Assembly: GCF_904830955.1 (NCBI RefSeq)
Contig: NZ_LR882970.1
Direction: 5' to 3' (one strand)
Source of the DNA: Planktothrix tepida
GTDB lineage: Bacteria > Cyanobacteriota > Cyanobacteriia > Cyanobacteriales > Microcoleaceae
Length of the DNA stretch: 64,000 bases
Notes under the pieces: generated by a model
The model's database searches: none
What the model was told of the DNA's origin: nothing
The model's input: the letters and a program-made list of their open reading frames with translations, nothing else
In this document: positions 1 to 64,000 of the stretch, piece by piece
Numbering within the stretch: the stretch's first letter is position 1
Layout: each line of letters starts with the position of its first letter
Position numbers and translations under genes: made by a program

Positions 1-2017
1 TCAGCTAACGCCACTGCTAACCCTCCTTCGGCACAATCATGGGCCGATTGAATCCAACCTTGACGAATGCCTTCCCGACAAGCTGCTTGTACCTTTTGTT
101 CTAACTCAAAATCGACTCTGGGCGGTTTCCCTGCAATGGTTTGATGAACTACAGCCAGATATTCAGACGCTCCTAACGTAGGTAAGGTTTTGTCATCCCC
201 CAAAAGATAGATTAAATCCCCTGAATTTTGCCAAGCTTGGCCACAAATTTTCGTTAAATCTGAAATCAATCCCACCATTCCCACCACGGGAGTCGGATAA
301 ATGGCTTCAGGATTTCCTTCTGCATCAAGGGTTTCATTGTAAAGCGATACATTTCCCCCCGTTACGGGAGTATTAAACGCTTTACAGCCATCGGAAATTC
401 CCCGACAAGCTTCGGCTAACTGCCAATATCCGATGGGTTTTTCAGGGCTCCCAAAATTTAAGTTATCCGTCACCGCCACAGGTTCAGCCCCCACACAACT
501 TAAATTCCGGGCGGCTTCGGCTACTGTTGCTTTTGCTCCTTCGTAGGGGTCAAGATACACATACCGAGAGTTACAGTCTACCGTTGCGGCTAATCCCTTA
601 TTAACTGACCCTTGGAAATTTGGAACAGGTTCCAACGGCCTTAACCGAATCACCGCCGCATCTCCACCGCCAGGAACTAAAACGGTATTATTTTGAACTT
701 GATGATCATATTGACGATAAACCCAGCGTTTAGAGGCAATAGAAGGGGTATCTAATAACGTTAATAATACCTGATTCCACGATTGAAATTCGCCGTTAAT
801 TTCAAGTCCTAAAATTGTAGATTGAGGTAAAGATTCCGGTGTCCACTGCCATGCTTTTTGAGCATATTCTGGGGGTTCTGATAATATTTCTCGCGGATAT
901 AACGGCGTATTTTCTGCTAAAGCATCGGCTGGTATTTCCGCCGCAATTCCCCCTTTAAATAAAATTCTAACGATGGGTTCTGCAATGACTGTTCCTGCAA
1001 CAACCGCTTGCAATCCCCAACGATGGAAAATCTCAATTAACTCCGGTTCTCGTCCTTTTTGAGCCACAAATAACATTCGTTCTTGAGATTCCGATAATAG
1101 ATATTCATAGGGAACCATCCCCGTTTCTCGCACCGGAATTAAGTCTAAATCGAGTTCAATTCCGACCCCACCTTTTGCCGCCATTTCTGACGTTGAACAG
1201 GTAATTCCTGCGGCTCCCATATCTTGGGCTGCCACCACCGCCCCGGTTTTAAACGCTTCTAAACACGCTTCAACTAAAGACTTTTCTAAAAACGGATCTC
1301 CCACCTGTACTGCGGGGCGATCTTGTATTGATTCTTCGCTTAATTCAGCACTAGCAAAACTCGCGCCCCCCATGCCATCCCGCCCCGTTGTTGAACCTAC
1401 ATATAACACAGGATTTCCAATTCCTGAAGCTCCTGATTTAACGATTTCTGGGGTTTCCATTAACCCAATTGCCATCGCATTAACTAGGGGATTTCCATTA
1501 TAAGCCGGATCAAAATAAACCTCTCCTCCAACAGTCGGAACCCCGAAACAATTCCCGTAATTAGAGATACCTGAAACAACGCCTTTAAAGATTTGTCGAG
1601 TTCGGGAATCTTCTAAGGAACCAAACCGTAAAGAATTTAATGCAGCAATAGGACGCGCCCCCATTGTAAAGATATCCCTTAATATTCCTCCGACTCCTGT
1701 GGCGGCACCTTGGAAGGGTTCAATGGCTGAAGGGTGATTATGGGATTCGATTTTAAAGGCAATATGGAGTCCATCTCCAAAGTCTACAACTCCGGCATTT
1801 TCCCCAGGGCCAACTAATATTCTCTCTCCCGTCGTGGGAAATTGTTTGAGGAGGGGACGGGAATTTTTATAACAACAGTGTTCACTCCACATCACGCCAA
1901 ACATCCCCAATTCTGCTTGATTGGGGTGTCGTCCTAAGCGTCGGACTATTTCTTCATATTCTTCCGGTTTAATGCCTTCAGAGGCGATTTCTTCAGCAGA
2001 AAAGGGAGTATTGGTTT
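1..2017 (-). CDS. purL: Phosphoribosylformylglycinamidine synthase subunit PurL (FGAM synthase II). N-terminus is in the window; the C-terminus runs off the window start.
   Basis: Hand translation of the reverse strand from ATG (rc of 2015-2017) gives [60 protein letters not shown]...GENAGVVD...[25 protein letters not shown], typical PurL/AIR-synthase-related motifs. The frame stays open to position 1. Confidence 0.85.
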
Positions 2018-2368
2018 CGGTAGACATGGGTTAAGCGATCGCACTTTGCAGACAGCATTGTTTATTGTATAGCAAGGGAGAGGCAACAGGGAACAGGAAG
2101 GAAAACCTTCTGGGATAGCCCTACTTATTGTTTATTCTTACCGATAATATTTGTCCAAAGCTAATTAATATACTTCATCATGGCTACCAATATGTACAAA
2201 TACAGCCTTTTCATCTTCGGTAAAGTAGAACAATACCCAATAATACCCTGGCATCATAATCTATAATAAAACTCCAAAATTCTTTAAGCTTGCCCGATAG
2301 TTTATGCGTTTTTAAACTCGGATCGTAAGGATTGACTGCAAACTGTTCCAATTTCCCATAATTGCCTC

Positions 2369-2848
2369 ATGACCTTCCCCCAAATTAACAATTATTCCAT
2401 CCATCAATATTGGATGAATCAAGCGTTAGAATTAGCGCAACAAGCAGGAGAAGCCGGAGAAGTGCCCGTTGGAGCTATTATTATTAATCATAATAATCAA
2501 TTAATTGCCCAAGCTCAAAACCGCAAAGAACGAGACTTTGATCCGACGGCTCATGCAGAAATATTAGTGCTACGAGAAGCGGGAAAACAATTAAAAAATT
2601 GGCATCTCAATACTTGTACCCTCTATGTGACCCTAGAACCTTGTCCCATGTGTACCGGAGCCATTTTACAAGCTCGTTTAGGGTTACTGGTTTATGGCGC
2701 AGATGATCCTAAAACGGGTACTATCCGCACCGTTGCGAACCTTCCTGATAGTGCTTGTTCGTTTCATCGGTTATCGGTTTTAGGAGGAATATTAGAATCT
2801 TCCTGTCGTCAACAGTTACAAGCTTGGTTTGCTCAAAAACGCCATTGA
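2369..2848 (+). CDS. tadA: tRNA-specific adenosine deaminase (CMP/dCMP deaminase zinc-binding family)
   Basis: HAE...PCPMC zinc-binding deaminase motifs (TAHAEILVLREAG; LEPCPMCTGAI); 159 aa. Confidence 0.8.
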   Translation: MTFPQINNYSIHQYWMNQALELAQQAGEAGEVPVGAIIINHNNQLIAQAQNRKERDFDPTAHAEILVLREAGKQLKNWHLNTCTLYVTLEPCPMCTGAILQARLGLLVYGADDPKTGTIRTVANLPDSACSFHRLSVLGGILESSCRQQLQAWFAQKRH

Positions 2849-2938
2849 AAAGCTTTGCTGAACAGACAATAGAAAAACTGTCCTGAACCCCATAGATAAT
2901 CCCTTTTAAACTTTTTAATCTAAAGTTAAGAGGTTTAT

Positions 2939-3667
2939 TTGATCCAGAAAACCATTATGCTCATCCTTGACTCTCATCAATCTTCTGCAAAAATGTCCAT
3001 CCCGACAAAGGAAACACCCACTAATTCTGATGTTTCCCCCTGGTTAGCTTCCTTGGTTTACCCCTTGGGACGATATTTTGTTTTACCGTTCTATTTCAAA
3101 TCCCTGGAAGTCATTGGCCAAGAACATCTTCCCAAACAAGGCCCTGTTATCTTAGCACCCACCCATCGTTCTCGTTGGGATGCTTTGATCGTTCCCTTTG
3201 CGACGGGTCGCCATGTCACCGGACGAGATTTACGATTTATGGTGACAGTGGATGAAATGAAAGGACTCCAAGGCTGGTTTATTCGTCATTTAGGAGGGTT
3301 TGCAGTGAATCAAAAACACCCGACTATTGCCACCCTCCGTTATGGGTTAGAATTACTCCACCAAGGAGAAATGTTAGTGATTTTTCCAGAAGGTAATATT
3401 TTTCAGGATCATCAAGTTCACCCGCTCAAACCGGGACTTGCTCGTTTAGCACTACAAGCGGAAACCAGCTATCACAATTTAGGGATTAAAATTGTACCGA
3501 TGTCCTTACACTATGATCCGATTATCCCCCATCAAGGTGCTCGTGTTCAAGTTAGGATTGGTTCGCCCTTATCGGTTCTTGATTATTCTCAAGGTTCGAT
3601 TAAGAAAAATGCTCAATCTCTGATGCAAGATTTAGAATTTGCTCTCCATCAAATTGATCAGCAATAA
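2939..3667 (+). CDS. 1-acyl-sn-glycerol-3-phosphate (lysophospholipid) acyltransferase, PlsC family
   Basis: Acyltransferase block I H(x4)D (THRSRWD) and block III FPEG (FPEGNIF). Confidence 0.65.
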   Translation: MIQKTIMLILDSHQSSAKMSIPTKETPTNSDVSPWLASLVYPLGRYFVLPFYFKSLEVIGQEHLPKQGPVILAPTHRSRWDALIVPFATGRHVTGRDLRFMVTVDEMKGLQGWFIRHLGGFAVNQKHPTIATLRYGLELLHQGEMLVIFPEGNIFQDHQVHPLKPGLARLALQAETSYHNLGIKIVPMSLHYDPIIPHQGARVQVRIGSPLSVLDYSQGSIKKNAQSLMQDLEFALHQIDQQ

Positions 3668-3723
3668 CCGTTATAATCAAGATTAAGAGTCAGCCATATG
3701 TTGTTTGGATTAAATCAATACGA

Positions 3724-4164
3724 ATGAACTCTAGCTTGAATTTCCAGCCCGGTCAGATTGTGGGATTAAATCATCTCAACCGTTGTTTATATGCAGAAGT
3801 CATTCAAGTTGTCGAATTTCGGGGAGTGTGTTGGGTACGCCCTTTGATGTTAATTGAAAGGTTAGCCGATCAAGATCAAGGTGATTATTTGGATGTTCCT
3901 AATACCCCAGAATCCTTTATTTTGTACAATTTGCAACAAAGCCCTGATTTAATTTGGCCGACTCAGTTATTTAGAGCCGCTTTAGATACGGAGGTGATTC
4001 CCTTCTTAGCTCAGTTAGACGCTCCAGATGTCAATTTTCCGGGAATAAAACCCGTTAATGCTCGTTCTGCTCACCAACAATTGCGAGAGTTTATTCGTCA
4101 GGTTTGGCAAGCTTATCCTGATGTTTTTCAGTCTGTTGATCATCCTGAAGTTGATGTTAAATGA
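3724..4164 (+). CDS. Hypothetical protein
   Basis: 146-aa ORF, no recognisable motif. Confidence 0.4.
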   Translation: MNSSLNFQPGQIVGLNHLNRCLYAEVIQVVEFRGVCWVRPLMLIERLADQDQGDYLDVPNTPESFILYNLQQSPDLIWPTQLFRAALDTEVIPFLAQLDAPDVNFPGIKPVNARSAHQQLREFIRQVWQAYPDVFQSVDHPEVDVK

Positions 4165-4251
4165 ACTGAAAAACACGTTTAGTAAGCACCGTCAACCTAA
4201 TCGCTGAAAATATTTTATTTGGCTATATCAAAATTTTAAACCGTGAACTCA

Positions 4252-4446
4252 TTAATGGCTAGAAATTAACCGAATACGACCTGCATCCATTTCTTCCATT
4301 AAGAGTTCTAAGGCTTCATAATCCACATCTGAAATATAACCGAGTCGGGTTAACTCAGTGTTAATCGCATTCTCAATTTCAGGGGTCAGACATTTGAAAT
4401 AGAGTGCTTTTTCAACCAATTTACGAATCATATTCGTTGCTGACAT
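4252..4446 (-). CDS. Small hypothetical protein (64 aa)
   Basis: ORF only; acidic helical sequence. Could be spurious. Confidence 0.25.
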   Translation of the reverse strand: MSATNMIRKLVEKALYFKCLTPEIENAINTELTRLGYISDVDYEALELLMEEMDAGRIRLISSH

Positions 4447-4918
4447 GGCAGGTACAGAGAACTCAGATAGCTTTATTGTCTTATAAACTGTTATTTTGAC
4501 TTGTGATCACATCCTTTGATTCTGCGTGATCCCTATCACTTAATTTTCAGGAACTTTATTGATAGTTATTCTGTCCCCAATCCATCCTTCTTAAGGAATA
4601 TTTTTTAGTGTCATTGGATACATTTTACTTAAAATCTAGCTTCAAAAATTAATCGGTCTTTTGTTTCGGTAACAACTATTTTATGACACTTGAGGCTCGA
4701 AATTGCTGTATTAATTGTTACTCTTTTCTGTAAAAGAAAAACGGTACTCTAGCCTAGTCTTATTACCCAATCAGTCTGATCACAACTCCTACTGAAAACA
4801 ATAACATCCTGATTTCGGTAACATTTATACTTTCTGGTCTAGGTTAACCCCTCAGTTTCTGCTACAATGAGCCAGTAGAATTATCGATTAAAACCTTAAA
4901 GATTGTCCTTTTATACAG

Positions 4919-7591
4919 GTGAGGTTGACTTTGGCAGTCGCAGTAGAACAACTGATTACACCGGAAATTCACCAACCTGCACGTTATTTGGGTCAGGAGT
5001 TAGGCGCGAAACGCAAACCTTGGGAGTCCGCCATTGTGCGTTGGTCGTTGACCTATCCTGAAGTTTATGAGGTGGGAGTCTCTAATTTGGGCCATGTTAT
5101 TCTCTACAATATTTTAAACACTCAACCTCGGCAATTATGCGATCGCGCCTATCTCCCGGCACCGGACTTTGCTAAAAAATTACGCGACACCCAAACCCCT
5201 CTATTTGCTGTTGAGTCCCGTCGCTCTTTAATTGATTTTGATATCTTAGGATTTAGCCTCAGCTACGAATTAGGGGCAACCAATATCCTAGAAATGTTAG
5301 ATTTGGCTGAAATTCCTTTAACCTGGAAAGAGCGACAAAATTATTCGGTTTGGGCTAATGAAAACGAAGCTACTCAACGCCATTATCCGTTAATTTTTGC
5401 GGGAGGACAAACGGCAACTTCTAACCCTGAACCCTACGCTGATTTTTTTGATTTTATTGCTTTAGGAGATGGCGAAGAATTATTACCCGAAATCGGATTA
5501 ATTATTGAAGAAGGCAATAAAAATAACTTAAATCGAGAAGAAGTTTTATTAGATTTAGCGCAAATTCCAGGGGTCTATGTTCCCCAATTTTATCAGATGG
5601 CAGAAGATGGTTCTGTTCATCCCTTACGGGCTGATGTTCCAACTCAAATTTTAAGACGGGTTGCGGCACCAATGCCCGCTTATTCAATTAAATTTGTCCC
5701 CTATGTCCAAACAGTTCATGATCGATTAGTGATTGAAGTTCGACGGGGTTGTACAAGGGGATGTCGCTTTTGTCAACCCGGAATGTTAACCCGTCCGGCG
5801 CGAGATGTGGAACCGGAAGCGGTGATTCAAACCGTTGAAAAAGGCATGAAAGAAACGGGTTACAATGAATTTTCTTTATTATCTTTGAGTTGTTCCGATT
5901 ATTTATCCTTACCCTCGGTGGGAATGGAAATTAAAAACCGCCTCAAAGATTACAATGTTAATTTAGCTTTACCGAGTCAACGGGTGGATCGCTTTGATGA
6001 AAATATTGCTAATATTATTGGGGGAACTCGACAAAGTGGGTTAACCTTTGCGCCTGAAGCCGGAACTCAACGGATGCGAGATATTATTAATAAAGGGTTA
6101 ACTAATGAAGAATTATTAAAGGGAGTTAAAACCGCCTTTGAGCAAGGGTGGGATAAAATTAAACTCTATTTTATGATCGGTTTACCCGGAGAAACCGATG
6201 CCGATATATTAGGAATAGCCGAAACCGTTGCTTGGTTACAACGAGAATGTTCGGCTCAAGATCGCAGAAAATTAAGCTTTAATTTAACGATTTCTAACTT
6301 TACCCCCAAACCTCACACCCCGTTTCAATGGCATTCCGTTTCAACCACAGAATTTGAACGGAAACAAAAATTATTAAGGCATGAATTTCGCCGGATGAAA
6401 GGGGTGAAAGCGAATTTTACTGATGTTAGAATATCAGCAATGGAGGATTTTGTCGGTCGAGGCGATCGCCGTTTAGGATCAGTTGTTCGTAGAGCTTGGG
6501 AACTCGGCGCGGGAATGGACTCCTGGTGGGAAAGTTTAGATCGGGCGTTTGGTGCTTGGACACAAGCGATAGAAGAAGCGGGTTTAAGTTGGAAATATCG
6601 TCAAGTTGAAAGCGGAGAATGGAGTTTAATCCAATCTGTAGAAACCCATGAAAACCCCGTAGAGGCGCGCCATGGCGCGTCTCTACAGATGGATCAAACT
6701 TTATTAGATCAGCCGTTACCTTGGGATCATATTAATAGTGGGATTGAAAAAGATTGGTTAAAAGCAGATTTAAAACGGGCGTTAGAAGCGGCGACTGTTC
6801 CTGATTGTTCTTTTGAGAGTTGTTCCCATTGTGGCGTTTGTGGAACTGATTTTGGTCATAATATTGTCATAGAACCTCCAGCTATTCCTAAATTTTCTGG
6901 TGAATTTATTCCCAATTCTCAAAAAGTCCAACGGTTAAGAGTTTGGTTTGGCAAATTAGGGGATATGGCTTTAGTCGGTCATTTGGATTTATTAAAATTA
7001 TTAGATCGGGCGGTTCGTCGTGCTTCCCTTCCCCTGGCTTTTACCGCCGGATATCGTCCTAGTCCGCGAATTTCTATTGCTTATGCCTTACCATTAGGGG
7101 CAACCAGTAGCGGAGAAATTGTTGATTTTGAATTAACAGAATTCATTGATTTAGAAGAATTTCGCCAAAAATTAGCCGAAGGTTTACCCGAAACAATACC
7201 CCTATATTCTATCCAAAATATTCCAGTCAATGCTCCTTCCTTAACGGATGTTGTTAAACAAGCAGAATATCATTTAACCGTCCAGTGGAAATCCGAAACT
7301 GGAAATTCACCCCTATGGTTAGAGTGGATAAATCGCGTTAAATCTACATCAGAAATTCTATGGGAAAAAACCACAAAATCAGGGAAAAAGAAATTAATCA
7401 ATTTACGAGAACAGTTACAGGAACTGGATATTATTTCCCCCAAAGGGACAGTGCTGCGTTATGTCGGAACTTGTCTTAATGATGGGACACAACTGCGACC
7501 GGAACATATTATTGAGATGTTAGAACAAGTGACTCACCAAGAGTTTCAATTGTTGCACATCCACCGTCAGCAGCTTTTAACCCACGACTAA
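4919..7591 (+). CDS. Fused radical SAM protein (TIGR03960-type radical SAM domain + DUF2344/TIGR03936-like C-terminal domain); apparent GTG start
   Basis: CxxxCxxC radical SAM cluster motif (RRGCTRGCRFCQPG); 890 aa; domain order typical of the cyanobacterial fused rSAM family. Confidence 0.7.
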   Translation: MRLTLAVAVEQLITPEIHQPARYLGQELGAKRKPWESAIVRWSLTYPEVYEVGVSNLGHVILYNILNTQPRQLCDRAYLPAPDFAKKLRDTQTPLFAVESRRSLIDFDILGFSLSYELGATNILEMLDLAEIPLTWKERQNYSVWANENEATQRHYPLIFAGGQTATSNPEPYADFFDFIALGDGEELLPEIGLIIEEGNKNNLNREEVLLDLAQIPGVYVPQFYQMAEDGSVHPLRADVPTQILRRVAAPMPAYSIKFVPYVQTVHDRLVIEVRRGCTRGCRFCQPGMLTRPARDVEPEAVIQTVEKGMKETGYNEFSLLSLSCSDYLSLPSVGMEIKNRLKDYNVNLALPSQRVDRFDENIANIIGGTRQSGLTFAPEAGTQRMRDIINKGLTNEELLKGVKTAFEQGWDKIKLYFMIGLPGETDADILGIAETVAWLQRECSAQDRRKLSFNLTISNFTPKPHTPFQWHSVSTTEFERKQKLLRHEFRRMKGVKANFTDVRISAMEDFVGRGDRRLGSVVRRAWELGAGMDSWWESLDRAFGAWTQAIEEAGLSWKYRQVESGEWSLIQSVETHENPVEARHGASLQMDQTLLDQPLPWDHINSGIEKDWLKADLKRALEAATVPDCSFESCSHCGVCGTDFGHNIVIEPPAIPKFSGEFIPNSQKVQRLRVWFGKLGDMALVGHLDLLKLLDRAVRRASLPLAFTAGYRPSPRISIAYALPLGATSSGEIVDFELTEFIDLEEFRQKLAEGLPETIPLYSIQNIPVNAPSLTDVVKQAEYHLTVQWKSETGNSPLWLEWINRVKSTSEILWEKTTKSGKKKLINLREQLQELDIISPKGTVLRYVGTCLNDGTQLRPEHIIEMLEQVTHQEFQLLHIHRQQLLTHD

Positions 7592-8830
7592 CAAAGTTCT
7601 ACGGACTGAGAAAATTTGCATTTTATCCAGTGTTATAATACAATTCGGTAAGCCAAGTTTTGTGGCGTAGAGGCGGGTTCGTCCAGATCTAGGCTACAAA
7701 CCGACAATATTGCTAAACCCACCTGGATTCAGCTAGGGTTGTCAGAATCAAAAAATGCAGGCTGACGCTAAAATAAACTCAATCAAAAGTGTTCATTGAA
7801 CAAAAGCTACTGCTATCTCTCAACGCTGAGGAAGAAGTAGACCGAAGGGTTATCGACTTACGCCAAAGTCACCTTGATGGCTGACGACAGTTGTATAAAA
7901 CCCGATCCTCATTTAGAAAGGATGGGAAAACATTGGACAACTCTTTGTCAATTGATAATCAATAGATAGTCAAGAATCAAGGGTTTAGAAAGGTTGAGCT
8001 TTGAAACCCCAACCTACTTTTAGGAGTAGCGTACCTGTCCCTTGGGCGGTTGAGAAATCCAGAAACCTTAATGTTGCTGAAAGTTAGGGAAATCAGGAAG
8101 AAAGTAGCGGAGTCTCGTGTGGGAACATTCGCTTTCTTGAATAGAACTAGGGGGAAGGTTGTTCCAAGGTTAAGCCTGTAGAGAATCATCTTTGATGGGA
8201 ATACCGACTGAGAAGGATCTTAATACAGGAAAAAATTGGGTCAATATCCAAAATTATCCTAGGGTTGCAGTAGCTCAAATTCAATTCATTTGATTTGCAA
8301 TGTGGCATCTGTTTGTGCCAGTATTTGACAATAAAACTTTCTCTGGTATATGTCTTAAGACCAGAACAAAACAAACTTACCTGAAGGGCCTAGGTTTAAG
8401 TCCAGTTCAGTGAGGATTAGGGGATATTGTGTAGCTTAGACCGTGCGATCTAAGCTGTACGCTCTAAAAAACTTTTGAGAAGGCGGATACGGTGTGCTGA
8501 GTCTGTCAAGAGGGAAACCCCTGTCAAACCCAAGTATCGTTTTAGACAGAAAATGATGAAGGCTAACGGATAACAAATAACCTGCTTTCATTTCAGTTGC
8601 CCATAACGGTTTAAGGCTGACGGTTGATGGATTTTTGCGATGGGATTAGGTTAGGTATTAACTGTTATTTTTAAACAATCACTCACCTAATTTCCTCCGG
8701 CTTCCTGTCTTCAGTTTTTAGTCTTCCTAAAGGGCGACAATTCGCATTAATAGATTTACTAATCACGTCAATATTGCGAGGTACACGCAACGTAGGTGCC
8801 TTCAATATGACTCAGTTTTGAGGGAATTGA
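7592..8830 (+). promoter_or_regulatory. About 1.2 kb non-coding region immediately upstream of rne. Probably the promoter plus a long structured 5' leader of RNase E mRNA (autoregulatory 5'UTR); it could instead hold an independent sRNA.
   Basis: No credible ORF on either strand (only 62-70 aa shadow ORFs). rne 5'UTRs are long and autoregulated in cyanobacteria and enterobacteria. Confidence 0.4.
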
Positions 8831-11092
8831 ATGTCAAAACAAATTATTATCGCAGAACAACAACGCATCGCGGCGGTTTTTTCAGAAGATCAAATTCAAG
8901 AACTGGTTGTAGCGACCGGAAATCACCAAGTCAGTGATATTTATCTGGGTATCGTTGAAAATGTCCTACCAGGGATTGATGCAGCATTTGTCAATATTGG
9001 AGATCCTGAGCGCAATGGATTTATCCATGTTTCCGATTTAGGGCCATTACGATTAAAACGAACGTCTGGTTCCATCACCGAATTATTAACCCCCCAGCAA
9101 AAAGTGCTGGTACAGGTGATGAAGGAACCGACGGGAACTAAAGGCCCCCGGTTAACTGGAAATATTTCCTTACCCGGACGGTATTTAGTGTTAATGCCTT
9201 ATGGCAGGGGGGTAAATTTATCTCGGCGCATTCGTTCAGAAACAGAACGCAACCGTTTAAGGGCTTTAGCAATTTTAATTAAACCCTCTGGAATGGGGTT
9301 ATTGGTGCGGACAGAAGCCGAAGGCATGGCTGAAGATGCGATTTTAGAAGATTTAGAAAGTCTGCAAAAACAATGGGAAGTGATTCAACAAGAAGCTCAA
9401 TCTTCCCGCCCTCCGGCTTTGTTAAATCGAGATAATGACTTTATTCAACGGGTGCTGCGAGATATGTACAGCACCGAAGTTAACCGAATTGTGGTGGATA
9501 ACAGCCCGGCGGTTAAGCGGGTCAAACAACATTTGATGAATTGGAGCGTCGGAAAAGCACCTCAAGGGGTCTTAATTGATCACCACCGGGAACGAATTCC
9601 GATTTTAGAGTATTTCCGAGTTAATGCAGCCATTCGAGAAGCCTTAAGACCCAGAGTTGATTTACCATCAGGCGGTTATATTATCATTGAACCGACGGAA
9701 GCTTTAACGGTGATTGATGTTAACTCTGGCTCCTTTACCCGTTCGGCGACATCACGAGAAACCGTGTTATGGACAAATTGTGAAGCCGCCACGGAAATTG
9801 CCCGTCAATTGAGGTTACGCAATATTGCTGGGGTGATTATTGTGGACTTCATTGATATGGATTCCCGGCGAGATCAATTACAAGTCTTGGAACATTTTAA
9901 TAAAGTTCTCAAAGCCGATAAAGCCCGACCCCAAATTGCTCAATTATCGGAATTAGGGTTAGTAGAATTAACCCGTAAACGCCAAGGCCAAAATATTTAT
10001 GAGTTGTTTGGGCGAACCTGTGCCACCTGTGGCGGTTTAGGTCATACCGTTCATCTACCGGGAGAAATTGAACTCGAAATCGGAGAACCCCCCGCCGAAC
10101 GAGTTGTCCTCACCAATAATCGGATTGTTCCGCCACCAGCCAGTAGTGAATCCCCAGAACGACCTAGTTTACGCACTCCGATTTCCCCCTATGAACCCAC
10201 TTCTCGGGAAGAACCCGAAGTCGTTGAATTTGATGCGTCTAATAATTTCCAAGAGTTAGAACTGCTCAACCATCCCAGTTATCAAGATATTGGAACCAGT
10301 AACGCCCGTCGCCGCCGTCGTCGAATTCGGGATATGGATTCGTTAACGCGAGATGAAGAAACCCCCCGGACTTCCCTGCGGATGTCTCCTCCGGTTCAAT
10401 ATGGCGAGTCTCGTTCGGATATGGGGGGATTCAGTGAAGGGTTCTCCGCCCGAAGCGGATTCAGTGAACGCAGTCGTCCCACAAAATCCGAAATTATTAA
10501 ACCGCCTGTGGAACCCCCGGAAGTTGTTTCGGTGGAAATGACCCCAGAAGAGCAGGAAATGTATGCGTTGATGGGGATTTCTCCCTTGATGCTCTCCCAT
10601 CAACAGGTGAAAAACCCTCGTTCGGTGATTGTTACCGTTCGTTCCCCTGGGGAAGCCCCCGTGTCTCCCTCAACCCTCATCGATGAAGACTATGACGAAC
10701 CCGACATTCCTGGGATTTCCATAGGGGTCACAGACCGGATTATTCCTGAACGGACGATTTCTGAACGGATTATTCCTGAACGGACGATTTCTGAACGGAT
10801 TATCCCCGAACGGTCGATTTCTGAACGGATTATCCCCGAACGGTCGATTTCTGAGCGGATTATTCCCGAACGGACGATTTCTGAACGGATTATCCCCGAA
10901 CGGTCGATTTCTGAGCGGATTATTCTGGAACGAGAAACACCAGAAGTTGAAGAACCGGAACCCACCCCAGAATTTTCTATTTTGGAAACCGATAATGAGG
11001 ATTTCTCAGAAGAGTCTTCTGACTCAGACCATGAACCGGGTGAACCCATTATTCGTCGCCGTCGCCGTCGGTCTTCTGCGGTTACAGAGTAA
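8831..11092 (+). CDS. rne: Ribonuclease E (cyanobacterial type: S1 domain + catalytic domain + Arg-rich non-catalytic C-terminus)
   Basis: N-terminal S1/5'-sensor/DNase-I-like catalytic region (VDNSPAV...IIIEPTEALTVIDVNSG...ARQLRLRNIAGVIIVDFIDM). Zn-link CxxC (CATCGG). Arg-rich segments ARRRRRRIRD, and the terminal RRRRRRSSA nonapeptide that recruits PNPase in cyanobacteria. Confidence 0.9.
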   Translation: MSKQIIIAEQQRIAAVFSEDQIQELVVATGNHQVSDIYLGIVENVLPGIDAAFVNIGDPERNGFIHVSDLGPLRLKRTSGSITELLTPQQKVLVQVMKEPTGTKGPRLTGNISLPGRYLVLMPYGRGVNLSRRIRSETERNRLRALAILIKPSGMGLLVRTEAEGMAEDAILEDLESLQKQWEVIQQEAQSSRPPALLNRDNDFIQRVLRDMYSTEVNRIVVDNSPAVKRVKQHLMNWSVGKAPQGVLIDHHRERIPILEYFRVNAAIREALRPRVDLPSGGYIIIEPTEALTVIDVNSGSFTRSATSRETVLWTNCEAATEIARQLRLRNIAGVIIVDFIDMDSRRDQLQVLEHFNKVLKADKARPQIAQLSELGLVELTRKRQGQNIYELFGRTCATCGGLGHTVHLPGEIELEIGEPPAERVVLTNNRIVPPPASSESPERPSLRTPISPYEPTSREEPEVVEFDASNNFQELELLNHPSYQDIGTSNARRRRRRIRDMDSLTRDEETPRTSLRMSPPVQYGESRSDMGGFSEGFSARSGFSERSRPTKSEIIKPPVEPPEVVSVEMTPEEQEMYALMGISPLMLSHQQVKNPRSVIVTVRSPGEAPVSPSTLIDEDYDEPDIPGISIGVTDRIIPERTISERIIPERTISERIIPERSISERIIPERSISERIIPERTISERIIPERSISERIILERETPEVEEPEPTPEFSILETDNEDFSEESSDSDHEPGEPIIRRRRRRSSAVTE
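10736..10935 (+). repeat. In-frame tandem repeat inside the rne C-terminal region: 30-nt unit (cggattattcctgaacggacgatttctgaa) x ~6.5. It encodes RIIPER(T/S)ISE decapeptide repeats.
   Basis: Direct reading: units at 10736, 10766, 10796, 10826, 10856, 10886 and a partial unit at 10916; only T/S and synonymous differences between units. Confidence 0.9.
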
Positions 11093-11147
11093 GCTGTCCT
11101 TTTCCAACAAACTCAGCGTTGAAATCGCCTCTAAGGGTTAGAGGCTA

Positions 11148-11230
11148 GGGTGTGGGGGGAACAAAGTGAAGTAGAGAGTATCAATGATGTTATCCTCTCT
11201 TCCTGTGTCCCTACACCCCTCTTATTTTTG
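11148..11230 (+). terminator. Putative compound hairpin + U-tract terminator downstream of rne; possibly a bidirectional terminator shared with the convergent gene
   Basis: gggtgtgggg (11148-11157) pairs with ccctacaccc (11209-11219) with one G-U pair. An inner agagag/ctctct hairpin sits between them, followed by cttatttttg. Confidence 0.35.
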
Positions 11231-11710
11231 AACTTCGATAATTTCTGTATCTCCAATTTCTTGATCATGAACCATTAACATTTCATGACCATTTCCTGTT
11301 AAACCCACTCGAATTTCATGGCGTCCTGGTGGCAATTCGGGGAGATAATACCAATTTCCATAAATTCGGGTTACTTTTTTGCCATTAATATAAAGATGAG
11401 CGTGTCCTTCTTGATAGGAACTCATGGCTTGATTGACATTTTCAGGTGTTAATTTAAAATTCGTTAATTTTAACTCTAAATTCCATCCTTGACGGGCATC
11501 AGGATGGACAATTAAATCAACGGTTGGAATGGGTTGACCCGGAGGAATCGTCACGGTTTTATGATGACCAGAAGAGGAATGGTGCTGTTGTTCATCGGCT
11601 TGGACAGATAATAGACCCAATCCTGTAAAATGACTCAAAACCATTCCCAATAGTAGAGAAAATCCCAGCACAACGTTTTTGTCTTTTCTCAGATTAAATT
11701 GCCAGTTCAT
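11222..11710 (-). CDS. Secreted/periplasmic His-rich protein (signal peptide; QQHHSSSGHH, HAH, GHE). Putative copper-responsive protein transcribed downstream of petRP.
   Basis: N-terminal hydrophobic signal sequence; His-rich; lies directly downstream of the petR-petP pair; promoter carries the same 26-bp motif as petJ. Confidence 0.5.
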   Translation of the reverse strand: MNWQFNLRKDKNVVLGFSLLLGMVLSHFTGLGLLSVQADEQQHHSSSGHHKTVTIPPGQPIPTVDLIVHPDARQGWNLELKLTNFKLTPENVNQAMSSYQEGHAHLYINGKKVTRIYGNWYYLPELPPGRHEIRVGLTGNGHEMLMVHDQEIGDTEIIEVQK

Positions 11711-11782
11711 GAAATCAAGACCCTATATCAAGAAAGTGTTTTTCCTTTGTTCTGGTCTTGATTTCTCACCCTCATGTTATTC

Positions 11783-11808
11783 TTGTCAAAAGACAGTTTG
11801 TCAAACTT
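11783..11808. promoter_or_regulatory. Operator-like motif TTGTCAAAAGACAGtTTGTCAAACTT upstream of the His-rich protein gene. Candidate PetR (BlaI-family) binding site.
   Basis: Near-identical 26-mer (24/26) also present upstream of petJ at 13766-13791. Contains TGTC-N4-GACA and TGTCAAAC half-sites. Confidence 0.5.
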
Positions 11809-11880
11809 ATAGGAAATTCAAAAATGTTAGCTAAAAATCCTTTATCGGGTAGCTAATCACTTTTTACTATCCTCTATTTT

Positions 11881-11915
11881 CTGTTCCCTGTTCCCTGTTC
11901 CCTGTTCCCTGTTCC
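11881..11915. repeat. STRR-type heptamer tandem repeat (CTGTTCC x5; rc GGAACAG)
   Basis: Direct reading: ctgttccctgttccctgttccctgttccctgttcc. Confidence 0.9.
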
Positions 11916-11928
11916 CTCTTTCCTAAAT

Positions 11929-12774
11929 TTAAGAATAATGAAAAGGAACTGTAATCCAAGGTAAACAAACCCAGAACAGTAACATCCACATCCACCATCC
12001 CCAGGTTAAAGTATCAGAATCTTCCGCTAAAATAGCATCGATTCGCTCTCCTAAACGACTACTCCGAATCGAACAACTAAACGATAAATTGCAATAAGTT
12101 GGAGATTTAAACGGAGCTTTGGCAAGATATAATAAAGATTCTGCTAACACTAACGGATCGACTTTTTGGGTTGCATAACGGTCAGCCCGCATTTCTCTTA
12201 ATAACAGTAATTCTTGCCATAGATTCTCTGTATTGGGTAGCCAAACTGTGAAAGTTTTTAACCAACCTAAAATACAAAACCAAAAGGTATCTCGATAGTT
12301 TAAATGAGCTTGTTCATGGGCAATAACGGCTTCTAAATGGAGGTCATCTAAGGTTTCTAATAATCCTCGACTCACCACTAATTCCGGTTGCCAAAACCCA
12401 ACTTGAGCACTGTAGGGAAAATCATCTTGTAAAATTCGGGCTGTTTTTCCCATCACCACCTGTTGAGACAGACAATCAATTCGGTGTTGAGACTGACACA
12501 ATTGACTCAGTAACTGAACCCCTGTGAACAGTCCCCAAGCGACAAACCCCACAGCTAGTAAATAACTAAACCAACTCGCTTGGAGTCCTAACATTTCCCC
12601 TTTTGTCCCCATCGACAACACCGCCAACGCCGTCATCAACAATACTAACGGAGGACAAACAAATAAAAATAGAGATTTTTGCCAACGTTGATGCCAACTT
12701 CTTCCTTGAGGTAAAGGCATCACTCGTAAACCCAGCGCCACTAAGAGTGCTAATAAAATAATCATTAAGTGCAT
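11929..12774 (-). CDS. petP: BlaR1-family M56 membrane metalloprotease; PetP-like copper-sensing protease
   Basis: Multi-TM protein with HExxH (AHEQAHL) in the M56/M48 context. Start overlaps the stop of the upstream BlaI-like repressor. Adjacent to petJ. The PetR/PetP pair is known to control the cytochrome c6/plastocyanin switch in Synechocystis. Confidence 0.6.
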   Translation of the reverse strand: MHLMIILLALLVALGLRVMPLPQGRSWHQRWQKSLFLFVCPPLVLLMTALAVLSMGTKGEMLGLQASWFSYLLAVGFVAWGLFTGVQLLSQLCQSQHRIDCLSQQVVMGKTARILQDDFPYSAQVGFWQPELVVSRGLLETLDDLHLEAVIAHEQAHLNYRDTFWFCILGWLKTFTVWLPNTENLWQELLLLREMRADRYATQKVDPLVLAESLLYLAKAPFKSPTYCNLSFSCSIRSSRLGERIDAILAEDSDTLTWGWWMWMLLFWVCLPWITVPFHYS

Positions 12775-13196
12775 TATTGTTGTCCCTCCCGTTGACGACG
12801 AATGGCATCCAGACGTGAGGCAATGGCATCAATTTGTTCTAAACTTGCTGTATCCAAGCTATCGGCAAAAGAAGCCACTACATCAGGATTACCAATCGCT
12901 AAAAATCGATTTAAACGATCATAAGCCAAAATAGCCTGCGCTTGTTCACGGGTGACTAAAGATTGCCAATAAAAAGCACGTTCCTGTTTATTACAGGTTA
13001 ACCAACCTTTATCGGTTAAACGGCGTAAAACTGTTGTGACTGAAGTATAAGCTAATTCTCGATTAGGGTCAGCTAAAATTCGTTCATGAACATCTTTAAC
13101 CGTGGCAATACCCAAGTCCCAAACGATTTCTAGGATTTCCGTTTCTAATGGGCCGAGAGACAGTTGGCGAGGACGATAATCTGGCAAAGGGGCCAT
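12774..13196 (-). CDS. petR: BlaI/MecI/CopY-family winged-helix transcriptional repressor; PetR-like
   Basis: 140-aa penicillinase-repressor-family fold (LSLGPLETEILEIVWDLGIATVKDVHERI...YTSVTTVLRRLTDKGWL). Translationally coupled to the BlaR1-like gene. Next to petJ. Confidence 0.6.
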   Translation of the reverse strand: MAPLPDYRPRQLSLGPLETEILEIVWDLGIATVKDVHERILADPNRELAYTSVTTVLRRLTDKGWLTCNKQERAFYWQSLVTREQAQAILAYDRLNRFLAIGNPDVVASFADSLDTASLEQIDAIASRLDAIRRQREGQQ

Positions 13197-13367
13197 AAGG
13201 AATTAAGAGAAATACAACTAATTCGTTAGTTTAGTGGATGATTTGAACAGAAATCAAGGATTGGTGATGTTTCGACATGAAGATCTAATAAAGATACACC
13301 TCTCACCCTTTAATTGATCCAAGGGTTTGAGAGGTTTAAGGGTATTAAAATTTGGGATTAATTGATA

Positions 13368-13709
13368 TTACTTTGGCCAACCTTGATCGGCTTGAGACAA
13401 CACATAAGTCGCAACATCAGCAATTTGTTCTGGTTTTAAACGACCTTTGAAAGCTGGCATGGCATTTTTCCCGTTTGTAACTTGGGCTGTGATTGCCTCA
13501 ATACTATACATTCCATATTTTTCGAGATCTGCTTTTTGTAAGGTATATTTAGCATTGACTAGATTTTTTCCACCAGCATGACAAGATGCACAATTTGCTG
13601 AAAATACTTTACCTCCATTTGCTACATCTCCAGCCAATGCACTAGGAACAACAATTAAAACAGCCACTGCAATCATTAACAAGGCTGAGATTAACTTCTT
13701 TTTCATCAC
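13368..13709 (-). CDS. petJ: Cytochrome c6 (cytochrome c553) precursor
   Basis: Signal peptide + CxxCH haem motif (CASCHAGG) + conserved c6 C-terminal region ([13 protein letters not shown]...[10 protein letters not shown]). Confidence 0.9.
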
Positions 13710-13765
13710 TATTCTCCTCTGAGGAAATTAAATCAATCCTTCTATCGTGCAAAACAGATTTCTGG

Positions 13766-13791
13766 TTGTCAAAAGACAGGCTGTCAAACTT
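13766..13791. promoter_or_regulatory. Operator-like motif TTGTCAAAAGACAGGCTGTCAAACTT in the petJ promoter region (57-82 nt upstream of the petJ start). Candidate PetR site.
   Basis: Shared with 11783-11808. Confidence 0.5.
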
Positions 13792-13874
13792 CCAATTTAA
13801 AACCGTTTACATCTAGGCTGTGTAAGCTGCATACTACGGCACAAATAAATATTAAAAATTATTAATCAAATCGC

Positions 13875-15758
13875 TTAATCTGGAGTCGGAGAAATCTGTT
13901 TCATGACTTCAATATTAGCTGGCTTAATACTTGATTTTGCTTCTAAATCTTTAACTTGATTGGATTTTAGTTTGTCTAGCCAATTCACTAAAATCGTTTC
14001 GACATCATCAATAATCTGTTCTTTATTTAATTCTATGCGTAACTGATCTACAAACTTTTGAGTTAATTGTTTTTGTAACTGCATAGCTATAAAATCAGGG
14101 GGTTTATTTTTACCTTCCTCCAGAGATTTTTTAGGGTTTTCTGAAATAGCGATCGCAATTTTTTGGGCTACATTATTAGCAACTTGTTGGGGAAGATGAC
14201 GAACACCTGGAATTTTATTTAACCCTTTATAAATGGGGGATTTTTGGATGGATTGAGAAACTTGATAATGTACATAAGCTTCTAATTCAGGATGAATACT
14301 GGGTAAAACCTGAGTAATTGTAAGTTCAACAATCCGATTAGGAATTCCTGGGGGAACTTGTTGAGTCAGGTCTACAAAATCGAGGGCTTGATAGGAGGAA
14401 GCAGGATTACCGATTAAATTTTTAATCGCTCCTTTTTTCACAAAAGATTGAACTTGATTAACGCCTTGATTGACCAAAACTTGAATTAATTCTTGAGCAA
14501 AACTATAGATAAATTTTAATTTTAGATAATCAATAGTAGGCTGTAATCTAGGAAAATTAGCTCGATTCAAGTGATAAACGGCTGAAATAAACCGCAAGAA
14601 CAATAATTTAGGAATTAATAAAAACAAATAATACCATAATTTTAAAATAGCTTCCCTTAATGTCAACTCCGGTTGACGACGACGAAGGGCATAGATCTCC
14701 ATTAAAAATGTTAAAAAGAATAAGGTAATCCAAGGTAAATCAATCAACCAAAATCGGTTAACAAATTCACCATCTATTCCTAAATGTCGAAAATAAAATA
14801 ACTGCATTAACTCTTGCATTTCAGCTTCAAAAAATTGAAGTTCAGTTTCCCATCCATATTGTTCTAAGTTTTCAAGGCTCCAAAAAGTGTTAAACGCTTG
14901 TTTAGCGGATCGATCTGACCAAATTAACTCTGGGGCTAAAAAATTTAAGAGTTTAATTTGATATAAAAATTTTAAGGTGGGTGTCAGTCGAGTTGTAAAT
15001 TGGGGATCTCGACCATAAATATGATCAATAATTCGATATTTAATTTCCGTTAATTTCCCTAAATTAGGTTGTAATTGTAAGGGATAATTACGGTCAATCA
15101 GTTCTATGCTAATTTGACGAATTTCTTTCAATAAACTCTGAGATTTAGGGTGATTTAATCCGTTGTATTTTAAATTAACCTTTAATTCAGAAACTTTTCT
15201 TAAATAGTTTTGGCTAAGTCGATCCGGTTCAACCCCTTTAATCAGGTCATAGGTTAAACTAGGTTCATAAAAAATAATTAAAAATCGAATATTTTGATTA
15301 AAAAAAAGTAATTGCTTTTTCCAGGTTTTCTGATTAAAATAAACAGGACTCCAAAACAATTCTAAGGCTTGCTGAAAATTATTAGCCTTGACCTGATTTT
15401 GAAAACGTTTTTGAATTTCAGCTAAGGTTCCAGATGAATTAAGAACCGGAAAGGGAGGATTTTTAATGAATAGTTCTACACTGGATGTCTGAATCTGCTC
15501 TAAGGCTAGTTTAACTTGTTGAGATTCAATCCCAAATTGATTAATCGTTTTTTCAAGTTGATCAATTTGTTGTAAATATTGATTTTGAGGCGTATTTTCA
15601 GATTGTTGTTGATGTTGATCTATTTTTAAATAATATTCCCGAAATTTTATGTAGCTTAAATCAAAAATAACTAAACAGAAATTAGCAGTGACAACTAGAG
15701 CTAGAATTCGAGCCGTGAGTAGGGATAAACCACTGGATGGAGAAGATGACAATCGCAT
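13875..15758 (-). CDS. Hypothetical protein with N-terminal and central TM segments (627 aa)
   Basis: ORF with hydrophobic segments. Start is 19 nt downstream of the stop of the upstream flippase-like gene. Confidence 0.4.
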   Translation of the reverse strand: MRLSSSPSSGLSLLTARILALVVTANFCLVIFDLSYIKFREYYLKIDQHQQQSENTPQNQYLQQIDQLEKTINQFGIESQQVKLALEQIQTSSVELFIKNPPFPVLNSSGTLAEIQKRFQNQVKANNFQQALELFWSPVYFNQKTWKKQLLFFNQNIRFLIIFYEPSLTYDLIKGVEPDRLSQNYLRKVSELKVNLKYNGLNHPKSQSLLKEIRQISIELIDRNYPLQLQPNLGKLTEIKYRIIDHIYGRDPQFTTRLTPTLKFLYQIKLLNFLAPELIWSDRSAKQAFNTFWSLENLEQYGWETELQFFEAEMQELMQLFYFRHLGIDGEFVNRFWLIDLPWITLFFLTFLMEIYALRRRQPELTLREAILKLWYYLFLLIPKLLFLRFISAVYHLNRANFPRLQPTIDYLKLKFIYSFAQELIQVLVNQGVNQVQSFVKKGAIKNLIGNPASSYQALDFVDLTQQVPPGIPNRIVELTITQVLPSIHPELEAYVHYQVSQSIQKSPIYKGLNKIPGVRHLPQQVANNVAQKIAIAISENPKKSLEEGKNKPPDFIAMQLQKQLTQKFVDQLRIELNKEQIIDDVETILVNWLDKLKSNQVKDLEAKSSIKPANIEVMKQISPTPD

Positions 15759-15776
15759 TATTAGAATCGCCTAGAA

Positions 15777-16739
15777 TCAATAAAATGAACGCTGTTTTTT
15801 AATTTCATGAATTCCCAGTAATAAGGTCGCTACAATTAAAGGAAGAAGATAGTAAATTGCGCGATAAGCCAATAAAGCTCCTAAAACCTCTGCTGGATTT
15901 GCTTCTGCGGAAACCAAGGTGAGAACAACGGTTTCAAAGACACCTAAGCCCCCTGGAATACTACTAATCATACTAGCAGTCATTGCCAATAAATAGATAC
16001 TAAAACAACTGAGATAGGAGGAAGTGCTCCCTGCTGGTAATAATAAATATAAAACACCACCCGCAGCCCCCCAATCGAATAATGCAAAAGCGATTAAGGC
16101 TAAGGAAAGGCTAACAGTTGGAAAATTTAATTCCCAGTCTCCCAGTTTCAAGGGTTGATGATTGAAACTACTCCATAATAAATAAAGACTAATAGTGAGG
16201 AGAAAGATCATTCCGATGGGACGAACAGAGACAAAAGGTAAATCTAAAATACTAGGAATTTGTAAAGGGGTGATTAGAAAAACAAACCCACAAACACCAA
16301 ATAATCCCAACCAAAATGTTAAGTTAGCGAAAGCAATCACTTGAGCAATCACACCCGCAGGAACACGCCATCCTGAATAGATTCGATATCGAAGAGCACT
16401 GCCTGTTAATATGGATAATCCAATATTATTACTAATAGCATAACTAATAAATGCACCGTAGGCAATTTTGCTATAATGCAGGGGGAAACCGATATAACTA
16501 AATGCTAAAACATCATAACCTGTTGTCATTAAATAACTAATTAACATCAGGAAAATTGCACCTGATTGATGAGTTTTAGGAATATTCGATAAACTGCTTA
16601 AAACATCTTGAAGAGAATATCGTTCTAGCTTTTGACTAATGGCCCAGATGGAAAGAGCAAATAGAAGAAAGCCAAGAAGAGAAGGCCAAATCTTACGCAG
16701 TCGATTCATCTCTGAATTTAACCATGAACTGGTGGACAT
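15777..16739 (-). CDS. Polytopic membrane protein, UPF0104 / lysylphosphatidylglycerol-synthase-TM (flippase-like) family
   Basis: About 8 predicted TM helices; N-terminal pattern typical of the TIGR00374/LPG_synthase_TM family. Confidence 0.45.
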   Translation of the reverse strand: MSTSSWLNSEMNRLRKIWPSLLGFLLFALSIWAISQKLERYSLQDVLSSLSNIPKTHQSGAIFLMLISYLMTTGYDVLAFSYIGFPLHYSKIAYGAFISYAISNNIGLSILTGSALRYRIYSGWRVPAGVIAQVIAFANLTFWLGLFGVCGFVFLITPLQIPSILDLPFVSVRPIGMIFLLTISLYLLWSSFNHQPLKLGDWELNFPTVSLSLALIAFALFDWGAAGGVLYLLLPAGSTSSYLSCFSIYLLAMTASMISSIPGGLGVFETVVLTLVSAEANPAEVLGALLAYRAIYYLLPLIVATLLLGIHEIKKQRSFY

Positions 16740-16758
16740 TGATTCTTAACCTCATGCT

Positions 16759-16823
16759 GGGGACAAGGGGACAAGGGGACGGGGGGACAAGGGGACAAGG
16801 GGACGGGGGGACAAGGGGACGGG
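16759..16823. repeat. STRR-type octamer tandem repeat (GGGGACAA/GGGGACGG x8) in the 5' region of the flippase-like gene
   Basis: Direct reading. Confidence 0.9.
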
Positions 16824-17001
16824 AGAATGGGAGAGGGGGGGAGTAATAGTTAAGGGTTAATATGGCGATGCCTTTTGTAGATCAGGAGGTGAAATACCTA
16901 ATACTAACGTTTCATACAGTTCGGTTTTTGGGTTGCCATTTTTGAATGCCCTAGAGATCAATAGATAGTTTTGCTCTAGGGAGGGAATGAAAACCAAAAG
17001 A

Positions 17002-17412
17002 TTACTTAATTTGGGCTAAATAGTTTTGGAAGTCTTGAACCCGTTGCTGAGTTACTTTTGTTAAGCAAGTGGTTAGGAATAAAGATTCTGCCGAACCTCC
17101 TAAAACTTCACTAGATTCAAAACGGCAGGTTTTGTCTCGGAATGAAATCCAAGCTCGTTGAGCTTCAATTAAGCGTTGTTTTCGTTCAGGTGACAGTTGA
17201 CCGATTAGGGTTTGGTAATTTTGATTGAGCTTTTTATCCGCTAATACATATTGATCGGATGCACACTTTTTCATTTCTAAATTTGTTCCATTCGGATTAC
17301 ACTGAATATTTTGAGCAATCACAATTGGGACTGTTGCCCAACTTGGATCGACACCAAACAAAAAATTCACCATTAAAAGCAATAGAAAAAAACCGGGTAA
17401 TAATCGTCGCAT
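17002..17412 (-). CDS. Secreted DUF1311 (LprI/lysozyme-inhibitor-like) protein
   Basis: Signal peptide; conserved DUF1311 core (KKCASDQYVLADKKLNQNYQTL...AQRAWISFRDKTC). Confidence 0.55.
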   Translation of the reverse strand: MRRLLPGFFLLLLMVNFLFGVDPSWATVPIVIAQNIQCNPNGTNLEMKKCASDQYVLADKKLNQNYQTLIGQLSPERKQRLIEAQRAWISFRDKTCRFESSEVLGGSAESLFLTTCLTKVTQQRVQDFQNYLAQIK

Positions 17413-17486
17413 ATTTTTTTAATAAACTCTGATTTAAGGACAAAGAACATTAGATCTATTCAACAATCCCTTCCGGTTTAAATCCC

Positions 17487-18740
17487 TTAAAACTTAATAC
17501 GCTGTCGGTGGTTGGCAACAGATTGGACAATGCCAATGGCAATCCAATTACTCAGTAAGGAAGACCGACCATAACTTAAAAACGGTAAGGGAATTCCAGT
17601 GACAGGTGCGATACCAATATTCATGCCAATATTAACAAACACCTGAAACAACAGCATACATAGCACTCCAATCGTAATTAAAGACCCGAAGGAATCTTTA
17701 GCCGTTTGAGCAATAATGACTAAACGTAAACAGACAAACCAAAATAGAGCTAATACAGCAATACAACCAATAAAACCCAATTCTTCCCCAACGGCTGAAA
17801 AAATAAAGTCTGTATGTTGTTCAGGAATAAAATTCAATTGAGTTTGAGTCCCTTGATACAGTCCCCGACCATACAATTGTCCTGCACCAATTGCAATTCG
17901 AGACTGAATTAAATGATAACCACTTCCTAACGGATCTTGCTCAGGATTTAAAAATCCAATCAGCCGCATTTTTTGATAGTCTTGCAGGACATTCCATAAA
18001 ATATGGCTTAACTGTCCCGCTCCTAAATTCGCTAATAAAGCCAGAGGGCCTGTCAACCATCTCAAGGGAAGACTCCACCACCCCACAAAACCCATCAAGA
18101 TCGCCCAAACAATTCCCACCGGGAGAGAAACATTAAATACAATGGCTGTAATCACTGGAGACACCAGCAAAATTAACCACCCCGGATGAATATTGCCCCA
18201 ATACATCATGCCAACGGTAATCGCACCAAACACTAAGGAAGTTCCTAAGTTCGGTTCAATAAAAACCAATCCCCAAGGAACCGCAGCAATTCCTAAAATC
18301 CGAACCATATCCCCTAAATTTGGCGTTTTTAACTCTTGAAGTAAAGCCGCCAAGGTAATAATAATTCCGACTTTGGCAAATTCTGAGGGTTGGACATGAA
18401 ACCCCGCAATATTAATCCAGCGTTGCGCTCCTAATGCCGTTGTTCCAATGATTTGTACCGCAATCAAAGACAAATTGGTAACGCCATAAATCACCCATCT
18501 CCACTTAATCAGACGTTCATAACGACATCGAGAAAAAATGAGAGCTAAGATTAAACCCACCCCTCCAGTTACCCAATGTTGCCACCAATCCGTTAACCCT
18601 TGGTTTAATTCCACACTGCGGATCATAATTCCCGCAAACAAGGTGAGAGCAATGCAACTCGCCATTAACAACCAATCGACTTCAGCCCAAGCATAAAATC
18701 GTGAACTCCGGCGACTTCCCACTCGGATTTTTTGAAACAT
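17487..18740 (-). CDS. SEDS-family peptidoglycan glycosyltransferase (FtsW/RodA)
   Basis: 10-TM SEDS pattern. C-terminal conserved block FIFSAVGEELGFIG...GIAPVTGIPLPFLSYGRSS. Confidence 0.8.
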   Translation of the reverse strand: MFQKIRVGSRRSSRFYAWAEVDWLLMASCIALTLFAGIMIRSVELNQGLTDWWQHWVTGGVGLILALIFSRCRYERLIKWRWVIYGVTNLSLIAVQIIGTTALGAQRWINIAGFHVQPSEFAKVGIIITLAALLQELKTPNLGDMVRILGIAAVPWGLVFIEPNLGTSLVFGAITVGMMYWGNIHPGWLILLVSPVITAIVFNVSLPVGIVWAILMGFVGWWSLPLRWLTGPLALLANLGAGQLSHILWNVLQDYQKMRLIGFLNPEQDPLGSGYHLIQSRIAIGAGQLYGRGLYQGTQTQLNFIPEQHTDFIFSAVGEELGFIGCIAVLALFWFVCLRLVIIAQTAKDSFGSLITIGVLCMLLFQVFVNIGMNIGIAPVTGIPLPFLSYGRSSLLSNWIAIGIVQSVANHRQRIKF

Positions 18741-18766
18741 AGTTTTTTAGTGCAACTTTTCTTAAC

Positions 18767-19120
18767 TCATTTATTGGGTTCATACAGGTATTCAAAGCCA
18801 TTTCCGTCAGGATCACGACCATAAAAAGAGGCTGTACCATCTCGATGTTCATGAATCGCCGTCACCGGAATTCCTTGGGCTTTTAACGCTTGATAGGCGC
18901 TTTCCATCTCACTGCGTTGATTAAACACAAAGCCAAAATGGGGGCCTGCTTGGTCATAACCAGGACTCAGTAATGCTAATCCATCTTCACCTGCTTTTAA
19001 ATAAGCCCAGTCCGCATCCTTCCAAACCAGATCCATGCCTAAGTTTTGATAAAACTGAGCGGATGAGTCAATATCGTTGACACAAATAGCAACATGGCCT
19101 AAACGTTTCAGGTTCATCAT
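18767..19120 (-). CDS. VOC-family (glyoxalase/bleomycin-resistance fold) protein
   Basis: 117 aa; LGHVAICVNDIDSSAQFY...GFE motif pattern. Confidence 0.6.
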   Translation of the reverse strand: MMNLKRLGHVAICVNDIDSSAQFYQNLGMDLVWKDADWAYLKAGEDGLALLSPGYDQAGPHFGFVFNQRSEMESAYQALKAQGIPVTAIHEHRDGTASFYGRDPDGNGFEYLYEPNK

Positions 19121-19160
19121 GACAACAATTAACGTCTCTATAACTTTCTATTGTAGGGAA

Positions 19161-20111
19161 TTAGTTACTAGATGCTGGAGCCGAGGGGCGGGGTTCAGGA
19201 ACCTCCGTTGCGGGTGCTGATTCAGTTTGGGGTTGGGTTTCTAACGGTTTCGGCTCAGGGGGTTCACCCGACTTAGCAGGAGCCAGATTTCCTCCGGCTT
19301 GTTTTTGAATTTGATCTTTATAAACCGCCGGAGCTAAATCAACCGCTTTAGCAAATAAAGGTTCAGCTTCTTCGGTATTTCCTTGTTGTTTTAAAACCAA
19401 TGCTTTTGCATAAACAGGGCGGAAATCTTGGTCGTTATTTTTAATCGCTTCATCGTAAATCGCTAGGGCTTCATCATAGCGTTTATCTTCAGCATAAACC
19501 TGCCCTAAAATTAATTGTACCGACATTTCATCAATCGTACCGGGTGCAGTTTGATTGACAGTCGCGGCAGATTTAAGCGTATCTTGTAATAATCCAATTG
19601 CCGCTTCAGGACGTTTTTGTTCTAAGAAAAGATTCACTAACCCTTGTAAGGCTTGAATATCTCCAGGTTGACTCGCTAAAATTGTGCGATAGGTTTGAGC
19701 CGCGCCTTCTTGATCTCCAGTATAGGCTTTAGCCTGTGCTAAAAGAACACTGTAACGTGTATCTTCAGGGTGTTTTTTTGACAGTTTCTCTAAAGGTTCA
19801 ATCACATCTTTAATCTCCGCTTGCTTAAAGCGAATAAGCTCTAATTTAGCTTGCAATAAACCCTTCAAAGCCGTTTCATTATCTGGTTCTCGCTGCAATA
19901 CTAACTCATAACCACGAGCTTGTGCTTGTAAATCGGATTGTTTACCCGTTGGAGTTGATTGCGTGGGTGTTGGAGCAGGTTGTCGTTTGGACTGATTGTT
20001 TTCCACAATCCCACTAATCAGTGGCCCCATAGAAAATCCCACAAAGGCGATTACAGCTAACACTAAAACTACACCAATAAACCCACGACGTTTATCTACC
20101 ATGAAACTCAA
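19161..20111 (-). CDS. Membrane-anchored TPR-repeat protein with Pro-rich C-terminus
   Basis: N-terminal TM helix. TPR-like repeats. Shares the (R/K)GYExVL(Q/K)REPxNxTAL(K/E)GL motif with ORF 46760-47185. Confidence 0.5.
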   Translation of the reverse strand: MSFMVDKRRGFIGVVLVLAVIAFVGFSMGPLISGIVENNQSKRQPAPTPTQSTPTGKQSDLQAQARGYELVLQREPDNETALKGLLQAKLELIRFKQAEIKDVIEPLEKLSKKHPEDTRYSVLLAQAKAYTGDQEGAAQTYRTILASQPGDIQALQGLVNLFLEQKRPEAAIGLLQDTLKSAATVNQTAPGTIDEMSVQLILGQVYAEDKRYDEALAIYDEAIKNNDQDFRPVYAKALVLKQQGNTEEAEPLFAKAVDLAPAVYKDQIQKQAGGNLAPAKSGEPPEPKPLETQPQTESAPATEVPEPRPSAPASSN

Positions 20112-20533
20112 TCCTGAACTGATTAGGCCAACTTCCTTGTAGCTAATATCCTAACAGAAGCCAGAGACTCCCACTTAACTTTATTTTCTACAAACTCAGT
20201 CCTTCAGGCACAAAGCCTACGGATTTGTCCGATCAGCCTGTGGATTCAGTACAATAGGTAAGTTAACTCAAGATCAATTGTGATGGCAGCCTTCAAGCAC
20301 TTAACTTGAGATGACAACATTTTCTGACAGGATAAACAATAGGCTACGGCTTTAGGGTAGGCACAAATCAACCTCGGTTGTTTGTTAACAACAACGATCT
20401 AGGTCAAAGTATCTTTACTGCTTCCTATTCCTCAAGAAGGGGTGCAAATGTTGAAATGTCCTGATAGTGTTGATCCGTGACTTAAGTTTAGTGTCAAACT
20501 TTTACCTTTCCTCAAATCATTAGGGAAGATAGG

Positions 20534-21700
20534 TTGGTTTGCCATGTCCTCGCTCCCATAAGGGATGTGTCTCCGCTAAGAGGTTTTATGAGTCCTTCTC
20601 CCAATCGCTCCTCTCAATCTAAACGTTCTTCCCGCTCAAGTCCAGTTAATGAGCCAGCCGTGAATATGTCTAAAGATATCCATTTGGATGCACCTCATGA
20701 GAGTGAACGTGTCATCCCCGAACCGTTAAAAGAAACACCACCAGAACCAGAAAGTGCTGATCCAACACCCCAAGAGGGTGCATTGGATCAGCCTGAAATG
20801 ATGGAATCCGAAGAAGAAGCAGAGGAGGAATCTTCTGAATTTTCTGAATCTCCCGAATCTGTAGAGCGTCTCTGGCAACATCCAATTCCGCCCCCTAGCG
20901 AAGCTCGCCAGTATCGGGCTATTGGATTAGTTCATGGCCGATATATTGCTTCTGCGGATCAGTTTACCCAAGGAACTTTACTCACCAGTGAAGGAAAACT
21001 TCTGGATGCAGTGTTATTAGGTCGAGTCATGAGTTTAGTGAAAAAACATATTGACTTAGATCAAGATCATCTTTGGGTGGTATATCCTCGGACACGTCAA
21101 CAAGAAGGAAATTTACACGTTCAAATTATGGGGGTTTGGGAACCTGAAACCCTCCGATCTGATGAATCTGAAATTTCCGATGAATCTTCACCCGAAATAA
21201 AAGATTCTGCATCGGTTTCTGAGGAATCAAAGTTAGTAGAATCTGGGAATAAAATTGAAGCCTTACCGGACGTTCAACAGGGCTATTTTTCCATTCGAGG
21301 TGAGGTTGTTTATCAATCTCAAGAAGTTGAGAAATATGTCATTGTTAAAATTCGCCAAGCTCCTCGTAAAGATAATGATAAACCCAAGTTTTTCAAACTC
21401 AAACTGATGGGAATTGCGGGAATGAGAGCCGTCGGTCATTTCTGGGATTTACACGTTCAGTTACAGGAAGATTATTTGGTCATCCAAGAAAGTCATGATA
21501 TCGGCTTTCTTCCTACTAAAAAGCGCAAACCTCCCTTTCAAAAAGGTGGCCCCAGAAGACAACCGGGTCAGGGTTACTCTAATCCGGGTTCTCGTCCTCC
21601 TTATAAGCCTAAATTCCAATCGGATGCGCCTCCGCCTCCTCCCCGTCGAGAACCCCTTGCTAAACCGTTAAAACGGAAAGCTGCATCAGAAGAAAGTTAA
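20534..21700 (+). CDS. Hypothetical protein: acidic/Ser-Pro-rich N-terminus, internally duplicated core, Pro-rich C-terminus. The true start is probably an internal Met (about 20588 or 20666).
   Basis: ORF; two similar halves (…LLDAVLLGRVMSL…LWVVYPRT… / …KLKLMGIAGMRAVGHFWDLHVQLQEDYLVI…). Confidence 0.4.
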   Translation: MVCHVLAPIRDVSPLRGFMSPSPNRSSQSKRSSRSSPVNEPAVNMSKDIHLDAPHESERVIPEPLKETPPEPESADPTPQEGALDQPEMMESEEEAEEESSEFSESPESVERLWQHPIPPPSEARQYRAIGLVHGRYIASADQFTQGTLLTSEGKLLDAVLLGRVMSLVKKHIDLDQDHLWVVYPRTRQQEGNLHVQIMGVWEPETLRSDESEISDESSPEIKDSASVSEESKLVESGNKIEALPDVQQGYFSIRGEVVYQSQEVEKYVIVKIRQAPRKDNDKPKFFKLKLMGIAGMRAVGHFWDLHVQLQEDYLVIQESHDIGFLPTKKRKPPFQKGGPRRQPGQGYSNPGSRPPYKPKFQSDAPPPPPRREPLAKPLKRKAASEES

Positions 21701-21890
21701 AGCTATTAGCCGTTTTTTTAACAATTAATATTAATTGAAATTCCCCAGAGCTAAAAGCTAGGGGAGTTTCAATTAAACCAACAGAGCAGTGAAAATGTTG
21801 TTTCCAGGTTAAATATTCTGACTCAATATTATCCTAAGTTTAAGGGTATGGATACAGAGCAAGAAACTGATTACATCCTTCAAGATTTGC

Positions 21891-23324
21891 TCAATCTTGA
21901 GACCGCTTTTTCACATATTCTTTAATCACAGGTTGAAGGGTGAAGCCAAATGCTTCCCTGTCTATAGCTTTTTCAATTAAACCGCGTTTCCTCAAAGACT
22001 GTACGGCTTTCAAAAATTCTGAGTCCGACAAAAATTCTGCGGGTTTACTGCAAATATCTGCTGCTGTCTCTTGGTTAGCTAACCATACCATGACCAATTT
22101 TTCTGACTCTGATAACCTTTGATAATGTTCCTGTAATATTGTTTCTAAGTCTCCTAAAAACAGAGTAGAATAAGATAGAAATTGAGCAACGCTACCATTA
22201 AATAAATCGAGTATCGTTAAAGCAATAATGTTTAACCAGGAAGGGTTTCCGCCATAAAGATTAATCAGTTTTAACCATTGATCTTGATCATTTAATCCTC
22301 TCGCCTTCAAGAGTTGTTCTCCTGACTCTCCTAAACCTTGAAGTTCTAAACTTCGACAATGGGAGTTTTCAGCTTCTAAGGTAGCAATTTCTATGGGTTT
22401 TTCCCAACTCAGGAGTAGCAAGCAACTGTTATGTGACGATCGCCCAATTTGCTTTAATAATTTACCATAATTTTTGTATTCTGGGAAATAACTACCGACT
22501 AATTCCCCACTGGTTAATGTTTCTTGAAAATCATCAAGGATAATCAAACAACGATGCGATCGCAAAGAGTCAATAATTGATAATTGTTGAGTTTCTTGCT
22601 GTCGGAAAAGAAACTCAATTAAGTTAGTTTTTAGGGATTTTAGACTAGAAAATTGACTATGACTTCGCCAGATTACCCGATCAAAGTCCTCTTTTATGTG
22701 TTCAACCAGTTGGGTAGCGAGGGCTGTTTTACCAATACCAGATAATCCAAAAATAGTGATGATACGACTATTTTCCGTCAGTATCCATTGTTTCAAGGTG
22801 TTTAATTCTTGGGTGCGGTTGCAAAATATTTCGCATTCTGAGACTTCGGTTATATCGTGGTATTTTTCGGGTTCATTGTTGTCTGAGTTAACGGGGGAAG
22901 GTGATCGGTTTTTTGTGGTTTCTTGAGAATGCGGATTTTCTCCACAGACTGTAATGCTACTTCCAAAAGATTGACTCTGTACAACAAAATTACCCACTTG
23001 GGAATTAGAAATATTATACCGTTCCATCGTGGCGCGGAAGTTTGATTTATTAACTTTTTCGCCTAATTCTTTTGATATTATTTCCCATAAATTGCTTGCA
23101 ACTCTCTTGACATTCGCTTCACTACAGTGATAGCGTTCAGCAATTTCTCCATATTTTTGATTATGCCAAACCCCTATTAACACAGCTTGTTGTAGACTAT
23201 TTAAGTGTGTTCCTGTTTTGATAAACATCAACTCATCGGCCCACTTCAGGATTGTTTGAACATCCATAGGCGATACAAATATTATTTTGTCAGAAATCAT
23301 ACTACTTTTTTCATCCTTTTGCAA
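21891..23324 (-). CDS. STAND-class NTPase: N-terminal HTH-like domain + NB-ARC/AAA P-loop domain, with no C-terminal repeat sensor
   Basis: Walker A GLSGIGKTALATQL; Walker B IILDDFQE. The N-terminal 90 aa resembles a sigma70-region-4-like HTH (QQAVLIGVWHNQKYGEIAERYHCSEANVKRVASNLWEII). Only 477 aa. Confidence 0.6.
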   Translation of the reverse strand: MQKDEKSSMISDKIIFVSPMDVQTILKWADELMFIKTGTHLNSLQQAVLIGVWHNQKYGEIAERYHCSEANVKRVASNLWEIISKELGEKVNKSNFRATMERYNISNSQVGNFVVQSQSFGSSITVCGENPHSQETTKNRSPSPVNSDNNEPEKYHDITEVSECEIFCNRTQELNTLKQWILTENSRIITIFGLSGIGKTALATQLVEHIKEDFDRVIWRSHSQFSSLKSLKTNLIEFLFRQQETQQLSIIDSLRSHRCLIILDDFQETLTSGELVGSYFPEYKNYGKLLKQIGRSSHNSCLLLLSWEKPIEIATLEAENSHCRSLELQGLGESGEQLLKARGLNDQDQWLKLINLYGGNPSWLNIIALTILDLFNGSVAQFLSYSTLFLGDLETILQEHYQRLSESEKLVMVWLANQETAADICSKPAEFLSDSEFLKAVQSLRKRGLIEKAIDREAFGFTLQPVIKEYVKKRSQD

Positions 23325-23565
23325 CTTTTTTTAACTAAACTCTACTTTTTAAACCAATGACTACTCAAAAAGGTCTGTCAAAATCTATCCAAACTTAGAC
23401 TTTTTATGACTTTACAAATTCCTGAGAATGCTTATTATGAAAAAGAGAGATAAAAATTAAATAAACTAGCTTTCAAGAGAGCTAGATTTGTAGTCCAATA
23501 TGAAATGACTGCTTGATTTTCAAGGGTATATTCATAGAAATTCGTTTAATCTTAGGAGAAAAGTC

Positions 23566-23760
23566 ATGAACCCAGACAAAACAGTTGAAAACATGGAACA
23601 GAAATTTAGCGCCCTCAGTGCTGAAGATTTGGAAAATTTGGAAGTTGAAGAACTTGAACAGCGTCTTGAGTTAGCAGCTATTGATTATACTGCAACTATT
23701 ATCACCTTTGCGGCGATCAAAACCCCTGATTGTAGGACACTAGGCGTTTGGTTTTGTTAG
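23566..23760 (+). CDS. Small precursor-like peptide (64 aa): acidic amphipathic leader-like N-terminus and hydrophobic Thr/Cys/Trp-containing C-terminus (…IDYTATIITFAAIKTPDCRTLGVWFC)
   Basis: Good SD (AGGAG 7 nt upstream of the ATG). Followed by a hairpin + U-tract. Immediately upstream of two putative processing-enzyme genes. Confidence 0.5.
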   Translation: MNPDKTVENMEQKFSALSAEDLENLEVEELEQRLELAAIDYTATIITFAAIKTPDCRTLGVWFC

Positions 23761-23783
23761 GATATAAATCTAATTTCACCTGA

Positions 23784-23846
23784 TAAATGCAGAATTCGTA
23801 CAGGCTTTTACACTGTAAAATCTGCATTTATTTTTGTTCATTTTTG
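23784..23846 (+). terminator. Putative attenuator/terminator between the peptide gene and the downstream enzyme genes
   Basis: taaatgcaga (23784-23793) pairs with tctgcattta (23821-23830), followed by tttttgttcatttttg. Confidence 0.35.
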
Positions 23847-23871
23847 ATATTTATTTATTCGATTTAAAATC

Positions 23872-24837
23872 ATGAATAATTTTAACTTTACAGAGAATCA
23901 TAATAACAACACAGATTTGATTGCGAAAGCAAACTTGCTACAAGCTCAAGAAACTATCGAAAATGTCGATAAAATTATTTGTGGTTTAGGTAACCAATGG
24001 CCTAATGATATAGAATTCCCAATAAACTTTGTTTTTTTAGAAAGATTTGGGCCTCTATTATTTTTAGATGTTTTTCCATCACTGACCCTAGAAACAATTC
24101 GCCCCATTATGGTTGCTGAAAAACTTTTAGGAACATCCTTGGTTATGTGTGATTGGATTACAGATCGTACAAACGATGCTTTTCTAGCCACTAAATACGG
24201 CTTGAGCATTCAAGCAATGCAGTTAGAAGGTTATCATATTTTATACTCTATTTTTCCTCCAAATTCAAAATTTTGGCAACGTTTTCGCAACTATTACCAA
24301 GAATATATGGATGCCTGCATTAAAGAACAAAAATTCGCTTCAGGCGAGTTACCCTTCTCTGAATATACCGAAGAATTAGCAATTGAAATCACGGCTAATA
24401 AATCAGCACCTATTAAAAGTAATATTGCTGCTTTAGTAGAATTGTCAGGGGATGAGAGTCTTTTTGAACCTTTGACTGCTGCTGTTAAACAGTATCTAAT
24501 TGCTCGTCAAATCTGGGACGATATTCAAGACTGGAAAGAAGATTTACAGTTTGGTATTCCTTCTTTATTACTGTCGCGTATTATTCAGGAATGGCCGATT
24601 AAACCTGATGAAATTAACCTAAAAAACTTAACTAAAAAAATGTACTATGGCGGACATATAAACTATGTAATCGAAATCGCTTGTCAAAGTCTTGAACTCG
24701 CTAAAGAACTAACAAAAGATATTCCCGAACTGGCTTGGCGAAGTGTAGCAATTTCAGCTTTAGAGAGTAATTTTAAATCACTATCTCAGGATATCGAAAA
24801 AATCTGTAATAAAAATCTTGAATCATTGCAAAAGTAG
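23872..24837 (+). CDS. All-alpha enzyme with a single isoprenoid-synthase-type aspartate-rich motif (IARQIWDDIQDWKED, like the FQxxDDxxD SARM / DDxxDxxxE of trans-prenyltransferases and terpene synthases). Candidate ComQ-like peptide isoprenyltransferase; function unproven.
   Basis: Motif read directly. 321 aa, about the size of Bacillus ComQ. Low-GC codon usage. No SD. Confidence 0.3.
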   Translation: MNNFNFTENHNNNTDLIAKANLLQAQETIENVDKIICGLGNQWPNDIEFPINFVFLERFGPLLFLDVFPSLTLETIRPIMVAEKLLGTSLVMCDWITDRTNDAFLATKYGLSIQAMQLEGYHILYSIFPPNSKFWQRFRNYYQEYMDACIKEQKFASGELPFSEYTEELAIEITANKSAPIKSNIAALVELSGDESLFEPLTAAVKQYLIARQIWDDIQDWKEDLQFGIPSLLLSRIIQEWPIKPDEINLKNLTKKMYYGGHINYVIEIACQSLELAKELTKDIPELAWRSVAISALESNFKSLSQDIEKICNKNLESLQK

Positions 24838-24856
24838 ACTATTCAAAACAACATAA

Positions 24857-26056
24857 ATGCACAAAAAATATAGCTTGCAAGAACTTCAAAAAAGACTGGT
24901 GGTGGAAACATCAGAAAATCGACCTGTTTATTTATTATTAGTGGGTAATCCCCCCAAATATATCCGATTATCTGTTTTTGCCTATGAACTCCTCTACGAA
25001 AATAGCTTAGGTAAATCCTTTGAAGAAATTTCTGAAATAGTCCGGCAAAAAACAGGGAAAAATCTATCACCCTCTGAGGTAGAGGCAGCTTATCAAAAAG
25101 TCATCTCTGACCTGAGCGAAATCGAAGAAAATAAAAAAAACCAGCTTTCAGGTTTTTTACTGCGCCTGCCACTTATCCCCCAAAAAATTGTTAATAAGAT
25201 TGCATCTTATCTTTCAGTTGCCTATTATCAACCCGTAGCGATTTTACTTTTAACTATTATTATTGTAGCTACAGGATTTGCCCCGCGAAATGATTTATTT
25301 TTAAGATTGGCAAAAGAAGACTTAATTTGGGGATACTTTTTCTTTTTCATTTCTCTGCTATTCCACGAGTTAGGTCATGCTAGTGCTTGCGTTTATTATG
25401 GGGCAGAACCTAGTAATATTGGTTTAACAATTTACTTCATATTTCCAGCCTTTTATAGCGATGTCACCGATGCTTGGAGATTGAAACGTTGGCAGCGCGT
25501 CATCATTGATTTTGGAGGAGTATTTTTTCAACTAATTGTTGGTGCAATTTATATAATTTTTTACAAATTTACGGAATGGGCTGCCCTTAAAATAGCTATT
25601 TTAGCGATCGCTTCCAGTTGTATTTTATATCTAAACCCAGTCTTTAAATTTGATGGTTACTGGGCTTTATCAGACGCTTTAGGTGTGACCAATCTCAGTC
25701 GAGAACCCGGACGCATTTTCCGTCACATATTTAGTCAAATCAACAACCCATCAAACAAGCGTTTACCCTGGTCTCCACTAATGATGTCTTTTCTGGCAAT
25801 CTACACAGTTACTAGCTTTAGCATTATAGGATATTTTATCTGGCTAGTTTTCCCAATTTTATGGCGACAACTTCTGGGCTATCCTCTTGTAATAACTACC
25901 TTCATCGAGAAATTATTCACTTCCCCTAACCAACTGGGTTTTGAGCAAATTACATCTTTTCTGACTTCTACATTGATGGTCGGTATCCTCTTGTTAATAG
26001 GTTGGAAATTCATCCAATTTTTATTGACGGCTATGAGAAGATTATTGAAGAAATGA
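24857..26056 (+). CDS. Intramembrane zinc metalloprotease, M50 (site-2-protease-like), with ~110-aa cytoplasmic N-terminal extension
   Basis: HExxH inside a TM helix (LFHELGHASACV) and downstream NPxxxxDG (YLNPVFKFDGYWA), the two hallmark S2P motifs. Multiple TM helices. Confidence 0.55.
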   Translation: MHKKYSLQELQKRLVVETSENRPVYLLLVGNPPKYIRLSVFAYELLYENSLGKSFEEISEIVRQKTGKNLSPSEVEAAYQKVISDLSEIEENKKNQLSGFLLRLPLIPQKIVNKIASYLSVAYYQPVAILLLTIIIVATGFAPRNDLFLRLAKEDLIWGYFFFFISLLFHELGHASACVYYGAEPSNIGLTIYFIFPAFYSDVTDAWRLKRWQRVIIDFGGVFFQLIVGAIYIIFYKFTEWAALKIAILAIASSCILYLNPVFKFDGYWALSDALGVTNLSREPGRIFRHIFSQINNPSNKRLPWSPLMMSFLAIYTVTSFSIIGYFIWLVFPILWRQLLGYPLVITTFIEKLFTSPNQLGFEQITSFLTSTLMVGILLLIGWKFIQFLLTAMRRLLKK

Positions 26057-26226
26057 CTGTACATCCCTCTTTTGTCACTAAGAGGAATTTGGAGAAAGTT
26101 ACGTCATTTCAGGCTACGGAAAATCAAGGTTTTCCCTTAAAGTGACAAAAGAGAGGTACATCAAAAACCGGAAGGGTTAGTAGCAAACTTCTGAGAATTA
26201 GGGTAACTATAACCTTTCTTTTGATT

Positions 26227-27336
26227 TTAACGGGATTCATTATTCAAACCCATCTGTTTTAATCGAGTTTCAATAAACTTTTTCCCTTGTTTTTCCCCAT
26301 CTTGAATCAAGCGATTAATCATTTCTGGAGAGCGATCTAATTTACTTTCATAATTCAATAGTTTGGCTAAATCTTCAGACATTTCAATCATCGGAATATG
26401 GTAATCTTGGTCAGGATCATCAGGAAAAGATTTAGGAATTTTCATCGGTTCTTTCACATCAATTTTAGCGAGAAATTCCTCGTTAAATGCCCCCCTTAAA
26501 AAGAGATTATTGAGATTTTCGATTTCACCAAGGCTTTGAAATAAAGAGAGGTTTCCCTCTAATTCATTACGACGATCAGCAATATCATCGGCCTCTGTGG
26601 GAATCTTATCCCTAGTTGTGGGATTGATTTTAATCACCCAAATTTCTTGGGGAAGATTAGCAATTCCCACAAAATTGCTTTTAATCAAAGAATCAATCGG
26701 TGGATTATCGGAAAAAAGTCCGTCCCAATAAGCCATTTCTTCAATAGAAACAGCCGGGAAAAGGTTCGGTATGCAAGCAGAAGCCAAGATATGTTCGAGT
26801 TTAATAGCTTCGCGATAGGAGTTGAATTTATGTAATCTCCCTGTGAGGATATTACAAGCGCCGATCAGTAAAATTGGGGGTTCGGGTTGCATACCCCAAG
26901 TCGCTAATTCTGAGAAATCAATATGAGATCCTAGTAATTCTTCAAAATCAGTAAATCGACGGCGTAAACCTTGGGTCGCAAAGGAAAACCAAGCTTTAAC
27001 AATCGGTGAATAAGGACTTAAATTGTACTGAGGAATTTTCCCTTTGCTGACCCATTCCAGAGTTTTAATTGCAGAATCGTTGAAAAACTTTTCTTGAGCG
27101 GTTTGGGCTGTATTATCTTCCCAAAAGTCGATCAGTCGTTTCCAAACAATATCATCTCCTTTTTTCAGGGCGTACCAAATCAGAAATGCACAGATCGCGC
27201 CTCCAGAAGTTCCACTTAAGCTGACAATATTAAAATAATCCTGAATCTTGTTTTCAAATAGGGCTTTAAAGACACCCGCCGTGAAAGCGGTTTGGCTTCC
27301 TCCTCCCTGACAAGCGATCGCAATTTTAGGCTTCAT
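26227..27336 (-). CDS. Patatin-like phospholipase
   Basis: Gly-rich oxyanion loop (ACQGGGSQTAFTAGV), GxSxG nucleophile elbow (LSGTSGGA) and the downstream Asp motif region. Confidence 0.7.
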   Translation of the reverse strand: MKPKIAIACQGGGSQTAFTAGVFKALFENKIQDYFNIVSLSGTSGGAICAFLIWYALKKGDDIVWKRLIDFWEDNTAQTAQEKFFNDSAIKTLEWVSKGKIPQYNLSPYSPIVKAWFSFATQGLRRRFTDFEELLGSHIDFSELATWGMQPEPPILLIGACNILTGRLHKFNSYREAIKLEHILASACIPNLFPAVSIEEMAYWDGLFSDNPPIDSLIKSNFVGIANLPQEIWVIKINPTTRDKIPTEADDIADRRNELEGNLSLFQSLGEIENLNNLFLRGAFNEEFLAKIDVKEPMKIPKSFPDDPDQDYHIPMIEMSEDLAKLLNYESKLDRSPEMINRLIQDGEKQGKKFIETRLKQMGLNNESR

Positions 27337-27421
27337 ATAGAATCTATTCTAAAGGTTTTCGGACTAATGGGTGCAAGGCTGGATCAGTTTAACACGATCA
27401 AAACAAGTATATCTTAATGAA

Positions 27422-27715
27422 CTACGCACATCCGCTATCGCGCTCGATGTGCGTTTCTGACGCTTCAACTGAGAAACTTGCTTGAAGCTTCCGCACTCCT
27501 GTAGAGGTATTCTCATCTGCATCTGAAGAGGCACGTTCCATACCCCTTGCATAATTAAGCATCACCATTGCTGCGGCAACATCTCTATCACAATGAAACC
27601 CGCAATTAACACAATGATGTTCTCTTTCTGCTAATGTTTTCTTCTTCTGATGACCGCAATTTGGGCAAGTTTGTGAAGGTTTAACTTTTTGAGTGGGAAC
27701 CTCAACTTGTCCCAT
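27422..27715 (-). pseudogene. tnpB: Relic of an IS200/IS605-family tnpB: only the C-terminal Zn-ribbon/RuvC-III part remains (about 97 aa of an expected ~400 aa)
   Basis: TSQTCPNCGHQKKKTLAEREHHCVNCGFHCDRDVAAAMVMLNYARG matches the TnpB OrfB_Zn_ribbon terminus. No upstream ORF continues the protein. Confidence 0.6.
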
Positions 27716-27895
27716 CCCATAAACCTATTTGATCCTTGCTCAACCATTTCTTTAATTTCTACAAGATTAGCGATCGCAATTTAACAAAAACTTAACTTAA
27801 AATCTTGTTTAATGCTAAATTGCTTAAATTGTTAAACCTTAATTTAATTCATCTTTGGATTATTGTTAAGATATTCTAATCATTTTTCTCAAATT

Positions 27896-28066
27896 CTTTT
27901 GTTTTTTAAAAGATTGTCAGGAAATCTTGATACATTATTGAAAATTACTTGCAAATAGTTGACGGCAGCATGGGGGTTCTGGTATATTTAGAAAATACCG
28001 CTCAAGGGGTTATTGTGTCTATTTGCCAAAATAGAGGCTAGAACTACTATTCTTTCGTAAAATATC
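27896..28066 (+). repeat. Copy A of a ~170-bp repeated element containing a sigma70-like promoter (TTGACG 27959-27964, N17, TATATT 27983-27988) reading toward + (antisense to the DUF39 gene)
   Basis: Manual alignment with the reverse complement of 49418-49590, about 80% identity over the whole length. Confidence 0.75.
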
Positions 28067-28237
28067 TGGATTTCCTGACTCAATTTCTGCCTTACGAGCT
28101 ATCAATTTTGGGGGTAAATCCTTAAAGGACTAAGAGGGGTATTGACAAAGTTGCCAATTTATGCAATTAGACAGGAAGGGAAGAGGTGATTTTAAAATAA
28201 CTGGGTGTTTCCGTCTCTAACTCTAATTAAGTCAGAC

Positions 28238-29413
28238 TTAATCTAAACTAATTTGAGAACCCCAAATATTTTGAGGAAGAAATGATCGATCTAAGGGAAT
28301 AGAAGCAACGGGTTCTGTGAGGGTAAAGGTTCCTGATTCAATCCATTTTTTTAACTCTTGGGCAATTTCACGAGAACGGGAAATACTCGCTACAGGTGCA
28401 GTTCTGACCATTTTTCCCTCAATAGAAATTTTGCCTTTTTTCAGTTGACTATAGGAAACTAAACCAAAGGTGGGACGAACCCGTCGAGGGATGGCAAAAT
28501 CCACTACGGGTGCAACAATATCTTGATCAGAAACTGCACAACGAGCAATCACATCTTCATTCAAAACGGGTAAAGGAATCCCCACACCTAACATTAATGA
28601 AGGGCCATAATTTTTAAAATAGCAACCCCTAACCCAATAAGGATTCATTTGTTTTGCATCTCCAATTAACGCTAACGTTGCAGCAGGGCCGATGGGGGTG
28701 CGATTGTCTAGGCGTTTTTGCAGGGGAAAATGTTGGGTTCCTTCCCAAGTAATATAGCCAATTCCGCCTCCTAAAAAAATCCGAGTCCCAATTCCAATTA
28801 CTTGTAAATCAGGATCATTAATTAAGGGAGAAATTGCACCCGGATTAGAATAAACTGCATTTCCTAAATAGGGTTGGAGGGGGCCTAAATAAGTATAAAG
28901 GGGGCGATCGCCACCATTAACTCCGACAATAAAATTTTGATAGAGATTGCGAGGATTGAATAAATAAAATTGGTTAATGGTATCACGGGTAATTGTAGTT
29001 TCAAAAGAACTCCGGGGATAACAATCAGAAACCACTCCTGATGCTCTGAGATGCACCGATTTTCCCGCAATTAAATCTTCAATCACATGACCCCCCCCTT
29101 GTTCATTGCCCTCTTCCCCATCTTCCATCATTTGACTCGCGCCCAGATATAAATCAACGGAACCAAATCCACTATAGGCAAGAACCCCATTTAACCAACA
29201 GGTTTTAATATTAATCGGGGGATCGGTATGACCTAAATTAATCACCGCCCCAGAGGCTTCCATCGGTTCAAAAGTTCCTGTGGTAATGACATCAACTTCT
29301 TGAGCAATTTGGGGAATAGTATCGGGGGTGACTTTGGCTTTCAATTCCTCCACAGTCCAAACAACAGCACGATTCTGAAGAATTTTATCGTTAATTTCAG
29401 CAATAGTTTTCAT
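28238..29413 (-). CDS. DUF39/COG1900-family protein (homologous to the methanogen homocysteine-biosynthesis protein)
   Basis: 391 aa; overall resemblance to the DUF39 family. Recalled from memory, not verified. Confidence 0.4.
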   Translation of the reverse strand: MKTIAEINDKILQNRAVVWTVEELKAKVTPDTIPQIAQEVDVITTGTFEPMEASGAVINLGHTDPPINIKTCWLNGVLAYSGFGSVDLYLGASQMMEDGEEGNEQGGGHVIEDLIAGKSVHLRASGVVSDCYPRSSFETTITRDTINQFYLFNPRNLYQNFIVGVNGGDRPLYTYLGPLQPYLGNAVYSNPGAISPLINDPDLQVIGIGTRIFLGGGIGYITWEGTQHFPLQKRLDNRTPIGPAATLALIGDAKQMNPYWVRGCYFKNYGPSLMLGVGIPLPVLNEDVIARCAVSDQDIVAPVVDFAIPRRVRPTFGLVSYSQLKKGKISIEGKMVRTAPVASISRSREIAQELKKWIESGTFTLTEPVASIPLDRSFLPQNIWGSQISLD

Positions 29414-29473
29414 TAAATTTTGACACCCCTTTAATTCTATTGTTTATGTTTCGTCGTTTTCAATTGTCGGAAA

Positions 29474-30520
29474 TTATTGTTTCCAGTGATCCAGAATATC
29501 TCGAATTAGGATTTCTTGCACTAAAACTTGTCCCACAACCGTTAACGGTAAGGCTAAAAGTAAACCCAGAAAGCCAAAAAAGGTAAGAAAAAAGCCTTGG
29601 GAGAGTAACGTAATTGCAGGTAAGAGGGAAACTTGTTGCGCCATAAGATAGGGCATTAAAAAATTGCTTTCCGCTTGTTGAATCAGAAAATATAAAATAA
29701 AAACAAACCCGGCTTTCCAAGGATCTTCTAATAAAGCAATCGCCATCGGAGGAATCACACTCAAAGTCGGCCCAATATTGGGAATTAAGTTGAGCAATCC
29801 TGCTAATATGGCATTGGCAAAGGCTAACGGAACTTGTAAGACTAAAAGCCCTGCTAAACTACAAACCGCCACAACACTCATATCAATTAAAGCTCCAACA
29901 ACCCATAGTCCTAACGCTATTTCACATTGATCTAAAATCCCATTCAGGCGTTGACGGTAAAAGGAAGGGATGAGTTGAATAAATGCTCTGCGATAAGCTA
30001 CAGGATCAGCTAATAGCATGATTGTTAAAACTAGAATTAATAAAAAGCCGAGAAGTCCTCCTAATGTATTTCCCACGAAAGCCCCAACGCCTCCTATTAA
30101 AGGATTTCCGATGCGTTGTAACTGTTGAATCAGGGCATTAATTTGTAAATCGACTTGAAATAAATTTTGCCAAAATTCCCCTGGAAGTTGGGTTTCTAGG
30201 TAATTAATCCAAAGATTTAGCCGTTGTAATCCTCGTTCTAACCCTCTAGGAACCCGTGTAGCGAGTTCTTGTAATTGGTCAAATAAAGGCGGAACAACTA
30301 ACAAGAATATCGTTATAAACCCTAAAATTAGTAAACTAATTGAGAAGAATACCGCCCAAGAGCGTTTAATTCCAAAGCGTTGTATCCATCGAGCTAATTT
30401 ATTCAGGGCGGTTGCTAAAACAATCGCAGCAAAAACAAGTAATAAAGCTTGTCGAACTTGCCAAAGGATATAGATGGCACAGAGAATTGCGCTAAAACCG
30501 AACCATTGCCCTAGTGTCAC
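29474..30520 (-). CDS. AI-2E family (PerM/UPF0118) transporter
   Basis: 8-TM permease with the characteristic N-terminal and C-terminal pattern of PF01594. Confidence 0.6.
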   Translation of the reverse strand: MTLGQWFGFSAILCAIYILWQVRQALLLVFAAIVLATALNKLARWIQRFGIKRSWAVFFSISLLILGFITIFLLVVPPLFDQLQELATRVPRGLERGLQRLNLWINYLETQLPGEFWQNLFQVDLQINALIQQLQRIGNPLIGGVGAFVGNTLGGLLGFLLILVLTIMLLADPVAYRRAFIQLIPSFYRQRLNGILDQCEIALGLWVVGALIDMSVVAVCSLAGLLVLQVPLAFANAILAGLLNLIPNIGPTLSVIPPMAIALLEDPWKAGFVFILYFLIQQAESNFLMPYLMAQQVSLLPAITLLSQGFFLTFFGFLGLLLALPLTVVGQVLVQEILIRDILDHWKQ

Positions 30521-30682
30521 AGGATAAACACCGATGAGATGAAATTCTGATCTATTATGATCGATTTAAGTCTTAAGAATATCAATTATCTGTTAAAATT
30601 AAGCGATCGCTCATTCTGAAGGGAACAGTCAGTAAATTTTCAATCCGTTTCCCGACGTTCCCTTTTGCGATTCTTTACCCTT

Positions 30683-30889
30683 CTATTCCGGTTGTTGAGA
30701 ATGTTGTCTCATCCGCCAACTAAATAAAACGGCTAGAATAACCGAAGGTAAGCAAACCGCAATAGCTGCAAGAATTGAGGATTCAGGAATCGAAAGCAAG
30801 GGGCCAACGAATTTGATCACAACCGATAGTCCCAGGGACAAAAGTAGAACTTTGAGTAGAAATGTTATTTTGTTATCCATACAGGGCAT
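30683..30889 (-). CDS. Small two-TM membrane protein (68 aa), hypothetical
   Basis: ORF only. Confidence 0.25.
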   Translation of the reverse strand: MPCMDNKITFLLKVLLLSLGLSVVIKFVGPLLSIPESSILAAIAVCLPSVILAVLFSWRMRQHSQQPE

Positions 30890-31061
30890 TTTATAAAGGG
30901 TGAGGGTGCGATGGCGTAGCCGCCGCCTGTCGGCATCGCAACTAGGCAGAAACCCGGTTTCTCAACAAAAAATCTGGATAGAATTACTAAAATCTGGGTG
31001 AGAAACTCGGTGTCTTGGGTTTTGTGCGATCGCCAATTCATAGTTTACTTGAGAAATACCA

Positions 31062-32384
31062 ATGCAAAACCAAGATCCAAAATTATTAGAAAAAATTCGT
31101 CAACAGTTTGACTCAGCCCCCTATCCTAGAATTCCCTTAGAACACTCCCCTAAAACCGATTATGAGTTGCTATTTATCCACAATTTAGTCACGCCTTATT
31201 ATTTAAAATATCAGAAAGTTATTAATACAGAAGGAAAAGTTATTTTAGATGCAGGCTGTGGAAGCGGATATAAATCCTTAATGTTAGCAGAAGCCAATCC
31301 AGGGGCTAAAATTGTAGGGATTGATATTTCTGAACAATCTATTGAACTGGCTCGTCAACGTTTAAAATTTCATGGGTTTGATAATACAGAATTTTATGTT
31401 TTACCGATAGAAAACTTACCAGAAATTGGGTATGAGTTTGATTATATTAATGCAGATGAGGTGCTTTATCTATGCCCAAATTTATTCAATGCAATGCAAG
31501 GGATCAAACAAGTTTTAAAACCCCAAGGTATTATTCGGGCTAATGTACATAGTTTATATCAAAGGGTCGGTTATTTTAGGGCGCAATCTCTGTTTAAACT
31601 CATGGGAGTCATGGATGAAACTTCTCAAGAATTGAAGGTTGAGATCGCTAGAGAAACAATAGAATCCATCAAAGATGAAGTGGTACTCAAGACACAAACT
31701 TGGAATAGTCCAGATTATAAAAATGACGAATGGTTGCTGGTTAATTATTTACTTCAAGGGGATAAAGGCTATACAATCCCAGAGGTTTTTGCGGTTTTGA
31801 AGGCAACTGATTTACAATTGATCAGTATGGTAAAATGGCGACAATGGCAGTTACTAGATTTATTTAAAGATCCTGATAACTTACCTGCGTTTCTAGCCTT
31901 GAGTTTATCCGAAATTTCTATCGAGGAACAGCTACATTTATTTGAGTTAATTAACCCCGTGCATCGGTTATTAGATTTTTGGTGTGGTCATTGTGAGCAA
32001 GAATTGATTCTCCCGGTGTCTGAATGGGCTGAAGTTGATTGGCAAACGGCACGGGTTGATTTACATCCTCAACTCAGAACGACTCAAGCTAAAGCAGACT
32101 TAATTGAATGTATTCAGACCCATAGACCTTATGAAATTAGCCAATATGTGAAGTTACCCACTCGCATACCCATCACCCTTGAGAGTAGTCGGGCAGCCTG
32201 TTTACTGCCGTTATGGGATGGAAAACAGACGGTGATCTCCCTGGCAGAACGGTGGCAACAAATCTATCCTCTTGATCCCATTACCCTAGAACCCATTACT
32301 GTCCAGAGGGCACTGCAACAGATCAAAGAAGTCCTCATCACCCTGGATGCCTTTCTGTATGTGCTTCTGGAGCATTCCGGGTGA
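31062..32384 (+). CDS. Class I SAM-dependent methyltransferase with C-terminal extension
   Basis: Motif I VILDAGCGSGYKS; motif post-I IVGIDIS. Confidence 0.65.
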   Translation: MQNQDPKLLEKIRQQFDSAPYPRIPLEHSPKTDYELLFIHNLVTPYYLKYQKVINTEGKVILDAGCGSGYKSLMLAEANPGAKIVGIDISEQSIELARQRLKFHGFDNTEFYVLPIENLPEIGYEFDYINADEVLYLCPNLFNAMQGIKQVLKPQGIIRANVHSLYQRVGYFRAQSLFKLMGVMDETSQELKVEIARETIESIKDEVVLKTQTWNSPDYKNDEWLLVNYLLQGDKGYTIPEVFAVLKATDLQLISMVKWRQWQLLDLFKDPDNLPAFLALSLSEISIEEQLHLFELINPVHRLLDFWCGHCEQELILPVSEWAEVDWQTARVDLHPQLRTTQAKADLIECIQTHRPYEISQYVKLPTRIPITLESSRAACLLPLWDGKQTVISLAERWQQIYPLDPITLEPITVQRALQQIKEVLITLDAFLYVLLEHSG

Positions 32385-32487
32385 AATAAAAAAAATTTTT
32401 GTAGGGGTGATATGAAAGGTTGAGAAAGTGGGTAAGTTAGAACTACCAGATAAAAAGTTAAACATCCCCCCAAGAGGAGAAAAACCT

Positions 32488-33015
32488 ATGAAGACCGAAT
32501 TTAAAGCGAAATTCCTGCAATACGTTGCTAATAGAAAAAAAGAAGAAGGTTTCACCTTAATTGAATTGTTAGTTGTTATTATCATTATCGGTATTCTGGC
32601 TGCGATCGCTCTGCCTTCCTTCCTCAACCAAGCTAACAAAGCCAAACAGTCTGAAGGAAAACAATATCTTTCTTCCATTAACAAAGGTCAACAAGCTTAC
32701 TACGCTGAAAATACACAGTTTGGAGCAACCATTTCAGAATTAGGGATTGGTTTAAAAACCCAAACCTCTAACTTTGTCTATGACAATGGAGTTGCTACTG
32801 GTGGTACTGGAGCATCATCCTCAGCTTCCCCTGCTTCCTCTGCAATGAAAGCTTATGCGGCAGGTGTCGGCTTAAGTGGAACAGGCGAAGCAAAAACAAC
32901 CTCTACTGTTCTCTGTGAAGAAGTTGTAGCTGCAAACTGGCAGGATCCTGTTAGTATTGGATTCTCTACTACTGGGCCAATTTGTGGAACCAACCAAAGT
33001 GCAGTAACGAAATAA
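32488..33015 (+). CDS. pilA: Type IV pilin (PilA-like major pilin) precursor. The ORF could also start at 32428, but the SD favours 32488.
   Basis: Cyanobacterial-type long leader ending …KKEEG|FTLIELLVVIIIIGILAAIALPSF (prepilin peptidase site G|F, Glu+5). Ser/Thr/Gly-rich C-terminal region. AGGAG SD upstream of 32488. Confidence 0.8.
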   Translation: MKTEFKAKFLQYVANRKKEEGFTLIELLVVIIIIGILAAIALPSFLNQANKAKQSEGKQYLSSINKGQQAYYAENTQFGATISELGIGLKTQTSNFVYDNGVATGGTGASSSASPASSAMKAYAAGVGLSGTGEAKTTSTVLCEEVVAANWQDPVSIGFSTTGPICGTNQSAVTK

Positions 33016-33064
33016 TAGCTTAAGTCTAACCAGTCTTTCTGGTTCAGAATATGAATCATTGAGA

Positions 33065-33095
33065 GCGGGTAGTATGGAAAATACTGCCCGCTTTC
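33065..33095 (+). terminator. Intrinsic terminator after pilA
   Basis: gcgggtagtat-ggaaa-atactgcccgc hairpin (11 bp, one G-U) followed by tttc. Confidence 0.55.
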
Positions 33096-33119
33096 ATGCA
33101 ATAAATTTGCACAAATTAT

Positions 33120-35369
33120 TTGAGTTCTATGAAATCTAATCTTAGTCTAAGTGTTTATTCTGATTGGGAACAAAAAGCCAAGCAGTATTGGGAAGAAAAA
33201 AACTATACCCAATCGGCAAAATTGTATGAAGCTGCGATTGAAAGAGAACCTGATGTTAAATCTCTATACTGGTATCTAGGCTTAATGTTATTATTGCAAG
33301 GACAAGAAGTGGAAGCTCAAACCACTTGGTTCTTGGCAATGACCGAAGGTGAACCGGATCAAGTTGAGCAGTGGACGCAAGAATTAATCCAAGTTTTAGA
33401 AACTGAAGCTGAACGACAAAGAATTACCCTCGGAGACTGTACAACAGCCTGGATTATTCGCCAGCATATTCGAGAAATTAATCCCACAGATATTAATAAT
33501 CTTTTACATTTAGTGGGCTTATCAACCTTACTGAACACTTATTCCGATGAGGTGCTAGTTGAATTCGGAATTTTAGAGTTATTTCAATCTAATGTTATTG
33601 TTCCAGAAGACGTTAATAATGACTTATTACTTGAAGTTTTAAATAATGTTTTAGACCAAGCTCCTCAACAGCCTTTATCTTATGAATTAGTAGAAACCAC
33701 TGTTCCTTATCTGTCTGATATTCAGTCCTATATGGGAGTCTTAGTTCCCGTTATCTATCAATTAGCGTATTCTCGAAGTCAACATCCTTTAGCAATTAAA
33801 TTCACTGAACAAGGCTTAAAATTCGATCCCAAGCATCCTGAATTATGGCGATGTTTATCGACGTTGTATCAAGATATCGGGGAATATGCAAAGGGGATAG
33901 AAGTTGCAAAACATTGTTATTCTGTAATGGATAATTTTCCTGATCAAGTCTATGCAACTTTTTTATTGCTTCGGGGGTTAATGAGTGCTGGTGGACGCTG
34001 GACAGAATTCTGCACAACGATAGAAAATTATCAGTTGATGCTCAATCGTTTATTGGAAGAAAAGCCAACCTTAGCTTATGATTTGGCTGTGCGCTCTTTT
34101 TCAACAACATTTTTCTTTCCCTATTATCAAGATCAACCCCGCGAAAACTACTCGCTGCGTCGTCAGGTTTCTGAATTTATCCAGTCTAATATAGAAACTC
34201 AAAATACAGAAACAGTCAAGTATTGTCGGGGTTGGAAATCTCGTTCAAAAACAAATATTTTAGCTGAAAAACGCTTAAATATTGGTTATGTTTCCCACTG
34301 TTTAAGAAATCATTCGGTCGGTTGGTTAGCGAGGGGTTTATTTCAACATCATGACCATGATAAGTTTAAAATTCATAGTTATTTATTCGCAGCACAAAAG
34401 AATCATAATGAGGTACAAGATTGGTACGTTAGTAAAAGTGATAAAGCCCATGGATTAGGGTTAGATGGAAAAGAAGTGGCTAAAGTTATTTATGATGACG
34501 AGATTGATATTTTAGTAGATCTCGACAGTTTAACCTTGACATCAACCTGTGAAACCTTAGCTCTTAAACCAGCACCCATACAAGTTACTTGGTTAGGTTG
34601 GGATGCTTCATCGGTTCCCAGTGTCGATTATTTTATGGCTGACCCTTACGTTTTACCTGAAGATGCTCAAGACTATTATCAGGAAACAATTTGGCGTTTA
34701 CCTAATACTTATTTAGCAGTAGATGGGTTTGAAATCGCAATTCCTAGCCTGCGACGGGACGAATTAGGGGTTTCTAATGATGCCATTCTGTATTTTACGG
34801 CTCAACGAGGCTATAAATATAACCCTGATACGGCTAAATTACAGCTTCAAATTTTGAAAGCTGTTCCTAATAGTTATTTTTTGATTAAAGGGATGGCTGA
34901 TCAAGAATCTTTGAAAACTTTTTATGCTGAAATTGCTGAATCTGTTGGGGTCGATTGCGATCGCTTAAAATTATTACCTTTATCCCCAACAGAAGCGAGT
35001 CATCGAGCTAATTTAGCGATCGCAGATGTAGTTCTTGATACCTATCCCTATAATGGTGCTACAACCACGATGGAAACCCTGTGGATGGGTGTTCCAATGG
35101 TGACAAAGGTTGGGCAACAATTCGCCGCCCGTAATAGTTATACGATGATGATTAATGCCGGAATTACAGAAGGTATTGCTTGGACAGATGAAGAATATGT
35201 GGAATGGGGAATTAAGCTAGGAACTGATGAAAATTTACGGCAACAAGTTACTTGGAAATTAAGAAAAAATAGACAAACTGCCCCGTTATGGAATGCGGAA
35301 CAATTTACCCGTGAGATGGAGAATGCTTATCAACAAATGTGGCAGAGATATATTGAGGGTAAGAATTAA
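33120..35369 (+). CDS. TPR-repeat protein fused to a GT41 (O-GlcNAc-transferase/SPINDLY-like) glycosyltransferase domain
   Basis: N-terminal TPRs. C-terminal GT41 pattern (GYVSHCLRNHSVGWL…IQVTWLGWDASSVPSVDYFMADPYVLPED…LPNTYL…TYPYNGATTTMETLWMGVPMVT). Confidence 0.7.
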   Translation: MSSMKSNLSLSVYSDWEQKAKQYWEEKNYTQSAKLYEAAIEREPDVKSLYWYLGLMLLLQGQEVEAQTTWFLAMTEGEPDQVEQWTQELIQVLETEAERQRITLGDCTTAWIIRQHIREINPTDINNLLHLVGLSTLLNTYSDEVLVEFGILELFQSNVIVPEDVNNDLLLEVLNNVLDQAPQQPLSYELVETTVPYLSDIQSYMGVLVPVIYQLAYSRSQHPLAIKFTEQGLKFDPKHPELWRCLSTLYQDIGEYAKGIEVAKHCYSVMDNFPDQVYATFLLLRGLMSAGGRWTEFCTTIENYQLMLNRLLEEKPTLAYDLAVRSFSTTFFFPYYQDQPRENYSLRRQVSEFIQSNIETQNTETVKYCRGWKSRSKTNILAEKRLNIGYVSHCLRNHSVGWLARGLFQHHDHDKFKIHSYLFAAQKNHNEVQDWYVSKSDKAHGLGLDGKEVAKVIYDDEIDILVDLDSLTLTSTCETLALKPAPIQVTWLGWDASSVPSVDYFMADPYVLPEDAQDYYQETIWRLPNTYLAVDGFEIAIPSLRRDELGVSNDAILYFTAQRGYKYNPDTAKLQLQILKAVPNSYFLIKGMADQESLKTFYAEIAESVGVDCDRLKLLPLSPTEASHRANLAIADVVLDTYPYNGATTTMETLWMGVPMVTKVGQQFAARNSYTMMINAGITEGIAWTDEEYVEWGIKLGTDENLRQQVTWKLRKNRQTAPLWNAEQFTREMENAYQQMWQRYIEGKN

Positions 35370-35502
35370 AAATTAAGCCCTTCAAGTTAGCTAGCCATGG
35401 TCAAGGATTCTCCCTTGCTTATTGGTAGTGGGGGTATCCGTAGAACTGAGCATTCAATTTCAGATCACAAACTAAGTGAGTAAAATTTTAAATTCTATCT
35501 TT

Positions 35503-37896
35503 TTATAAATCATAAACAGGAATTTTTTCTCCATTAAAATTAGCGATCGCATTTTGATCTTCATGTAATAGAATCATGCGGGCAGTCAAACGAGATCCTA
35601 GAGCCTGACTTTGCTGATCAGTTAATTGTCCTGTGAGGAGAATTTCTAATCCGACAGTGACATCCAATTCAGTTTCCATGAAGAAATTCATGACCATGCT
35701 AGATAAAATTACATTAGCATCTTCATCCAAAATATTCTGATTATTCAGATATAACGTTATTTCGTTTTGATTGGGTAGAGTTGCCAGGGTTTGGAAGAGA
35801 TGAGCTAACTCTAAATAAAGAGTTTCTTCCGGTTGTTTCCAATCAGGAAAAACAATATAATTTTTTTCTCTAAGTTTCCACAATTCCCAACCCCCATTTT
35901 CCAGCTTCAGACCTCGCCAATCTAGCAACTCTTCTAATGGAAACTGGGGAATTTGATCAGCATGAACTGCTTCAATTGCGGTGGAGTTTTCCAGGTCTAA
36001 ACAAATTCGACCTTGGACAATTGAAAGTAAATTTGACCACTGGGGTTGAGTTAACTGACCCAGGAGAGAAACATCTGGCCCCTCTTCCACATCTAATTCA
36101 TCTTCTATCAGAAGATTCATCATCATACTCGATAACGTTAAATCTGCATCTTCATCGCCCATTCCTTGATGATCAATCAATAGTTTAATTTGACGTTTAT
36201 CAAGATGATTAATCAGAGTTTTGATGATAGCACTTAACTGGGAATACAGTTGTTCTTCTTCTTGAGTCCAGTCAAGAAATACGATCAGATTAATGTCCTT
36301 TAATCCCAGATGACTAATATCCCCTTCTAATAAAGGTTGTAAACGCTCATAAAGTTGTTGTGCTTTGACAAAATCCGGCACAAACTGTAACACTCTTGTT
36401 ACCGCTTGTTCAGCCAAAACAATATCCTGTAATTGTTCTGCTGATTCGGCTAAATACCAAAAAACACGCCAATGATTACAGCCTAAATTAATAGCATTTT
36501 GAAACTCAAAAATGGCTTGAGGAATTCTTTGCTGATGACGTAAAACCAACGCCAACCATAACCTTAAATAGCCATCATTGATGTAATGATCTCGATACTG
36601 ACAAATGCTTCCTTCTCCTAATCCCAATAACATCGATGAAGCGGCAATTTGTTCTTCGGCTGCTAGAATTAAATCAATATTTTCTGCGGTTAAACTAACC
36701 AGAAAAGGTTCGGCTGTATGACCCAACGCTTTAATAAAGGTTTGCGCTCCCACAAACTTTTCAGGGAGTTCTAAAACATCCAGTAAAGATAGCGGTTGAT
36801 CTAATAAGCTCGATCCCATCGGAATGCCCCATTGACGTTCCCGCTTGGGTAATTGCATTAATTTTTCATAAATAGGATTCAATTGTTTAGCCGCATTTTC
36901 GGCACCAAAAAGCTGTTTAGCATATTCTTTAGCATTTTGCCCAAGTCGTATTCTTTCTTGAGGATGATGATAAAGATATTCAATGGCTTGGGTGTATTCT
37001 AATTGACTTTTAACGACTAATCCAGTATAATTATTAATAACTAATCGTTTAATTCCACCATGAGGAAAAACAACAGGGGGGATTCCAGCACACATGACTT
37101 CTTGTAAATTTAACTCTGCGGCGGCATAGGTATCTTTACAAAGCGGATAACCATAAATATCTAAGGTTTCAATCACGGATGCAATATCTTCAACGAAGCC
37201 TCGGAAATCAAATTTTTCAGACGCATTAATTTTTTCAGCTTGTTGTTTTAAATAATCTTCTACACCTCCACCACAAACCACAAAACGCACATCGGGAAGA
37301 TTCACCGCAGCACTCATGGCGACATAATCTTGGTGCATTTTACTAAAGCTAACACTGCCAATATAACCGACATTAAAATTTTGATGGGGTTTAGGCTGAA
37401 TATTAGCAACACGCTCAAAATCTGCCGCATCATAAACCATACCAATTTTTTCAATTCTCACGGCATCAGGGAGAGATTGAAAGACCGGAAGCTCATAGGA
37501 GTAAGGATTACAAGGAATAGCAAAATCAGCGTAATCTACTAATTCCTTAGTAATCACTTGAGGGGGATATTCTCCAGCAACATGAAACCAAATTAAGAGC
37601 CGAGTTTCGGGAAGTGGCGATCGCAAAAATTCAAACAGTTTGGGGTTATTCCAATAATGAACTTGAACAATATCAACGGTTTTAATAGCCTCAAAGATGT
37701 CCGTTTGATCCAAAGTATTAATAAATTTCATTCCCGATTGTTCAGCCAGTTCTAAAGCCATCCAATCAGGGGGTTTAAGGGAGACTAAATAATGTTCAAA
37801 TTGACCTAATCTTGATGAATATTTGGAGGTAGCTATCATGCCGCGAGCAGCACCACCCAAACACAACCAATCAATAATATGTAGAACCTTAATCAT
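35503..37896 (-). CDS. Glycosyltransferase (GT4/GT1-type GT-B fold) with a C-terminal duplicated uncharacterised ~100-aa domain
   Basis: GT-B C-terminal-domain motifs (…DIYGYPLCKDTYAAAELNLQEVMCAGIPPVVFPHGGIKRLV…). Two tandem copies of the domain carrying LSSMMMNLLIEDELDV / LSSMVMNFFMETELDV. Confidence 0.6.
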   Translation of the reverse strand: MIKVLHIIDWLCLGGAARGMIATSKYSSRLGQFEHYLVSLKPPDWMALELAEQSGMKFINTLDQTDIFEAIKTVDIVQVHYWNNPKLFEFLRSPLPETRLLIWFHVAGEYPPQVITKELVDYADFAIPCNPYSYELPVFQSLPDAVRIEKIGMVYDAADFERVANIQPKPHQNFNVGYIGSVSFSKMHQDYVAMSAAVNLPDVRFVVCGGGVEDYLKQQAEKINASEKFDFRGFVEDIASVIETLDIYGYPLCKDTYAAAELNLQEVMCAGIPPVVFPHGGIKRLVINNYTGLVVKSQLEYTQAIEYLYHHPQERIRLGQNAKEYAKQLFGAENAAKQLNPIYEKLMQLPKRERQWGIPMGSSLLDQPLSLLDVLELPEKFVGAQTFIKALGHTAEPFLVSLTAENIDLILAAEEQIAASSMLLGLGEGSICQYRDHYINDGYLRLWLALVLRHQQRIPQAIFEFQNAINLGCNHWRVFWYLAESAEQLQDIVLAEQAVTRVLQFVPDFVKAQQLYERLQPLLEGDISHLGLKDINLIVFLDWTQEEEQLYSQLSAIIKTLINHLDKRQIKLLIDHQGMGDEDADLTLSSMMMNLLIEDELDVEEGPDVSLLGQLTQPQWSNLLSIVQGRICLDLENSTAIEAVHADQIPQFPLEELLDWRGLKLENGGWELWKLREKNYIVFPDWKQPEETLYLELAHLFQTLATLPNQNEITLYLNNQNILDEDANVILSSMVMNFFMETELDVTVGLEILLTGQLTDQQSQALGSRLTARMILLHEDQNAIANFNGEKIPVYDL

Positions 37897-37912
37897 GACT
37901 TTAATCCTTCAA

Positions 37913-40900
37913 TTAGTTAATGGGTTTACGATAGACTCGAATGGTGGAAAATACCCCTGGAATAATCGGGAGATAGGCTTGAGTTTGGGTGGGATCTGTG
38001 GGATATAAAAGGGGAATATCGATTAGTTCACAACGATAGGTGTCTTCCATAAGTTCCTGACACGCTTGACGAATCCCCGGTTCATTTCCGCCATGATGAG
38101 ATAAGATTGCACTACGATTCTCATCATTAAGGGCAGGTAAGTAATCATGGAACATCATAATTCCACCGGGTTTTAACAAGGGATAATAGTTAATAATATC
38201 TTGTTTGACTCCTTCATAACTGTGATCTCCATCGACAAAAATGAAGGGAGGGAAATTGCTATCTTGTTCAAATTTCAGTTGCAGTTGAATCACGGCATCA
38301 TGGGAAAACTGTTGCAGATGGGTAACATTTTGTTTAACTTCTTGAAGAACCAGTTTTAACTGAGGATGTAACCCTGGATCGATGGCAAATCCTTGTAAAT
38401 TAGAGGTGAGTCGGTTTAAGGCTTTACAAGTTAGAAATAGAGAACTTCCTGCAAATGATCCAATTTCAATAAAACGCAAGGGTTGAGAAAATTCGGGTAA
38501 CAATTTTCGGAGAACATAATAGAGTTGAAATCGTTCATTTTTCGACATTTGGCTTTGAATCCCATAAACAACTGGATCATCTTGATTAAAGTCGTTTAGT
38601 AGGTTGGGTTCAATAATGGGATTAAGAGGAAATTGATCAGGGGTTGTCAACCAAACTCCTGTATAATCAATCGGATTCAAATTGAATTTAAGGTGATTTT
38701 TTTCTTCAAATTCATGTAAAGCTTTTTTACAGCCTTCCCAATGACCATAATTATCAACTTGGATAAACCCATCATTAACCACGCGGTCAAAAAGCTGTTC
38801 TAAAATGACTTTTGTAGATTCATACCAATCACCATCCATGTGCAAGAGTGCAATTACCCCAACTGAATTTCTGAATTGAGGTAAGGTGTCTTGGAAATAT
38901 CCTTTAACTGTACGAACAACATCAGAAACACCCAATTTTGCACAGAGATTTAAAACACTAGATTCCGGTGCCGCACAACTTCCTTGTGTCAAACCGAGGG
39001 ACTCTGCTGATACACCTTGATATCGATCAAATTCAGAGGGTTTAGGTAAACCTTGAAAGGAATCAAAAGCATATAGTAATCGAGGTTGTTTACTATATCT
39101 TGTAAGGACAGCCGCTAGTAATGCAGTTGAACCCCCTTTTTCTACACCACACTCCACAAAATTACCCGGAATATTATCAATACAAACCTTTTTCGCTAAG
39201 GAAAACAGTGAATATAATCGTTCTTCGCTCAGTCCGGTATAAGGAGAAACAATCTGTAATAATTCTTGAAATTCTGGATAATCTGGTGGAAGGGATTGAG
39301 ATTTAATATTGGTAGATTTACTTTTGATAGATTGAGGAATTGATGCGCGAATTTTTGCTAGAGTCTGCTTTTTCAAAAAGCCATTTGTTGCCCAAGTTAA
39401 GTTATATCCAAAAAAGTCACAATATTCTCCATCAATTTCATAGTCTTGGGGATGTTCTGATAAAAAGGACTTTAAAGCTTGATGGGGGCCACTATTATAA
39501 GAAGCATCTTGAACAATATCAGAAATAATGCCATCCTCAACAATAATATATTCTCCTTGATCCAGATAAGCATGGAAGAAATCTAACACTGCTTTACTGG
39601 TTGTAAATGAATGATCTGCATCCTCAATCACTAATAAAGGGCGGGGTAGGGATTGAATGAATTTAGGGGATAACGTTTCCGCTAAATTACTTCCATCGCC
39701 TTCTAAAAAGGTAACGCGAGGATGGGAAACTTGAGTCACTTTGACAATATCAATGGAATAAACATGACCTTCAATTCCAAAGTTATTCATTAAATCTCCA
39801 AACCATAAGGCACTTCCTCCGCTTTTAGAACCAATTTCAATAATAGTCTGAGGTTTAATTTTCCAGAGCAATACCGGATAAATCGAATAATCAAAGGGAT
39901 TTTTTTGTAACGGAACTCCTTTGTAAGAAAAGTTATGTAAAGCATTTTGAATCGACATCATTAATTCATAAGGCAAAGCGGTATTCCAGGGTCGTTCATG
40001 GGTGGGAATTTTTGCTTTTTCAGGTCGAATCAAGGCTTGAGTTAAAGATTGAACTTGAGCTTGAGCTTCAGGGTGATTGGGGTTATTTTCTAGTTCCTGT
40101 TTAGCTGCTGCTAGTGCTTCTTCATATCGACCGACTGCACTTAAACAAACGGCTCGAATATAGTGCATTTCTGGGATAAATATTCCGGCTTCTTTGTTTT
40201 TTTCAGCACAACGTAAAGCAGCCACTTTTTGACCTTGATTGAATAAAGAAATAGCTTTTTCAATCTGAGCTTTAATTTTTTGTTTTGCTTCAGTGGATAA
40301 CTGTTCTAACAGCCGTTGACCTTGGGAGTGATTAGGGTTCAAATTCAATAATGCTTTGAGGGAATCAAGAGACTCAAATAATTGACCTAGACGAGCTTCA
40401 GCAATCGCTTTAGCGTAATAAACCCCTGATTGCTCTGGAGCAATTTCCAGTACCTCTTTAAAGAGATTGAGAGCTTCTAAATTTTCATTTTTATTGAGAG
40501 ATTCAATTCCTTGGGATAAACGTTCTATCCCCTCTGAATTTAGTTTTTCTTGAGTCGGAGATACAGTAGAACTAAACATAATTGCCTCAGTCCAATGATC
40601 AGCTTGACGGTTACGCATTACAACAGTTGGATGTTGCAGGGGAAAACTAATGGGTTGTGTGGGTAAATTAGCCAGTTGAGATTCCCCTTTCGTATGGGTT
40701 GCATCGGCTCTAAAACCAATATTTGAAACTAGATTAACGTGAGGAAGAATCGTTAAGCCTTGATTCGCCCAACAAGCAAATGTCCAAGCATAATCCCAAG
40801 TATTAAATCCTTCATAGGCATCTTGAAAGATTCTTGACCAATAGGCGATCACTTCAGGATTTTCTAGGATCTGTTGTAACCTCCCTGTGTCTCTAATTGA

Positions 40901-42064
40901 CGGCCATAATTTCATTTCTAAATCATACAATTTCCAAGCTCTGCGCCAAGTTGCCCAGCCCCAAATATGATTGTACCGAGAAAAGTAGTAACTAGCCCCT
41001 GGATGATTGTGTCCAAATTGAAAATTATTACCTGAGATTGCCATAATTAGTTCATCATGGCGATATCGTTCTAATAATTCTTCACAAAATCGGAAAAATG
41101 TCACATCGGGTAAACAATCATCTTCAAGAATAATGGCTTCTTCAACAGTATTAAAAACCCAATTTAAGCCACTGGAAACTCGATGACGACAGCCTAAGTT
41201 AATATCAGAATAGTGGGTTAAAACTTCACAATCCCAATCCACTTGATTAATAATTGCTCTGGTGGCTGCACATTTTTGAAATTCACCGTTTACATTCCGT
41301 CGCGGGCCATCAGCAATGACCAGGAGTTTTTCGGGTTTCACCTGACGAATTGCATTAAACACTTGCTGCGTTGTGTCCGGTCTGTTGAAAATCATTAAAC
41401 AAACCGGAGTTGTTAATTGGGGTTTTTGATCAAGTTCAGATAAATTTTTAAGCGGATAACTTACCCCAGGTTTTCTAGCTTCTGCATAAATAGATTCATG
41501 CTTTCTCGTTTCTAAATCTAAACCGGGTTCAAACTCCCTGAGCTTAACATTTTCAAAACCAACATTAGCAATAATTATGGGTAAGTTTTCGTTATCAAAC
41601 AGATAACGATGATGACCATCCATATAAGCGATATAATTAATAAAATCTATTTTAGAATGATAGTGATAGGCAGGGGTATAAAGACAATACTTTTCAGGAT
41701 CGAATTGATCGGGTTTCTCATAAGATTCTATATAAATTCTGGCATCGGGGACAGCTATTTTAAAAATACCTCCGGGTTTTAAAACGCGATAGCATTCTGA
41801 AAGCAAGTTCAGCATCGGATCAGGAAACGAAAAGTGTTCTAATAGATGAGAGGAGTAAATTTCTTCTACGCAGTTATCAGGAAAGGGTAGAGGTTTTGAC
41901 AAATCCATACATAAATCACTATTGGGATCTAAATCCATTGTGAGCCACCCTTCCATTCTCTTCTGGGAAGAACCTAACTCAATTTTGATGGGTTTTCCCC
42001 TTTCTAAAATCAACTGAATTAAATGTTGATTTTTGATGGCAATCTGTGATAAAAAGTCATTCAT
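37913..42064 (-). CDS. 1383-aa multidomain enzyme: class I SAM-MTase + GT-A-like glycosyltransferase + TPR repeats + CmcI-family MTase + TylF/MycF-family O-MTase + a further class I MTase
   Basis: Successive domain signatures read from the translation (VLKPGGIFKIAVPD; LMIFNRPD…ILEDDCLPD; TPR block; IIEIGSKSGGSALWF; FVECGVEKGGSTALLAAVL…DSFQGLP; IEIGSFAGSSLFL…MFHDY). Confidence 0.6.
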   Translation of the reverse strand: MNDFLSQIAIKNQHLIQLILERGKPIKIELGSSQKRMEGWLTMDLDPNSDLCMDLSKPLPFPDNCVEEIYSSHLLEHFSFPDPMLNLLSECYRVLKPGGIFKIAVPDARIYIESYEKPDQFDPEKYCLYTPAYHYHSKIDFINYIAYMDGHHRYLFDNENLPIIIANVGFENVKLREFEPGLDLETRKHESIYAEARKPGVSYPLKNLSELDQKPQLTTPVCLMIFNRPDTTQQVFNAIRQVKPEKLLVIADGPRRNVNGEFQKCAATRAIINQVDWDCEVLTHYSDINLGCRHRVSSGLNWVFNTVEEAIILEDDCLPDVTFFRFCEELLERYRHDELIMAISGNNFQFGHNHPGASYYFSRYNHIWGWATWRRAWKLYDLEMKLWPSIRDTGRLQQILENPEVIAYWSRIFQDAYEGFNTWDYAWTFACWANQGLTILPHVNLVSNIGFRADATHTKGESQLANLPTQPISFPLQHPTVVMRNRQADHWTEAIMFSSTVSPTQEKLNSEGIERLSQGIESLNKNENLEALNLFKEVLEIAPEQSGVYYAKAIAEARLGQLFESLDSLKALLNLNPNHSQGQRLLEQLSTEAKQKIKAQIEKAISLFNQGQKVAALRCAEKNKEAGIFIPEMHYIRAVCLSAVGRYEEALAAAKQELENNPNHPEAQAQVQSLTQALIRPEKAKIPTHERPWNTALPYELMMSIQNALHNFSYKGVPLQKNPFDYSIYPVLLWKIKPQTIIEIGSKSGGSALWFGDLMNNFGIEGHVYSIDIVKVTQVSHPRVTFLEGDGSNLAETLSPKFIQSLPRPLLVIEDADHSFTTSKAVLDFFHAYLDQGEYIIVEDGIISDIVQDASYNSGPHQALKSFLSEHPQDYEIDGEYCDFFGYNLTWATNGFLKKQTLAKIRASIPQSIKSKSTNIKSQSLPPDYPEFQELLQIVSPYTGLSEERLYSLFSLAKKVCIDNIPGNFVECGVEKGGSTALLAAVLTRYSKQPRLLYAFDSFQGLPKPSEFDRYQGVSAESLGLTQGSCAAPESSVLNLCAKLGVSDVVRTVKGYFQDTLPQFRNSVGVIALLHMDGDWYESTKVILEQLFDRVVNDGFIQVDNYGHWEGCKKALHEFEEKNHLKFNLNPIDYTGVWLTTPDQFPLNPIIEPNLLNDFNQDDPVVYGIQSQMSKNERFQLYYVLRKLLPEFSQPLRFIEIGSFAGSSLFLTCKALNRLTSNLQGFAIDPGLHPQLKLVLQEVKQNVTHLQQFSHDAVIQLQLKFEQDSNFPPFIFVDGDHSYEGVKQDIINYYPLLKPGGIMMFHDYLPALNDENRSAILSHHGGNEPGIRQACQELMEDTYRCELIDIPLLYPTDPTQTQAYLPIIPGVFSTIRVYRKPIN

Positions 42065-42111
42065 TTTTTAATCCTCTTTATAAGTTTTAAACACAATCTC
42101 ACTATCATCAT

Positions 42112-43371
42112 TTAATTATCTTGAGTAGGAGAGGGTTTGGGATTCATGACTTGAAAACATCCTTTTCCTAAAATAGATTGTTTCTGGCTGGGAACTCCCT
42201 GGCTTTCTAAAATATCAAATTTCCTAAAAAACAAAGAGGTACAATTTTTATAAGTGTAGCTAGAAATAATCCCCCAGAAATCCAGACGTTTATAACCTTC
42301 ATTGGCTAATTTTTGAACAGAGGAGTCATAATTGTAATCATCGGTATTATCAAAGATAATTAAGCCCCTTTCTTTAATGTGATTTAAACTTATTTCCAAA
42401 CACCGATTTCGATTAGCTCCATCAACAATAATAACATCAAAGTAATCCGATGGAAAGGAAGAAATCATTTCTGCATATTCTTGTTCATCTTCTCGTAAAA
42501 AAATTTGAACATTTTTAGGCATTTTAGCCTTGATTTCTTCAAACCAATTGGCATCATTTTCAATAGAAATAACTTCTGAAACTCGTTGTGACCACCATAA
42601 GGTTGAGTTACCTGCTCCAAATTCAAAGACTTTAAAATCAGGCTTAACTTTATCTTCTAAAAATTCAATCGCTGGATAGGTATACCAGGGAAGGGGTTGA
42701 TTATCTTGAGTTACAGGTTTTCTTTGATATAGTGAATTCAACCATCCTGATGTCAGAAAATAATTAATTCCCGGAGGAAGATTAGCCGCAACTTCATACC
42801 AATTTAAAGATAGAATTAAACTATGAGCTACTGGAATTGAATACCCTTTTTCTACTAAGTCAGGATAATCTGACAATAGCTGTTTTCCTAATTCAGCAGA
42901 TTCAACAAATCTTTGAGCGTTAAAACATTGTTGGGTGAGTTGTAATTTAAAGTTTTTTTGTTGTTCATTAATTGTCGATAGAAATTCATATTTTTCTAAA
43001 TCAGTTACTTGCTCTAAGGTGACAATCGGAATAATATCTGACCATTCATTGAGTTGGCTTTTGTTGACGTTATTACCTAATATCTTATAATTTATTTTTA
43101 AAATGGAGTTAAACCATTCTTCAAAATTTTGGGAACTAACTAAACTAATATTAAGAGCATCTTCTAATTGTTCATTTCCCTCGATCATCAAGTTCATCAT
43201 TACACCTGATACATACAGGTCTGCTTCTTGACCAGGAAACTGATCATAGTCGATAAAAATAGATAAATTGCTTCTGTCAGGATGGTTGAGAAAGGCTTTG
43301 ATTATTGTTGTCAATTCTAACAAAAGCTCAGGCTCTGGTGATGCCCAGTTGAACAGAACCAAAAAATTCAT
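42112..43371 (-). CDS. Uncharacterised N-terminal domain (same family as the repeats in the GT4 protein) fused to a class I SAM-dependent methyltransferase
   Basis: N-terminal …LYVSGVMMNLMIEGNEQLEDAL…. C-terminal MTase motif I VFEFGAGNSTLWW and …IIVDGANRN…. Confidence 0.6.
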   Translation of the reverse strand: MNFLVLFNWASPEPELLLELTTIIKAFLNHPDRSNLSIFIDYDQFPGQEADLYVSGVMMNLMIEGNEQLEDALNISLVSSQNFEEWFNSILKINYKILGNNVNKSQLNEWSDIIPIVTLEQVTDLEKYEFLSTINEQQKNFKLQLTQQCFNAQRFVESAELGKQLLSDYPDLVEKGYSIPVAHSLILSLNWYEVAANLPPGINYFLTSGWLNSLYQRKPVTQDNQPLPWYTYPAIEFLEDKVKPDFKVFEFGAGNSTLWWSQRVSEVISIENDANWFEEIKAKMPKNVQIFLREDEQEYAEMISSFPSDYFDVIIVDGANRNRCLEISLNHIKERGLIIFDNTDDYNYDSSVQKLANEGYKRLDFWGIISSYTYKNCTSLFFRKFDILESQGVPSQKQSILGKGCFQVMNPKPSPTQDN

Positions 43372-43618
43372 AGACTCGGAGCCTTCTAGGGGATTATGGT
43401 TTTAGTATACCCTGTGGGTTTCAGAAAATGATCATTTTTGCTGTATTAATTTTTTGTAAGATATTATAGTTTAGATTAGTCAGTGTTTAAATCGCTTGTA
43501 TAATATTTGACTAGCTGATGATTTAACGAAATTAATCTGTTAAAATAGATCTGAAGTACAATTGATTTATTTTTTCATAGTTTAATCGTTAACCTATATC
43601 TTGACCAGATAATAAATC

Positions 43619-46600
43619 ATGAAAATTATAAACTTTTTAGATCTTTATTCCTCAATAGAAGAATCCCATGATTTAGTTAATAACTGGTCACTCTTATTTC
43701 CTGAGCTACAGTTTATTTTAAAACTGGGAGATCCTGAAAACAATATTTATCTTCCTCTATTGTTAAACTTAGCAGTTCGCAATTTAGAAAATCAGGAAAT
43801 TTATTGCCAAATCGGGGTAAATTATGTTAGTAGTTTAATGGGTGCGTTACTGAATAATCCTGACTCTATAGCTTATGTGGTCGATTCCTTCTATGAAAAA
43901 GATGAATCCCAAAGTTATGAATCTAGCGTTGAAATTTTAGATGCTTTAAATTTTAGTAATCAAGTATTTTTATGTGATCAAGAACCAGAAGAATTTTTAT
44001 TAGAACTAAGAGAAGTTGAATTTGAGAATCAAATCGGTGTTTGTTTCTACGATTGGAAAACTGATTATCGTTCTGTTCTGAATAGCTTATTATTGATTAA
44101 TTCTTTTTTATCTGATCAAGCATTAATTATTGTTAATGATGCAAATCATGCCAGTGTTCAGCAAGCTATATGGGATTTTATCGCAGCAACACCTGAATGT
44201 CAAGTTGAACTAGAACTATTACCTCAGACTGATGAACCACTCCTGTTTGAAGATAGGATTTTTATTATCAGTCGGGATATCAACAGAACTTTTAACTATC
44301 AAACAGTGGCTTTGCTAAACCATCGCCAACCTCAAGTCATTCAAAGAATTTCTCAGTTACATCAATTCGACAAATTATTAAATAAAATTTATCAGGAAGC
44401 TGTCGATTTTCATCAAAACGAAAAATTTAATGAAGCCGAAAACAAATATCAAGAATTTATTGATTTTAATCCAAATCATCTGGAAGCGTGGATGAATTTA
44501 GGAAAGTTATATTATCAAATCGAAAATTATCAAGCATCTCTGCACGCTAGTTACAAGTTAATAGCACTGACTCCTCAAAGGTTTGACGGATATTATCAAT
44601 TAGGTCAATGCTTTGAAAAATTGAATCAAGTTGAACAAGCGATCGCAGCCTACGAAAAAACAATCGCATTAAAACCTGATTATCTTGATGCCTATAATAA
44701 CTTAGGAAATCTCTTAACGCAACAAGGGCAATTTGCAGAAGCAGAAACAGTTTATCGTCAAGCAATAAAGATTAACCCTAATCATTTTGGTAGTTACTTG
44801 AATTTAGGCAATTTATTTTTATTGCAAAATCAATTTCAATTCGCTAAAGCAACCTATCAAAAAGGTTTAAGGATTATTCCAGATCAGCCTGATATTCTGC
44901 ATAACTTAGCTCTAACGGATGAAATAGAAAAAAATCCGATTCCTTATTATCGTAGTTTTGGCGATCGCTTGTATGAATTAGGCAATTATGAAGGAGCGAT
45001 CACAGAATATCAAAAAATCCTCAATTTGCAAGCGGGAGATGTTGATCTTTATGAAAAACTCAATCACTGTTACTGGCAACTCAACCAACCGAATGATGCC
45101 ATAGATATCTTGAAAATAGGAACAAAAATTTATCCTGATTTTGCCCCCCTTCATTTTACATTAATTATGAATCTTCTTTATCAAGGAAGAACAGAAGAAG
45201 CCGTTAAACAAGCGGAACTAGCATCAGAATACTTACCCAAAGATTATACCTTTACGTTGCTTAAACATTTAATTGTTCCGATGTTGTATCACTCCGTTGA
45301 GGAAATCAATAATTATCGTGAACGATTTAATCAAGGATTACAAAATTTAATTGCAACGACCGATTTAAATGATCCTGAAACCTTAGAACAATCGTTTTTA
45401 GGAATGGGACGATTTACCAATTTTTATTTAGGGTATCAAGCGAGAAATGTGGTTGAAGAACAACGCATTTATGGTCATTTTCTTTATCAAATAATGTCGA
45501 AGAAATATCCCCAGTGGGTTCAAACGCTAACTCTCCCTCCTGTAGAAGATAAAATAAGAGTTGGATATGTTTCCAGTTATTTACATTGTTATAGTGGTTC
45601 ACTCTGGTTAATCGGTTGGTTGCGCTATGCGAATCGTGATCAGTTTGAAATTTACGCTTATTATACGGGGAATTCTCCTGATCCTGTTACGGAAAAATTT
45701 AGACAATATAGTCATAAATTTTATCATATTCCTAATAATTTAGAAGCGGTTGCTGAACAAATTATTAAGGATCAACTGCATATTTTAGTCTATCCCGAAA
45801 TTGGCATGAACCCCCCAACAATGGAACTTGCAGCATTGCGTTTAGCACCTATTCAATGCACAGCTTGGGGTCATCCCGTCACATCAGGACTTCCAACCAT
45901 TGATTATTTCCTATCGAGTCAATTAATGGAACCGGAAAACGCACAGAAACATTATTCAGAAGCCTTAATTTTATTACCGAATATTGGGGTTGCTTATCCG
46001 AAACCTCAAGATATTCCACCGTTAGTTAAAACTCGATTAGACTATAATTTACCCGAAGATACGGTGATTTATTTATGTTGTCAAGCTCCCTTTAAATATC
46101 TTCCCCAATATGATTATATTTTACCGGAAATTGCGATCAAGGTTCCGAACGCTAAGTTTTTATTTTTCCGAGGAACATTACTCAATGATCGCTTAAATCA
46201 AGCTTTTTCTAACTATGGCTTAAATTATCAGGATTATTGTTTACATCGAAAAGTTGACGAACGCTTTGATTATTTAATGTTAAACCAACTTTCGGATGTG
46301 TTTTTAGATACCTTTACTTGGTCGGGAGGAAATACCTCTTTAGAAGCGATCGCTTGTTATTTACCTATTGTCACTTGTCCTGGGGAATTTATGCGAGGTC
46401 GTCATGCAGATAGTTTCCTAAAAATGATGGGTTTAACAGAAACTATTGCAAAAAATGAAGCAGAATATATTGAAATTGCGGTCAAATTAGGGTTAGATTC
46501 TATATGGCGTGAAACAATTTCTCAACAGATGGGTGAACGCCAAAATCTTCTATTTGATGATCAAGTTTGTGTGACTGCGCTAGAGGAATTTTATCAAGCT

Positions 46601-46624
46601 GTCACTAAAGCTAGACTTTCATAA
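43619..46624 (+). CDS. Second TPR + GT41 (OGT/SPINDLY-like) protein, 1001 aa, with N-terminal domain distantly resembling the same uncharacterised domain
   Basis: TPR block (aa ~260-520). GT41 C-terminal pattern (VGYVSSYLHCYSGSLWLIGWL…APIQCTAWGHPVTSGLPTIDYFLSS…). N-terminal …VNYVSSLMGALLNNPD…. Confidence 0.65.
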   Translation: MKIINFLDLYSSIEESHDLVNNWSLLFPELQFILKLGDPENNIYLPLLLNLAVRNLENQEIYCQIGVNYVSSLMGALLNNPDSIAYVVDSFYEKDESQSYESSVEILDALNFSNQVFLCDQEPEEFLLELREVEFENQIGVCFYDWKTDYRSVLNSLLLINSFLSDQALIIVNDANHASVQQAIWDFIAATPECQVELELLPQTDEPLLFEDRIFIISRDINRTFNYQTVALLNHRQPQVIQRISQLHQFDKLLNKIYQEAVDFHQNEKFNEAENKYQEFIDFNPNHLEAWMNLGKLYYQIENYQASLHASYKLIALTPQRFDGYYQLGQCFEKLNQVEQAIAAYEKTIALKPDYLDAYNNLGNLLTQQGQFAEAETVYRQAIKINPNHFGSYLNLGNLFLLQNQFQFAKATYQKGLRIIPDQPDILHNLALTDEIEKNPIPYYRSFGDRLYELGNYEGAITEYQKILNLQAGDVDLYEKLNHCYWQLNQPNDAIDILKIGTKIYPDFAPLHFTLIMNLLYQGRTEEAVKQAELASEYLPKDYTFTLLKHLIVPMLYHSVEEINNYRERFNQGLQNLIATTDLNDPETLEQSFLGMGRFTNFYLGYQARNVVEEQRIYGHFLYQIMSKKYPQWVQTLTLPPVEDKIRVGYVSSYLHCYSGSLWLIGWLRYANRDQFEIYAYYTGNSPDPVTEKFRQYSHKFYHIPNNLEAVAEQIIKDQLHILVYPEIGMNPPTMELAALRLAPIQCTAWGHPVTSGLPTIDYFLSSQLMEPENAQKHYSEALILLPNIGVAYPKPQDIPPLVKTRLDYNLPEDTVIYLCCQAPFKYLPQYDYILPEIAIKVPNAKFLFFRGTLLNDRLNQAFSNYGLNYQDYCLHRKVDERFDYLMLNQLSDVFLDTFTWSGGNTSLEAIACYLPIVTCPGEFMRGRHADSFLKMMGLTETIAKNEAEYIEIAVKLGLDSIWRETISQQMGERQNLLFDDQVCVTALEEFYQAVTKARLS

Positions 46625-46759
46625 AAAATTGGTGTTCTTTCTGAATTTCGTTGAATTTCATTATGGACTTGAGCGATTGTTAATTCCAACTGTCCTAAAC
46701 GTTCTAACTCAATTTCAATATGCGTCACCCGTTCCTGCACTTGACTGGCTGAACTGGAG

Positions 46760-47185
46760 TTATTTTTGATTTCCCTGTTTTAATTGAGTTAATAACTGTT
46801 GATAATCTTGTCGATCAGGATTTAATTTTATTAAATTATTTAAGGGTTCAATTGCTCCTTGAATGTTATTTTGTTCTAGTCTAACCTTCACTAAACCTTC
46901 TAAAGCAGTCGGGTTATTGGGTTCCCGTTTTAATACCGTTTCATAACCTTTTTCTTGCTTTTGTAATAAAGCACTTGCAGATTGTTCTTCTGTAGGTTGA
47001 GTGGGTTGAGGTTCGCGTTCAAAAACACCTTTAAAAACTTTGCCTAATCCAAAGATACTGGTTCCAAAAAAAGACACCATTGATAGCACAAGCACAATTT
47101 TTTGTATCTTCTTAGAGCGTTCCATTCGGCGCATACGCTCTGTCCCATATTGCCTTTCTAAGGATTCCTTCTCGACGGGATTCAT
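46760..47185 (-). CDS. Small membrane-anchored TPR-like protein, paralogous to the core of ORF 19161-20111
   Basis: Shared motif KGYETVLKREPNNPTALEGLVKVRLEQ; single TM. Confidence 0.45.
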   Translation of the reverse strand: MNPVEKESLERQYGTERMRRMERSKKIQKIVLVLSMVSFFGTSIFGLGKVFKGVFEREPQPTQPTEEQSASALLQKQEKGYETVLKREPNNPTALEGLVKVRLEQNNIQGAIEPLNNLIKLNPDRQDYQQLLTQLKQGNQK

Positions 47186-47257
47186 GGCTAATACCTTCCT
47201 CAGATTCTTGATTAGTTGGCTTGAATAGCACCTATTTTGAGAATACCCTGTTTGTTC

Positions 47258-48043
47258 TCAAAAGTGATCAGAACTAGATTCGGGTAATTCGCCAAACTGT
47301 TGACGGTAAAGGTTTAGCAACGTTTCTAACTCTTGGGAACGCTGTTGAGCTTCTTCGGCTTGACGTTGAGCTTCTTCGGCTTGACGTTGAGCTTCTTCGG
47401 CTTTTTGTGCAGATAATTCATCAACTGTGGGTAGAATTTCACCCTCTGAAGTAGCCCATCTTAGCCAGACCGTTTCGACGGTTTTATAACTTCCTGACCA
47501 TCGCACTAATGATAAGCCTAATTGTTGACTGACTAATCGATTAAATTGATCAGGAAAAATCGGTTCATAACTGCCATTAATTAACGTAAATCCTGCCCAA
47601 TCATCAGGATTAAAGGGATCATACCAAAAATATTCAGGAACCCGAACTTGATTTTGATAGATGAGTTTTTTGTTTGTTTTATCTTCTGGGGCGGTACTTT
47701 GTGATAATAATTCAATAATCACATCGGGGGCTTTTCCTTCTTCCCAAACCACCCAACTTTTTCGTTCTTTTTTGGGAACGCCTAATACGGCAAAAAAATC
47801 AGGACCTTTGAAGTCTTGGTTTCGCACTTGAGCTAAACTAAAATAGAGAAACATATTCCCCCCAACATAACCATCTTCTCGTTGTTCTAACCAAGGAATT
47901 AACTGATCAATCAGCAAATCCATTTGCAGTTTATGGCGTTGAGTTTCCATCGGGACTCCATCGTCACAAGGTAGTTCATCTTGCGTGGGCGGTAATATTA
48001 ACCCAAAGGGGATTGTTTCTTGTGGTGGTGACATAGCTCTCAA
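47258..48043 (-). CDS. Uma2-family (DUF820) putative endonuclease with C-terminal (AEEAQRQ)3 repeat
   Basis: Family-typical length and core. C-terminal 21-nt x3 tandem repeat at 47344-47406. Confidence 0.5.
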   Translation of the reverse strand: MRAMSPPQETIPFGLILPPTQDELPCDDGVPMETQRHKLQMDLLIDQLIPWLEQREDGYVGGNMFLYFSLAQVRNQDFKGPDFFAVLGVPKKERKSWVVWEEGKAPDVIIELLSQSTAPEDKTNKKLIYQNQVRVPEYFWYDPFNPDDWAGFTLINGSYEPIFPDQFNRLVSQQLGLSLVRWSGSYKTVETVWLRWATSEGEILPTVDELSAQKAEEAQRQAEEAQRQAEEAQQRSQELETLLNLYRQQFGELPESSSDHF

Positions 48044-48133
48044 TTAATCTATTGATTAATGATTTTAGAGACATTATATCATAGCAATCTACCATAATGG
48101 TAAATGGAGTAACCATTCAAGTTACAACACAGA

Positions 48134-49213
48134 TTATAAAACCCTACAATTCTTGATTTTTTCTAGGGTGGCTTTCATTAATTCTGTTGTTTGACCGGAT
48201 ACGTTAAAAACTAACGCTTCTCGATAAATTCTTTGGGCGAAATGGCTGTTTAAATTAGCAGCACCACTGGAGACTGTTATCGCAGCGTGGGCGCAACGCA
48301 CGGCTAATTCTATCGCCCAAGCGCGGAGTTTATATTTTTCTGAGGGATTAAGTGTTTGAGGATGATTGTGAGCCGAAAATATTTGAGAGCGACATTGATT
48401 GAGTTCTTGGTTTAAAGAATTAAAGGCATCTTGAATAACGGAAAAATTTGTTTTTTGAAAGGCTGTTTCTACAATATCTAATCCGGCTCTTGCACAGCCT
48501 AATGCTAAAAAACTAGCTTGTAGAACTTTGGCTTTATCATTCTCTTGCATCCAGCCAACGGGATGAATAGAAACGACTTTTTCTGTTGGTAAAAACCATT
48601 GGGTAAAGGTGGCTGTTACGGTATTAGTGGAAGTCATGCCGCAAAGGGATAGGGGAGGACTTAATGCTATCGTACTTTCTCCTATTTTTTGTTCGCAAAA
48701 GGGGACTAACCCCCAAACAGATTGACCATCAGGTAATATTGCAGCAACTACAAATTCTTCAAAAATTTCCCATCCTGTTATCCAAGGAACAAAACCATTA
48801 AGTTGGTATCCCCCCGTTACAGGAATAGCAATAATTGAGGGATTTCCTAACCGTCTTAAGTGGGAGAATCCTACACCAATTTTAACAGTTCCATAGCTCA
48901 TTTTGGGTAAATAATCTGCTTGTAATTGAGCATTAGAGCTTTGAATTAACATCCCAGCAACACTTTGATGTTGAGTTTGCAAAAAAGCTAAGGCACCTGA
49001 ATAACGGGCGATTAATTCTTGAAATTTAAAAAAGGTTTCTGCATCGAGTTGTCGTCCTCCCCAACCCTGGGGAATTCTTAATCCTAAAACCCCTAATTCT
49101 CCTAATCCGTTAAAGGCTTCATGAAGGGATTTTGAACAGCGATCAATTTGATTCGCATGGGGGTAAATCTTTTGTTTTAAATAGGATTCTGTTTGTTGTA
49201 GCAGTTCAGACAC
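48134..49213 (-). CDS. Acyl-CoA dehydrogenase-family protein
   Basis: ACAD middle-domain motif GYQLNGFVPWITGW and the N-terminal helical domain. Confidence 0.6.
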   Translation of the reverse strand: MSELLQQTESYLKQKIYPHANQIDRCSKSLHEAFNGLGELGVLGLRIPQGWGGRQLDAETFFKFQELIARYSGALAFLQTQHQSVAGMLIQSSNAQLQADYLPKMSYGTVKIGVGFSHLRRLGNPSIIAIPVTGGYQLNGFVPWITGWEIFEEFVVAAILPDGQSVWGLVPFCEQKIGESTIALSPPLSLCGMTSTNTVTATFTQWFLPTEKVVSIHPVGWMQENDKAKVLQASFLALGCARAGLDIVETAFQKTNFSVIQDAFNSLNQELNQCRSQIFSAHNHPQTLNPSEKYKLRAWAIELAVRCAHAAITVSSGAANLNSHFAQRIYREALVFNVSGQTTELMKATLEKIKNCRVL

Positions 49214-49417
49214 AATATATTGAGTTTAGGGTAAAATTATAACGGTTTTCAATCTAGTGAACAGTTCGAGGTGGAAACCGGGTTTTTGGGAAAAAGCCCA
49301 TACCTTGTTTTTCAATGCACAAATTTTGCTTTTTGTCAATCCCCCTGTTTCTCAGGCGATCATTTTTGTTTGTCCAAAATTCGAGCATCGCAGGGTAGGA
49401 ATTGGCAGCGAAACTCA

Positions 49418-49590
49418 AAAGATTTTACGAAAGAATCATGGTTTCAGACTTAATTTTGGGCTATAGACACAATAAACCCTTGGAGGGTGTTTTTCACACT
49501 ATACCAGAACCGCGATCATCTCGTCAACTTTTTGAGAAATATTTTTAATAAAATATCAGGATTCCCTGACAATCTTTTAAAAAACAAAAG
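49418..49590 (-). repeat. Copy B (inverted) of the ~170-bp promoter-bearing repeat: -35 TTGACG (rc of 49522-49527), -10 TATAGT (rc of 49498-49503). It is oriented toward the acyl-CoA dehydrogenase-like gene.
   Basis: Manual alignment with 27896-28066. Confidence 0.75.
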
Positions 49591-49659
49591 TATTTTTAGA
49601 AACCTATTAGATAAAGTTAACATAAAAACCCAAAACCCGGTTTTTTCCAGGGAGTGAAG

Positions 49660-50826
49660 TTAGATAAGCTTTGAATTTTTAATTAATAGATTTCCAAACC
49701 AAGGACTAATTAATAAGATCAATAACATTCGGGTCATTTGCATCGCTAATACAATTCCAGAGTCTCCCCCCAGTTGAATTACGGTTGCAATCATAGCTGT
49801 AATTCCTCCCGGTGTGGAACCTAATATAGCAGTCATGGTATCGACTTGGGTGATTTCATGGAAGATATAACCCGCGCCTAAACAAAATAAAATTAATAGT
49901 AGAACTAAAATGATTTCAATTAAAACAGCTTTCCAAAGTGTTTTAGCATTGTTCCAGTCAAACTTTAACCCTATAGAAAACCCCACAAACAATAGCCCAA
50001 TGGTAAAGATTAAAGGGGGCATTTGAATACAATAGGGCAGTATCCAAAATAGAATTAAGCTGACCAAAAAAGGCCCAAAAAACAACGAAGAGGGGAGGCG
50101 AAATTTCTCTCCTAAAACAATCCCTAATCCACCACAACTCGCTAACAGAAAAAAGTTTAAAAGGGGAGGTAATACGGATATATTGGGAGTTGAGATAGAC
50201 AAAACAGAATGAACAGTCCCATCCCCTGCAAACCAGTAACCCACAATGGTGGGAACAATAACAGCTACTAATAAAATTCGTAGATATTGTAACAGGGCAA
50301 CGGCGATCGCATCGGCTCCCATTGCCTCACTCATAGCAATTAAACTGTAACTCGCCCCAGGAACACAACTGAGGAACCCCGTCGCCCGATCAAGATTACC
50401 CCAACGCCCTAATAAATAGCCATTTAAGACACTCATTCCCCCAGTGATCACAATACAGATTATCAGGGGAAAAGCGTAAGTTTTCATTAACCCTAGGGTA
50501 TGCAAGGAAAACCCTGTAGCCGTAGCGATCGCAACAATAGCCTGACCTACGATAAAAAATATCGGGGGTAGGGGCTGGGGTTTTCCTCGAAACACGGCAT
50601 AAAGAATGCCCGCCACCATCGGGCCAATCAGCCATCCCACAGGAAAGTGCAACCCGTTGAATAAATAGCCGACCCCCACAGCCAGCATCAACTGAGGTAA
50701 AAGTTGGACAAGTTGGGACAAAGTTCGAGAGAATTCTTGCCTCAAGTGTGTCAGGGTATTTTGATAGTCTATATTCATCGACGAGAACCGATCACTCGGA
50801 TTAGGATTTAGGCTAAGAAACCGCAA
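49660..50826 (-). CDS. AbrB-duplication family membrane protein (PF05145-like; putative transporter)
   Basis: Two similar polytopic halves; 388 aa. Confidence 0.4.
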
Positions 50827-51274
50827 TAGTCTTGAGAGTGGTTAAGGCTTCGTCAACGTGACGCTGAAACTCTAGCATCGAATCAAACAGATGTCGCACC
50901 ACACCGTCTTTATCAATAATGTATGTCACACGACCGGGGAGAATCCACAGTGCGGCTGGAACACCATAGAGTTGACGAACTTTATTTCCAGTATCACTCA
51001 ACAAAATAAACGGAAGATTGTATTTTTTGACAAACTGTTGATGAGATTGGGTACTATCGGAACTAATCCCAATCACTTCTGCACCCGCATCTTTAAAGAC
51101 TTGATAGCTATCTCGAAAGCCACAGGCTTCCGCCGTACAGCCCGGAGTATCATCTTTGGGATAAAAGTAGAGGACAACGGATTTTTTTCCTTGGAAGTCC
51201 TTAAGGCTAACTGATTCGCCCGTTTGCGAAGTCAAGGTGAAATCAGGAGCCATATCTCCGACTTTAACGGCCAT
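50813..51274 (-). CDS. bcp: Peroxiredoxin, Bcp/PrxQ type
   Basis: Thioredoxin-fold peroxidase motif [16 protein letters not shown]. Confidence 0.8.
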
Positions 51275-51428
51275 AGTGGTGATAACCCTGTATGATTTGA
51301 TGAAATGTTAACGTTTGTTATGATAGCGCGGAGAGACTAACTCGGCTACCCAAGGAGGATTTTTCAGGGAGAATTTAACAAATTGAGATTCTACGTTAAC
51401 ATTTTAACTCACAATTACCCTTTTTTCC

Positions 51429-52991
51429 ATGAAAACATTATTGATTTATCCTGAATTTCCTCCTACTTTTTGGTCGTATGAAAAAATTCTGGAATTAGTT
51501 AATCGCAAAGTCTTATTACCTCCTTTAGGATTAATTACAGTGGCGGCAATTTTGCCTCAAACTTGGGAATTTAAACTGGTTGATCGCAATATTACCTCTG
51601 TGAGTGAAGCGGATTGGGATTGGGCAGAATTAGTCATTCTTTCAGGAATGATTGTTCAAAAATCCGATTTTATCGCTCAAATTCAAGAAGCGAAAAGACG
51701 AGGAAAATTAGTGGCTGTTGGTGGCCCCTACCCCACGTCTGTTCCCCATGAAATTGAAACCGCCGGAGCAGATTTTCTGATTTTAGATGAAGGGGAAATC
51801 ACCCTTCCGATGTTTGTTGAAGCGATTGAACGGGGGGAAACATCCGGGGTATTTCGTACCCCAGAAAAACCCAGTGTCACCTTAACGCCTATTCCCCGTT
51901 ACGACTTATTAGAATTGGATGCTTATGATTCCATGTCGGTACAGTTTTCACGGGGATGTCCGTTTCAATGTGAATTTTGTGACATTATTGTGCTTTATGG
52001 TCGCAAACCCCGCACCAAAACCCCTGAACAATTATTAAAAGAATTAGATTATCTCTATGAACTGGGATGGCGACGAGGGGTGTTCATGGTGGATGATAAT
52101 TTTATTGGCAATAAACGCAATGTCAAATTATTGTTAAAAGCCTTAAAAATTTGGCAAGCCGAACATCAATATCCCTTCCGGTTTAATACAGAAGCTTCCG
52201 TAGACTTAGCGGATGATGCTGAATTAATGGATTTGATGGTAGAGTGTAATTTTGATGCGGTATTTTTAGGCATTGAAACCCCCGATACCAGTAGCTTAGA
52301 ACTGACTAAAAAATATCAAAATAACCGCAGTCCCTTATTAGAAGCCGTTGATAAAATTATCCGGGCTGGTTTACGTCCGATGGCGGGATTTATTCTAGGG
52401 TTTGATGGCGAAAAACCCGGTGCTGGTTCTCGAATTATTGACTTTGTGGAACAAGCTGCCATTCCAACGGCTTTATTTAGTATGTTACAAGCCTTACCGA
52501 ATACGGCACTATGGACTCGTTTAGAAAAAGAAGGACGGTTAATTAATCCCAAAAAGTTTGATATTAACCAAACCACTTTAATTAACTTTATTCCCACTCG
52601 TCCCGTTGAAGAAATTGCTGAAGAATATATTGAAACCTTTTGGCAACTTTATGATCCTGAACGGTATTTAGAACGCACCTATCGCTGTTTCTTAAAGTTA
52701 GGCGCACCTAAATGTCATCCTCCGGGTAAAATACCGAGTTTTATTGATTTAAAAGCCTTAGCCACTGTGATTTGGCGACAAGGATTTAAACGCAAAACCC
52801 GTTGGAAATTTTGGCAATATTTGTTCAGTATTATCAAACATAATCCCGCCGTTTGGGATCATTATTTAACCTTATGCGCCCATAATGAGCATTTCTTAGA
52901 ATATCGGCAAATTGTCAAAACCGAAATTGAACAACAGTTAGCTGAATATAAAGCTCAAAAAGCTCAACTGCAAACTCAAGTTCCAGCTTAG
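51429..52991 (+). CDS. B12-binding radical SAM protein with DUF4070 C-terminal domain
   Basis: N-terminal cobalamin-binding domain, CxxxCxxC (RGCPFQCEFCD), class-B rSAM architecture. Confidence 0.7.
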   Translation: MKTLLIYPEFPPTFWSYEKILELVNRKVLLPPLGLITVAAILPQTWEFKLVDRNITSVSEADWDWAELVILSGMIVQKSDFIAQIQEAKRRGKLVAVGGPYPTSVPHEIETAGADFLILDEGEITLPMFVEAIERGETSGVFRTPEKPSVTLTPIPRYDLLELDAYDSMSVQFSRGCPFQCEFCDIIVLYGRKPRTKTPEQLLKELDYLYELGWRRGVFMVDDNFIGNKRNVKLLLKALKIWQAEHQYPFRFNTEASVDLADDAELMDLMVECNFDAVFLGIETPDTSSLELTKKYQNNRSPLLEAVDKIIRAGLRPMAGFILGFDGEKPGAGSRIIDFVEQAAIPTALFSMLQALPNTALWTRLEKEGRLINPKKFDINQTTLINFIPTRPVEEIAEEYIETFWQLYDPERYLERTYRCFLKLGAPKCHPPGKIPSFIDLKALATVIWRQGFKRKTRWKFWQYLFSIIKHNPAVWDHYLTLCAHNEHFLEYRQIVKTEIEQQLAEYKAQKAQLQTQVPA

Positions 52992-53282
52992 GAGATTCGG
53001 TAAAATTTAGCTCTAATTTTATTGGGGGTGTGTAAGCTAGACTTATACTCCCCTTCAAACTTGAAAAATTTATTGGAGATAAAACAGGTAATAATAACCG
53101 CTTTTTTGGAAGAATAAGAATTTTTTCATATTTTCTTTAAAATTTATTTATTGTTTTATTAATTTTTTCTGATTTTGCTACATATAGCACCAAAATATTT
53201 CAATCTTATGGTAGGTTTCAGGGGAAAGTTATCTGCCAAAAGGCAGATCTTTTAACTAGGTTGTATTCTAAGAGGTTTAATA

Positions 53283-54029
53283 ATGCCGATCACTAAGCGA
53301 TGTCTTGCCGAGTTTATCGGAACATTTTGGCTCGTTTTTGGAGGGTGTGGATCTGCTGTTTTTGCGGCTCAATTTCCAGACGTAACTAATCCGCTTGGTA
53401 TTGGATTTACCGGGGTTGCCTTTGCGTTTGGTTTAACCGTTTTAACGATGGCCTATGCCATTGGTCATATTTCCGGTTGCCATCTCAACCCTGCGGTTTC
53501 CTTCGGATTATGGGCGGGTAAACGCTTCTCTGGAGGGCAAGAGTTAGCCTTTTATATTGGCTCTCAAGTTGCGGGTGCAATTGTAGCCTCTTTAGTGCTT
53601 TATCTAATCGTGAGTGGCAAAGCGGGATTTGATGCAGCAGCCTTTAAGAGTGGCTCTAACCCCTTTGCAACCAATGGATATGGAGACCATTCTCCCGGCG
53701 GTTACGGGTTATTTTCAGCCCTATTGCATGAATTTGTGTTGACATTTATGTTCTTGATGGTGATTATGGGATCAACCGATCGCCGCGCCCCTCAAGGCTT
53801 TGCCCCCATTGCTATTGGTTTAGGATTAACCTTAATTCACTTAATCGGAATTCCCGTCACCAATGTATCTGTAAATCCAGCCCGTAGCACCGGCCCTGCA
53901 TTGTTTATTGGCGGTTGGGCAATCCAACAATTATGGTTATTTTGGGTCGCACCTATTTTAGGGGGAATAGCAGCAGCTTTAACCTATAACAGTTTATTTG
54001 GTGAATCACCATCTAACCCCGATGTTTAA
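53283..54029 (+). CDS. aqpZ: Aquaporin Z
   Basis: Two NPA boxes (NPAVSFG; NPARS), six TM; 248 aa. Confidence 0.85.
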
Positions 54030-54192
54030 GGAATAAAAATTTATACTTTTTCTCGTTTTGTGCCAAAAAAAAGATCAAGTATCTCCTTCTAGGAGCGAGT
54101 ATGGCATGATGGGTATTAACAATCTCATTAATGCAGTATTCGCTCTTAGCAGATCGTTAGAAAAACCCAAAATTTTCGCTAAAATTCCTGGC

Positions 54193-54891
54193 TCAAGATG
54201 AATTTTTGCGAGGGGAGGGAAATTTGAGCAGCAATCTTACTCCAATTGCCCATGCAATAGAAGCTGCCCAACCTGCCAGAATATCGCTAGGATAATGAAC
54301 TCCTAAATATAAGCGTGTCCAGCCAATTGCCAAGACAAATCCCCCTCCAACGGCTAAAACGAACCAGCACCAGCGACTCCCCCAAGTCAAGACCACTAGA
54401 GCCACAACCAGAGTCATACTTGACATGGCATGACCACTGGGAAAGCCATAATCCAATTCGGGAGCCGGAGAGTCCCAAAGGTGAGGACGTACTCGGTGCA
54501 GCAGAACTTTTGTTGTTCGATTGATAATAATACTTCCGAGCAAAGTAATTACTAAATAGGTTAATTGATGCCAGCGACGGTGAAACAGTAGCGTTAACAC
54601 AATAACAGTCGCAACGGGAAAGACCCCCCAAAAAACACCCAACCTAGTCAAGGTTGAAGCGAACCTATCGAGTTGAGGGTTTGCTGTTGAGTGAATCGCT
54701 AGAAGCGTGGGTACATCCCACGAAAAGCCCCCTTCGTTTTCCCAAACTTCCTCAGCTAATTCTCCAAAGATTTGTAACGGAAAAAAGACTCCAACCAACA
54801 AAATTAATAAAGCAACCCGATGAGCAATCAGCGAACGCTTCAAAATCAGGAAAAATGACCGGATATAATTCCAAAAACCGCCATCAAACAT
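54193..54891 (-). CDS. PAP2-family phosphatase (membrane)
   Basis: KxxxxxxRP (…RVRP), PSGH, and SRxxxxxHxxxD-like (GVHYPSD) motifs. Confidence 0.7.
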   Translation of the reverse strand: MFDGGFWNYIRSFFLILKRSLIAHRVALLILLVGVFFPLQIFGELAEEVWENEGGFSWDVPTLLAIHSTANPQLDRFASTLTRLGVFWGVFPVATVIVLTLLFHRRWHQLTYLVITLLGSIIINRTTKVLLHRVRPHLWDSPAPELDYGFPSGHAMSSMTLVVALVVLTWGSRWCWFVLAVGGGFVLAIGWTRLYLGVHYPSDILAGWAASIAWAIGVRLLLKFPSPRKNSS

Positions 54892-54947
54892 GACTGAATC
54901 CCTTAAACAATTGAGAGCACTCGCCTGTCATATCAGAAAAATTTACT

Positions 54948-55856
54948 ATGAACAATAATAAATCTGCCCGTTTCTACACGTTTCTGTCCATTGGAGCAGC
55001 ACTCCTAACCATCGCCCTGAAAACGGGAGCTTACTTACTCACGGGTTCTGTTGGCTTATTATCGGATGCGGCAGAATCCTGTGTGAATTTAGTCGCCGCT
55101 ATTATTGCAACCTGGGCTGTTACTTATGCAGCCAAACCACCCGATGAAAAACATACCTTCGGACATTACAAAGCCGAATATTTTTCCAGTGGAGTTGAAG
55201 GTGCATTAATTCTAGTCGCCGCAGGTAGTATTGCCTTCGCAGCTTGGCAACGCTTGCTTCATCCTCAACCCTTGGAGCAATTGGGAATTGGACTCGGATT
55301 ATCTCTGGTCGCGGCTGCCATCAATGGTGGATTAGCTTTGGTGATGTTGAGAGCGAGTAAGCGATTACGTTCAATTACATTGCGCGCGGATGCTCATCAC
55401 CTGCTTACCGATGTCTGGACTTCCGTAGGGGTTGTATTGGGATTAATTCTAGTCCCCATTACTCAATGGTTGATTCTTGATCCGATTATTGCTTTTATCG
55501 TTGCTGCTAATATCGTTTGGGCGGGTTTCAGGTTACTACACGAGACGGGTTTGGGACTGCTCGACACCGCAATGCCTGTAGCAGAACGTCGCCTGATCAC
55601 AGATATTTTAGCGGGTTACGATGCTCAAGGTGTTCAGTTCCACGCCCTGAGAACACGGGTAGCAGGTTCCCGTCGTTTTGTCTCCCTTCATGTGTTAGTA
55701 CCGGGTGCTTGGACAGTTCAACAGGGACATAATATTTGTGAAGAGATTGAACTGGCCATTGGACGCTCGTTGCCGGGAACTTATGTTTTCACTCACTTAG
55801 AACCGTTGGAAGACCCCATTTCATGGCAAGACCAACAACTAGAGCGAGACCTATAA
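54948..55856 (+). CDS. Cation diffusion facilitator (CDF) family metal efflux transporter
   Basis: 6-TM N-terminal domain with conserved H/D metal site (HHLLTD) + cytoplasmic C-terminal domain. Confidence 0.7.
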
Positions 55857-55917
55857 CTTAACATCCCCGTAAGAGCGATAGGTATGGGTCATTACCTATC
55901 GCTTGTTGATTTAACCT

Positions 55918-57585
55918 TTATTCCTCCTCACCCGATGAAGAATTTTGAACGGAAACAACCGGAGCAATAGAACTGAGTTTTAACTCAGGATGATCCCCTT
56001 CCGCTTGACGACAATTCCAGTCATTTTTAAACAGTAAAACTGGACGATTCCAACTATCTTTAACTACGGCTGCATTAAAAATCCGTCCGACTTGATTTAA
56101 AGCATCCCAACCCCCTGTTACCCAACGAGCCACACTATAAGGTAAGGGATCTAATAAAGTTTCAGCACCGTATTCATTTTGTAATCGAAACTGAACCACT
56201 TCAAATTGCAGTTGACCCACAGCGGCTAAAATCGGGTCACGTTTAGATTCATCGGCGGAAAACATAATTTGTACCGCCCCTTCTTCTCGCAATTCCGAAA
56301 CCCCTTTATGGAATTGTTTAAACTTAGAAGGATTCGGATTTTTTAAATAGGCAAATAATTCCGGGCTGAAACAGGGAATTCCTTCATATTCTAATTTTTT
56401 GCCCATATAAATCGTATCCCCAATGGCAAAAACCCCTGGATTATTTAATCCAATTACATCTCCCGGATAAGCAATTTCAATCGATTGTCGTTCTTGAGCA
56501 AATAATTTTTGGGGACGAGAAAGACGGATCACTTTTCCCGTGCGAGCATGATTAACCGTCATATCTTTTTCAAATTTTCCGGTACAAACGCGCACAAAAG
56601 CCACTCGATCTCGATGCTTGGCATCCATATTCGCTTGGAGTTTAAACACAAAGCCTGTAAACTCATGATATTCCGGTGGCATATCCCCCAAGGTACTGAG
56701 GTGAGAACCGGGTTTTAAGGCATAGTCTAAGAAGGAATCTAAGAATAATTTAACCCCAAAATTAGTCATGGCACTTCCGAAGAAAACCGGGGTCATTTTT
56801 CCCGAATGAATTTCATCAAAATTCAATTCTGAACCGACTTCTTCGAGAAGTTCTAACTCTTCTTTCAACTGATAATATAGATCCTGATCTAAGAATTCCT
56901 CAATCCGGGGATCACCTAAATCTAAAACCGTATCTAACGCTTCTCGACTTCCGTGAGCACTGCGTTCAAATAAATGAATTTGTTTTTTACGCCGATCATA
57001 CACCCCTTTAAAGCGATCACCCATGCCAATTGGCCAATTTACCGGATAGGTTTTTAACCCTAATTCTTTTTCGATTTCATCCAGTAATTCTAAGGGTTCT
57101 CGACCCGGACGATCCATTTTATTAATAAATGTAAAAATAGGCAGACTTCGCATTTTACAAACTTCAAAAAGTTTGCGAGTTTGCGGTTCTAATCCCTTCG
57201 CCGCATCTTCTAACATCACGGCATTATCGGCGGCTGCTAAAGTCCGATAGGTATCTTCACTAAAATCTTGGTGTCCGGGTGTATCTAGCAGATTAATCTG
57301 ACAATTGTTATACTCGAACTGCAAAACTGTTGAGGTAATCGAAATTCCCCGTTGTTGCTCCATTGCCATCCAGTCTGATGTTGCATGACGTTGAGCCTTC
57401 CGTACTTTAACAGCACCTGCTTCATGGATTGCACCTCCGTAGAGGAGTAATTTTTCAGTCAGGGTCGTTTTTCCAGCATCAGGGTGAGAAATAATCGCAA
57501 AGTTACGACGTCGCTCAACCTCCGCTTGAATTTCAGTTTGGATTTCTGTAGTCATACTAAAGCCTAAATCGGGGTTTTGTATCAA
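55918..57585 (-). CDS. prfC: Peptide chain release factor 3
   Basis: GTPase G1 motif [23 protein letters not shown]; RF3-specific C-terminus. Confidence 0.85.
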
Positions 57586-57741
57586 ACTTATAATTATAGA
57601 GGCTAAAGGGGATTTTTGCTCTGTGCAGTATAATTCCCCTGTACTGTTGAGGTTATTATCAATTATTAAGGGTCGTTTTCTTTGAGGTCATTATCGATAT
57701 TTTATTCTGCCTTTCTCCTTAAATAAATTTTTTAAACCGTC

Positions 57742-60474
57742 ATGAACTTGACCTGGATAATTTCACAAAAACTGGTTGCAATGGCTTCATGGATGCCTCA
57801 TGGTTCCTGCTACCTTTGGCAATCTCAATTAATGGGGCTTCATCTTGTTTCAGATTTGTTGATTGCGTTGGCTTATTTTTCCATCCCAATTTCATTAATT
57901 TATTTTGTTCGCCAGCGTCAAGATTTACCCTACCCTCAAGTTTTTATCCTATTTAGTGCCTTTATTTTTGCCTGTGGACTCAACCATTTAATGGCGATTT
58001 TTACCCTTTGGTATCCTCTATATTGGTTATCAGGAGGATTGAAGGCAATCACGGCTTTAATTTCAATTTTTACATCTTGTACAATTATTCCTTTAGTTCC
58101 CAAATTATTACAACTTCGCACGCCTAAAGAGCTTGAAGCCATCAACCAAGCGTTAACAACAACCCAACAGCGTTATCAATCTTTAATGCAAGCTTGTCCA
58201 GTGGGTTTGTTTGAAACGGATGTAACGGGACACTGTTTATATGTGAATGAATATGGATGTCGAATTACGGGACAGCAACCTTCAGATGCGTTAAATAGAG
58301 GTTGGGTTGATAGCATTTATGTTGATGATCGAGAACGGTTAATTCAAGAATGGTCAAATGCGATTCAAAATCAACGCCCTTTTTCTTCAGAATATCGTTT
58401 AAACTCATTAGATCAAAGTGGGGTTTGGGTCTTAGGTCAAGCGGTTCCCATCAAAGATCCATCGGGAAAAGTAACGGGATATATTGGTACACTGACTGAT
58501 ATTAATGATCGCAAAAAAGTAGAGGAAGCACTAGAACAATCCCAACAAATGTTAAAGTTAATTATGAATACGATCCCGCAACGGATTTTTTGGAAAGATC
58601 GAAATTCAGTTTATCAAGGGTGCAATTTACAGGTCGCTTTAGATGCGGGGTTTAATTCTCCTCAAGACTTAATTGGAAAAACGGATTATGATTTACCTTG
58701 GACTTTAGCTGAAGTTGAATATTATCGAAAAATTGATCAAGAAGTCATGGCAGCTAATGCCCCCCGTTATCGGATTATCGAAACTTTATTGAATGCCAAT
58801 GGCGAACAATGTTGGATAGAAACTAATAAAATTCCTCTGCATGATCCAGAGGGTAATGTGGTGGGAATTTTAGGAACTTATGAAGATATTACAGAACGAA
58901 AAGTTGCGGAAGAATTATTAGCACAATCGGAAGTTCGGTTCCGACAATTGGCTCAACAGGAAAAATTAATTAATCATTTAGCTAACCAAATTCGTAATTC
59001 TTTAGATTTGAAAACAATTTTAGAAACAACCGTTTTACAAGTTTGGGAGTTAATGAAGGTCGAACACTGCTATTTTTGTTGGTATCGTCGGGAAGAAATG
59101 AATTTTAATTCTGTTTATTCTAATCCGTCTAAACCCTATTTTACTCCGGCTTATTGGGAAATTGTAACGGAAGCTAAAGATCCGGCTTTTGCCCATATTG
59201 TTGGTCGCTATTCTTTAGAAGAAGTTGGGGCTTGGTCACAGCAATATTTGGATTTAAACATAGGACGAATTAATCATGTTGTTAATCTTCCTGATTCTCA
59301 AGAAAAATCCTGTTTACTTCAGTTTGGATTTGTGTCTGTTCTGTCTCTTCCTATTCAAACCCAAATGGGAGAAATTGGGGTTTTAGTCTGTGCTAATCAT
59401 CAGGAACCTCGATGCTGGACTGATTCTGAAGTGGAATTATTACAGGCTGTAACGGCGCAAGTGGCGATCGCAATTAATCAAGCCCAACTTTATAGCCAAA
59501 CCCGTGAAGCAGCCGCGTTAGCAAAAGCTCAAACCTTAGAATTAGAAACAACTTTAAAGAAATTACAACAAACTCAAGCCCATTTAATTCAAACAGAAAA
59601 GATGTCTTCTTTAGGTCAGTTGGTGGCGGGTGTCGCCCATGAAATTAATAATCCGATTAATTTTATTTACGGAAATGTGGATTATGCCACCCAATACATG
59701 GAGGATTTATTAAGTTTAATTGAACTTTATCAACAGCATCATTCTGAACCTGTTCCTGCTATTCAAGAGGTGACGGAAACGGTTGATTTAGATTTTTTAA
59801 AACGGGATTTACCCAAACTCTTAAGTTCGATGAAAGCAGGGGCGAGTCGCATTCAACAAATTGTTTTATCCTTACGCAATTTTTCTCGTTTAGATGAATC
59901 TTCTGTGAAAAAGGTGAATTTGCATGAAGGTTTAGAAAATACATTATTAATTCTCCAAAATCGCTTATCAGAAGCAGGGGGAAAAGAAATGATTCAGGTG
60001 ATAAAAAATTATGGTGATTTACCCTTAGTTGAATGTTATGCAGGTCAAATTAATCAAGTTTTTATGAATTTACTAACGAATGCGATTGATGCGGTTCATG
60101 AGCGCAGACTAGAACGGGATGAGGCTCTTTTTTCTCAATCTTCTCAGGAGGAGATCCCTTGTAATTCCTTAAATTCTTGGCAACCTAGGATTACTATTAC
60201 CACTGAAATCCTTCAAAATGAACAGGTTATTATCCGTATTATTGATAATGGGATGGGAATGACGGAAGCGGTTCAAAATAAATTATTTGATCCCTTCTTT
60301 ACAACAAAACCTGTCGGGAAAGGGACGGGTTTAGGATTAGCTATTAGCTATCAAATTGTTGTGGAAAGACATCACGGTCAATTAAAGTGTTCGTCTCAAG
60401 TTAGAGAAGGCTCAGAGTTTATGATTGAGATTCCGATTCAACAATACAAAAATTTTACGCTTGATCAAAATTAA
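57742..60474 (+). CDS. Multi-sensor histidine kinase: N-terminal ethylene-binding-domain-like 3-TM module + PAS x3 + GAF + HisKA + HATPase
   Basis: TM region SDLLIALAYFSIPISLIYFV…FSAFIFACGLNHLM closely matches plant ETR1 / Synechocystis SynEtr1 ethylene-binding domain, including the Cu-ligand Cys and His. H-box AHEINNPINFIYG. G-boxes. Confidence 0.75.
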   Translation: MNLTWIISQKLVAMASWMPHGSCYLWQSQLMGLHLVSDLLIALAYFSIPISLIYFVRQRQDLPYPQVFILFSAFIFACGLNHLMAIFTLWYPLYWLSGGLKAITALISIFTSCTIIPLVPKLLQLRTPKELEAINQALTTTQQRYQSLMQACPVGLFETDVTGHCLYVNEYGCRITGQQPSDALNRGWVDSIYVDDRERLIQEWSNAIQNQRPFSSEYRLNSLDQSGVWVLGQAVPIKDPSGKVTGYIGTLTDINDRKKVEEALEQSQQMLKLIMNTIPQRIFWKDRNSVYQGCNLQVALDAGFNSPQDLIGKTDYDLPWTLAEVEYYRKIDQEVMAANAPRYRIIETLLNANGEQCWIETNKIPLHDPEGNVVGILGTYEDITERKVAEELLAQSEVRFRQLAQQEKLINHLANQIRNSLDLKTILETTVLQVWELMKVEHCYFCWYRREEMNFNSVYSNPSKPYFTPAYWEIVTEAKDPAFAHIVGRYSLEEVGAWSQQYLDLNIGRINHVVNLPDSQEKSCLLQFGFVSVLSLPIQTQMGEIGVLVCANHQEPRCWTDSEVELLQAVTAQVAIAINQAQLYSQTREAAALAKAQTLELETTLKKLQQTQAHLIQTEKMSSLGQLVAGVAHEINNPINFIYGNVDYATQYMEDLLSLIELYQQHHSEPVPAIQEVTETVDLDFLKRDLPKLLSSMKAGASRIQQIVLSLRNFSRLDESSVKKVNLHEGLENTLLILQNRLSEAGGKEMIQVIKNYGDLPLVECYAGQINQVFMNLLTNAIDAVHERRLERDEALFSQSSQEEIPCNSLNSWQPRITITTEILQNEQVIIRIIDNGMGMTEAVQNKLFDPFFTTKPVGKGTGLGLAISYQIVVERHHGQLKCSSQVREGSEFMIEIPIQQYKNFTLDQN

Positions 60475-60484
60475 TTCCTTTATA

Positions 60485-60563
60485 GGGAACAGGGAACAGG
60501 GAGTTACGAATTACGAATTACGAATTACGAATGGGGAATAGGGAATAGGGAATAGGGAACAGA
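60485..60563. repeat. Composite STRR array: GGGAACA x2, TTACGAA x4, GGGAATA x3, GGGAACA
   Basis: Direct reading. Confidence 0.9.
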
Positions 60564-60692
60564 GATAATACTTCTGGCTGTTTTATGTTAGTTGTAAATG
60601 ATTAAAACCTAATTTTTGATTGCTATATCTCCTTGTAATATTAACATAGCTCAAATCAATTGTAATCAACCTTTTGCTATCATATGATTAAG

Positions 60693-61427
60693 TCATTCTT
60701 CATCTATCCAATGCCAAAATTTAAACTGATAATTTATTCCCTCAATGGCTAAAGTTGCTCTATAGTTTTCTGCGGTTTGAATTGTTTTTAATGTCCAATT
60801 TTGGGCAAGTTCTGAATTTTGGGAAATCTTTAAAATTTGTAAGACTGAACTTAAAGGCGTTTTAATTTCAATATCTTGTAACCCCACTAAGCCTTCTCCC
60901 GTTGCTTTTAAATAAGCTTCTTTGCACGTCCAGAGTTGAAAAAATCCAGCATATTGTTCTTCTAACCGTAAACAATTTAACCATTGATATTCGGAATCAC
61001 AAAAAAAACGTTTAGCCAAAGAAAGGATTTCAATTTTACGAATATATTCAATATCTACACCGATATTTTTTTCCAAGGCGATCGCATAAATAGCTTTTCC
61101 ATAAGAATGAGATAAATTAAAGTGTAGGGGTAAGGGATTTTGATCTAAACAAGGTTTTCCTTTGGAACTATACTTAAATTTAATCTCTGCTGGTGACAAA
61201 GTTAAATACTGACTTAAAATCATTCTTAGAGTTCCCCGTGCGATGATAAATGCTTGTTGATCTTTTTCAAACTTAAAGCGTTCAGCCCGTTTTTTTTCAT
61301 CAGCAGAAAGAATCGTTTGGTAAAATTGAAGAGATGAAAGCGATCGCTTCAGGTTTGTTTGCCAAACATGAATACTTTGGGAAGATAACTGAAAATTTGA
61401 TGAAGTTGCCAATAAATGATTATCCAT
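60693..61427 (-). CDS. Sfp/HetI-type 4'-phosphopantetheinyl transferase
   Basis: PPTase motifs (…FNLSHS…; …VGVDIE…; WTCKEAYLKATG). Confidence 0.75.
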   Translation of the reverse strand: MDNHLLATSSNFQLSSQSIHVWQTNLKRSLSSLQFYQTILSADEKKRAERFKFEKDQQAFIIARGTLRMILSQYLTLSPAEIKFKYSSKGKPCLDQNPLPLHFNLSHSYGKAIYAIALEKNIGVDIEYIRKIEILSLAKRFFCDSEYQWLNCLRLEEQYAGFFQLWTCKEAYLKATGEGLVGLQDIEIKTPLSSVLQILKISQNSELAQNWTLKTIQTAENYRATLAIEGINYQFKFWHWIDEE

Positions 61428-63789
61428 TACGATGATGAACCTGTTGATATAATTGTTGTAATGTTTGTCCCTGGGTAGGAAATTCTGTAATTTTTACCTC
61501 ACAAACGACCTGAAATCGTTGTCCTTCCAAAGTGGTAAACACCTGCTGTCGGAGAGAAATCAAGACATCAGATAGGTGTTCCTGAGCTTCTGCTTGAGTT
61601 AACCCCGGCATTCCAACAACAAATTCCCCATTTCCCCAATATCCAATTGTTTCAACTCCAACTGTAGTCATTCCTTGAAATAAACGCCCCCACCGTTGCA
61701 AAACTTGATAGCCAATCAAATGCCCATATTCAAGATTAATATCATGTAGTTGACTAAAACTTAATACTCCCAAAGAAAACGGTTGTTCTAATTGTTGACA
61801 CTTCTGGATTTGTTGTTGTAATTCTTGGCTAGACTGGAGATAATTTGCTAACCCTGTAATCGGATCTTTTGTAGATAATGTTTGTAATAATCGAGTCCGT
61901 TCTAAACGGTTAGTAATGCGAGTTAATAGTTCTGGCCCCATGACGGGTTTGCTGACATAATCATCCGCCCCCGCCGCAAATACCTGTTGAATGGTTTTAC
62001 TATCACAATGGGCCGTGAGAAATACAATCGGTAATCCTTGCCAATGGGGATCAGCCCGAACCGTTTGGCAAAGTTCGATCCCACTGACGGGGGACATTTC
62101 CACATCTAAAATTAATAAATCCGGTGAGACAGATTTCAAAACCTCCCAAAACCGCAGGGGGTCGCTGAGTCCCGTCATTCTTATCCTCCAAGGCTCTAAA
62201 ACGGGACGCAAGGTGGCTAAAAATAAGGGGTCGTCATCGACAACCAAAACATTGACTTTGGAGTGCGGAGAGGCTTGTAAGAGTTGGCTGGTGGCTTCCC
62301 AAATTTGGGTTGGGGTCACAGGTTTAATGAAGATTCTGCGACCCCCTGCACGAGCTACTGTGACTCGATCCATTAAACCTTCTGTGGAGGTTAGGACTAA
62401 GACGGGAATGGGAGGAGTGCGTTTGGCTAAATCTATGATCAGTTGGGATCGGTCTTCGGTTTTAATATCGGGATAGTCATTGAAAACAACAACCTCTGGA
62501 GTATTGAGGTTTAACCAAGTTTTTGCTTCTGCTAAGGTGGGGATTTGTTGCCAAGCTAACCCCATAGAATCTGCTAAAGATTGCAGAGCTTTTCCGAATT
62601 CGGGATCGGAATCAATTAATAACAGGCGAGGGGAAATCTCGGAAACTGAATATTCAGGTAAGGAACTCACATTGGGGGAAAGATTTATTTCCAAATTTGG
62701 GGGGGTTGAGGTCGGGAAAGGCAGAGGAGATTGATCGGTTTCAGACATTGAGTGAGGAAGTAACTGTTCTAATTCGTGAATATAGGAGTGTAACAGTTGG
62801 ATTTGCTCAAAGGTTAGGGCCTGATCTCCTTCTAAATTCTGTTCAATTTTTTTAGCAATTTCTGTCCCTTGTTCTAGGTCAAACATGGCTAGAACTCCGG
62901 CTAATTTATGGGCGGCTTGTTCGGCGGCGTTACGCAGGGAAGGAAGCAGAGTGTTTGTGGTTAAGGCGATCGCTAAATGTTGTAAAATCGCTAACCGTTC
63001 TATTAATAAATCTTGATATTGATTCCAGAGTTTTTCTTTAGCTTGGTTAAACTGTTGTTCTAGGGAAATTTCGATTGTGGGCTGAGGAGAATCAGCAGAA
63101 ACAGAGGGCGTTGTTTGGAGTTTTGCACTGAGACGATAACCCAACCCATAAACATTTTCAATCCACTCCGCCGCACCAACGGCTTTTAATTTTTGTCTCA
63201 GTCCTTTAATATGAGCTTTAACGCTTTCTTCTTGGGGTGGATCATCAAAACTCCACAAATATTCAATCAGTTCAGCCCGACTAAAAACCCGTGCGGGGTT
63301 TCGCATTAATAATTCTAATAAACTATATTCTTTGGGGGTCAAGGTAATGGGTTGATGGGCATAATGAACTTGACAAGTTACCGGATTTAGTTGTAAATTT
63401 CCAATTTCTAAGATGGAAGAATGGGAAACTTCACCTCGTCGTAATAATGCCCGAACTCTCGCTTGAAATTCTGCAATATCAATCGGTTTAATCAAATAAT
63501 CATCAGCACCCGCATCTAAACCTCGGATGCGCTCGCTTGTTCCGTCTTTAGCGGTTATTAATAAAATCGGGATGGTACTGCCTTGATAACGTAATTTTTG
63601 ACACAGCGTAATACCGTCTAATTTAGGTAATCCTACATCAATGACAATTAAGTTATAAGTGGTACTTTGAGCATATTCCCACCCCATTTGACCATCTTCA
63701 GCTTGATCGACAATATAACGCTGGTTGGTTAAAGATTGTACCAACATTGATGCAAAAATTGGATCATCTTCGATCAACAAAATTTTCAT
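61420..63789 (-). CDS. Hybrid multidomain response regulator: REC + OmpR-type winged helix + Hpt-like + REC(degenerate) + REC + degenerate GGDEF (GNGEF)
   Basis: Domain signatures read along the 789-aa translation. Its stop overlaps the PPTase start by 8 nt. Confidence 0.65.
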   Translation of the reverse strand: MKILLIEDDPIFASMLVQSLTNQRYIVDQAEDGQMGWEYAQSTTYNLIVIDVGLPKLDGITLCQKLRYQGSTIPILLITAKDGTSERIRGLDAGADDYLIKPIDIAEFQARVRALLRRGEVSHSSILEIGNLQLNPVTCQVHYAHQPITLTPKEYSLLELLMRNPARVFSRAELIEYLWSFDDPPQEESVKAHIKGLRQKLKAVGAAEWIENVYGLGYRLSAKLQTTPSVSADSPQPTIEISLEQQFNQAKEKLWNQYQDLLIERLAILQHLAIALTTNTLLPSLRNAAEQAAHKLAGVLAMFDLEQGTEIAKKIEQNLEGDQALTFEQIQLLHSYIHELEQLLPHSMSETDQSPLPFPTSTPPNLEINLSPNVSSLPEYSVSEISPRLLLIDSDPEFGKALQSLADSMGLAWQQIPTLAEAKTWLNLNTPEVVVFNDYPDIKTEDRSQLIIDLAKRTPPIPVLVLTSTEGLMDRVTVARAGGRRIFIKPVTPTQIWEATSQLLQASPHSKVNVLVVDDDPLFLATLRPVLEPWRIRMTGLSDPLRFWEVLKSVSPDLLILDVEMSPVSGIELCQTVRADPHWQGLPIVFLTAHCDSKTIQQVFAAGADDYVSKPVMGPELLTRITNRLERTRLLQTLSTKDPITGLANYLQSSQELQQQIQKCQQLEQPFSLGVLSFSQLHDINLEYGHLIGYQVLQRWGRLFQGMTTVGVETIGYWGNGEFVVGMPGLTQAEAQEHLSDVLISLRQQVFTTLEGQRFQVVCEVKITEFPTQGQTLQQLYQQVHHRNG

Positions 63790-64000
63790 GGTGAGTTTAA
63801 TCTTTCCCTTGAAATGCGATACCTTCCCGACTTTTTCCCGATCCTACCTTAACTTTAGATTTGAGAATTCCTTCTGACTCCAACTCAAACGGTTTTTCTC
63901 GGTTTATTCTCCAGTGTAACGTACCTGTAGATAGGCGTTATCTTGGGTTCTACATTGAGAAGAAGCAAGGAAATTAATTCCTCACTTCTTCTCGATTTAT

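Follow-up and report, generated by a model that had tools for sequence, protein, structure and literature searches.

A pilA-linked island of soluble glycosyltransferases and methyltransferases in Planktothrix tepida, proposed to modify the major pilin

Positions 31062 to 47185 of the analysed window (the whole stretch of 64,000 nucleotides of Planktothrix tepida DNA) hold an island of one prepilin gene (pilA), six genes for soluble enzymes and a small gene for a TPR protein with a possible membrane anchor. The reading favoured here, with moderate confidence, is that of a self-contained cytoplasmic island for modification of the major pilin by O-glycosylation, O-methylation of the sugar and possibly lysine methylation. 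The features are as follows.

31062-32384, plus strand: MT440, a 440-aa class-I SAM methyltransferase (Pfam Methyltransf_31, E=1.7e-28)
32488-33015 (longer ORF start at 32428), plus strand: pilA, type IVa major prepilin (Pilin_GH, E=6.7e-23; N_methyl)
33060-33096, plus strand: perfect 16-bp hairpin 3' of pilA (RNA fold)
33129-35369 (alternative start 33120), plus strand: GT41a, OgtA-type TPR and GT41 protein glycosyltransferase (Glyco_transf_41, E=7.4e-50)
35503-37896, minus strand: GT4 glycosyltransferase (aa 1-350, E=9.5e-19) with a TPR-like linker and two X domains
35920-36294, minus strand: first X domain of the GT4 protein (aa 535-659)
35506-35862, minus strand: second X domain of the GT4 protein (aa 679-797)
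37913-42064, minus strand: 1383-aa multi-enzyme with Methyltransf_11 (aa ~1-200), GT-A, TPR (aa ~520-670), CmcI (aa 709-899, E=1.9e-36), TylF (aa 941-1139, E=5.7e-45) and Methyltransf_24 (aa 1199-1308, E=3.7e-38) domains
40565-41419, minus strand: predicted GT13-like GT-A domain of the 1383-aa protein (aa 216-500; EDD motif at aa 314-316)
42112-43371, minus strand: 419-aa protein with an N-terminal X domain and a weak Methyltransf_24-like domain
42997-43371, minus strand: X domain of the 419-aa protein (aa 1-125)
43619-46624, plus strand: GT41b, a 1001-aa TPR and GT41 protein, divergent from the minus-strand block (Glyco_transf_41, E=7.4e-35; strong TPR matches)
46760-47185, minus strand: 141-aa protein with one TM-like segment (KD19 maximum 2.05) and TPR (TPR_19, E=2e-7)

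The preliminary description had placed the limits at 31062-46624 and counted seven enzyme genes around pilA. The start, the seven genes, their coordinates and the domain calls hold, but the enzymes number six, plus pilA, and the conserved block was extended to 47185 because homologues of the 141-aa protein recur in related loci (40-72% identity, just upstream of the module in ten loci). The 141-aa protein is a conserved upstream member of the module and may serve as a membrane anchor. The layout of two convergent operons and a divergent GT41 gene is borne out by strands and gap sizes, with intergenic gaps of 47 bp and 16 bp in the minus-strand block, 133 bp between the two convergent gene ends and a divergent gap of 247 bp upstream of the GT41b gene.

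The ATG at 32488 is the likely start codon of pilA; translation from it yields the leader MKTEFKAKFLQYVANRKKEEG before FTLIELL. The product has a 21-aa leader, a G/FTLIELL cleavage site, two Cys, a C-terminal Lys and a Ser/Thr-rich loop (TGGTGASSSASPASS). Its prepilin motif is the sole one in the window, and its PDB matches are major pilins. Homologues numbered 7767, the best ones in Planktothrix, Microcoleus and Tychonema; the C-terminal Lys and the two Cys were each present in 119 of 120 homologues. Apart from pilA, the island contains no candidate substrate gene, whether for a protein with a signal peptide, a repeat-rich protein or a surface protein. The fold of positions 33016-33118 reaches -40.1 kcal/mol (shuffle mean -18.4, z=-7.0). 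The terminator previously ascribed to pilA is this perfect hairpin; it lacks a canonical T-run and was missed by a consensus terminator scan; it probably acts as a (leaky) terminator or a stabiliser between pilA and ogtA.

The GT41a gene lies immediately 3' of pilA. Its product matches SPINDLY (1.3e-55) and human OGT (5e-50) in the PDB, and its catalytic Lys K566 (RGYKYNP) aligns with the SPY Lys (NNLAKITP). Positional orthologues with 53-78% identity adjoin pilA in Nostoc, Anabaena, Planktothrix, Waterburya and others; those of Nostoc are 54-68% identical in the catalytic region. In S. elongatus PCC 7942 (Synpcc7942_0048/0049 and 0051) and N. punctiforme (ogtA = Npun_F0677) a pilin gene is likewise followed by a soluble TPR and GT41 protein, with the catalytic Lys kept. 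[quoted passage not shown] In N. punctiforme lacking ogtA, PilA fails to accumulate and motility is abolished (Khayatan 2017, as cited in PMC9306852). The link between GT41 and pilin glycosylation drawn in the preliminary description is therefore supported by experiments in other cyanobacteria. pilA and ogtA of N. punctiforme are under different sigma factors, so that the two are not simply co-expressed. The pair of pilin and OGT-like enzyme is thus already known, and the larger adjoining enzyme block is what goes beyond the literature searched: work on S. elongatus and N. punctiforme treats the pair, calls its neighbours "hypothetical" and discusses no methyltransferase, GT4 or GT-A module, whereas the pair of P. 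tepida stands inside ~16 kb of extra glycosyltransferase and methyltransferase genes in a layout that recurs across orders.

Planktothrix, Nostoc and Chrysosporum loci have MT440 immediately before pilA. In a scan seeded on MT440, a family member adjoined pilA in 27 of 36 evaluable metagenomic loci, usually with OgtA next; several other loci (L020, L021, L023, L034) have no MT440 beside pilA. The best solved relatives of the family are protein-lysine methyltransferases of similar size (407-554 aa; MT440, 440 aa), namely Rv2067c of M. tuberculosis (8HKR; 2.4e-18, aligned over 61-258) and the rickettsial PKMT1 and PKMT2 (5DNK, 5DOO). The matches are of moderate strength (E=2e-18 to 5e-11), and 3mgg, a generic methyltransferase, comes close to them against the family profile. 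The alignment with Rv2067c continues beyond the Rossmann core to take in the helical dimerisation subdomain of that enzyme, and that with PKMT1 reaches its N-terminal PY..PxE motif; the C-terminal half of MT440 is family-specific. MT440 is a candidate protein-lysine methyltransferase, to judge from these moderate similarities. PKMT1 and PKMT2 methylate the surface protein OmpB, a target comparable to the pilin proposed for MT440. The literature searched contains no description of a pilin-lysine methyltransferase of this kind. The C-terminal Lys of Synechocystis PilA1 is trimethylated, and the first gene of the PilA1 operon, sll1693, encodes a methyltransferase of unknown function.

The convergent module combines several catalytic domains. 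The 1383-aa protein had been described as an enzyme with four methyltransferase domains; these calls hold, but a fifth catalytic domain was overlooked. Residues ~216-500 have no Pfam match, but the AF2 model of the region (pLDDT 85.5) matches the GT13 enzymes POMGnT1, which extends protein O-glycans, and GnT-I (E=5e-12), and identifies it as a predicted GT13-like GT-A glycosyltransferase. The TylF domain matches the sugar O-methyltransferases NovP and MycF (1e-20 to 7e-23) and, more weakly, CalS11 (2.3e-7), and the CmcI domain matches the model of the mycobacterial rhamnosyl O-methyltransferase; this homology suggests a glycan that carries an O-methylated deoxy-sugar. Members of these families serve macrolide or glycolipid synthesis, whereas the context here is protein modification, and unlike them the two domains are fused to a GT-A domain, TPR and two more methyltransferase domains in one polypeptide. 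The X domain (~127 aa, Rossmann-like, previously unmodelled) of the 419-aa protein is 30% identical to aa 535-659 of the GT4 protein (E=2e-17). The Methyltransf_24 match of the 419-aa protein (E=3e-5 to 5e-5) lies below the Pfam cut-off; homologues of its C-terminal part were found just upstream of the GT-A gene in eight loci. GT41b keeps the Lys in its APFKYLP motif, and orthologues of its catalytic domain (52-85% identity) lie within the pilA-linked module in five loci. The methyltransferase-like N-terminus once assigned to it comes down to a weak call (Methyltransf_24, E=0.005).

Loci were collected in a genome scan seeded on the GT-A domain of the 1383-aa protein. Among the 20 evaluable loci with an X domain, 16 had the module in convergent orientation to an OgtA orthologue (53-78% identity), with a PilA gene next after OgtA in 12 of these, whereas none of the 57 loci without an X domain had an OgtA orthologue or PilA (Fisher p=3.5e-13). 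The module stands beside ogtA-pilA in at least three orders (Nostocales, Oscillatoriales, Pleurocapsales), and beside ogtA in Desmonostoc, Nostoc, Anabaena, Dolichospermum, Chrysosporum, Planktothrix, Laspinema, Okeania and Waterburya, among others. Planktothrix genomes keep the order MT440-pilA-GT41...GT4-giant enzyme while the flanking genes differ. Methyltransferase content varies, with CmcI confined to the closest relatives and TylF-Methyltransf_24 missing from many Nostocales copies. The preliminary description had named a module kept without a pilin and tied to polysaccharide export as evidence against its proposal; the scan instead returned the ogtA-pilA linkage, and neither the window nor any of the three non-pilin module copies examined showed a polysaccharide-export gene.

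Four evaluable copies (L010, L013, L019, L022) have no OgtA orthologue or pilin nearby, which shows that the module is not tied to pilin alone. L010 adjoins a gene for a 675-aa protein with RTX calcium-binding repeats, L022 adjoins NeuB, DegT and CMP-sugar-type genes (nonulosonic-acid synthesis), and L013 adjoins unrelated genes. These copies agree with a reading in which pilA-ogtA, with or without MT440, acts on the pilin while the TM and TPR protein, the 419-aa protein, the giant enzyme, GT4 and GT41b form a general cytoplasmic toolkit that O-glycosylates and methylates secreted or surface proteins other than the pilin, placed by ogtA through shared initiating GT41 chemistry or common regulation. 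The 1383-aa protein belongs to a mix-and-match family with a great many domain-shuffled relatives among cyanobacteria, mutation of ogt in S. elongatus has pleiotropic effects, and a different filament protein is modified in Microcystis aeruginosa, all of which would fit such a toolkit. The retention of the module-ogtA-pilA layout across orders with differing outer flanks, and an island without another candidate substrate gene, argue against it, and it is considered unlikely, though far from negligible. In M. aeruginosa the CT-pilus (MrpC) cluster combines a pilin, the O-GlcNAc transferase BH695_0839 and an FkbM methyltransferase, and ten O-linked monosaccharides, each of 160 or 174 Da, decorate its pilin (PMC12397347); by arithmetic these masses fit mono- and di-methyl-deoxyhexose (146+14, 146+28). 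This cluster also serves as a precedent for the favoured reading. As in P. tepida, the gene for a cyanobacterial surface-filament subunit forms a cluster with GT41 and methyltransferase genes, but that subunit falls outside the type IV pilins, the methyltransferase is a single FkbM enzyme, and there is no GT4, GT-A or X-domain module.

O-methyl sugars are frequent in cyanobacterial exopolysaccharides. The enzymes could build an O-methylated polysaccharide (slime, sheath, hormogonium-type, O-antigen) coupled to pilus-driven gliding, as CmcI/TylF-type enzymes methylate rhamnose or deoxyhexoses of glycolipids and natural products, and GT4 has weak NCBIfam matches (E=1e-7 to 1e-10, well short of the cut-offs) to glycosyltransferases of EPS and HpsP type. 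This is judged improbable: neither the island and its flanks nor the three non-pilin copies examined contain an initiating polyprenyl-phosphate transferase, a flippase, a polymerase, Wza/Wzc or an ABC exporter, the enzymes are all soluble and TPR-rich, two of the glycosyltransferases belong to the protein-glycosylating family GT41, and the module is linked with pilA-ogtA instead of hps- or wz-type genes. Tailoring of a small-molecule natural product by the TylF, CmcI and class-I methyltransferase domains, with a coincidental pilin neighbour, is scarcely credible; TylF, MycF, NovP and CmcI were first described from antibiotic pathways, but the island has no PKS, NRPS, RiPP-precursor or sugar-biosynthesis genes, and the domains are fused to GT-A and TPR and syntenic with pilA-ogtA across orders.

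Under the favoured reading of pilin modification, GT41a would put the first O-linked sugar on Ser/Thr of PilA directly from a nucleotide sugar, by analogy with orthologues in other cyanobacteria for which this transfer by OgtA-type GT41 has been shown. Conserved synteny and domain homology suggest that the convergent block would then lengthen the sugar (GT4, GT13-like GT-A domain, second GT41) and O-methylate it (CmcI, TylF, Methyltransf_24; the role of Methyltransf_11 is less certain), and synteny points to PilA rather than another OgtA substrate as its target. Hydropathy found no TM segments in any of the six enzymes, the island has no transporter, flippase or oligosaccharyltransferase genes, and no export, flippase, oligosaccharyltransferase or sugar-nucleotide synthesis genes were found across the 64-kb window. 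TM-less enzymes without a lipid-carrier, flippase or oligosaccharyltransferase gene would therefore imply sequential, OGT-like cytoplasmic chemistry and not en-bloc transfer from a lipid carrier. In the Neisseria PglL and Pseudomonas TfpO/PilO systems a type IVa major pilin is likewise O-glycosylated and the modifying genes adjoin pilA, but there the glycan is built on undecaprenyl-PP, flipped and transferred en bloc in the periplasm by a Wzy_C-type membrane enzyme; the island has neither a Wzy_C-type gene nor a membrane enzyme. Comparable sequential cytoplasmic O-glycosylation of proteins is known from flagellin glycosylation islands and from Gram-positive serine-rich-repeat adhesins (GtfA/B with Asp/Gap accessory proteins).

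A difficulty for this reading is that the globular domain and C-terminus of the pilin end up periplasmic, yet all island enzymes are predicted to be cytoplasmic, so that modification would need to precede or accompany membrane insertion. Speculatively, the X domain, the many TPRs and the TM and TPR protein would probably hold the enzymes together in a single complex at the membrane site of prepilin insertion. The pilin itself would be the most likely substrate of MT440, and its conserved C-terminal Lys stands out as the candidate site. The recurring module with GT13-like and X domains, the conserved upstream MT440 and the conservation of the PilA C-terminal Lys extend beyond the literature searched.

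The gene content of the island was determined by ORF listing and Pfam/NCBIfam scans of the window, which upheld the gene list of the preliminary description. The genes are as listed there; the boundary had been drawn too short, because a 141-aa gene at its end also belongs to the unit.

Genes of the island (window coordinates, strand, product)
31062-32384, plus strand: MT440, a 440-aa class-I methyltransferase
32488-33015, plus strand: prepilin gene pilA
33129-35369, plus strand: GT41a, a TPR + GT41 protein
35503-37896, minus strand: GT4 protein, 797 aa
37913-42064, minus strand: the giant, a multi-enzyme protein of 1383 aa
42112-43371, minus strand: MT419, a 419-aa protein
43619-46624, plus strand: GT41b, a second TPR + GT41 protein of 1001 aa, divergent from the minus-strand block
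46760-47185, minus strand: 141-aa protein with one TM-like segment and TPR

Within the minus-strand block (MT419, giant, GT4), which converges on the MT440-pilA-GT41a genes, the intergenic gaps are 47 bp and 16 bp, and none of the six island enzymes has a TM-like segment. Housekeeping or mobile genes with no relation to the island border it: to one side lie an AI-2E transporter, HcyBio, a TnpB fragment and a patatin gene, to the other Uma2 and an acyl-CoA dehydrogenase. The GC content is 0.31-0.34 across 42001-46000 (MT419 gene and GT41b) versus about 0.38-0.45 elsewhere; this is also the most variable part among relatives, and the two features together hint at recent acquisition or exchange.

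The TnpB fragment (97 aa, 27422-27715, minus strand) carries a Cas12f1-like/TnpB TNB domain and is a leftover of an IS605-family element. In the Planktothrix loci (L002, 4135-5400; L005, 6989-8203), TnpB genes lie intact close to pilA. An NB-ARC/NACHT STAND ATPase (21891-23324), the patatin-like phospholipase (26227-27336) and the Uma2 nuclease-like gene (47258-48043), all near the island and on the minus strand, are perhaps defence-related and have no relation to the finding. A histidine kinase with ETR1_N (an ethylene-receptor-like N-terminus, E=2e-39), PAS and GAF domains is encoded 11 kb from the island (57742-60474, plus strand), followed by a multi-receiver response regulator with Hpt and GGDEF (61420-63789, minus strand). 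In Synechocystis, ethylene acting via Etr1 leads to fewer transcripts of the pilA1 operon sll1693-sll1696 (PMC6508509).

The pilA gene is the sole prepilin gene in the window. Its ORF opens at GTG 32428, and ATG 32488 yields the typical cyanobacterial leader MKTEFKAKFLQYVANRKKEEG|FTLIELL. The class III signal peptide (...KKEEG|FTLIELLVVIIIIGILAAIALP) comprises the G|F cleavage site, Glu5 and a hydrophobic N-terminal helix (maximum of the KD19 hydrophobicity score, 3.18), and matches to N_methyl (E=1.7e-9), TIGR02532 and, for the globular domain, Pilin_GH (E=6.7e-23) bear out the prepilin with long leader and G|FTLIELL site reported earlier. Among 120 homologues, 119 have two Cys and 119 end in Lys (...V[T/S]K); the closest to the window protein are Planktothrix-like. 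The N-terminus is invariant in the family and the C-terminal half hypervariable, the window protein having the loop TGGTGASSSASPASS at mature residues 83-97. PDB matches include Myxococcus PilA, Thermus PilA and Neisseria PilE. By its signal peptide, Cys pair and homology to characterised major pilins, the protein is predicted to be a type IVa pilin. Its candidacy as the major (filament-forming) subunit is supported only indirectly, by the single gene, the hairpin 3' of it, the C-terminal hypervariability and the positional orthology to ogtA-adjacent pilA.

The terminator formerly ascribed to pilA proved, by RNA folding of the region, to be a perfect 16-bp hairpin (33060-33096, z=-7) with no T-run, and was for this reason missed by a consensus terminator scan. 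For the convergent intergenic region 35370-35502, folding gave no significant RNA structure (z=-0.36). In N. punctiforme pilA is under SigF and ogtA under SigJ; such separate control fits a strong hairpin between the two genes. A 132-aa TTG-start ORF (32286-32684, minus strand), which overlaps the 3' end of MT440 and the 5' end of pilA in antisense, is probably spurious; antisense RNAs have been reported for the Synechocystis pilA1 operon (PMC4144903).

The GT41a gene starts 113 bp 3' of pilA. Its product has N-terminal TPRs and a bipartite GT41 catalytic domain (PF13844 E=7.4e-50, plus TPR matches) and aligns with SPINDLY in a single unbroken stretch (residues 218-745, E=1.3e-55), in which K566 (RGYKYNP) pairs with the SPY motif NNLAKITP. 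Matched by motif, K566 is probably equivalent to K445 of S. elongatus Ogt; GT41b keeps the Lys in APFKYLP. SPINDLY, the best solved relative of GT41a, is an O-fucosyltransferase. A donor sugar was not deduced from its higher score relative to OGT, the gap being small and the alignment of human OGT being split by its inserted domain.

The core of the island, the pairing of pilA with an OGT gene, is already established. According to PMC9306852, a synteny survey of 201 cyanobacterial genomes placed ogt beside a pilin gene in 77, GlcNAc was detected on S. elongatus PilA with lectin, and Ogt is located in the cytoplasm; the passages on this location offer no mechanism by which a cytoplasmic Ogt acts on a pilin. 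The paper also cites N. punctiforme without ogtA, in which PilA does not accumulate and motility is abolished, in agreement with the role given to OgtA in the preliminary description. A 2025 review likewise calls ogt-pilin adjacency common (PMC12288463). Synechocystis PilA1 is indeed O-glycosylated, as had been stated, and is trimethylated on its C-terminal lysine. The adjacency was also found here in Planktothrix, Nostoc, Anabaena, Dolichospermum, Waterburya and many metagenomic loci. Extra methyltransferase, GT4 or GT-A genes beside pilA-ogt are described in none of the papers found on the pairing.

These extra genes recur with the pair. The order MT440-pilA-GT41a-(second GT41)-...-GT4-giant is kept in P. 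agardhii, a second Planktothrix MAG and one further assembly, and the outer flanks differ among these three assemblies. GTDB species genomes were scanned with an alignment of giant homologues, seeded on the GT-A domain of the giant, and the best 80 of at least 527 loci were compared by tblastn with all window proteins and domains. Among these 80 a layout conserved in orientation was found:

[TM+TPR] > [MT24-like] > [±MT11][GT-A][±CmcI][±TylF-MT24] > [±GT4][X] > [±GT41b] > < [OgtA orthologue] < [PilA] < [±MT440]

It occurs in Desmonostoc, Nostoc (four species), Anabaena (two), Dolichospermum, Chrysosporum, Planktothrix paucivesiculata, Laspinema, Okeania, Waterburya and several MAGs. The X domain, a Rossmann-like domain of ~127 aa, lies beside the GT-A gene in 23 of the 80, with flanking DNA sufficient for judgement in 20. 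An OgtA orthologue (53-78% identity) is present in 16 of these 20, and PilA as well in 12 of the 16; in most of the other four the contig ends before the expected pilA position. Regarding the 57 loci of the 80 that lack an X domain, OgtA or PilA was found in none (Fisher p=3.5e-13), and a prepilin-motif scan of the same 80 detected pilins in those 12 loci only. The pilin link thus survived the synteny comparison, which the preliminary description had named as a way to refute it, and a pilin-linked modification island is supported by the conserved module-ogtA-pilA synteny (the module being the TM+TPR protein, MT419, giant, GT4 and GT41b) together with the published pilA-ogt work. Enzyme content varies among close relatives, which would agree with a pilus surface that diversifies from strain to strain. 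In Planktothrix sp. GU0601_MAG3 (L002/L003, 12908-20525) the second GT41, GT4 and giant are each split into at least two called genes (594+131, 435+304 and 387+585 aa), by pseudogenisation or assembly indel errors.

Copies of the module without a pilin also exist, as would be expected if it acted on other OgtA substrates. In an Oscillatoriaceae MAG (L010) a module with a GT4-X-GT41 fusion and a second TPR-GT41 lies beside a 675-aa RTX calcium-binding-repeat protein (L010:11459-13486, plus strand). This protein recalls oscillin, a glycoprotein of gliding Oscillatoriales, and is a possible alternative substrate. In Zarconia navalis (L022:2599-7702, plus strand) the module is fused into one 1914-aa GT-A / MT23 / GT4 / GT41 / MT24 protein, preceded by DegT aminotransferase, NeuB and nucleotidyl-transferase genes for nonulosonic acid, a pathway typical of flagellin and pilin glycosylation islands. 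Another copy (L013) is found beside SbcCD, and around one more (L019) both OgtA and pilin are lacking within 5.5 kb. The four exceptions suggest a protein-glycosylation toolkit with pilin as its usual partner. Action on other OgtA substrates is nevertheless considered rather unlikely for the island, given the conserved module-ogtA-pilA synteny and the lack of any further substrate gene within it.

A methylated polysaccharide as the product is improbable. Neither the island nor the 64-kb window contains an initiation, polymerisation or export gene, and polysaccharide-export, flippase, oligosaccharyltransferase and sugar-nucleotide synthesis genes were all absent from the window; the enzymes are soluble, are rich in TPRs and include two GT41 proteins. 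Exporter genes are also missing from the three annotated pilin-less copies (L010, L013, L022), which have no initiating phosphoglycosyl transferase, polymerase/flippase, Wza/Wzc or ABC exporter. A polysaccharide locus was rejected because export and initiation genes are lacking.

The giant had been described as a protein with four methyltransferase domains; its methyltransferase domains and TPRs stand, and a catalytic GT-A domain at aa ~216-500 (window 40565-41419, minus strand) had been missed. Pfam, NCBIfam and PDB sequence searches gave nothing usable for giant residues 205-510, the C-terminal half of the GT4 protein or the N-terminus of MT419, and structure prediction with fold search was used instead. 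An AlphaFold (AF2) model of the domain, built with 20 homologues (pLDDT 85.5), matched POMGnT1 (E=5e-12) and GnT-I (E=1.3e-11) in Foldseek; on this model, the stretch is a predicted GT-A glycosyltransferase with the GT13 enzymes POMGnT1 and GnT-I as nearest structural matches. It is the best-conserved stretch of the protein, E314 and D316 of its EDD motif (314-316) being invariant in 14 and in 20 homologues. No Pfam family was matched at E<=5, and phmmer against POMGnT1 gave E=0.29 only, which does not place the domain in GT13/GNT-I by sequence; the likeness is at fold level, and GT13 membership is therefore not claimed. At least 527 GTDB species genomes carry the domain, and identity is still 53-64% in Nitrospiraceae, Blastocatellia, Planctomycetota, Bacteroidetes, Thiobacillus, Chloroflexia and methanogenic/ANME archaea (Methanolobus, Methanosarcina, Methanoperedens); the distant loci are L015, L018, L030, L035, L052, L056, L067, L069, L075, L076, L078 and L080. 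Such conservation across domains of life is unusually high and may reflect horizontal transfer or strong constraint.

Regarding the methyltransferase domains of the giant, the TylF domain scored 154 bits with PF05711 (cut-off 23) and matched NovP (6.7e-23) and MycF (4e-20) in the PDB, and the CmcI domain scored 126 bits with PF04989 (cut-off 23.2) and 111.5 bits with the NCBIfam equivalog NF045824 (cut-off 400), which makes it a member of the family and not the equivalog. These domains stand closest to NovP, MycF, CalS11 and a rhamnosyl O-methyltransferase. Tailoring of a natural product is extremely improbable and was rejected, since core biosynthetic genes are absent. Among the giant homologues, Methyltransf_11/23, GT-A, X, TPR, CmcI and TylF domains are heavily shuffled, with Methyltransf_24, GT4, GT41, GT2, GT11 and FkbM domains also taking part; examples are a 783-aa MT11-GT-A-X-X protein in some Planktothrix and a 1261-aa GT-A-DUF5672-X-TPR-GT41 protein. 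The joining of GT-A, X and GT41 in a single polypeptide is independent evidence of joint action.

The X domain has no Pfam model and is present in the window in the following copies.

35506-35862, minus strand: X domain
35920-36294, minus strand: X domain
42997-43371, minus strand: X domain

Only 19 proteins came from a word-indexed search for homologues of the GT4 C-terminal half, and further X-domain copies were recovered with a local HMM. Its fusion partners are GT4, MT11+GT-A, GT-A+DUF5672+GT41 and MT24-like proteins, and it is the top single marker of pilA-ogtA linkage among the best 80 of at least 527 GT-A loci. Among the best matches to it in structure are Asp1 and Gap1, which belong to the accessory-Sec pathway of glycoprotein export.

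A metagenome scan seeded with an alignment of seven MT440 orthologues yielded 42 full-length members, 36 of them evaluable by their flanks. A PilA gene adjoins MT440 in 27 of the 36, directly 3' in nearly all and upstream in one (L092), at a distance of 100-600 bp in most and up to ~1.5 kb in three; an OgtA orthologue usually comes next. The nine loci without pilA hold the most divergent family members. The family is of moderate to large size, consisting of 114 clusters at 50% identity (E<=1e-30) with generic annotation only, and ten distant relatives bear names such as 'UbiE' and 'SAM-dependent methyltransferase'. When the MT440 profile was compared with the PDB, three experimentally characterised protein-lysine methyltransferases were in the top five. 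M. tuberculosis Rv2067c (8HKR; E=2.4e-18, residues 61-258) matched over the core and a large helical dimerisation subdomain, and the alignment with rickettsial PKMT1 (1.1e-11) takes in the N-terminal PY..PxE motif; the C-terminal ~180 aa of MT440 had no match. The generic methyltransferase 3mgg scores similarly (4.6e-16), so the likeness to PKMTs is suggestive only, and MT440 is a candidate protein-lysine methyltransferase. Rickettsial PKMT1 and PKMT2 have a surface protein, OmpB, as a methylation substrate. The Synechocystis pilA1 operon starts with sll1693, an annotated methyltransferase to which the literature assigns no function and a possible counterpart of MT440; the literature found names no enzyme for the PilA C-terminal trimethyl-Lys. 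That MT440 might act on this lysine is speculative, and is based on its adjacency to pilA, the C-terminal Lys of PilA and the trimethyl-Lys of Synechocystis.

In the proposed mechanism, the OgtA-type GT41 enzyme would glycosylate Ser/Thr of PilA, as shown elsewhere. Judging from synteny and homology, GT4, the GT13-like GT-A and GT41b would lengthen the glycan, and the CmcI, TylF and Methyltransf_24 domains would O-methylate it. More speculatively, X domains, TPRs and the TM+TPR protein could hold the enzymes at the membrane, and MT440 could methylate the pilin C-terminal Lys. All glycan steps would be cytoplasmic and sequential, since no enzyme has a TM segment and lipid-carrier machinery is lacking. 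Pilin glycosylation of the OTase type (PglL/TfpO) was rejected for want of a membrane enzyme; no Wzy_C-type enzyme, lipid-linked assembly or flippase domain was found, and no TM enzyme. The pilin globular domain and C-terminus are periplasmic after insertion, and cytoplasmic enzymes would therefore have to act before or during insertion; this topology is the main unexplained point of the mechanism. A useful precedent is the Microcystis CT pilin, to which ten O-linked monosaccharides of 160 or 174 Da are attached; genes for an OGT and an FkbM methyltransferase lie in its cluster (PMC12397347). By arithmetic, 160 and 174 Da are the masses of mono- and di-O-methyl-deoxyhexose. Joined together, these points give a tentative reading, held to be possible though doubtful, in which MT440 heads a conserved MT440-pilA-ogtA triad and trimethylates the PilA C-terminal Lys, the X-domain-joined module is a cytoplasmic 'pilin glycan factory' adding O-methylated (deoxy)hexoses to OgtA-initiated sugars, and domain shuffling generates pilus-surface diversity.

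As a whole, the preliminary description was confirmed, with corrections to the GT-A domain, the hairpin and the island boundary. The known pairing is extended and current understanding is not overturned. New are the conserved modular extension of the pilA-OGT pairing across cyanobacterial orders, two conserved domains without a Pfam model (X and the GT13-like GT-A, the latter widespread outside cyanobacteria too) and a PKMT-like methyltransferase closely linked to pilA, which opens the question of the pilin-lysine-methylating enzyme to direct testing. Cyanobacterial type IV pili serve motility, DNA uptake, flocculation and biofilm control, and their function depends on pilin modifications. The locus and its recurrence across orders provide a concrete list of candidate genes for each modification step. 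The first sugar would fall to OgtA, extension to GT4, the GT13-like GT-A and the second GT41, and O-methylation of the sugars to CmcI, TylF and Methyltransf_24. MT440 is the candidate lysine methyltransferase, and the X domain and the TM+TPR protein are possible scaffolds. Should the sugars be O-methylated, this would be a possible explanation for the 160 and 174 Da sugars of the Microcystis pilin.

Follow-up and report, generated by a model that had tools for sequence, protein, structure and literature searches.

What ties together the catalytically unrelated transferases of a single glycosylation island in Planktothrix tepida? In the window (the whole stretch of 64,000 nucleotides analysed here), an earlier note described an unnamed domain recurring four times, as a tandem pair in a GT4 protein, at the N-terminus of a methyltransferase and, probably in diverged form, at the N-terminus of a GT41 protein. 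It proposed a common targeting, substrate-recognition or docking role. I find that the domain, for which I use the working name DOM and which spans about 125 residues, is real, although the window holds three copies on two different enzymes (the GT4 protein and the methyltransferase) rather than four (Table 1).

Copies of DOM in the window

By pairwise BLASTP the first copy of the tandem pair (r1) is 40% identical to the second (r2; E 6e-28) and 30% identical to the methyltransferase copy (E 9e-20), and r2 matches the methyltransferase copy at E 1.5e-8. Two HMMs, one built from three sequences and one from 287, each recover just these three copies when run on all six reading frames of the 64-kb window. 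The methyltransferase copy, which scores E 5e-30 with the deep HMM, is a divergent subtype in which LFNW replaces FPDW. Relatives exist elsewhere in the genus: a Planktothrix fragment (P0001) aligns closely to copy 2, and the P. agardhii orthologue of the DOM-methyltransferase (P0035) shows 74% identity across 417 aa.

BLASTP and the HMMs thus uphold the GT4 tandem pair and the methyltransferase N-terminus but not the proposed copy on the GT41 protein, ORF 43619-46624. The best BLASTP alignment of its N-terminus to any copy reaches only E 0.1 over 13 residues, and the deep HMM, run with every filter disabled, does not match the ORF at any E-value up to 20. The same region gives a weak, sub-threshold match to Methyltransf_24 (E 0.005, aa 84-174), and from its sequence the N-terminal 240 residues may be a degenerate Methyltransf_24-like domain.

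Table 1. Features of the island and positions of DOM in the window.
Feature	Coordinates	Strand	Evidence and remarks
Class I methyltransferase (Methyltransf_31)	31062..32384	+	Pfam; upstream of pilin; lacks DOM
PilA-like type IV pilin (N_methyl + Pilin_GH)	32428..33015	+	PF16734 E 7e-23; PF07963 E 2e-9
TPR-GT41 protein in the Ogt/OgtA position	33120..35369	+	PF13844 E 7e-50; synteny; directly downstream of pilin; lacks DOM
DOM copy 2 (r2)	35506..35907	-	HMM and BLASTP; GT4 protein aa ~664-797, C-terminus
DOM copy 1 (r1)	35917..36321	-	HMM envelope and BLASTP to other copies; GT4 protein aa ~526-660
TPR-like spacer between GT4 domain and DOM copy 1	36322..36846	-	Weak TPR_2 and TPR_16 matches, E 1e-4 to 2e-3
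GT4 (Glycos_transf_1) catalytic region of the DOM-pair protein (ORF 35503-37896)	36847..37896	-	PF00534 E 9.5e-19, aa 164-324
1383-aa multi-methyltransferase	37913..42064	-	Pfam: Methyltransf_11, ~300 aa without match, TPR, CmcI, TylF, Methyltransf_24; lacks DOM here
Methyltransf_24-type catalytic domain of the DOM-methyltransferase (ORF 42112-43371)	42115..42654	-	PF13578 E 5e-5, below gathering cut-off; 304 bits with a local HMM, not independent because that HMM was seeded from this region
DOM copy 3 (MT)	42997..43371	-	BLASTP and HMM; aa 1-~125, N-terminus of 419-aa methyltransferase
Second TPR-GT41 protein	43619..46624	+	Lacks DOM; N-terminal 240 aa (43619-44338) are the proposed fourth copy

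An unnamed family seen in cyanobacteria

The suspicion that the domain belongs to no named family holds across Pfam-A, NCBIfam and PDB-sequence searches. As isolated segments, copies 1 and 2 match no Pfam-A family at E <= 10 and copy 3 gives only a chance-level match (E 0.0096, below the cut-off). NCBIfam likewise has no model for residues 526-797 (GT4 protein) or 1-125 (methyltransferase), and searching PDB sequences with DOM returns no match. The three copies are nevertheless significant by HMM, and none maps to an existing Pfam family. Full-length relatives match Pfam through their catalytic domains alone.

A HMMER scan of 1.84 billion representatives finds at least 496 clusters (at 50% identity) with DOM at E <= 1e-3, of which 371 reach E <= 1e-10. 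All representatives carrying an organism name, and all named loci, are cyanobacterial, and they span distant orders (Nostocales, Oscillatoriales and others); DOM has so far been seen in cyanobacteria only. The alignment of 287 sequences yields the signature N-L-I-x-F-P-D-W-x-Q-x-E-E ... T-L-L-x-D ... E-D-A-x-L-x-L-S-x-V-x-M-N-L-L ... E-I-S-L ... Q-W-x2-L ... R-I-x-L-x2-E, which agrees with the core motif first drawn from the window, and in which N, F-P-D-W, E, S, M-N, W and E are 90-99% conserved. DOM is strongly acidic, with a net charge of about -14 per domain. Since current annotation describes its carriers by their catalytic part alone or as hypothetical, it merits a Pfam or InterPro entry.

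A Rossmann-like fold

An AlphaFold2 model of the tandem (pLDDT mostly above 90, pTM 0.76) predicts a Rossmann-like lobe of the kind found singly in GT-B glycosyltransferases, with the topology beta1-alpha1-beta2-alpha2-beta3-alpha3-beta4-alpha4-beta5 by DSSP and a beta-hairpin linking copies 1 and 2. The near-invariant residues, placed from this DSSP topology and not from coordinates, fall mostly at the C-terminal ends of strands and the N-termini of helices. The C-terminal strand edge is the usual ligand-binding edge of Rossmann-like folds.

Three known groups resemble DOM structurally. The first comprises GT-B lobes, both of GT41 OGTs (XcOGT 2jlb, TtOGT 5djs, SPINDLY 8dtf) and of GT4 enzymes. 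Homology to them finds no support: hhalign of the 287-sequence DOM alignment against alignments of the GT41 and GT4 C- and N-lobes from the same loci gives probabilities of 0.2-0.9%. GT-B enzymes are also two-lobed with a cleft between the lobes, whereas most family members have a single DOM, and the tandem does not pass for a two-lobed GT-B, as just 115-133 of its residues align to GT-B structures, with Z no better. In the alignment alone, a Glu after beta4 (90%) could match the first Glu of the GT4 EX7E motif, but no conserved acid follows 7-8 positions on.

The second group is Asp1 and Gap1 of streptococcal accessory Sec glycosylation (PDB 6lnw, 6oyc, 5vaf), which align at 12-17% identity. 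These are two-lobed proteins of about 500 residues from another phylum and pathway, whereas DOM is a single lobe of about 125; having neither sequence homology to them nor their architecture, DOM was rejected as a member. None of the annotated ORFs in the window is an accessory Sec gene. The third is the universal stress protein (USP) domain, including its tandem-type forms (Rv2623 3cis, TTHA0350 3ab8, UspE 5cb0), which Foldseek matches to the DOM tandem at a TM-score of about 0.27. The biological context of USPs differs from that of DOM, and membership in Usp (PF00582) was rejected, there being no Pfam Usp match and no ATP-binding G-x2-G-x9-G-[ST] motif.

Partner enzymes

The earlier observation of one module reused across the enzymes of a locus extends to the whole family, in which DOM is mobile on catalytically unrelated enzymes. 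Among 52 proteins its partners are GT4 (19), GT2 (16), GT41 (14), Methyltransf_24 (9), FkbM (6) and CmcI (3). These represent three unrelated catalytic folds, so DOM belongs to no single catalytic domain. It is C-terminal in 132 of 175 domains (75%), internal in 35 and N-terminal in eight, and usually occurs once per polypeptide; even multi-catalytic fusions such as GT4-CmcI-TylF-GT4-DOM end in one terminal DOM only. In Planktothrix, a DOM pair about 70% identical is found on two different enzymes, and the N-terminal half of the 1383-aa multi-methyltransferase, which lacks DOM in the window, is 72% identical to a protein from other Planktothrix (P0002) that carries the pair.

Genes also break and join at DOM boundaries. 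Many species have a GT4-DOM gene and a separate GT41 gene where others have a fused GT4-DOM-GT41, seen with one DOM in four loci (L003, L008, L046, L076) and with two in tandem in another four (L002, L006, L012, L049). DOM-GT41 proteins occur in seven loci.

The pilA-ogt locus

Around DOM genes, a conserved island of methyltransferase, PilA-like pilin and TPR-GT41 (Ogt) genes, convergent with the DOM genes, recurs across 79 related loci, most of which show this gene order. They were collected as the best matches of a single subfamily query, and most are versions of the same orthologous locus. Of the 79, 66 (84%) contain a pilin-like ORF; because of that single query the figure may be too high for the family at large. 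Homologues of the class I methyltransferase adjoin the pilin gene in 31 loci. In a further set of three DOM proteins, picked independently, each has a GT41 gene for a neighbour, and Pilin_GH genes are present as well at one of these loci.

Pairing of pilA with ogt has been published: the genes are adjacent in 77 of 201 cyanobacterial genomes (PMC9306852), and Ogt, encoded beside pilA, is required for PilA glycosylation (PMC9306852, PMC12288463). The window has the same pair on the same strand, pilin then TPR-GT41, as the published modules (S. elongatus Ogt Synpcc7942_0051; N. punctiforme OgtA). As judged from gene content, the island is this pilA-ogt pilin-glycosylation locus, a point absent from the earlier account, and its PilA-like pilin, encoded within the island, is the probable substrate of the glycosylation machinery. 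As far as the available text of the pilA-ogt papers goes, they cover Ogt and the pilin alone. Literature searches found neither DOM nor the convergent gene block in which DOM is joined to GT4, GT2, GT41 and methyltransferase domains, and both DOM and the extended island appear to be new.

What does DOM do?

Architecture, synteny and fold are consistent with the targeting, substrate-recognition or docking role first suggested. My tentative preference, at somewhat less than even odds, is to see in DOM a non-catalytic module that the enzymes tailoring the pilin glycan share and that recruits them. Here I infer that DOM lacks catalytic activity, that the pilin glycan is the product of the pathway and that DOM binds a common target. 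DOM would be an autonomous domain on the glycosyltransferases and O-methyltransferases beside pilA-ogt, enzymes that most likely elaborate the glycan of the PilA-like pilin, and would act as a common handle bringing catalytically unrelated tailoring enzymes to one pathway component. This component would most likely be the glycosylated pilin primed by Ogt, or the glycan on that pilin, the alternative being the Ogt/TPR enzyme; the predicted contact surface is the conserved one, rich in Trp and acidic residues, at the sheet's C-terminal edge. Acidity is shared by the other proteins encoded at the locus (pI 4.6-5.5), so the charge of DOM indicates no obvious basic partner. Locus L082 has DOM on each of five tailoring genes in a row, but not on the upstream NDP-sugar genes. 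Against recruitment, some tailoring enzymes of these islands lack DOM: the FkbM enzymes of L080 and, in the window, the 1383-aa multi-methyltransferase, a 440-aa methyltransferase and both GT41 proteins.

A more elaborate version, possible but speculative, is that DOM is a cyanobacteria-specific address tag derived from a glycosyltransferase lobe, which would read the Ogt-primed pilin (or Ogt) and recruit interchangeable GT4, GT2, GT41 and O-methyltransferase modules; shuffling of catalytic cassettes onto a constant handle would then generate strain-specific pilin glycans.

Rather unlikely, though the best of the alternatives, is that DOMs pair with each other, as homo- or heterodimers, to build a multi-enzyme complex, a tandem being an intramolecular pair. 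The five-gene run in L082, at least two adjoining DOM genes in 25 of the 79 loci, tandem pairs in 21 of 151 representatives and the fusion and fission of neighbouring enzymes at DOM boundaries would all suit such docking. The pTM of the tandem model suggests a defined mutual packing, and the tandem-type USPs matched by Foldseek mimic USP dimers. However, their low TM-scores mean that the predicted arrangement differs from a USP dimer, 54 of the 79 loci have a single DOM gene within +/-8 kb, and the high negative charge disfavours self-association. The paralogous copies are also old, r1 sharing 64% identity with a copy on a different protein but 40% with r2.

The conserved polar residues might just as well belong to a small-molecule or a catalytic site. 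A sensor role like that of USP, SLOG and CARF-type domains, in which a nucleotide, nucleotide-sugar or other metabolite bound in the Rossmann crevice would tune the activity of the enzyme, draws on the Rossmann-like fold and on the position of those residues along the C-terminal edge of the sheet. This seems decidedly unlikely: the 287-sequence alignment lacks a glycine-rich or basic phosphate-binding motif (no glycine and only one basic residue are conserved at >= 70%), the acidic conserved surface is ill suited to nucleotide phosphates, and no Pfam match, to Usp or otherwise, was found. Very unlikely is a small undescribed enzyme acting on the glycan, for example a substituent transferase or hydrolase. 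Although N, D, E, S, N, R and E are near-invariant across Nostocales, Oscillatoriales and other orders and the context is always glycan tailoring, up to five copies per locus plus tandems in one protein would be unusual for a single step, the motif decays in bona fide copies of the window (FLDW and LFNW for FPDW, QEA for EDA), and the top structural matches are non-catalytic proteins. Scarcely credible is a decayed glycosyltransferase lobe kept for folding, solubility or spacing, which the GT-B-lobe-like fold without detectable sequence relation and the acidic composition would allow, but not the 90-99% conservation of certain residues in at least 287 sequences from distant orders, the repeated movement of DOM between enzymes as a cassette, or a family of 496 clusters.

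Pilin glycosylation in cyanobacteria influences motility, biofilm formation and pilus stability, and to my knowledge only its priming enzyme, Ogt, has been studied so far. The DOM family marks the remaining enzymes of the pilA-ogt island in bloom-forming and soil-crust filamentous cyanobacteria (among them Planktothrix, Microcoleus and Nostoc). If DOM is indeed a recruitment handle, it offers a testable answer to how unrelated transferases reach one protein-bound glycan, and a simple sequence marker for such islands.

As for the pilin gene itself, its true start is likely the internal Met preceding GFTLIELL. The last residue of the encoded protein is Lys.

Results

Three copies of a repeated, acidic domain of about 125 residues (DOM) lie in the island of genes around the PilA-like pilin. 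The two in tandem at the C-terminus of the GT4 protein (aa ~526-660 and ~664-797) match each other by BLASTP at E 6e-28, with 40% identity over 123 aa, and the N-terminus of the 419-aa methyltransferase (aa 1-~125) matches the first at E 9e-20 and the second at E 1.5e-8. An HMM of the three copies recovered these and no others from a six-frame translation of the whole window, and a 287-member family HMM gave the same three. The earlier note counted four copies, with the N-terminal end of the 1001-aa GT41 protein as the last. That copy is ruled out by BLASTP and by both HMMs: the best alignment to a DOM copy has an E-value of 0.1 over 13 residues, and with filters off the ORF is absent from the 287-sequence matches in the six-frame window up to E 20. 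The N-terminal 240 aa of this protein are an extra domain ahead of the TPRs. Its only match, to Methyltransf_24 over aa 84-174, is weak and falls below threshold (E 0.005), and comparison by BLASTP with the Methyltransf_24 domains of the window gave nothing significant. Judged by its sequence, this region is something other than DOM, and may be a degenerate methyltransferase fused to the GT41 enzyme. The same note could assign the domain to no named family, and indeed neither the tandem region of the GT4 protein (aa ~526-797) nor the N-terminus of the 419-aa protein (aa 1-125) is covered by a Pfam or NCBIfam model.

The island in the window consists of six large genes and one small pilin gene. 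A stretch of ~300 residues between the Methyltransf_11 domain and the TPRs of the 1383-aa protein drew zero Pfam matches at a cut-off as loose as E 10, and an EDDCLP motif within it would fit an unrecognised GT-A-like domain. A Uma2 gene flanks the island, and a STAND-type ATPase gene, which seems to have no connection with DOM, lies roughly 8 kb upstream.

Genes of the island, segments within them and neighbouring genes in the window
Feature	Coordinates	Strand	Domain assignment
NB-ARC/NACHT STAND-type ATPase gene	21891-23324		
440-aa methyltransferase	31062-32384	plus	Pfam, Methyltransf_31-type
195-aa ORF, type IV pilin	32428-33015	plus	Pfam N_methyl + Pilin_GH
749-aa TPR-GT41 protein	33120-35369	plus	Pfam
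797-aa protein, GT4 enzyme	35503-37896	minus	Pfam Glycos_transf_1, aa 164-324
1383-aa protein, methyltransferase-domain string + TPRs	37913-42064	minus	Pfam Methyltransf_11, CmcI, TylF, Methyltransf_24
~300-residue stretch of 1383-aa protein, aa ~200-500	40565-41470		
419-aa protein	42112-43371	minus	Pfam, C-terminal Methyltransf_24-type
1001-aa TPR-GT41 protein	43619-46624	plus	Pfam
N-terminal 240 aa of 1001-aa protein	43619-44338		
Uma2 gene	47258-48043		

A word-indexed protein search returned one match and then six short ones, among them a Planktothrix fragment that aligns closely to copy 2, and the family became visible only when the three-copy profile was run in a full HMMER scan against 1.84 billion cluster representatives. 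At E <= 1e-3 the scan found 496 proteins, of which 371 reach E <= 1e-10 and 61 reach E <= 1e-30. The best 151 of the 496 carry 175 domains, 132 of which lie 25 residues or fewer from the C-terminus, 35 internally and 8 N-terminally; two copies occur in 21 of these proteins and four in one. Organism-named members of ten sampled clusters are cyanobacterial without exception (Planktothrix, Microcoleus, Chroococcidiopsis, Coleofasciculaceae, Oscillatoria acuminata, Nostoc and Cyanobacterium), and annotation of the sampled proteins goes no further than 'glycosyltransferase', 'FkbM family methyltransferase', 'class I SAM-dependent methyltransferase' or 'hypothetical protein'. Scanning GTDB at one genome per species yielded 424 confirmed stretches; among the best 79 of these loci the organism-named ones are all cyanobacterial and nearly all filamentous, in a set biased toward one subfamily because a 12-sequence subfamily alignment was the query.

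Across 287 distinct sequences the domain carries the signature N-L-I-x-F-P-D-W (N 98%, F 96%, P 98%, D 91%, W 99%), then E (97%). Further near-invariant residues are A (90%), S (92%), M (92%), L (93%), a second W (94%) and a Glu after the fourth strand (90%), and the 287 sequences share no conserved glycine. The domain is strongly acidic: over 130 residues its net charge has a median of -14, and the median pI is 4.2.

A structure model from the three-sequence alignment has the order beta-alpha-beta-alpha-beta-alpha-beta (pLDDT 78.8). The tandem pair, aa 526-797, modelled from a 35-row alignment with pLDDT 91.9 and pTM 0.76, is predicted to fold in each copy as beta1-alpha1-beta2-alpha2-beta3-alpha3-beta4-alpha4-beta5, with a beta-hairpin linking the copies. 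By DSSP topology, the conserved D-W, the Glu with which alpha1 starts, the Asp at the end of beta2, the E-D-A that opens alpha2 and the Glu following beta4 would all lie at the C-terminal edge of the sheet. In a Foldseek search, tandem-type universal stress proteins ranked first (E 5e-7), yet at a TM-score of only ~0.27. The fold class of these models is clear, a Rossmann-like three-layer sandwich most like a single GT-B lobe, and descent from a glycosyltransferase lobe is plausible. A decayed GT41 or GT4 lobe recognisable by sequence is ruled out, since hhalign profile-profile comparison with GT41 lobes, GT4 lobes and Methyltransf_24-type domains of the same loci gave probabilities below 1%. 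A sequence search of the PDB with DOM came back empty.

Pfam analysis of 52 full-length members found Glycos_transf_1 (GT4) in 19, Glycos_transf_2 in 16, Glyco_transf_41 in 14, Methyltransf_24 in nine, FkbM in six, Methyltransf_23 in five and CmcI in three; thus the partners of DOM span the GT-A, GT-B and class I methyltransferase folds. In related loci from other genomes (numbered with L), gene boundaries shift around the domain: the GT4-DOM and GT41 genes that follow one another in many species are one fused GT4-DOM-GT41 gene in L003, L008, L046 and L076, the fused gene of L002, L006, L012 and L049 has two tandem DOMs ahead of the GT41 domain, and DOM-GT41 proteins occur in seven loci. The protein P0002, from Planktothrix sp. 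UBA8407 / P. paucivesiculata, joins an N-terminal half that shares 72% identity with the 1383-aa protein of the window (Methyltransf_11 and the unassigned ~300-residue stretch, which is thus kept) to a DOM pair 70% identical to the C-terminus of the window's GT4 protein, and a fragment, P0008, shows that the window's GT4 and DOM architecture is found in a relative too. The P0002 fusion places the cassette on different enzymes in close relatives, and inside the genus Planktothrix it has moved between enzymes. Some ORFs that carry DOM, ~380-560 aa long, match no Pfam domain at E <= 1e-5 (L007:8366-10045, L020:8339-10012, L028:5120-6784, L077:5445-6761 and L059:7962-9104) and may represent a further uncharacterised family of island enzymes.

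When the 79 loci were annotated with local HMMs made from the window's own domains, one kept layout emerged that matches the window: a methyltransferase like the 440-aa protein, a pilin-like gene and a TPR-GT41 gene on one strand, convergent with at least one DOM gene, usually GT4...DOM, with a DOM-x gene or a short GT41 gene often coming next. In 66 of the 79 there is a pilin-like ORF bearing a class III signal motif. Independent look-ups of three DOM proteins with different architectures placed them, too, next to TPR-GT41 genes, and in one case next to two Pilin_GH genes as well. In L082, one of these three loci, five successive tailoring genes each carry the domain (methyltransferase-DOM-methyltransferase, DOM-TylF, GT2-DOM-methyltransferase, GT4-GT4-DOM and unknown-DOM); the nucleotide-sugar genes upstream are without it.

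Discussion

That pilA lies beside an ogt (TPR-GT41) gene is already published, for 77 of 201 cyanobacterial genomes (PMC9306852). Neither DOM nor the convergent block of tailoring enzymes turned up in literature searches on the FPDW motif and on a glycosyl/methyl-transferase cluster associated with pilA, which is not proof of absence. The DOM family, unnamed until now and restricted to one phylum, has a known fold class and belongs to a pathway that is partly characterised. It is not a new kind of system; it merits a database entry and is of moderate interest.

What does the domain do? The analysis shows it to be a module that folds autonomously, whatever the catalytic fold to which it is fused. 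It is movable between enzymes, usually present once per polypeptide even alongside several catalytic domains and, as far as seen, limited to the pilA-ogt-associated island of cyanobacteria. From these features together I infer a common recruitment handle for enzymes that would build or methylate a pilin glycan, and the earlier note's suggestion of a targeting, recognition or docking role is reasonable but unproven. I tentatively favour, at somewhat less than even chances, recruitment to one common partner that lacks DOM, which could be the Ogt-primed pilin or its glycan, or Ogt itself. This is because most loci show a single DOM gene and because Trp and carboxylates abound on the conserved surface, as is frequent in sugar-binding sites. 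Docking of one DOM on another is an unlikelier reading; two to four DOM genes do lie within 8 kb on either side, always on the same strand, in 25 of the 79 loci. Electrostatic docking of the acidic domain on a basic pilin or TPR partner finds no support, as the locus proteins are all acidic.

A role as a small-molecule sensor, like that of USP or SLOG domains, is improbable, and I give still less credence to a cryptic enzyme. An inert relic is the least credible reading, and very improbable indeed.

The Methyltransf_31-type enzyme is encoded immediately upstream of the window's PilA-like pilin (31062-33015 for the pair) and has a homologue in 31 of the 79 loci. It is a candidate pilin Lys methyltransferase, since trimethylation of the C-terminal Lys of Synechocystis PilA1 is mentioned in a review (PMC12288463). 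A C-terminal Lys ends 51 of 69 pilin-like ORFs, the window's included (...SAVTK), the related loci falling within L003-L078.

Just upstream of the five tailoring genes of L082 lies a nucleotide-sugar block (L082:600-7775) with NTP_transferase, HAD, SIS_2, GHMP kinase, three epimerase/dehydratase genes and a Methyltransf_13/14-type methyltransferase, which suggests that the glycan of this island contains an unusual methylated sugar, possibly heptose-derived. The island of L081 (Cyanobacterium sp., contig JBSZCP010000033.1) is intermixed with many toxin-antitoxin genes (YoeB/PhdYeFM, PIN, HicB, RelB, YafQ, HigB and ParE), and Uma2 and DUF29 genes are interspersed as well.
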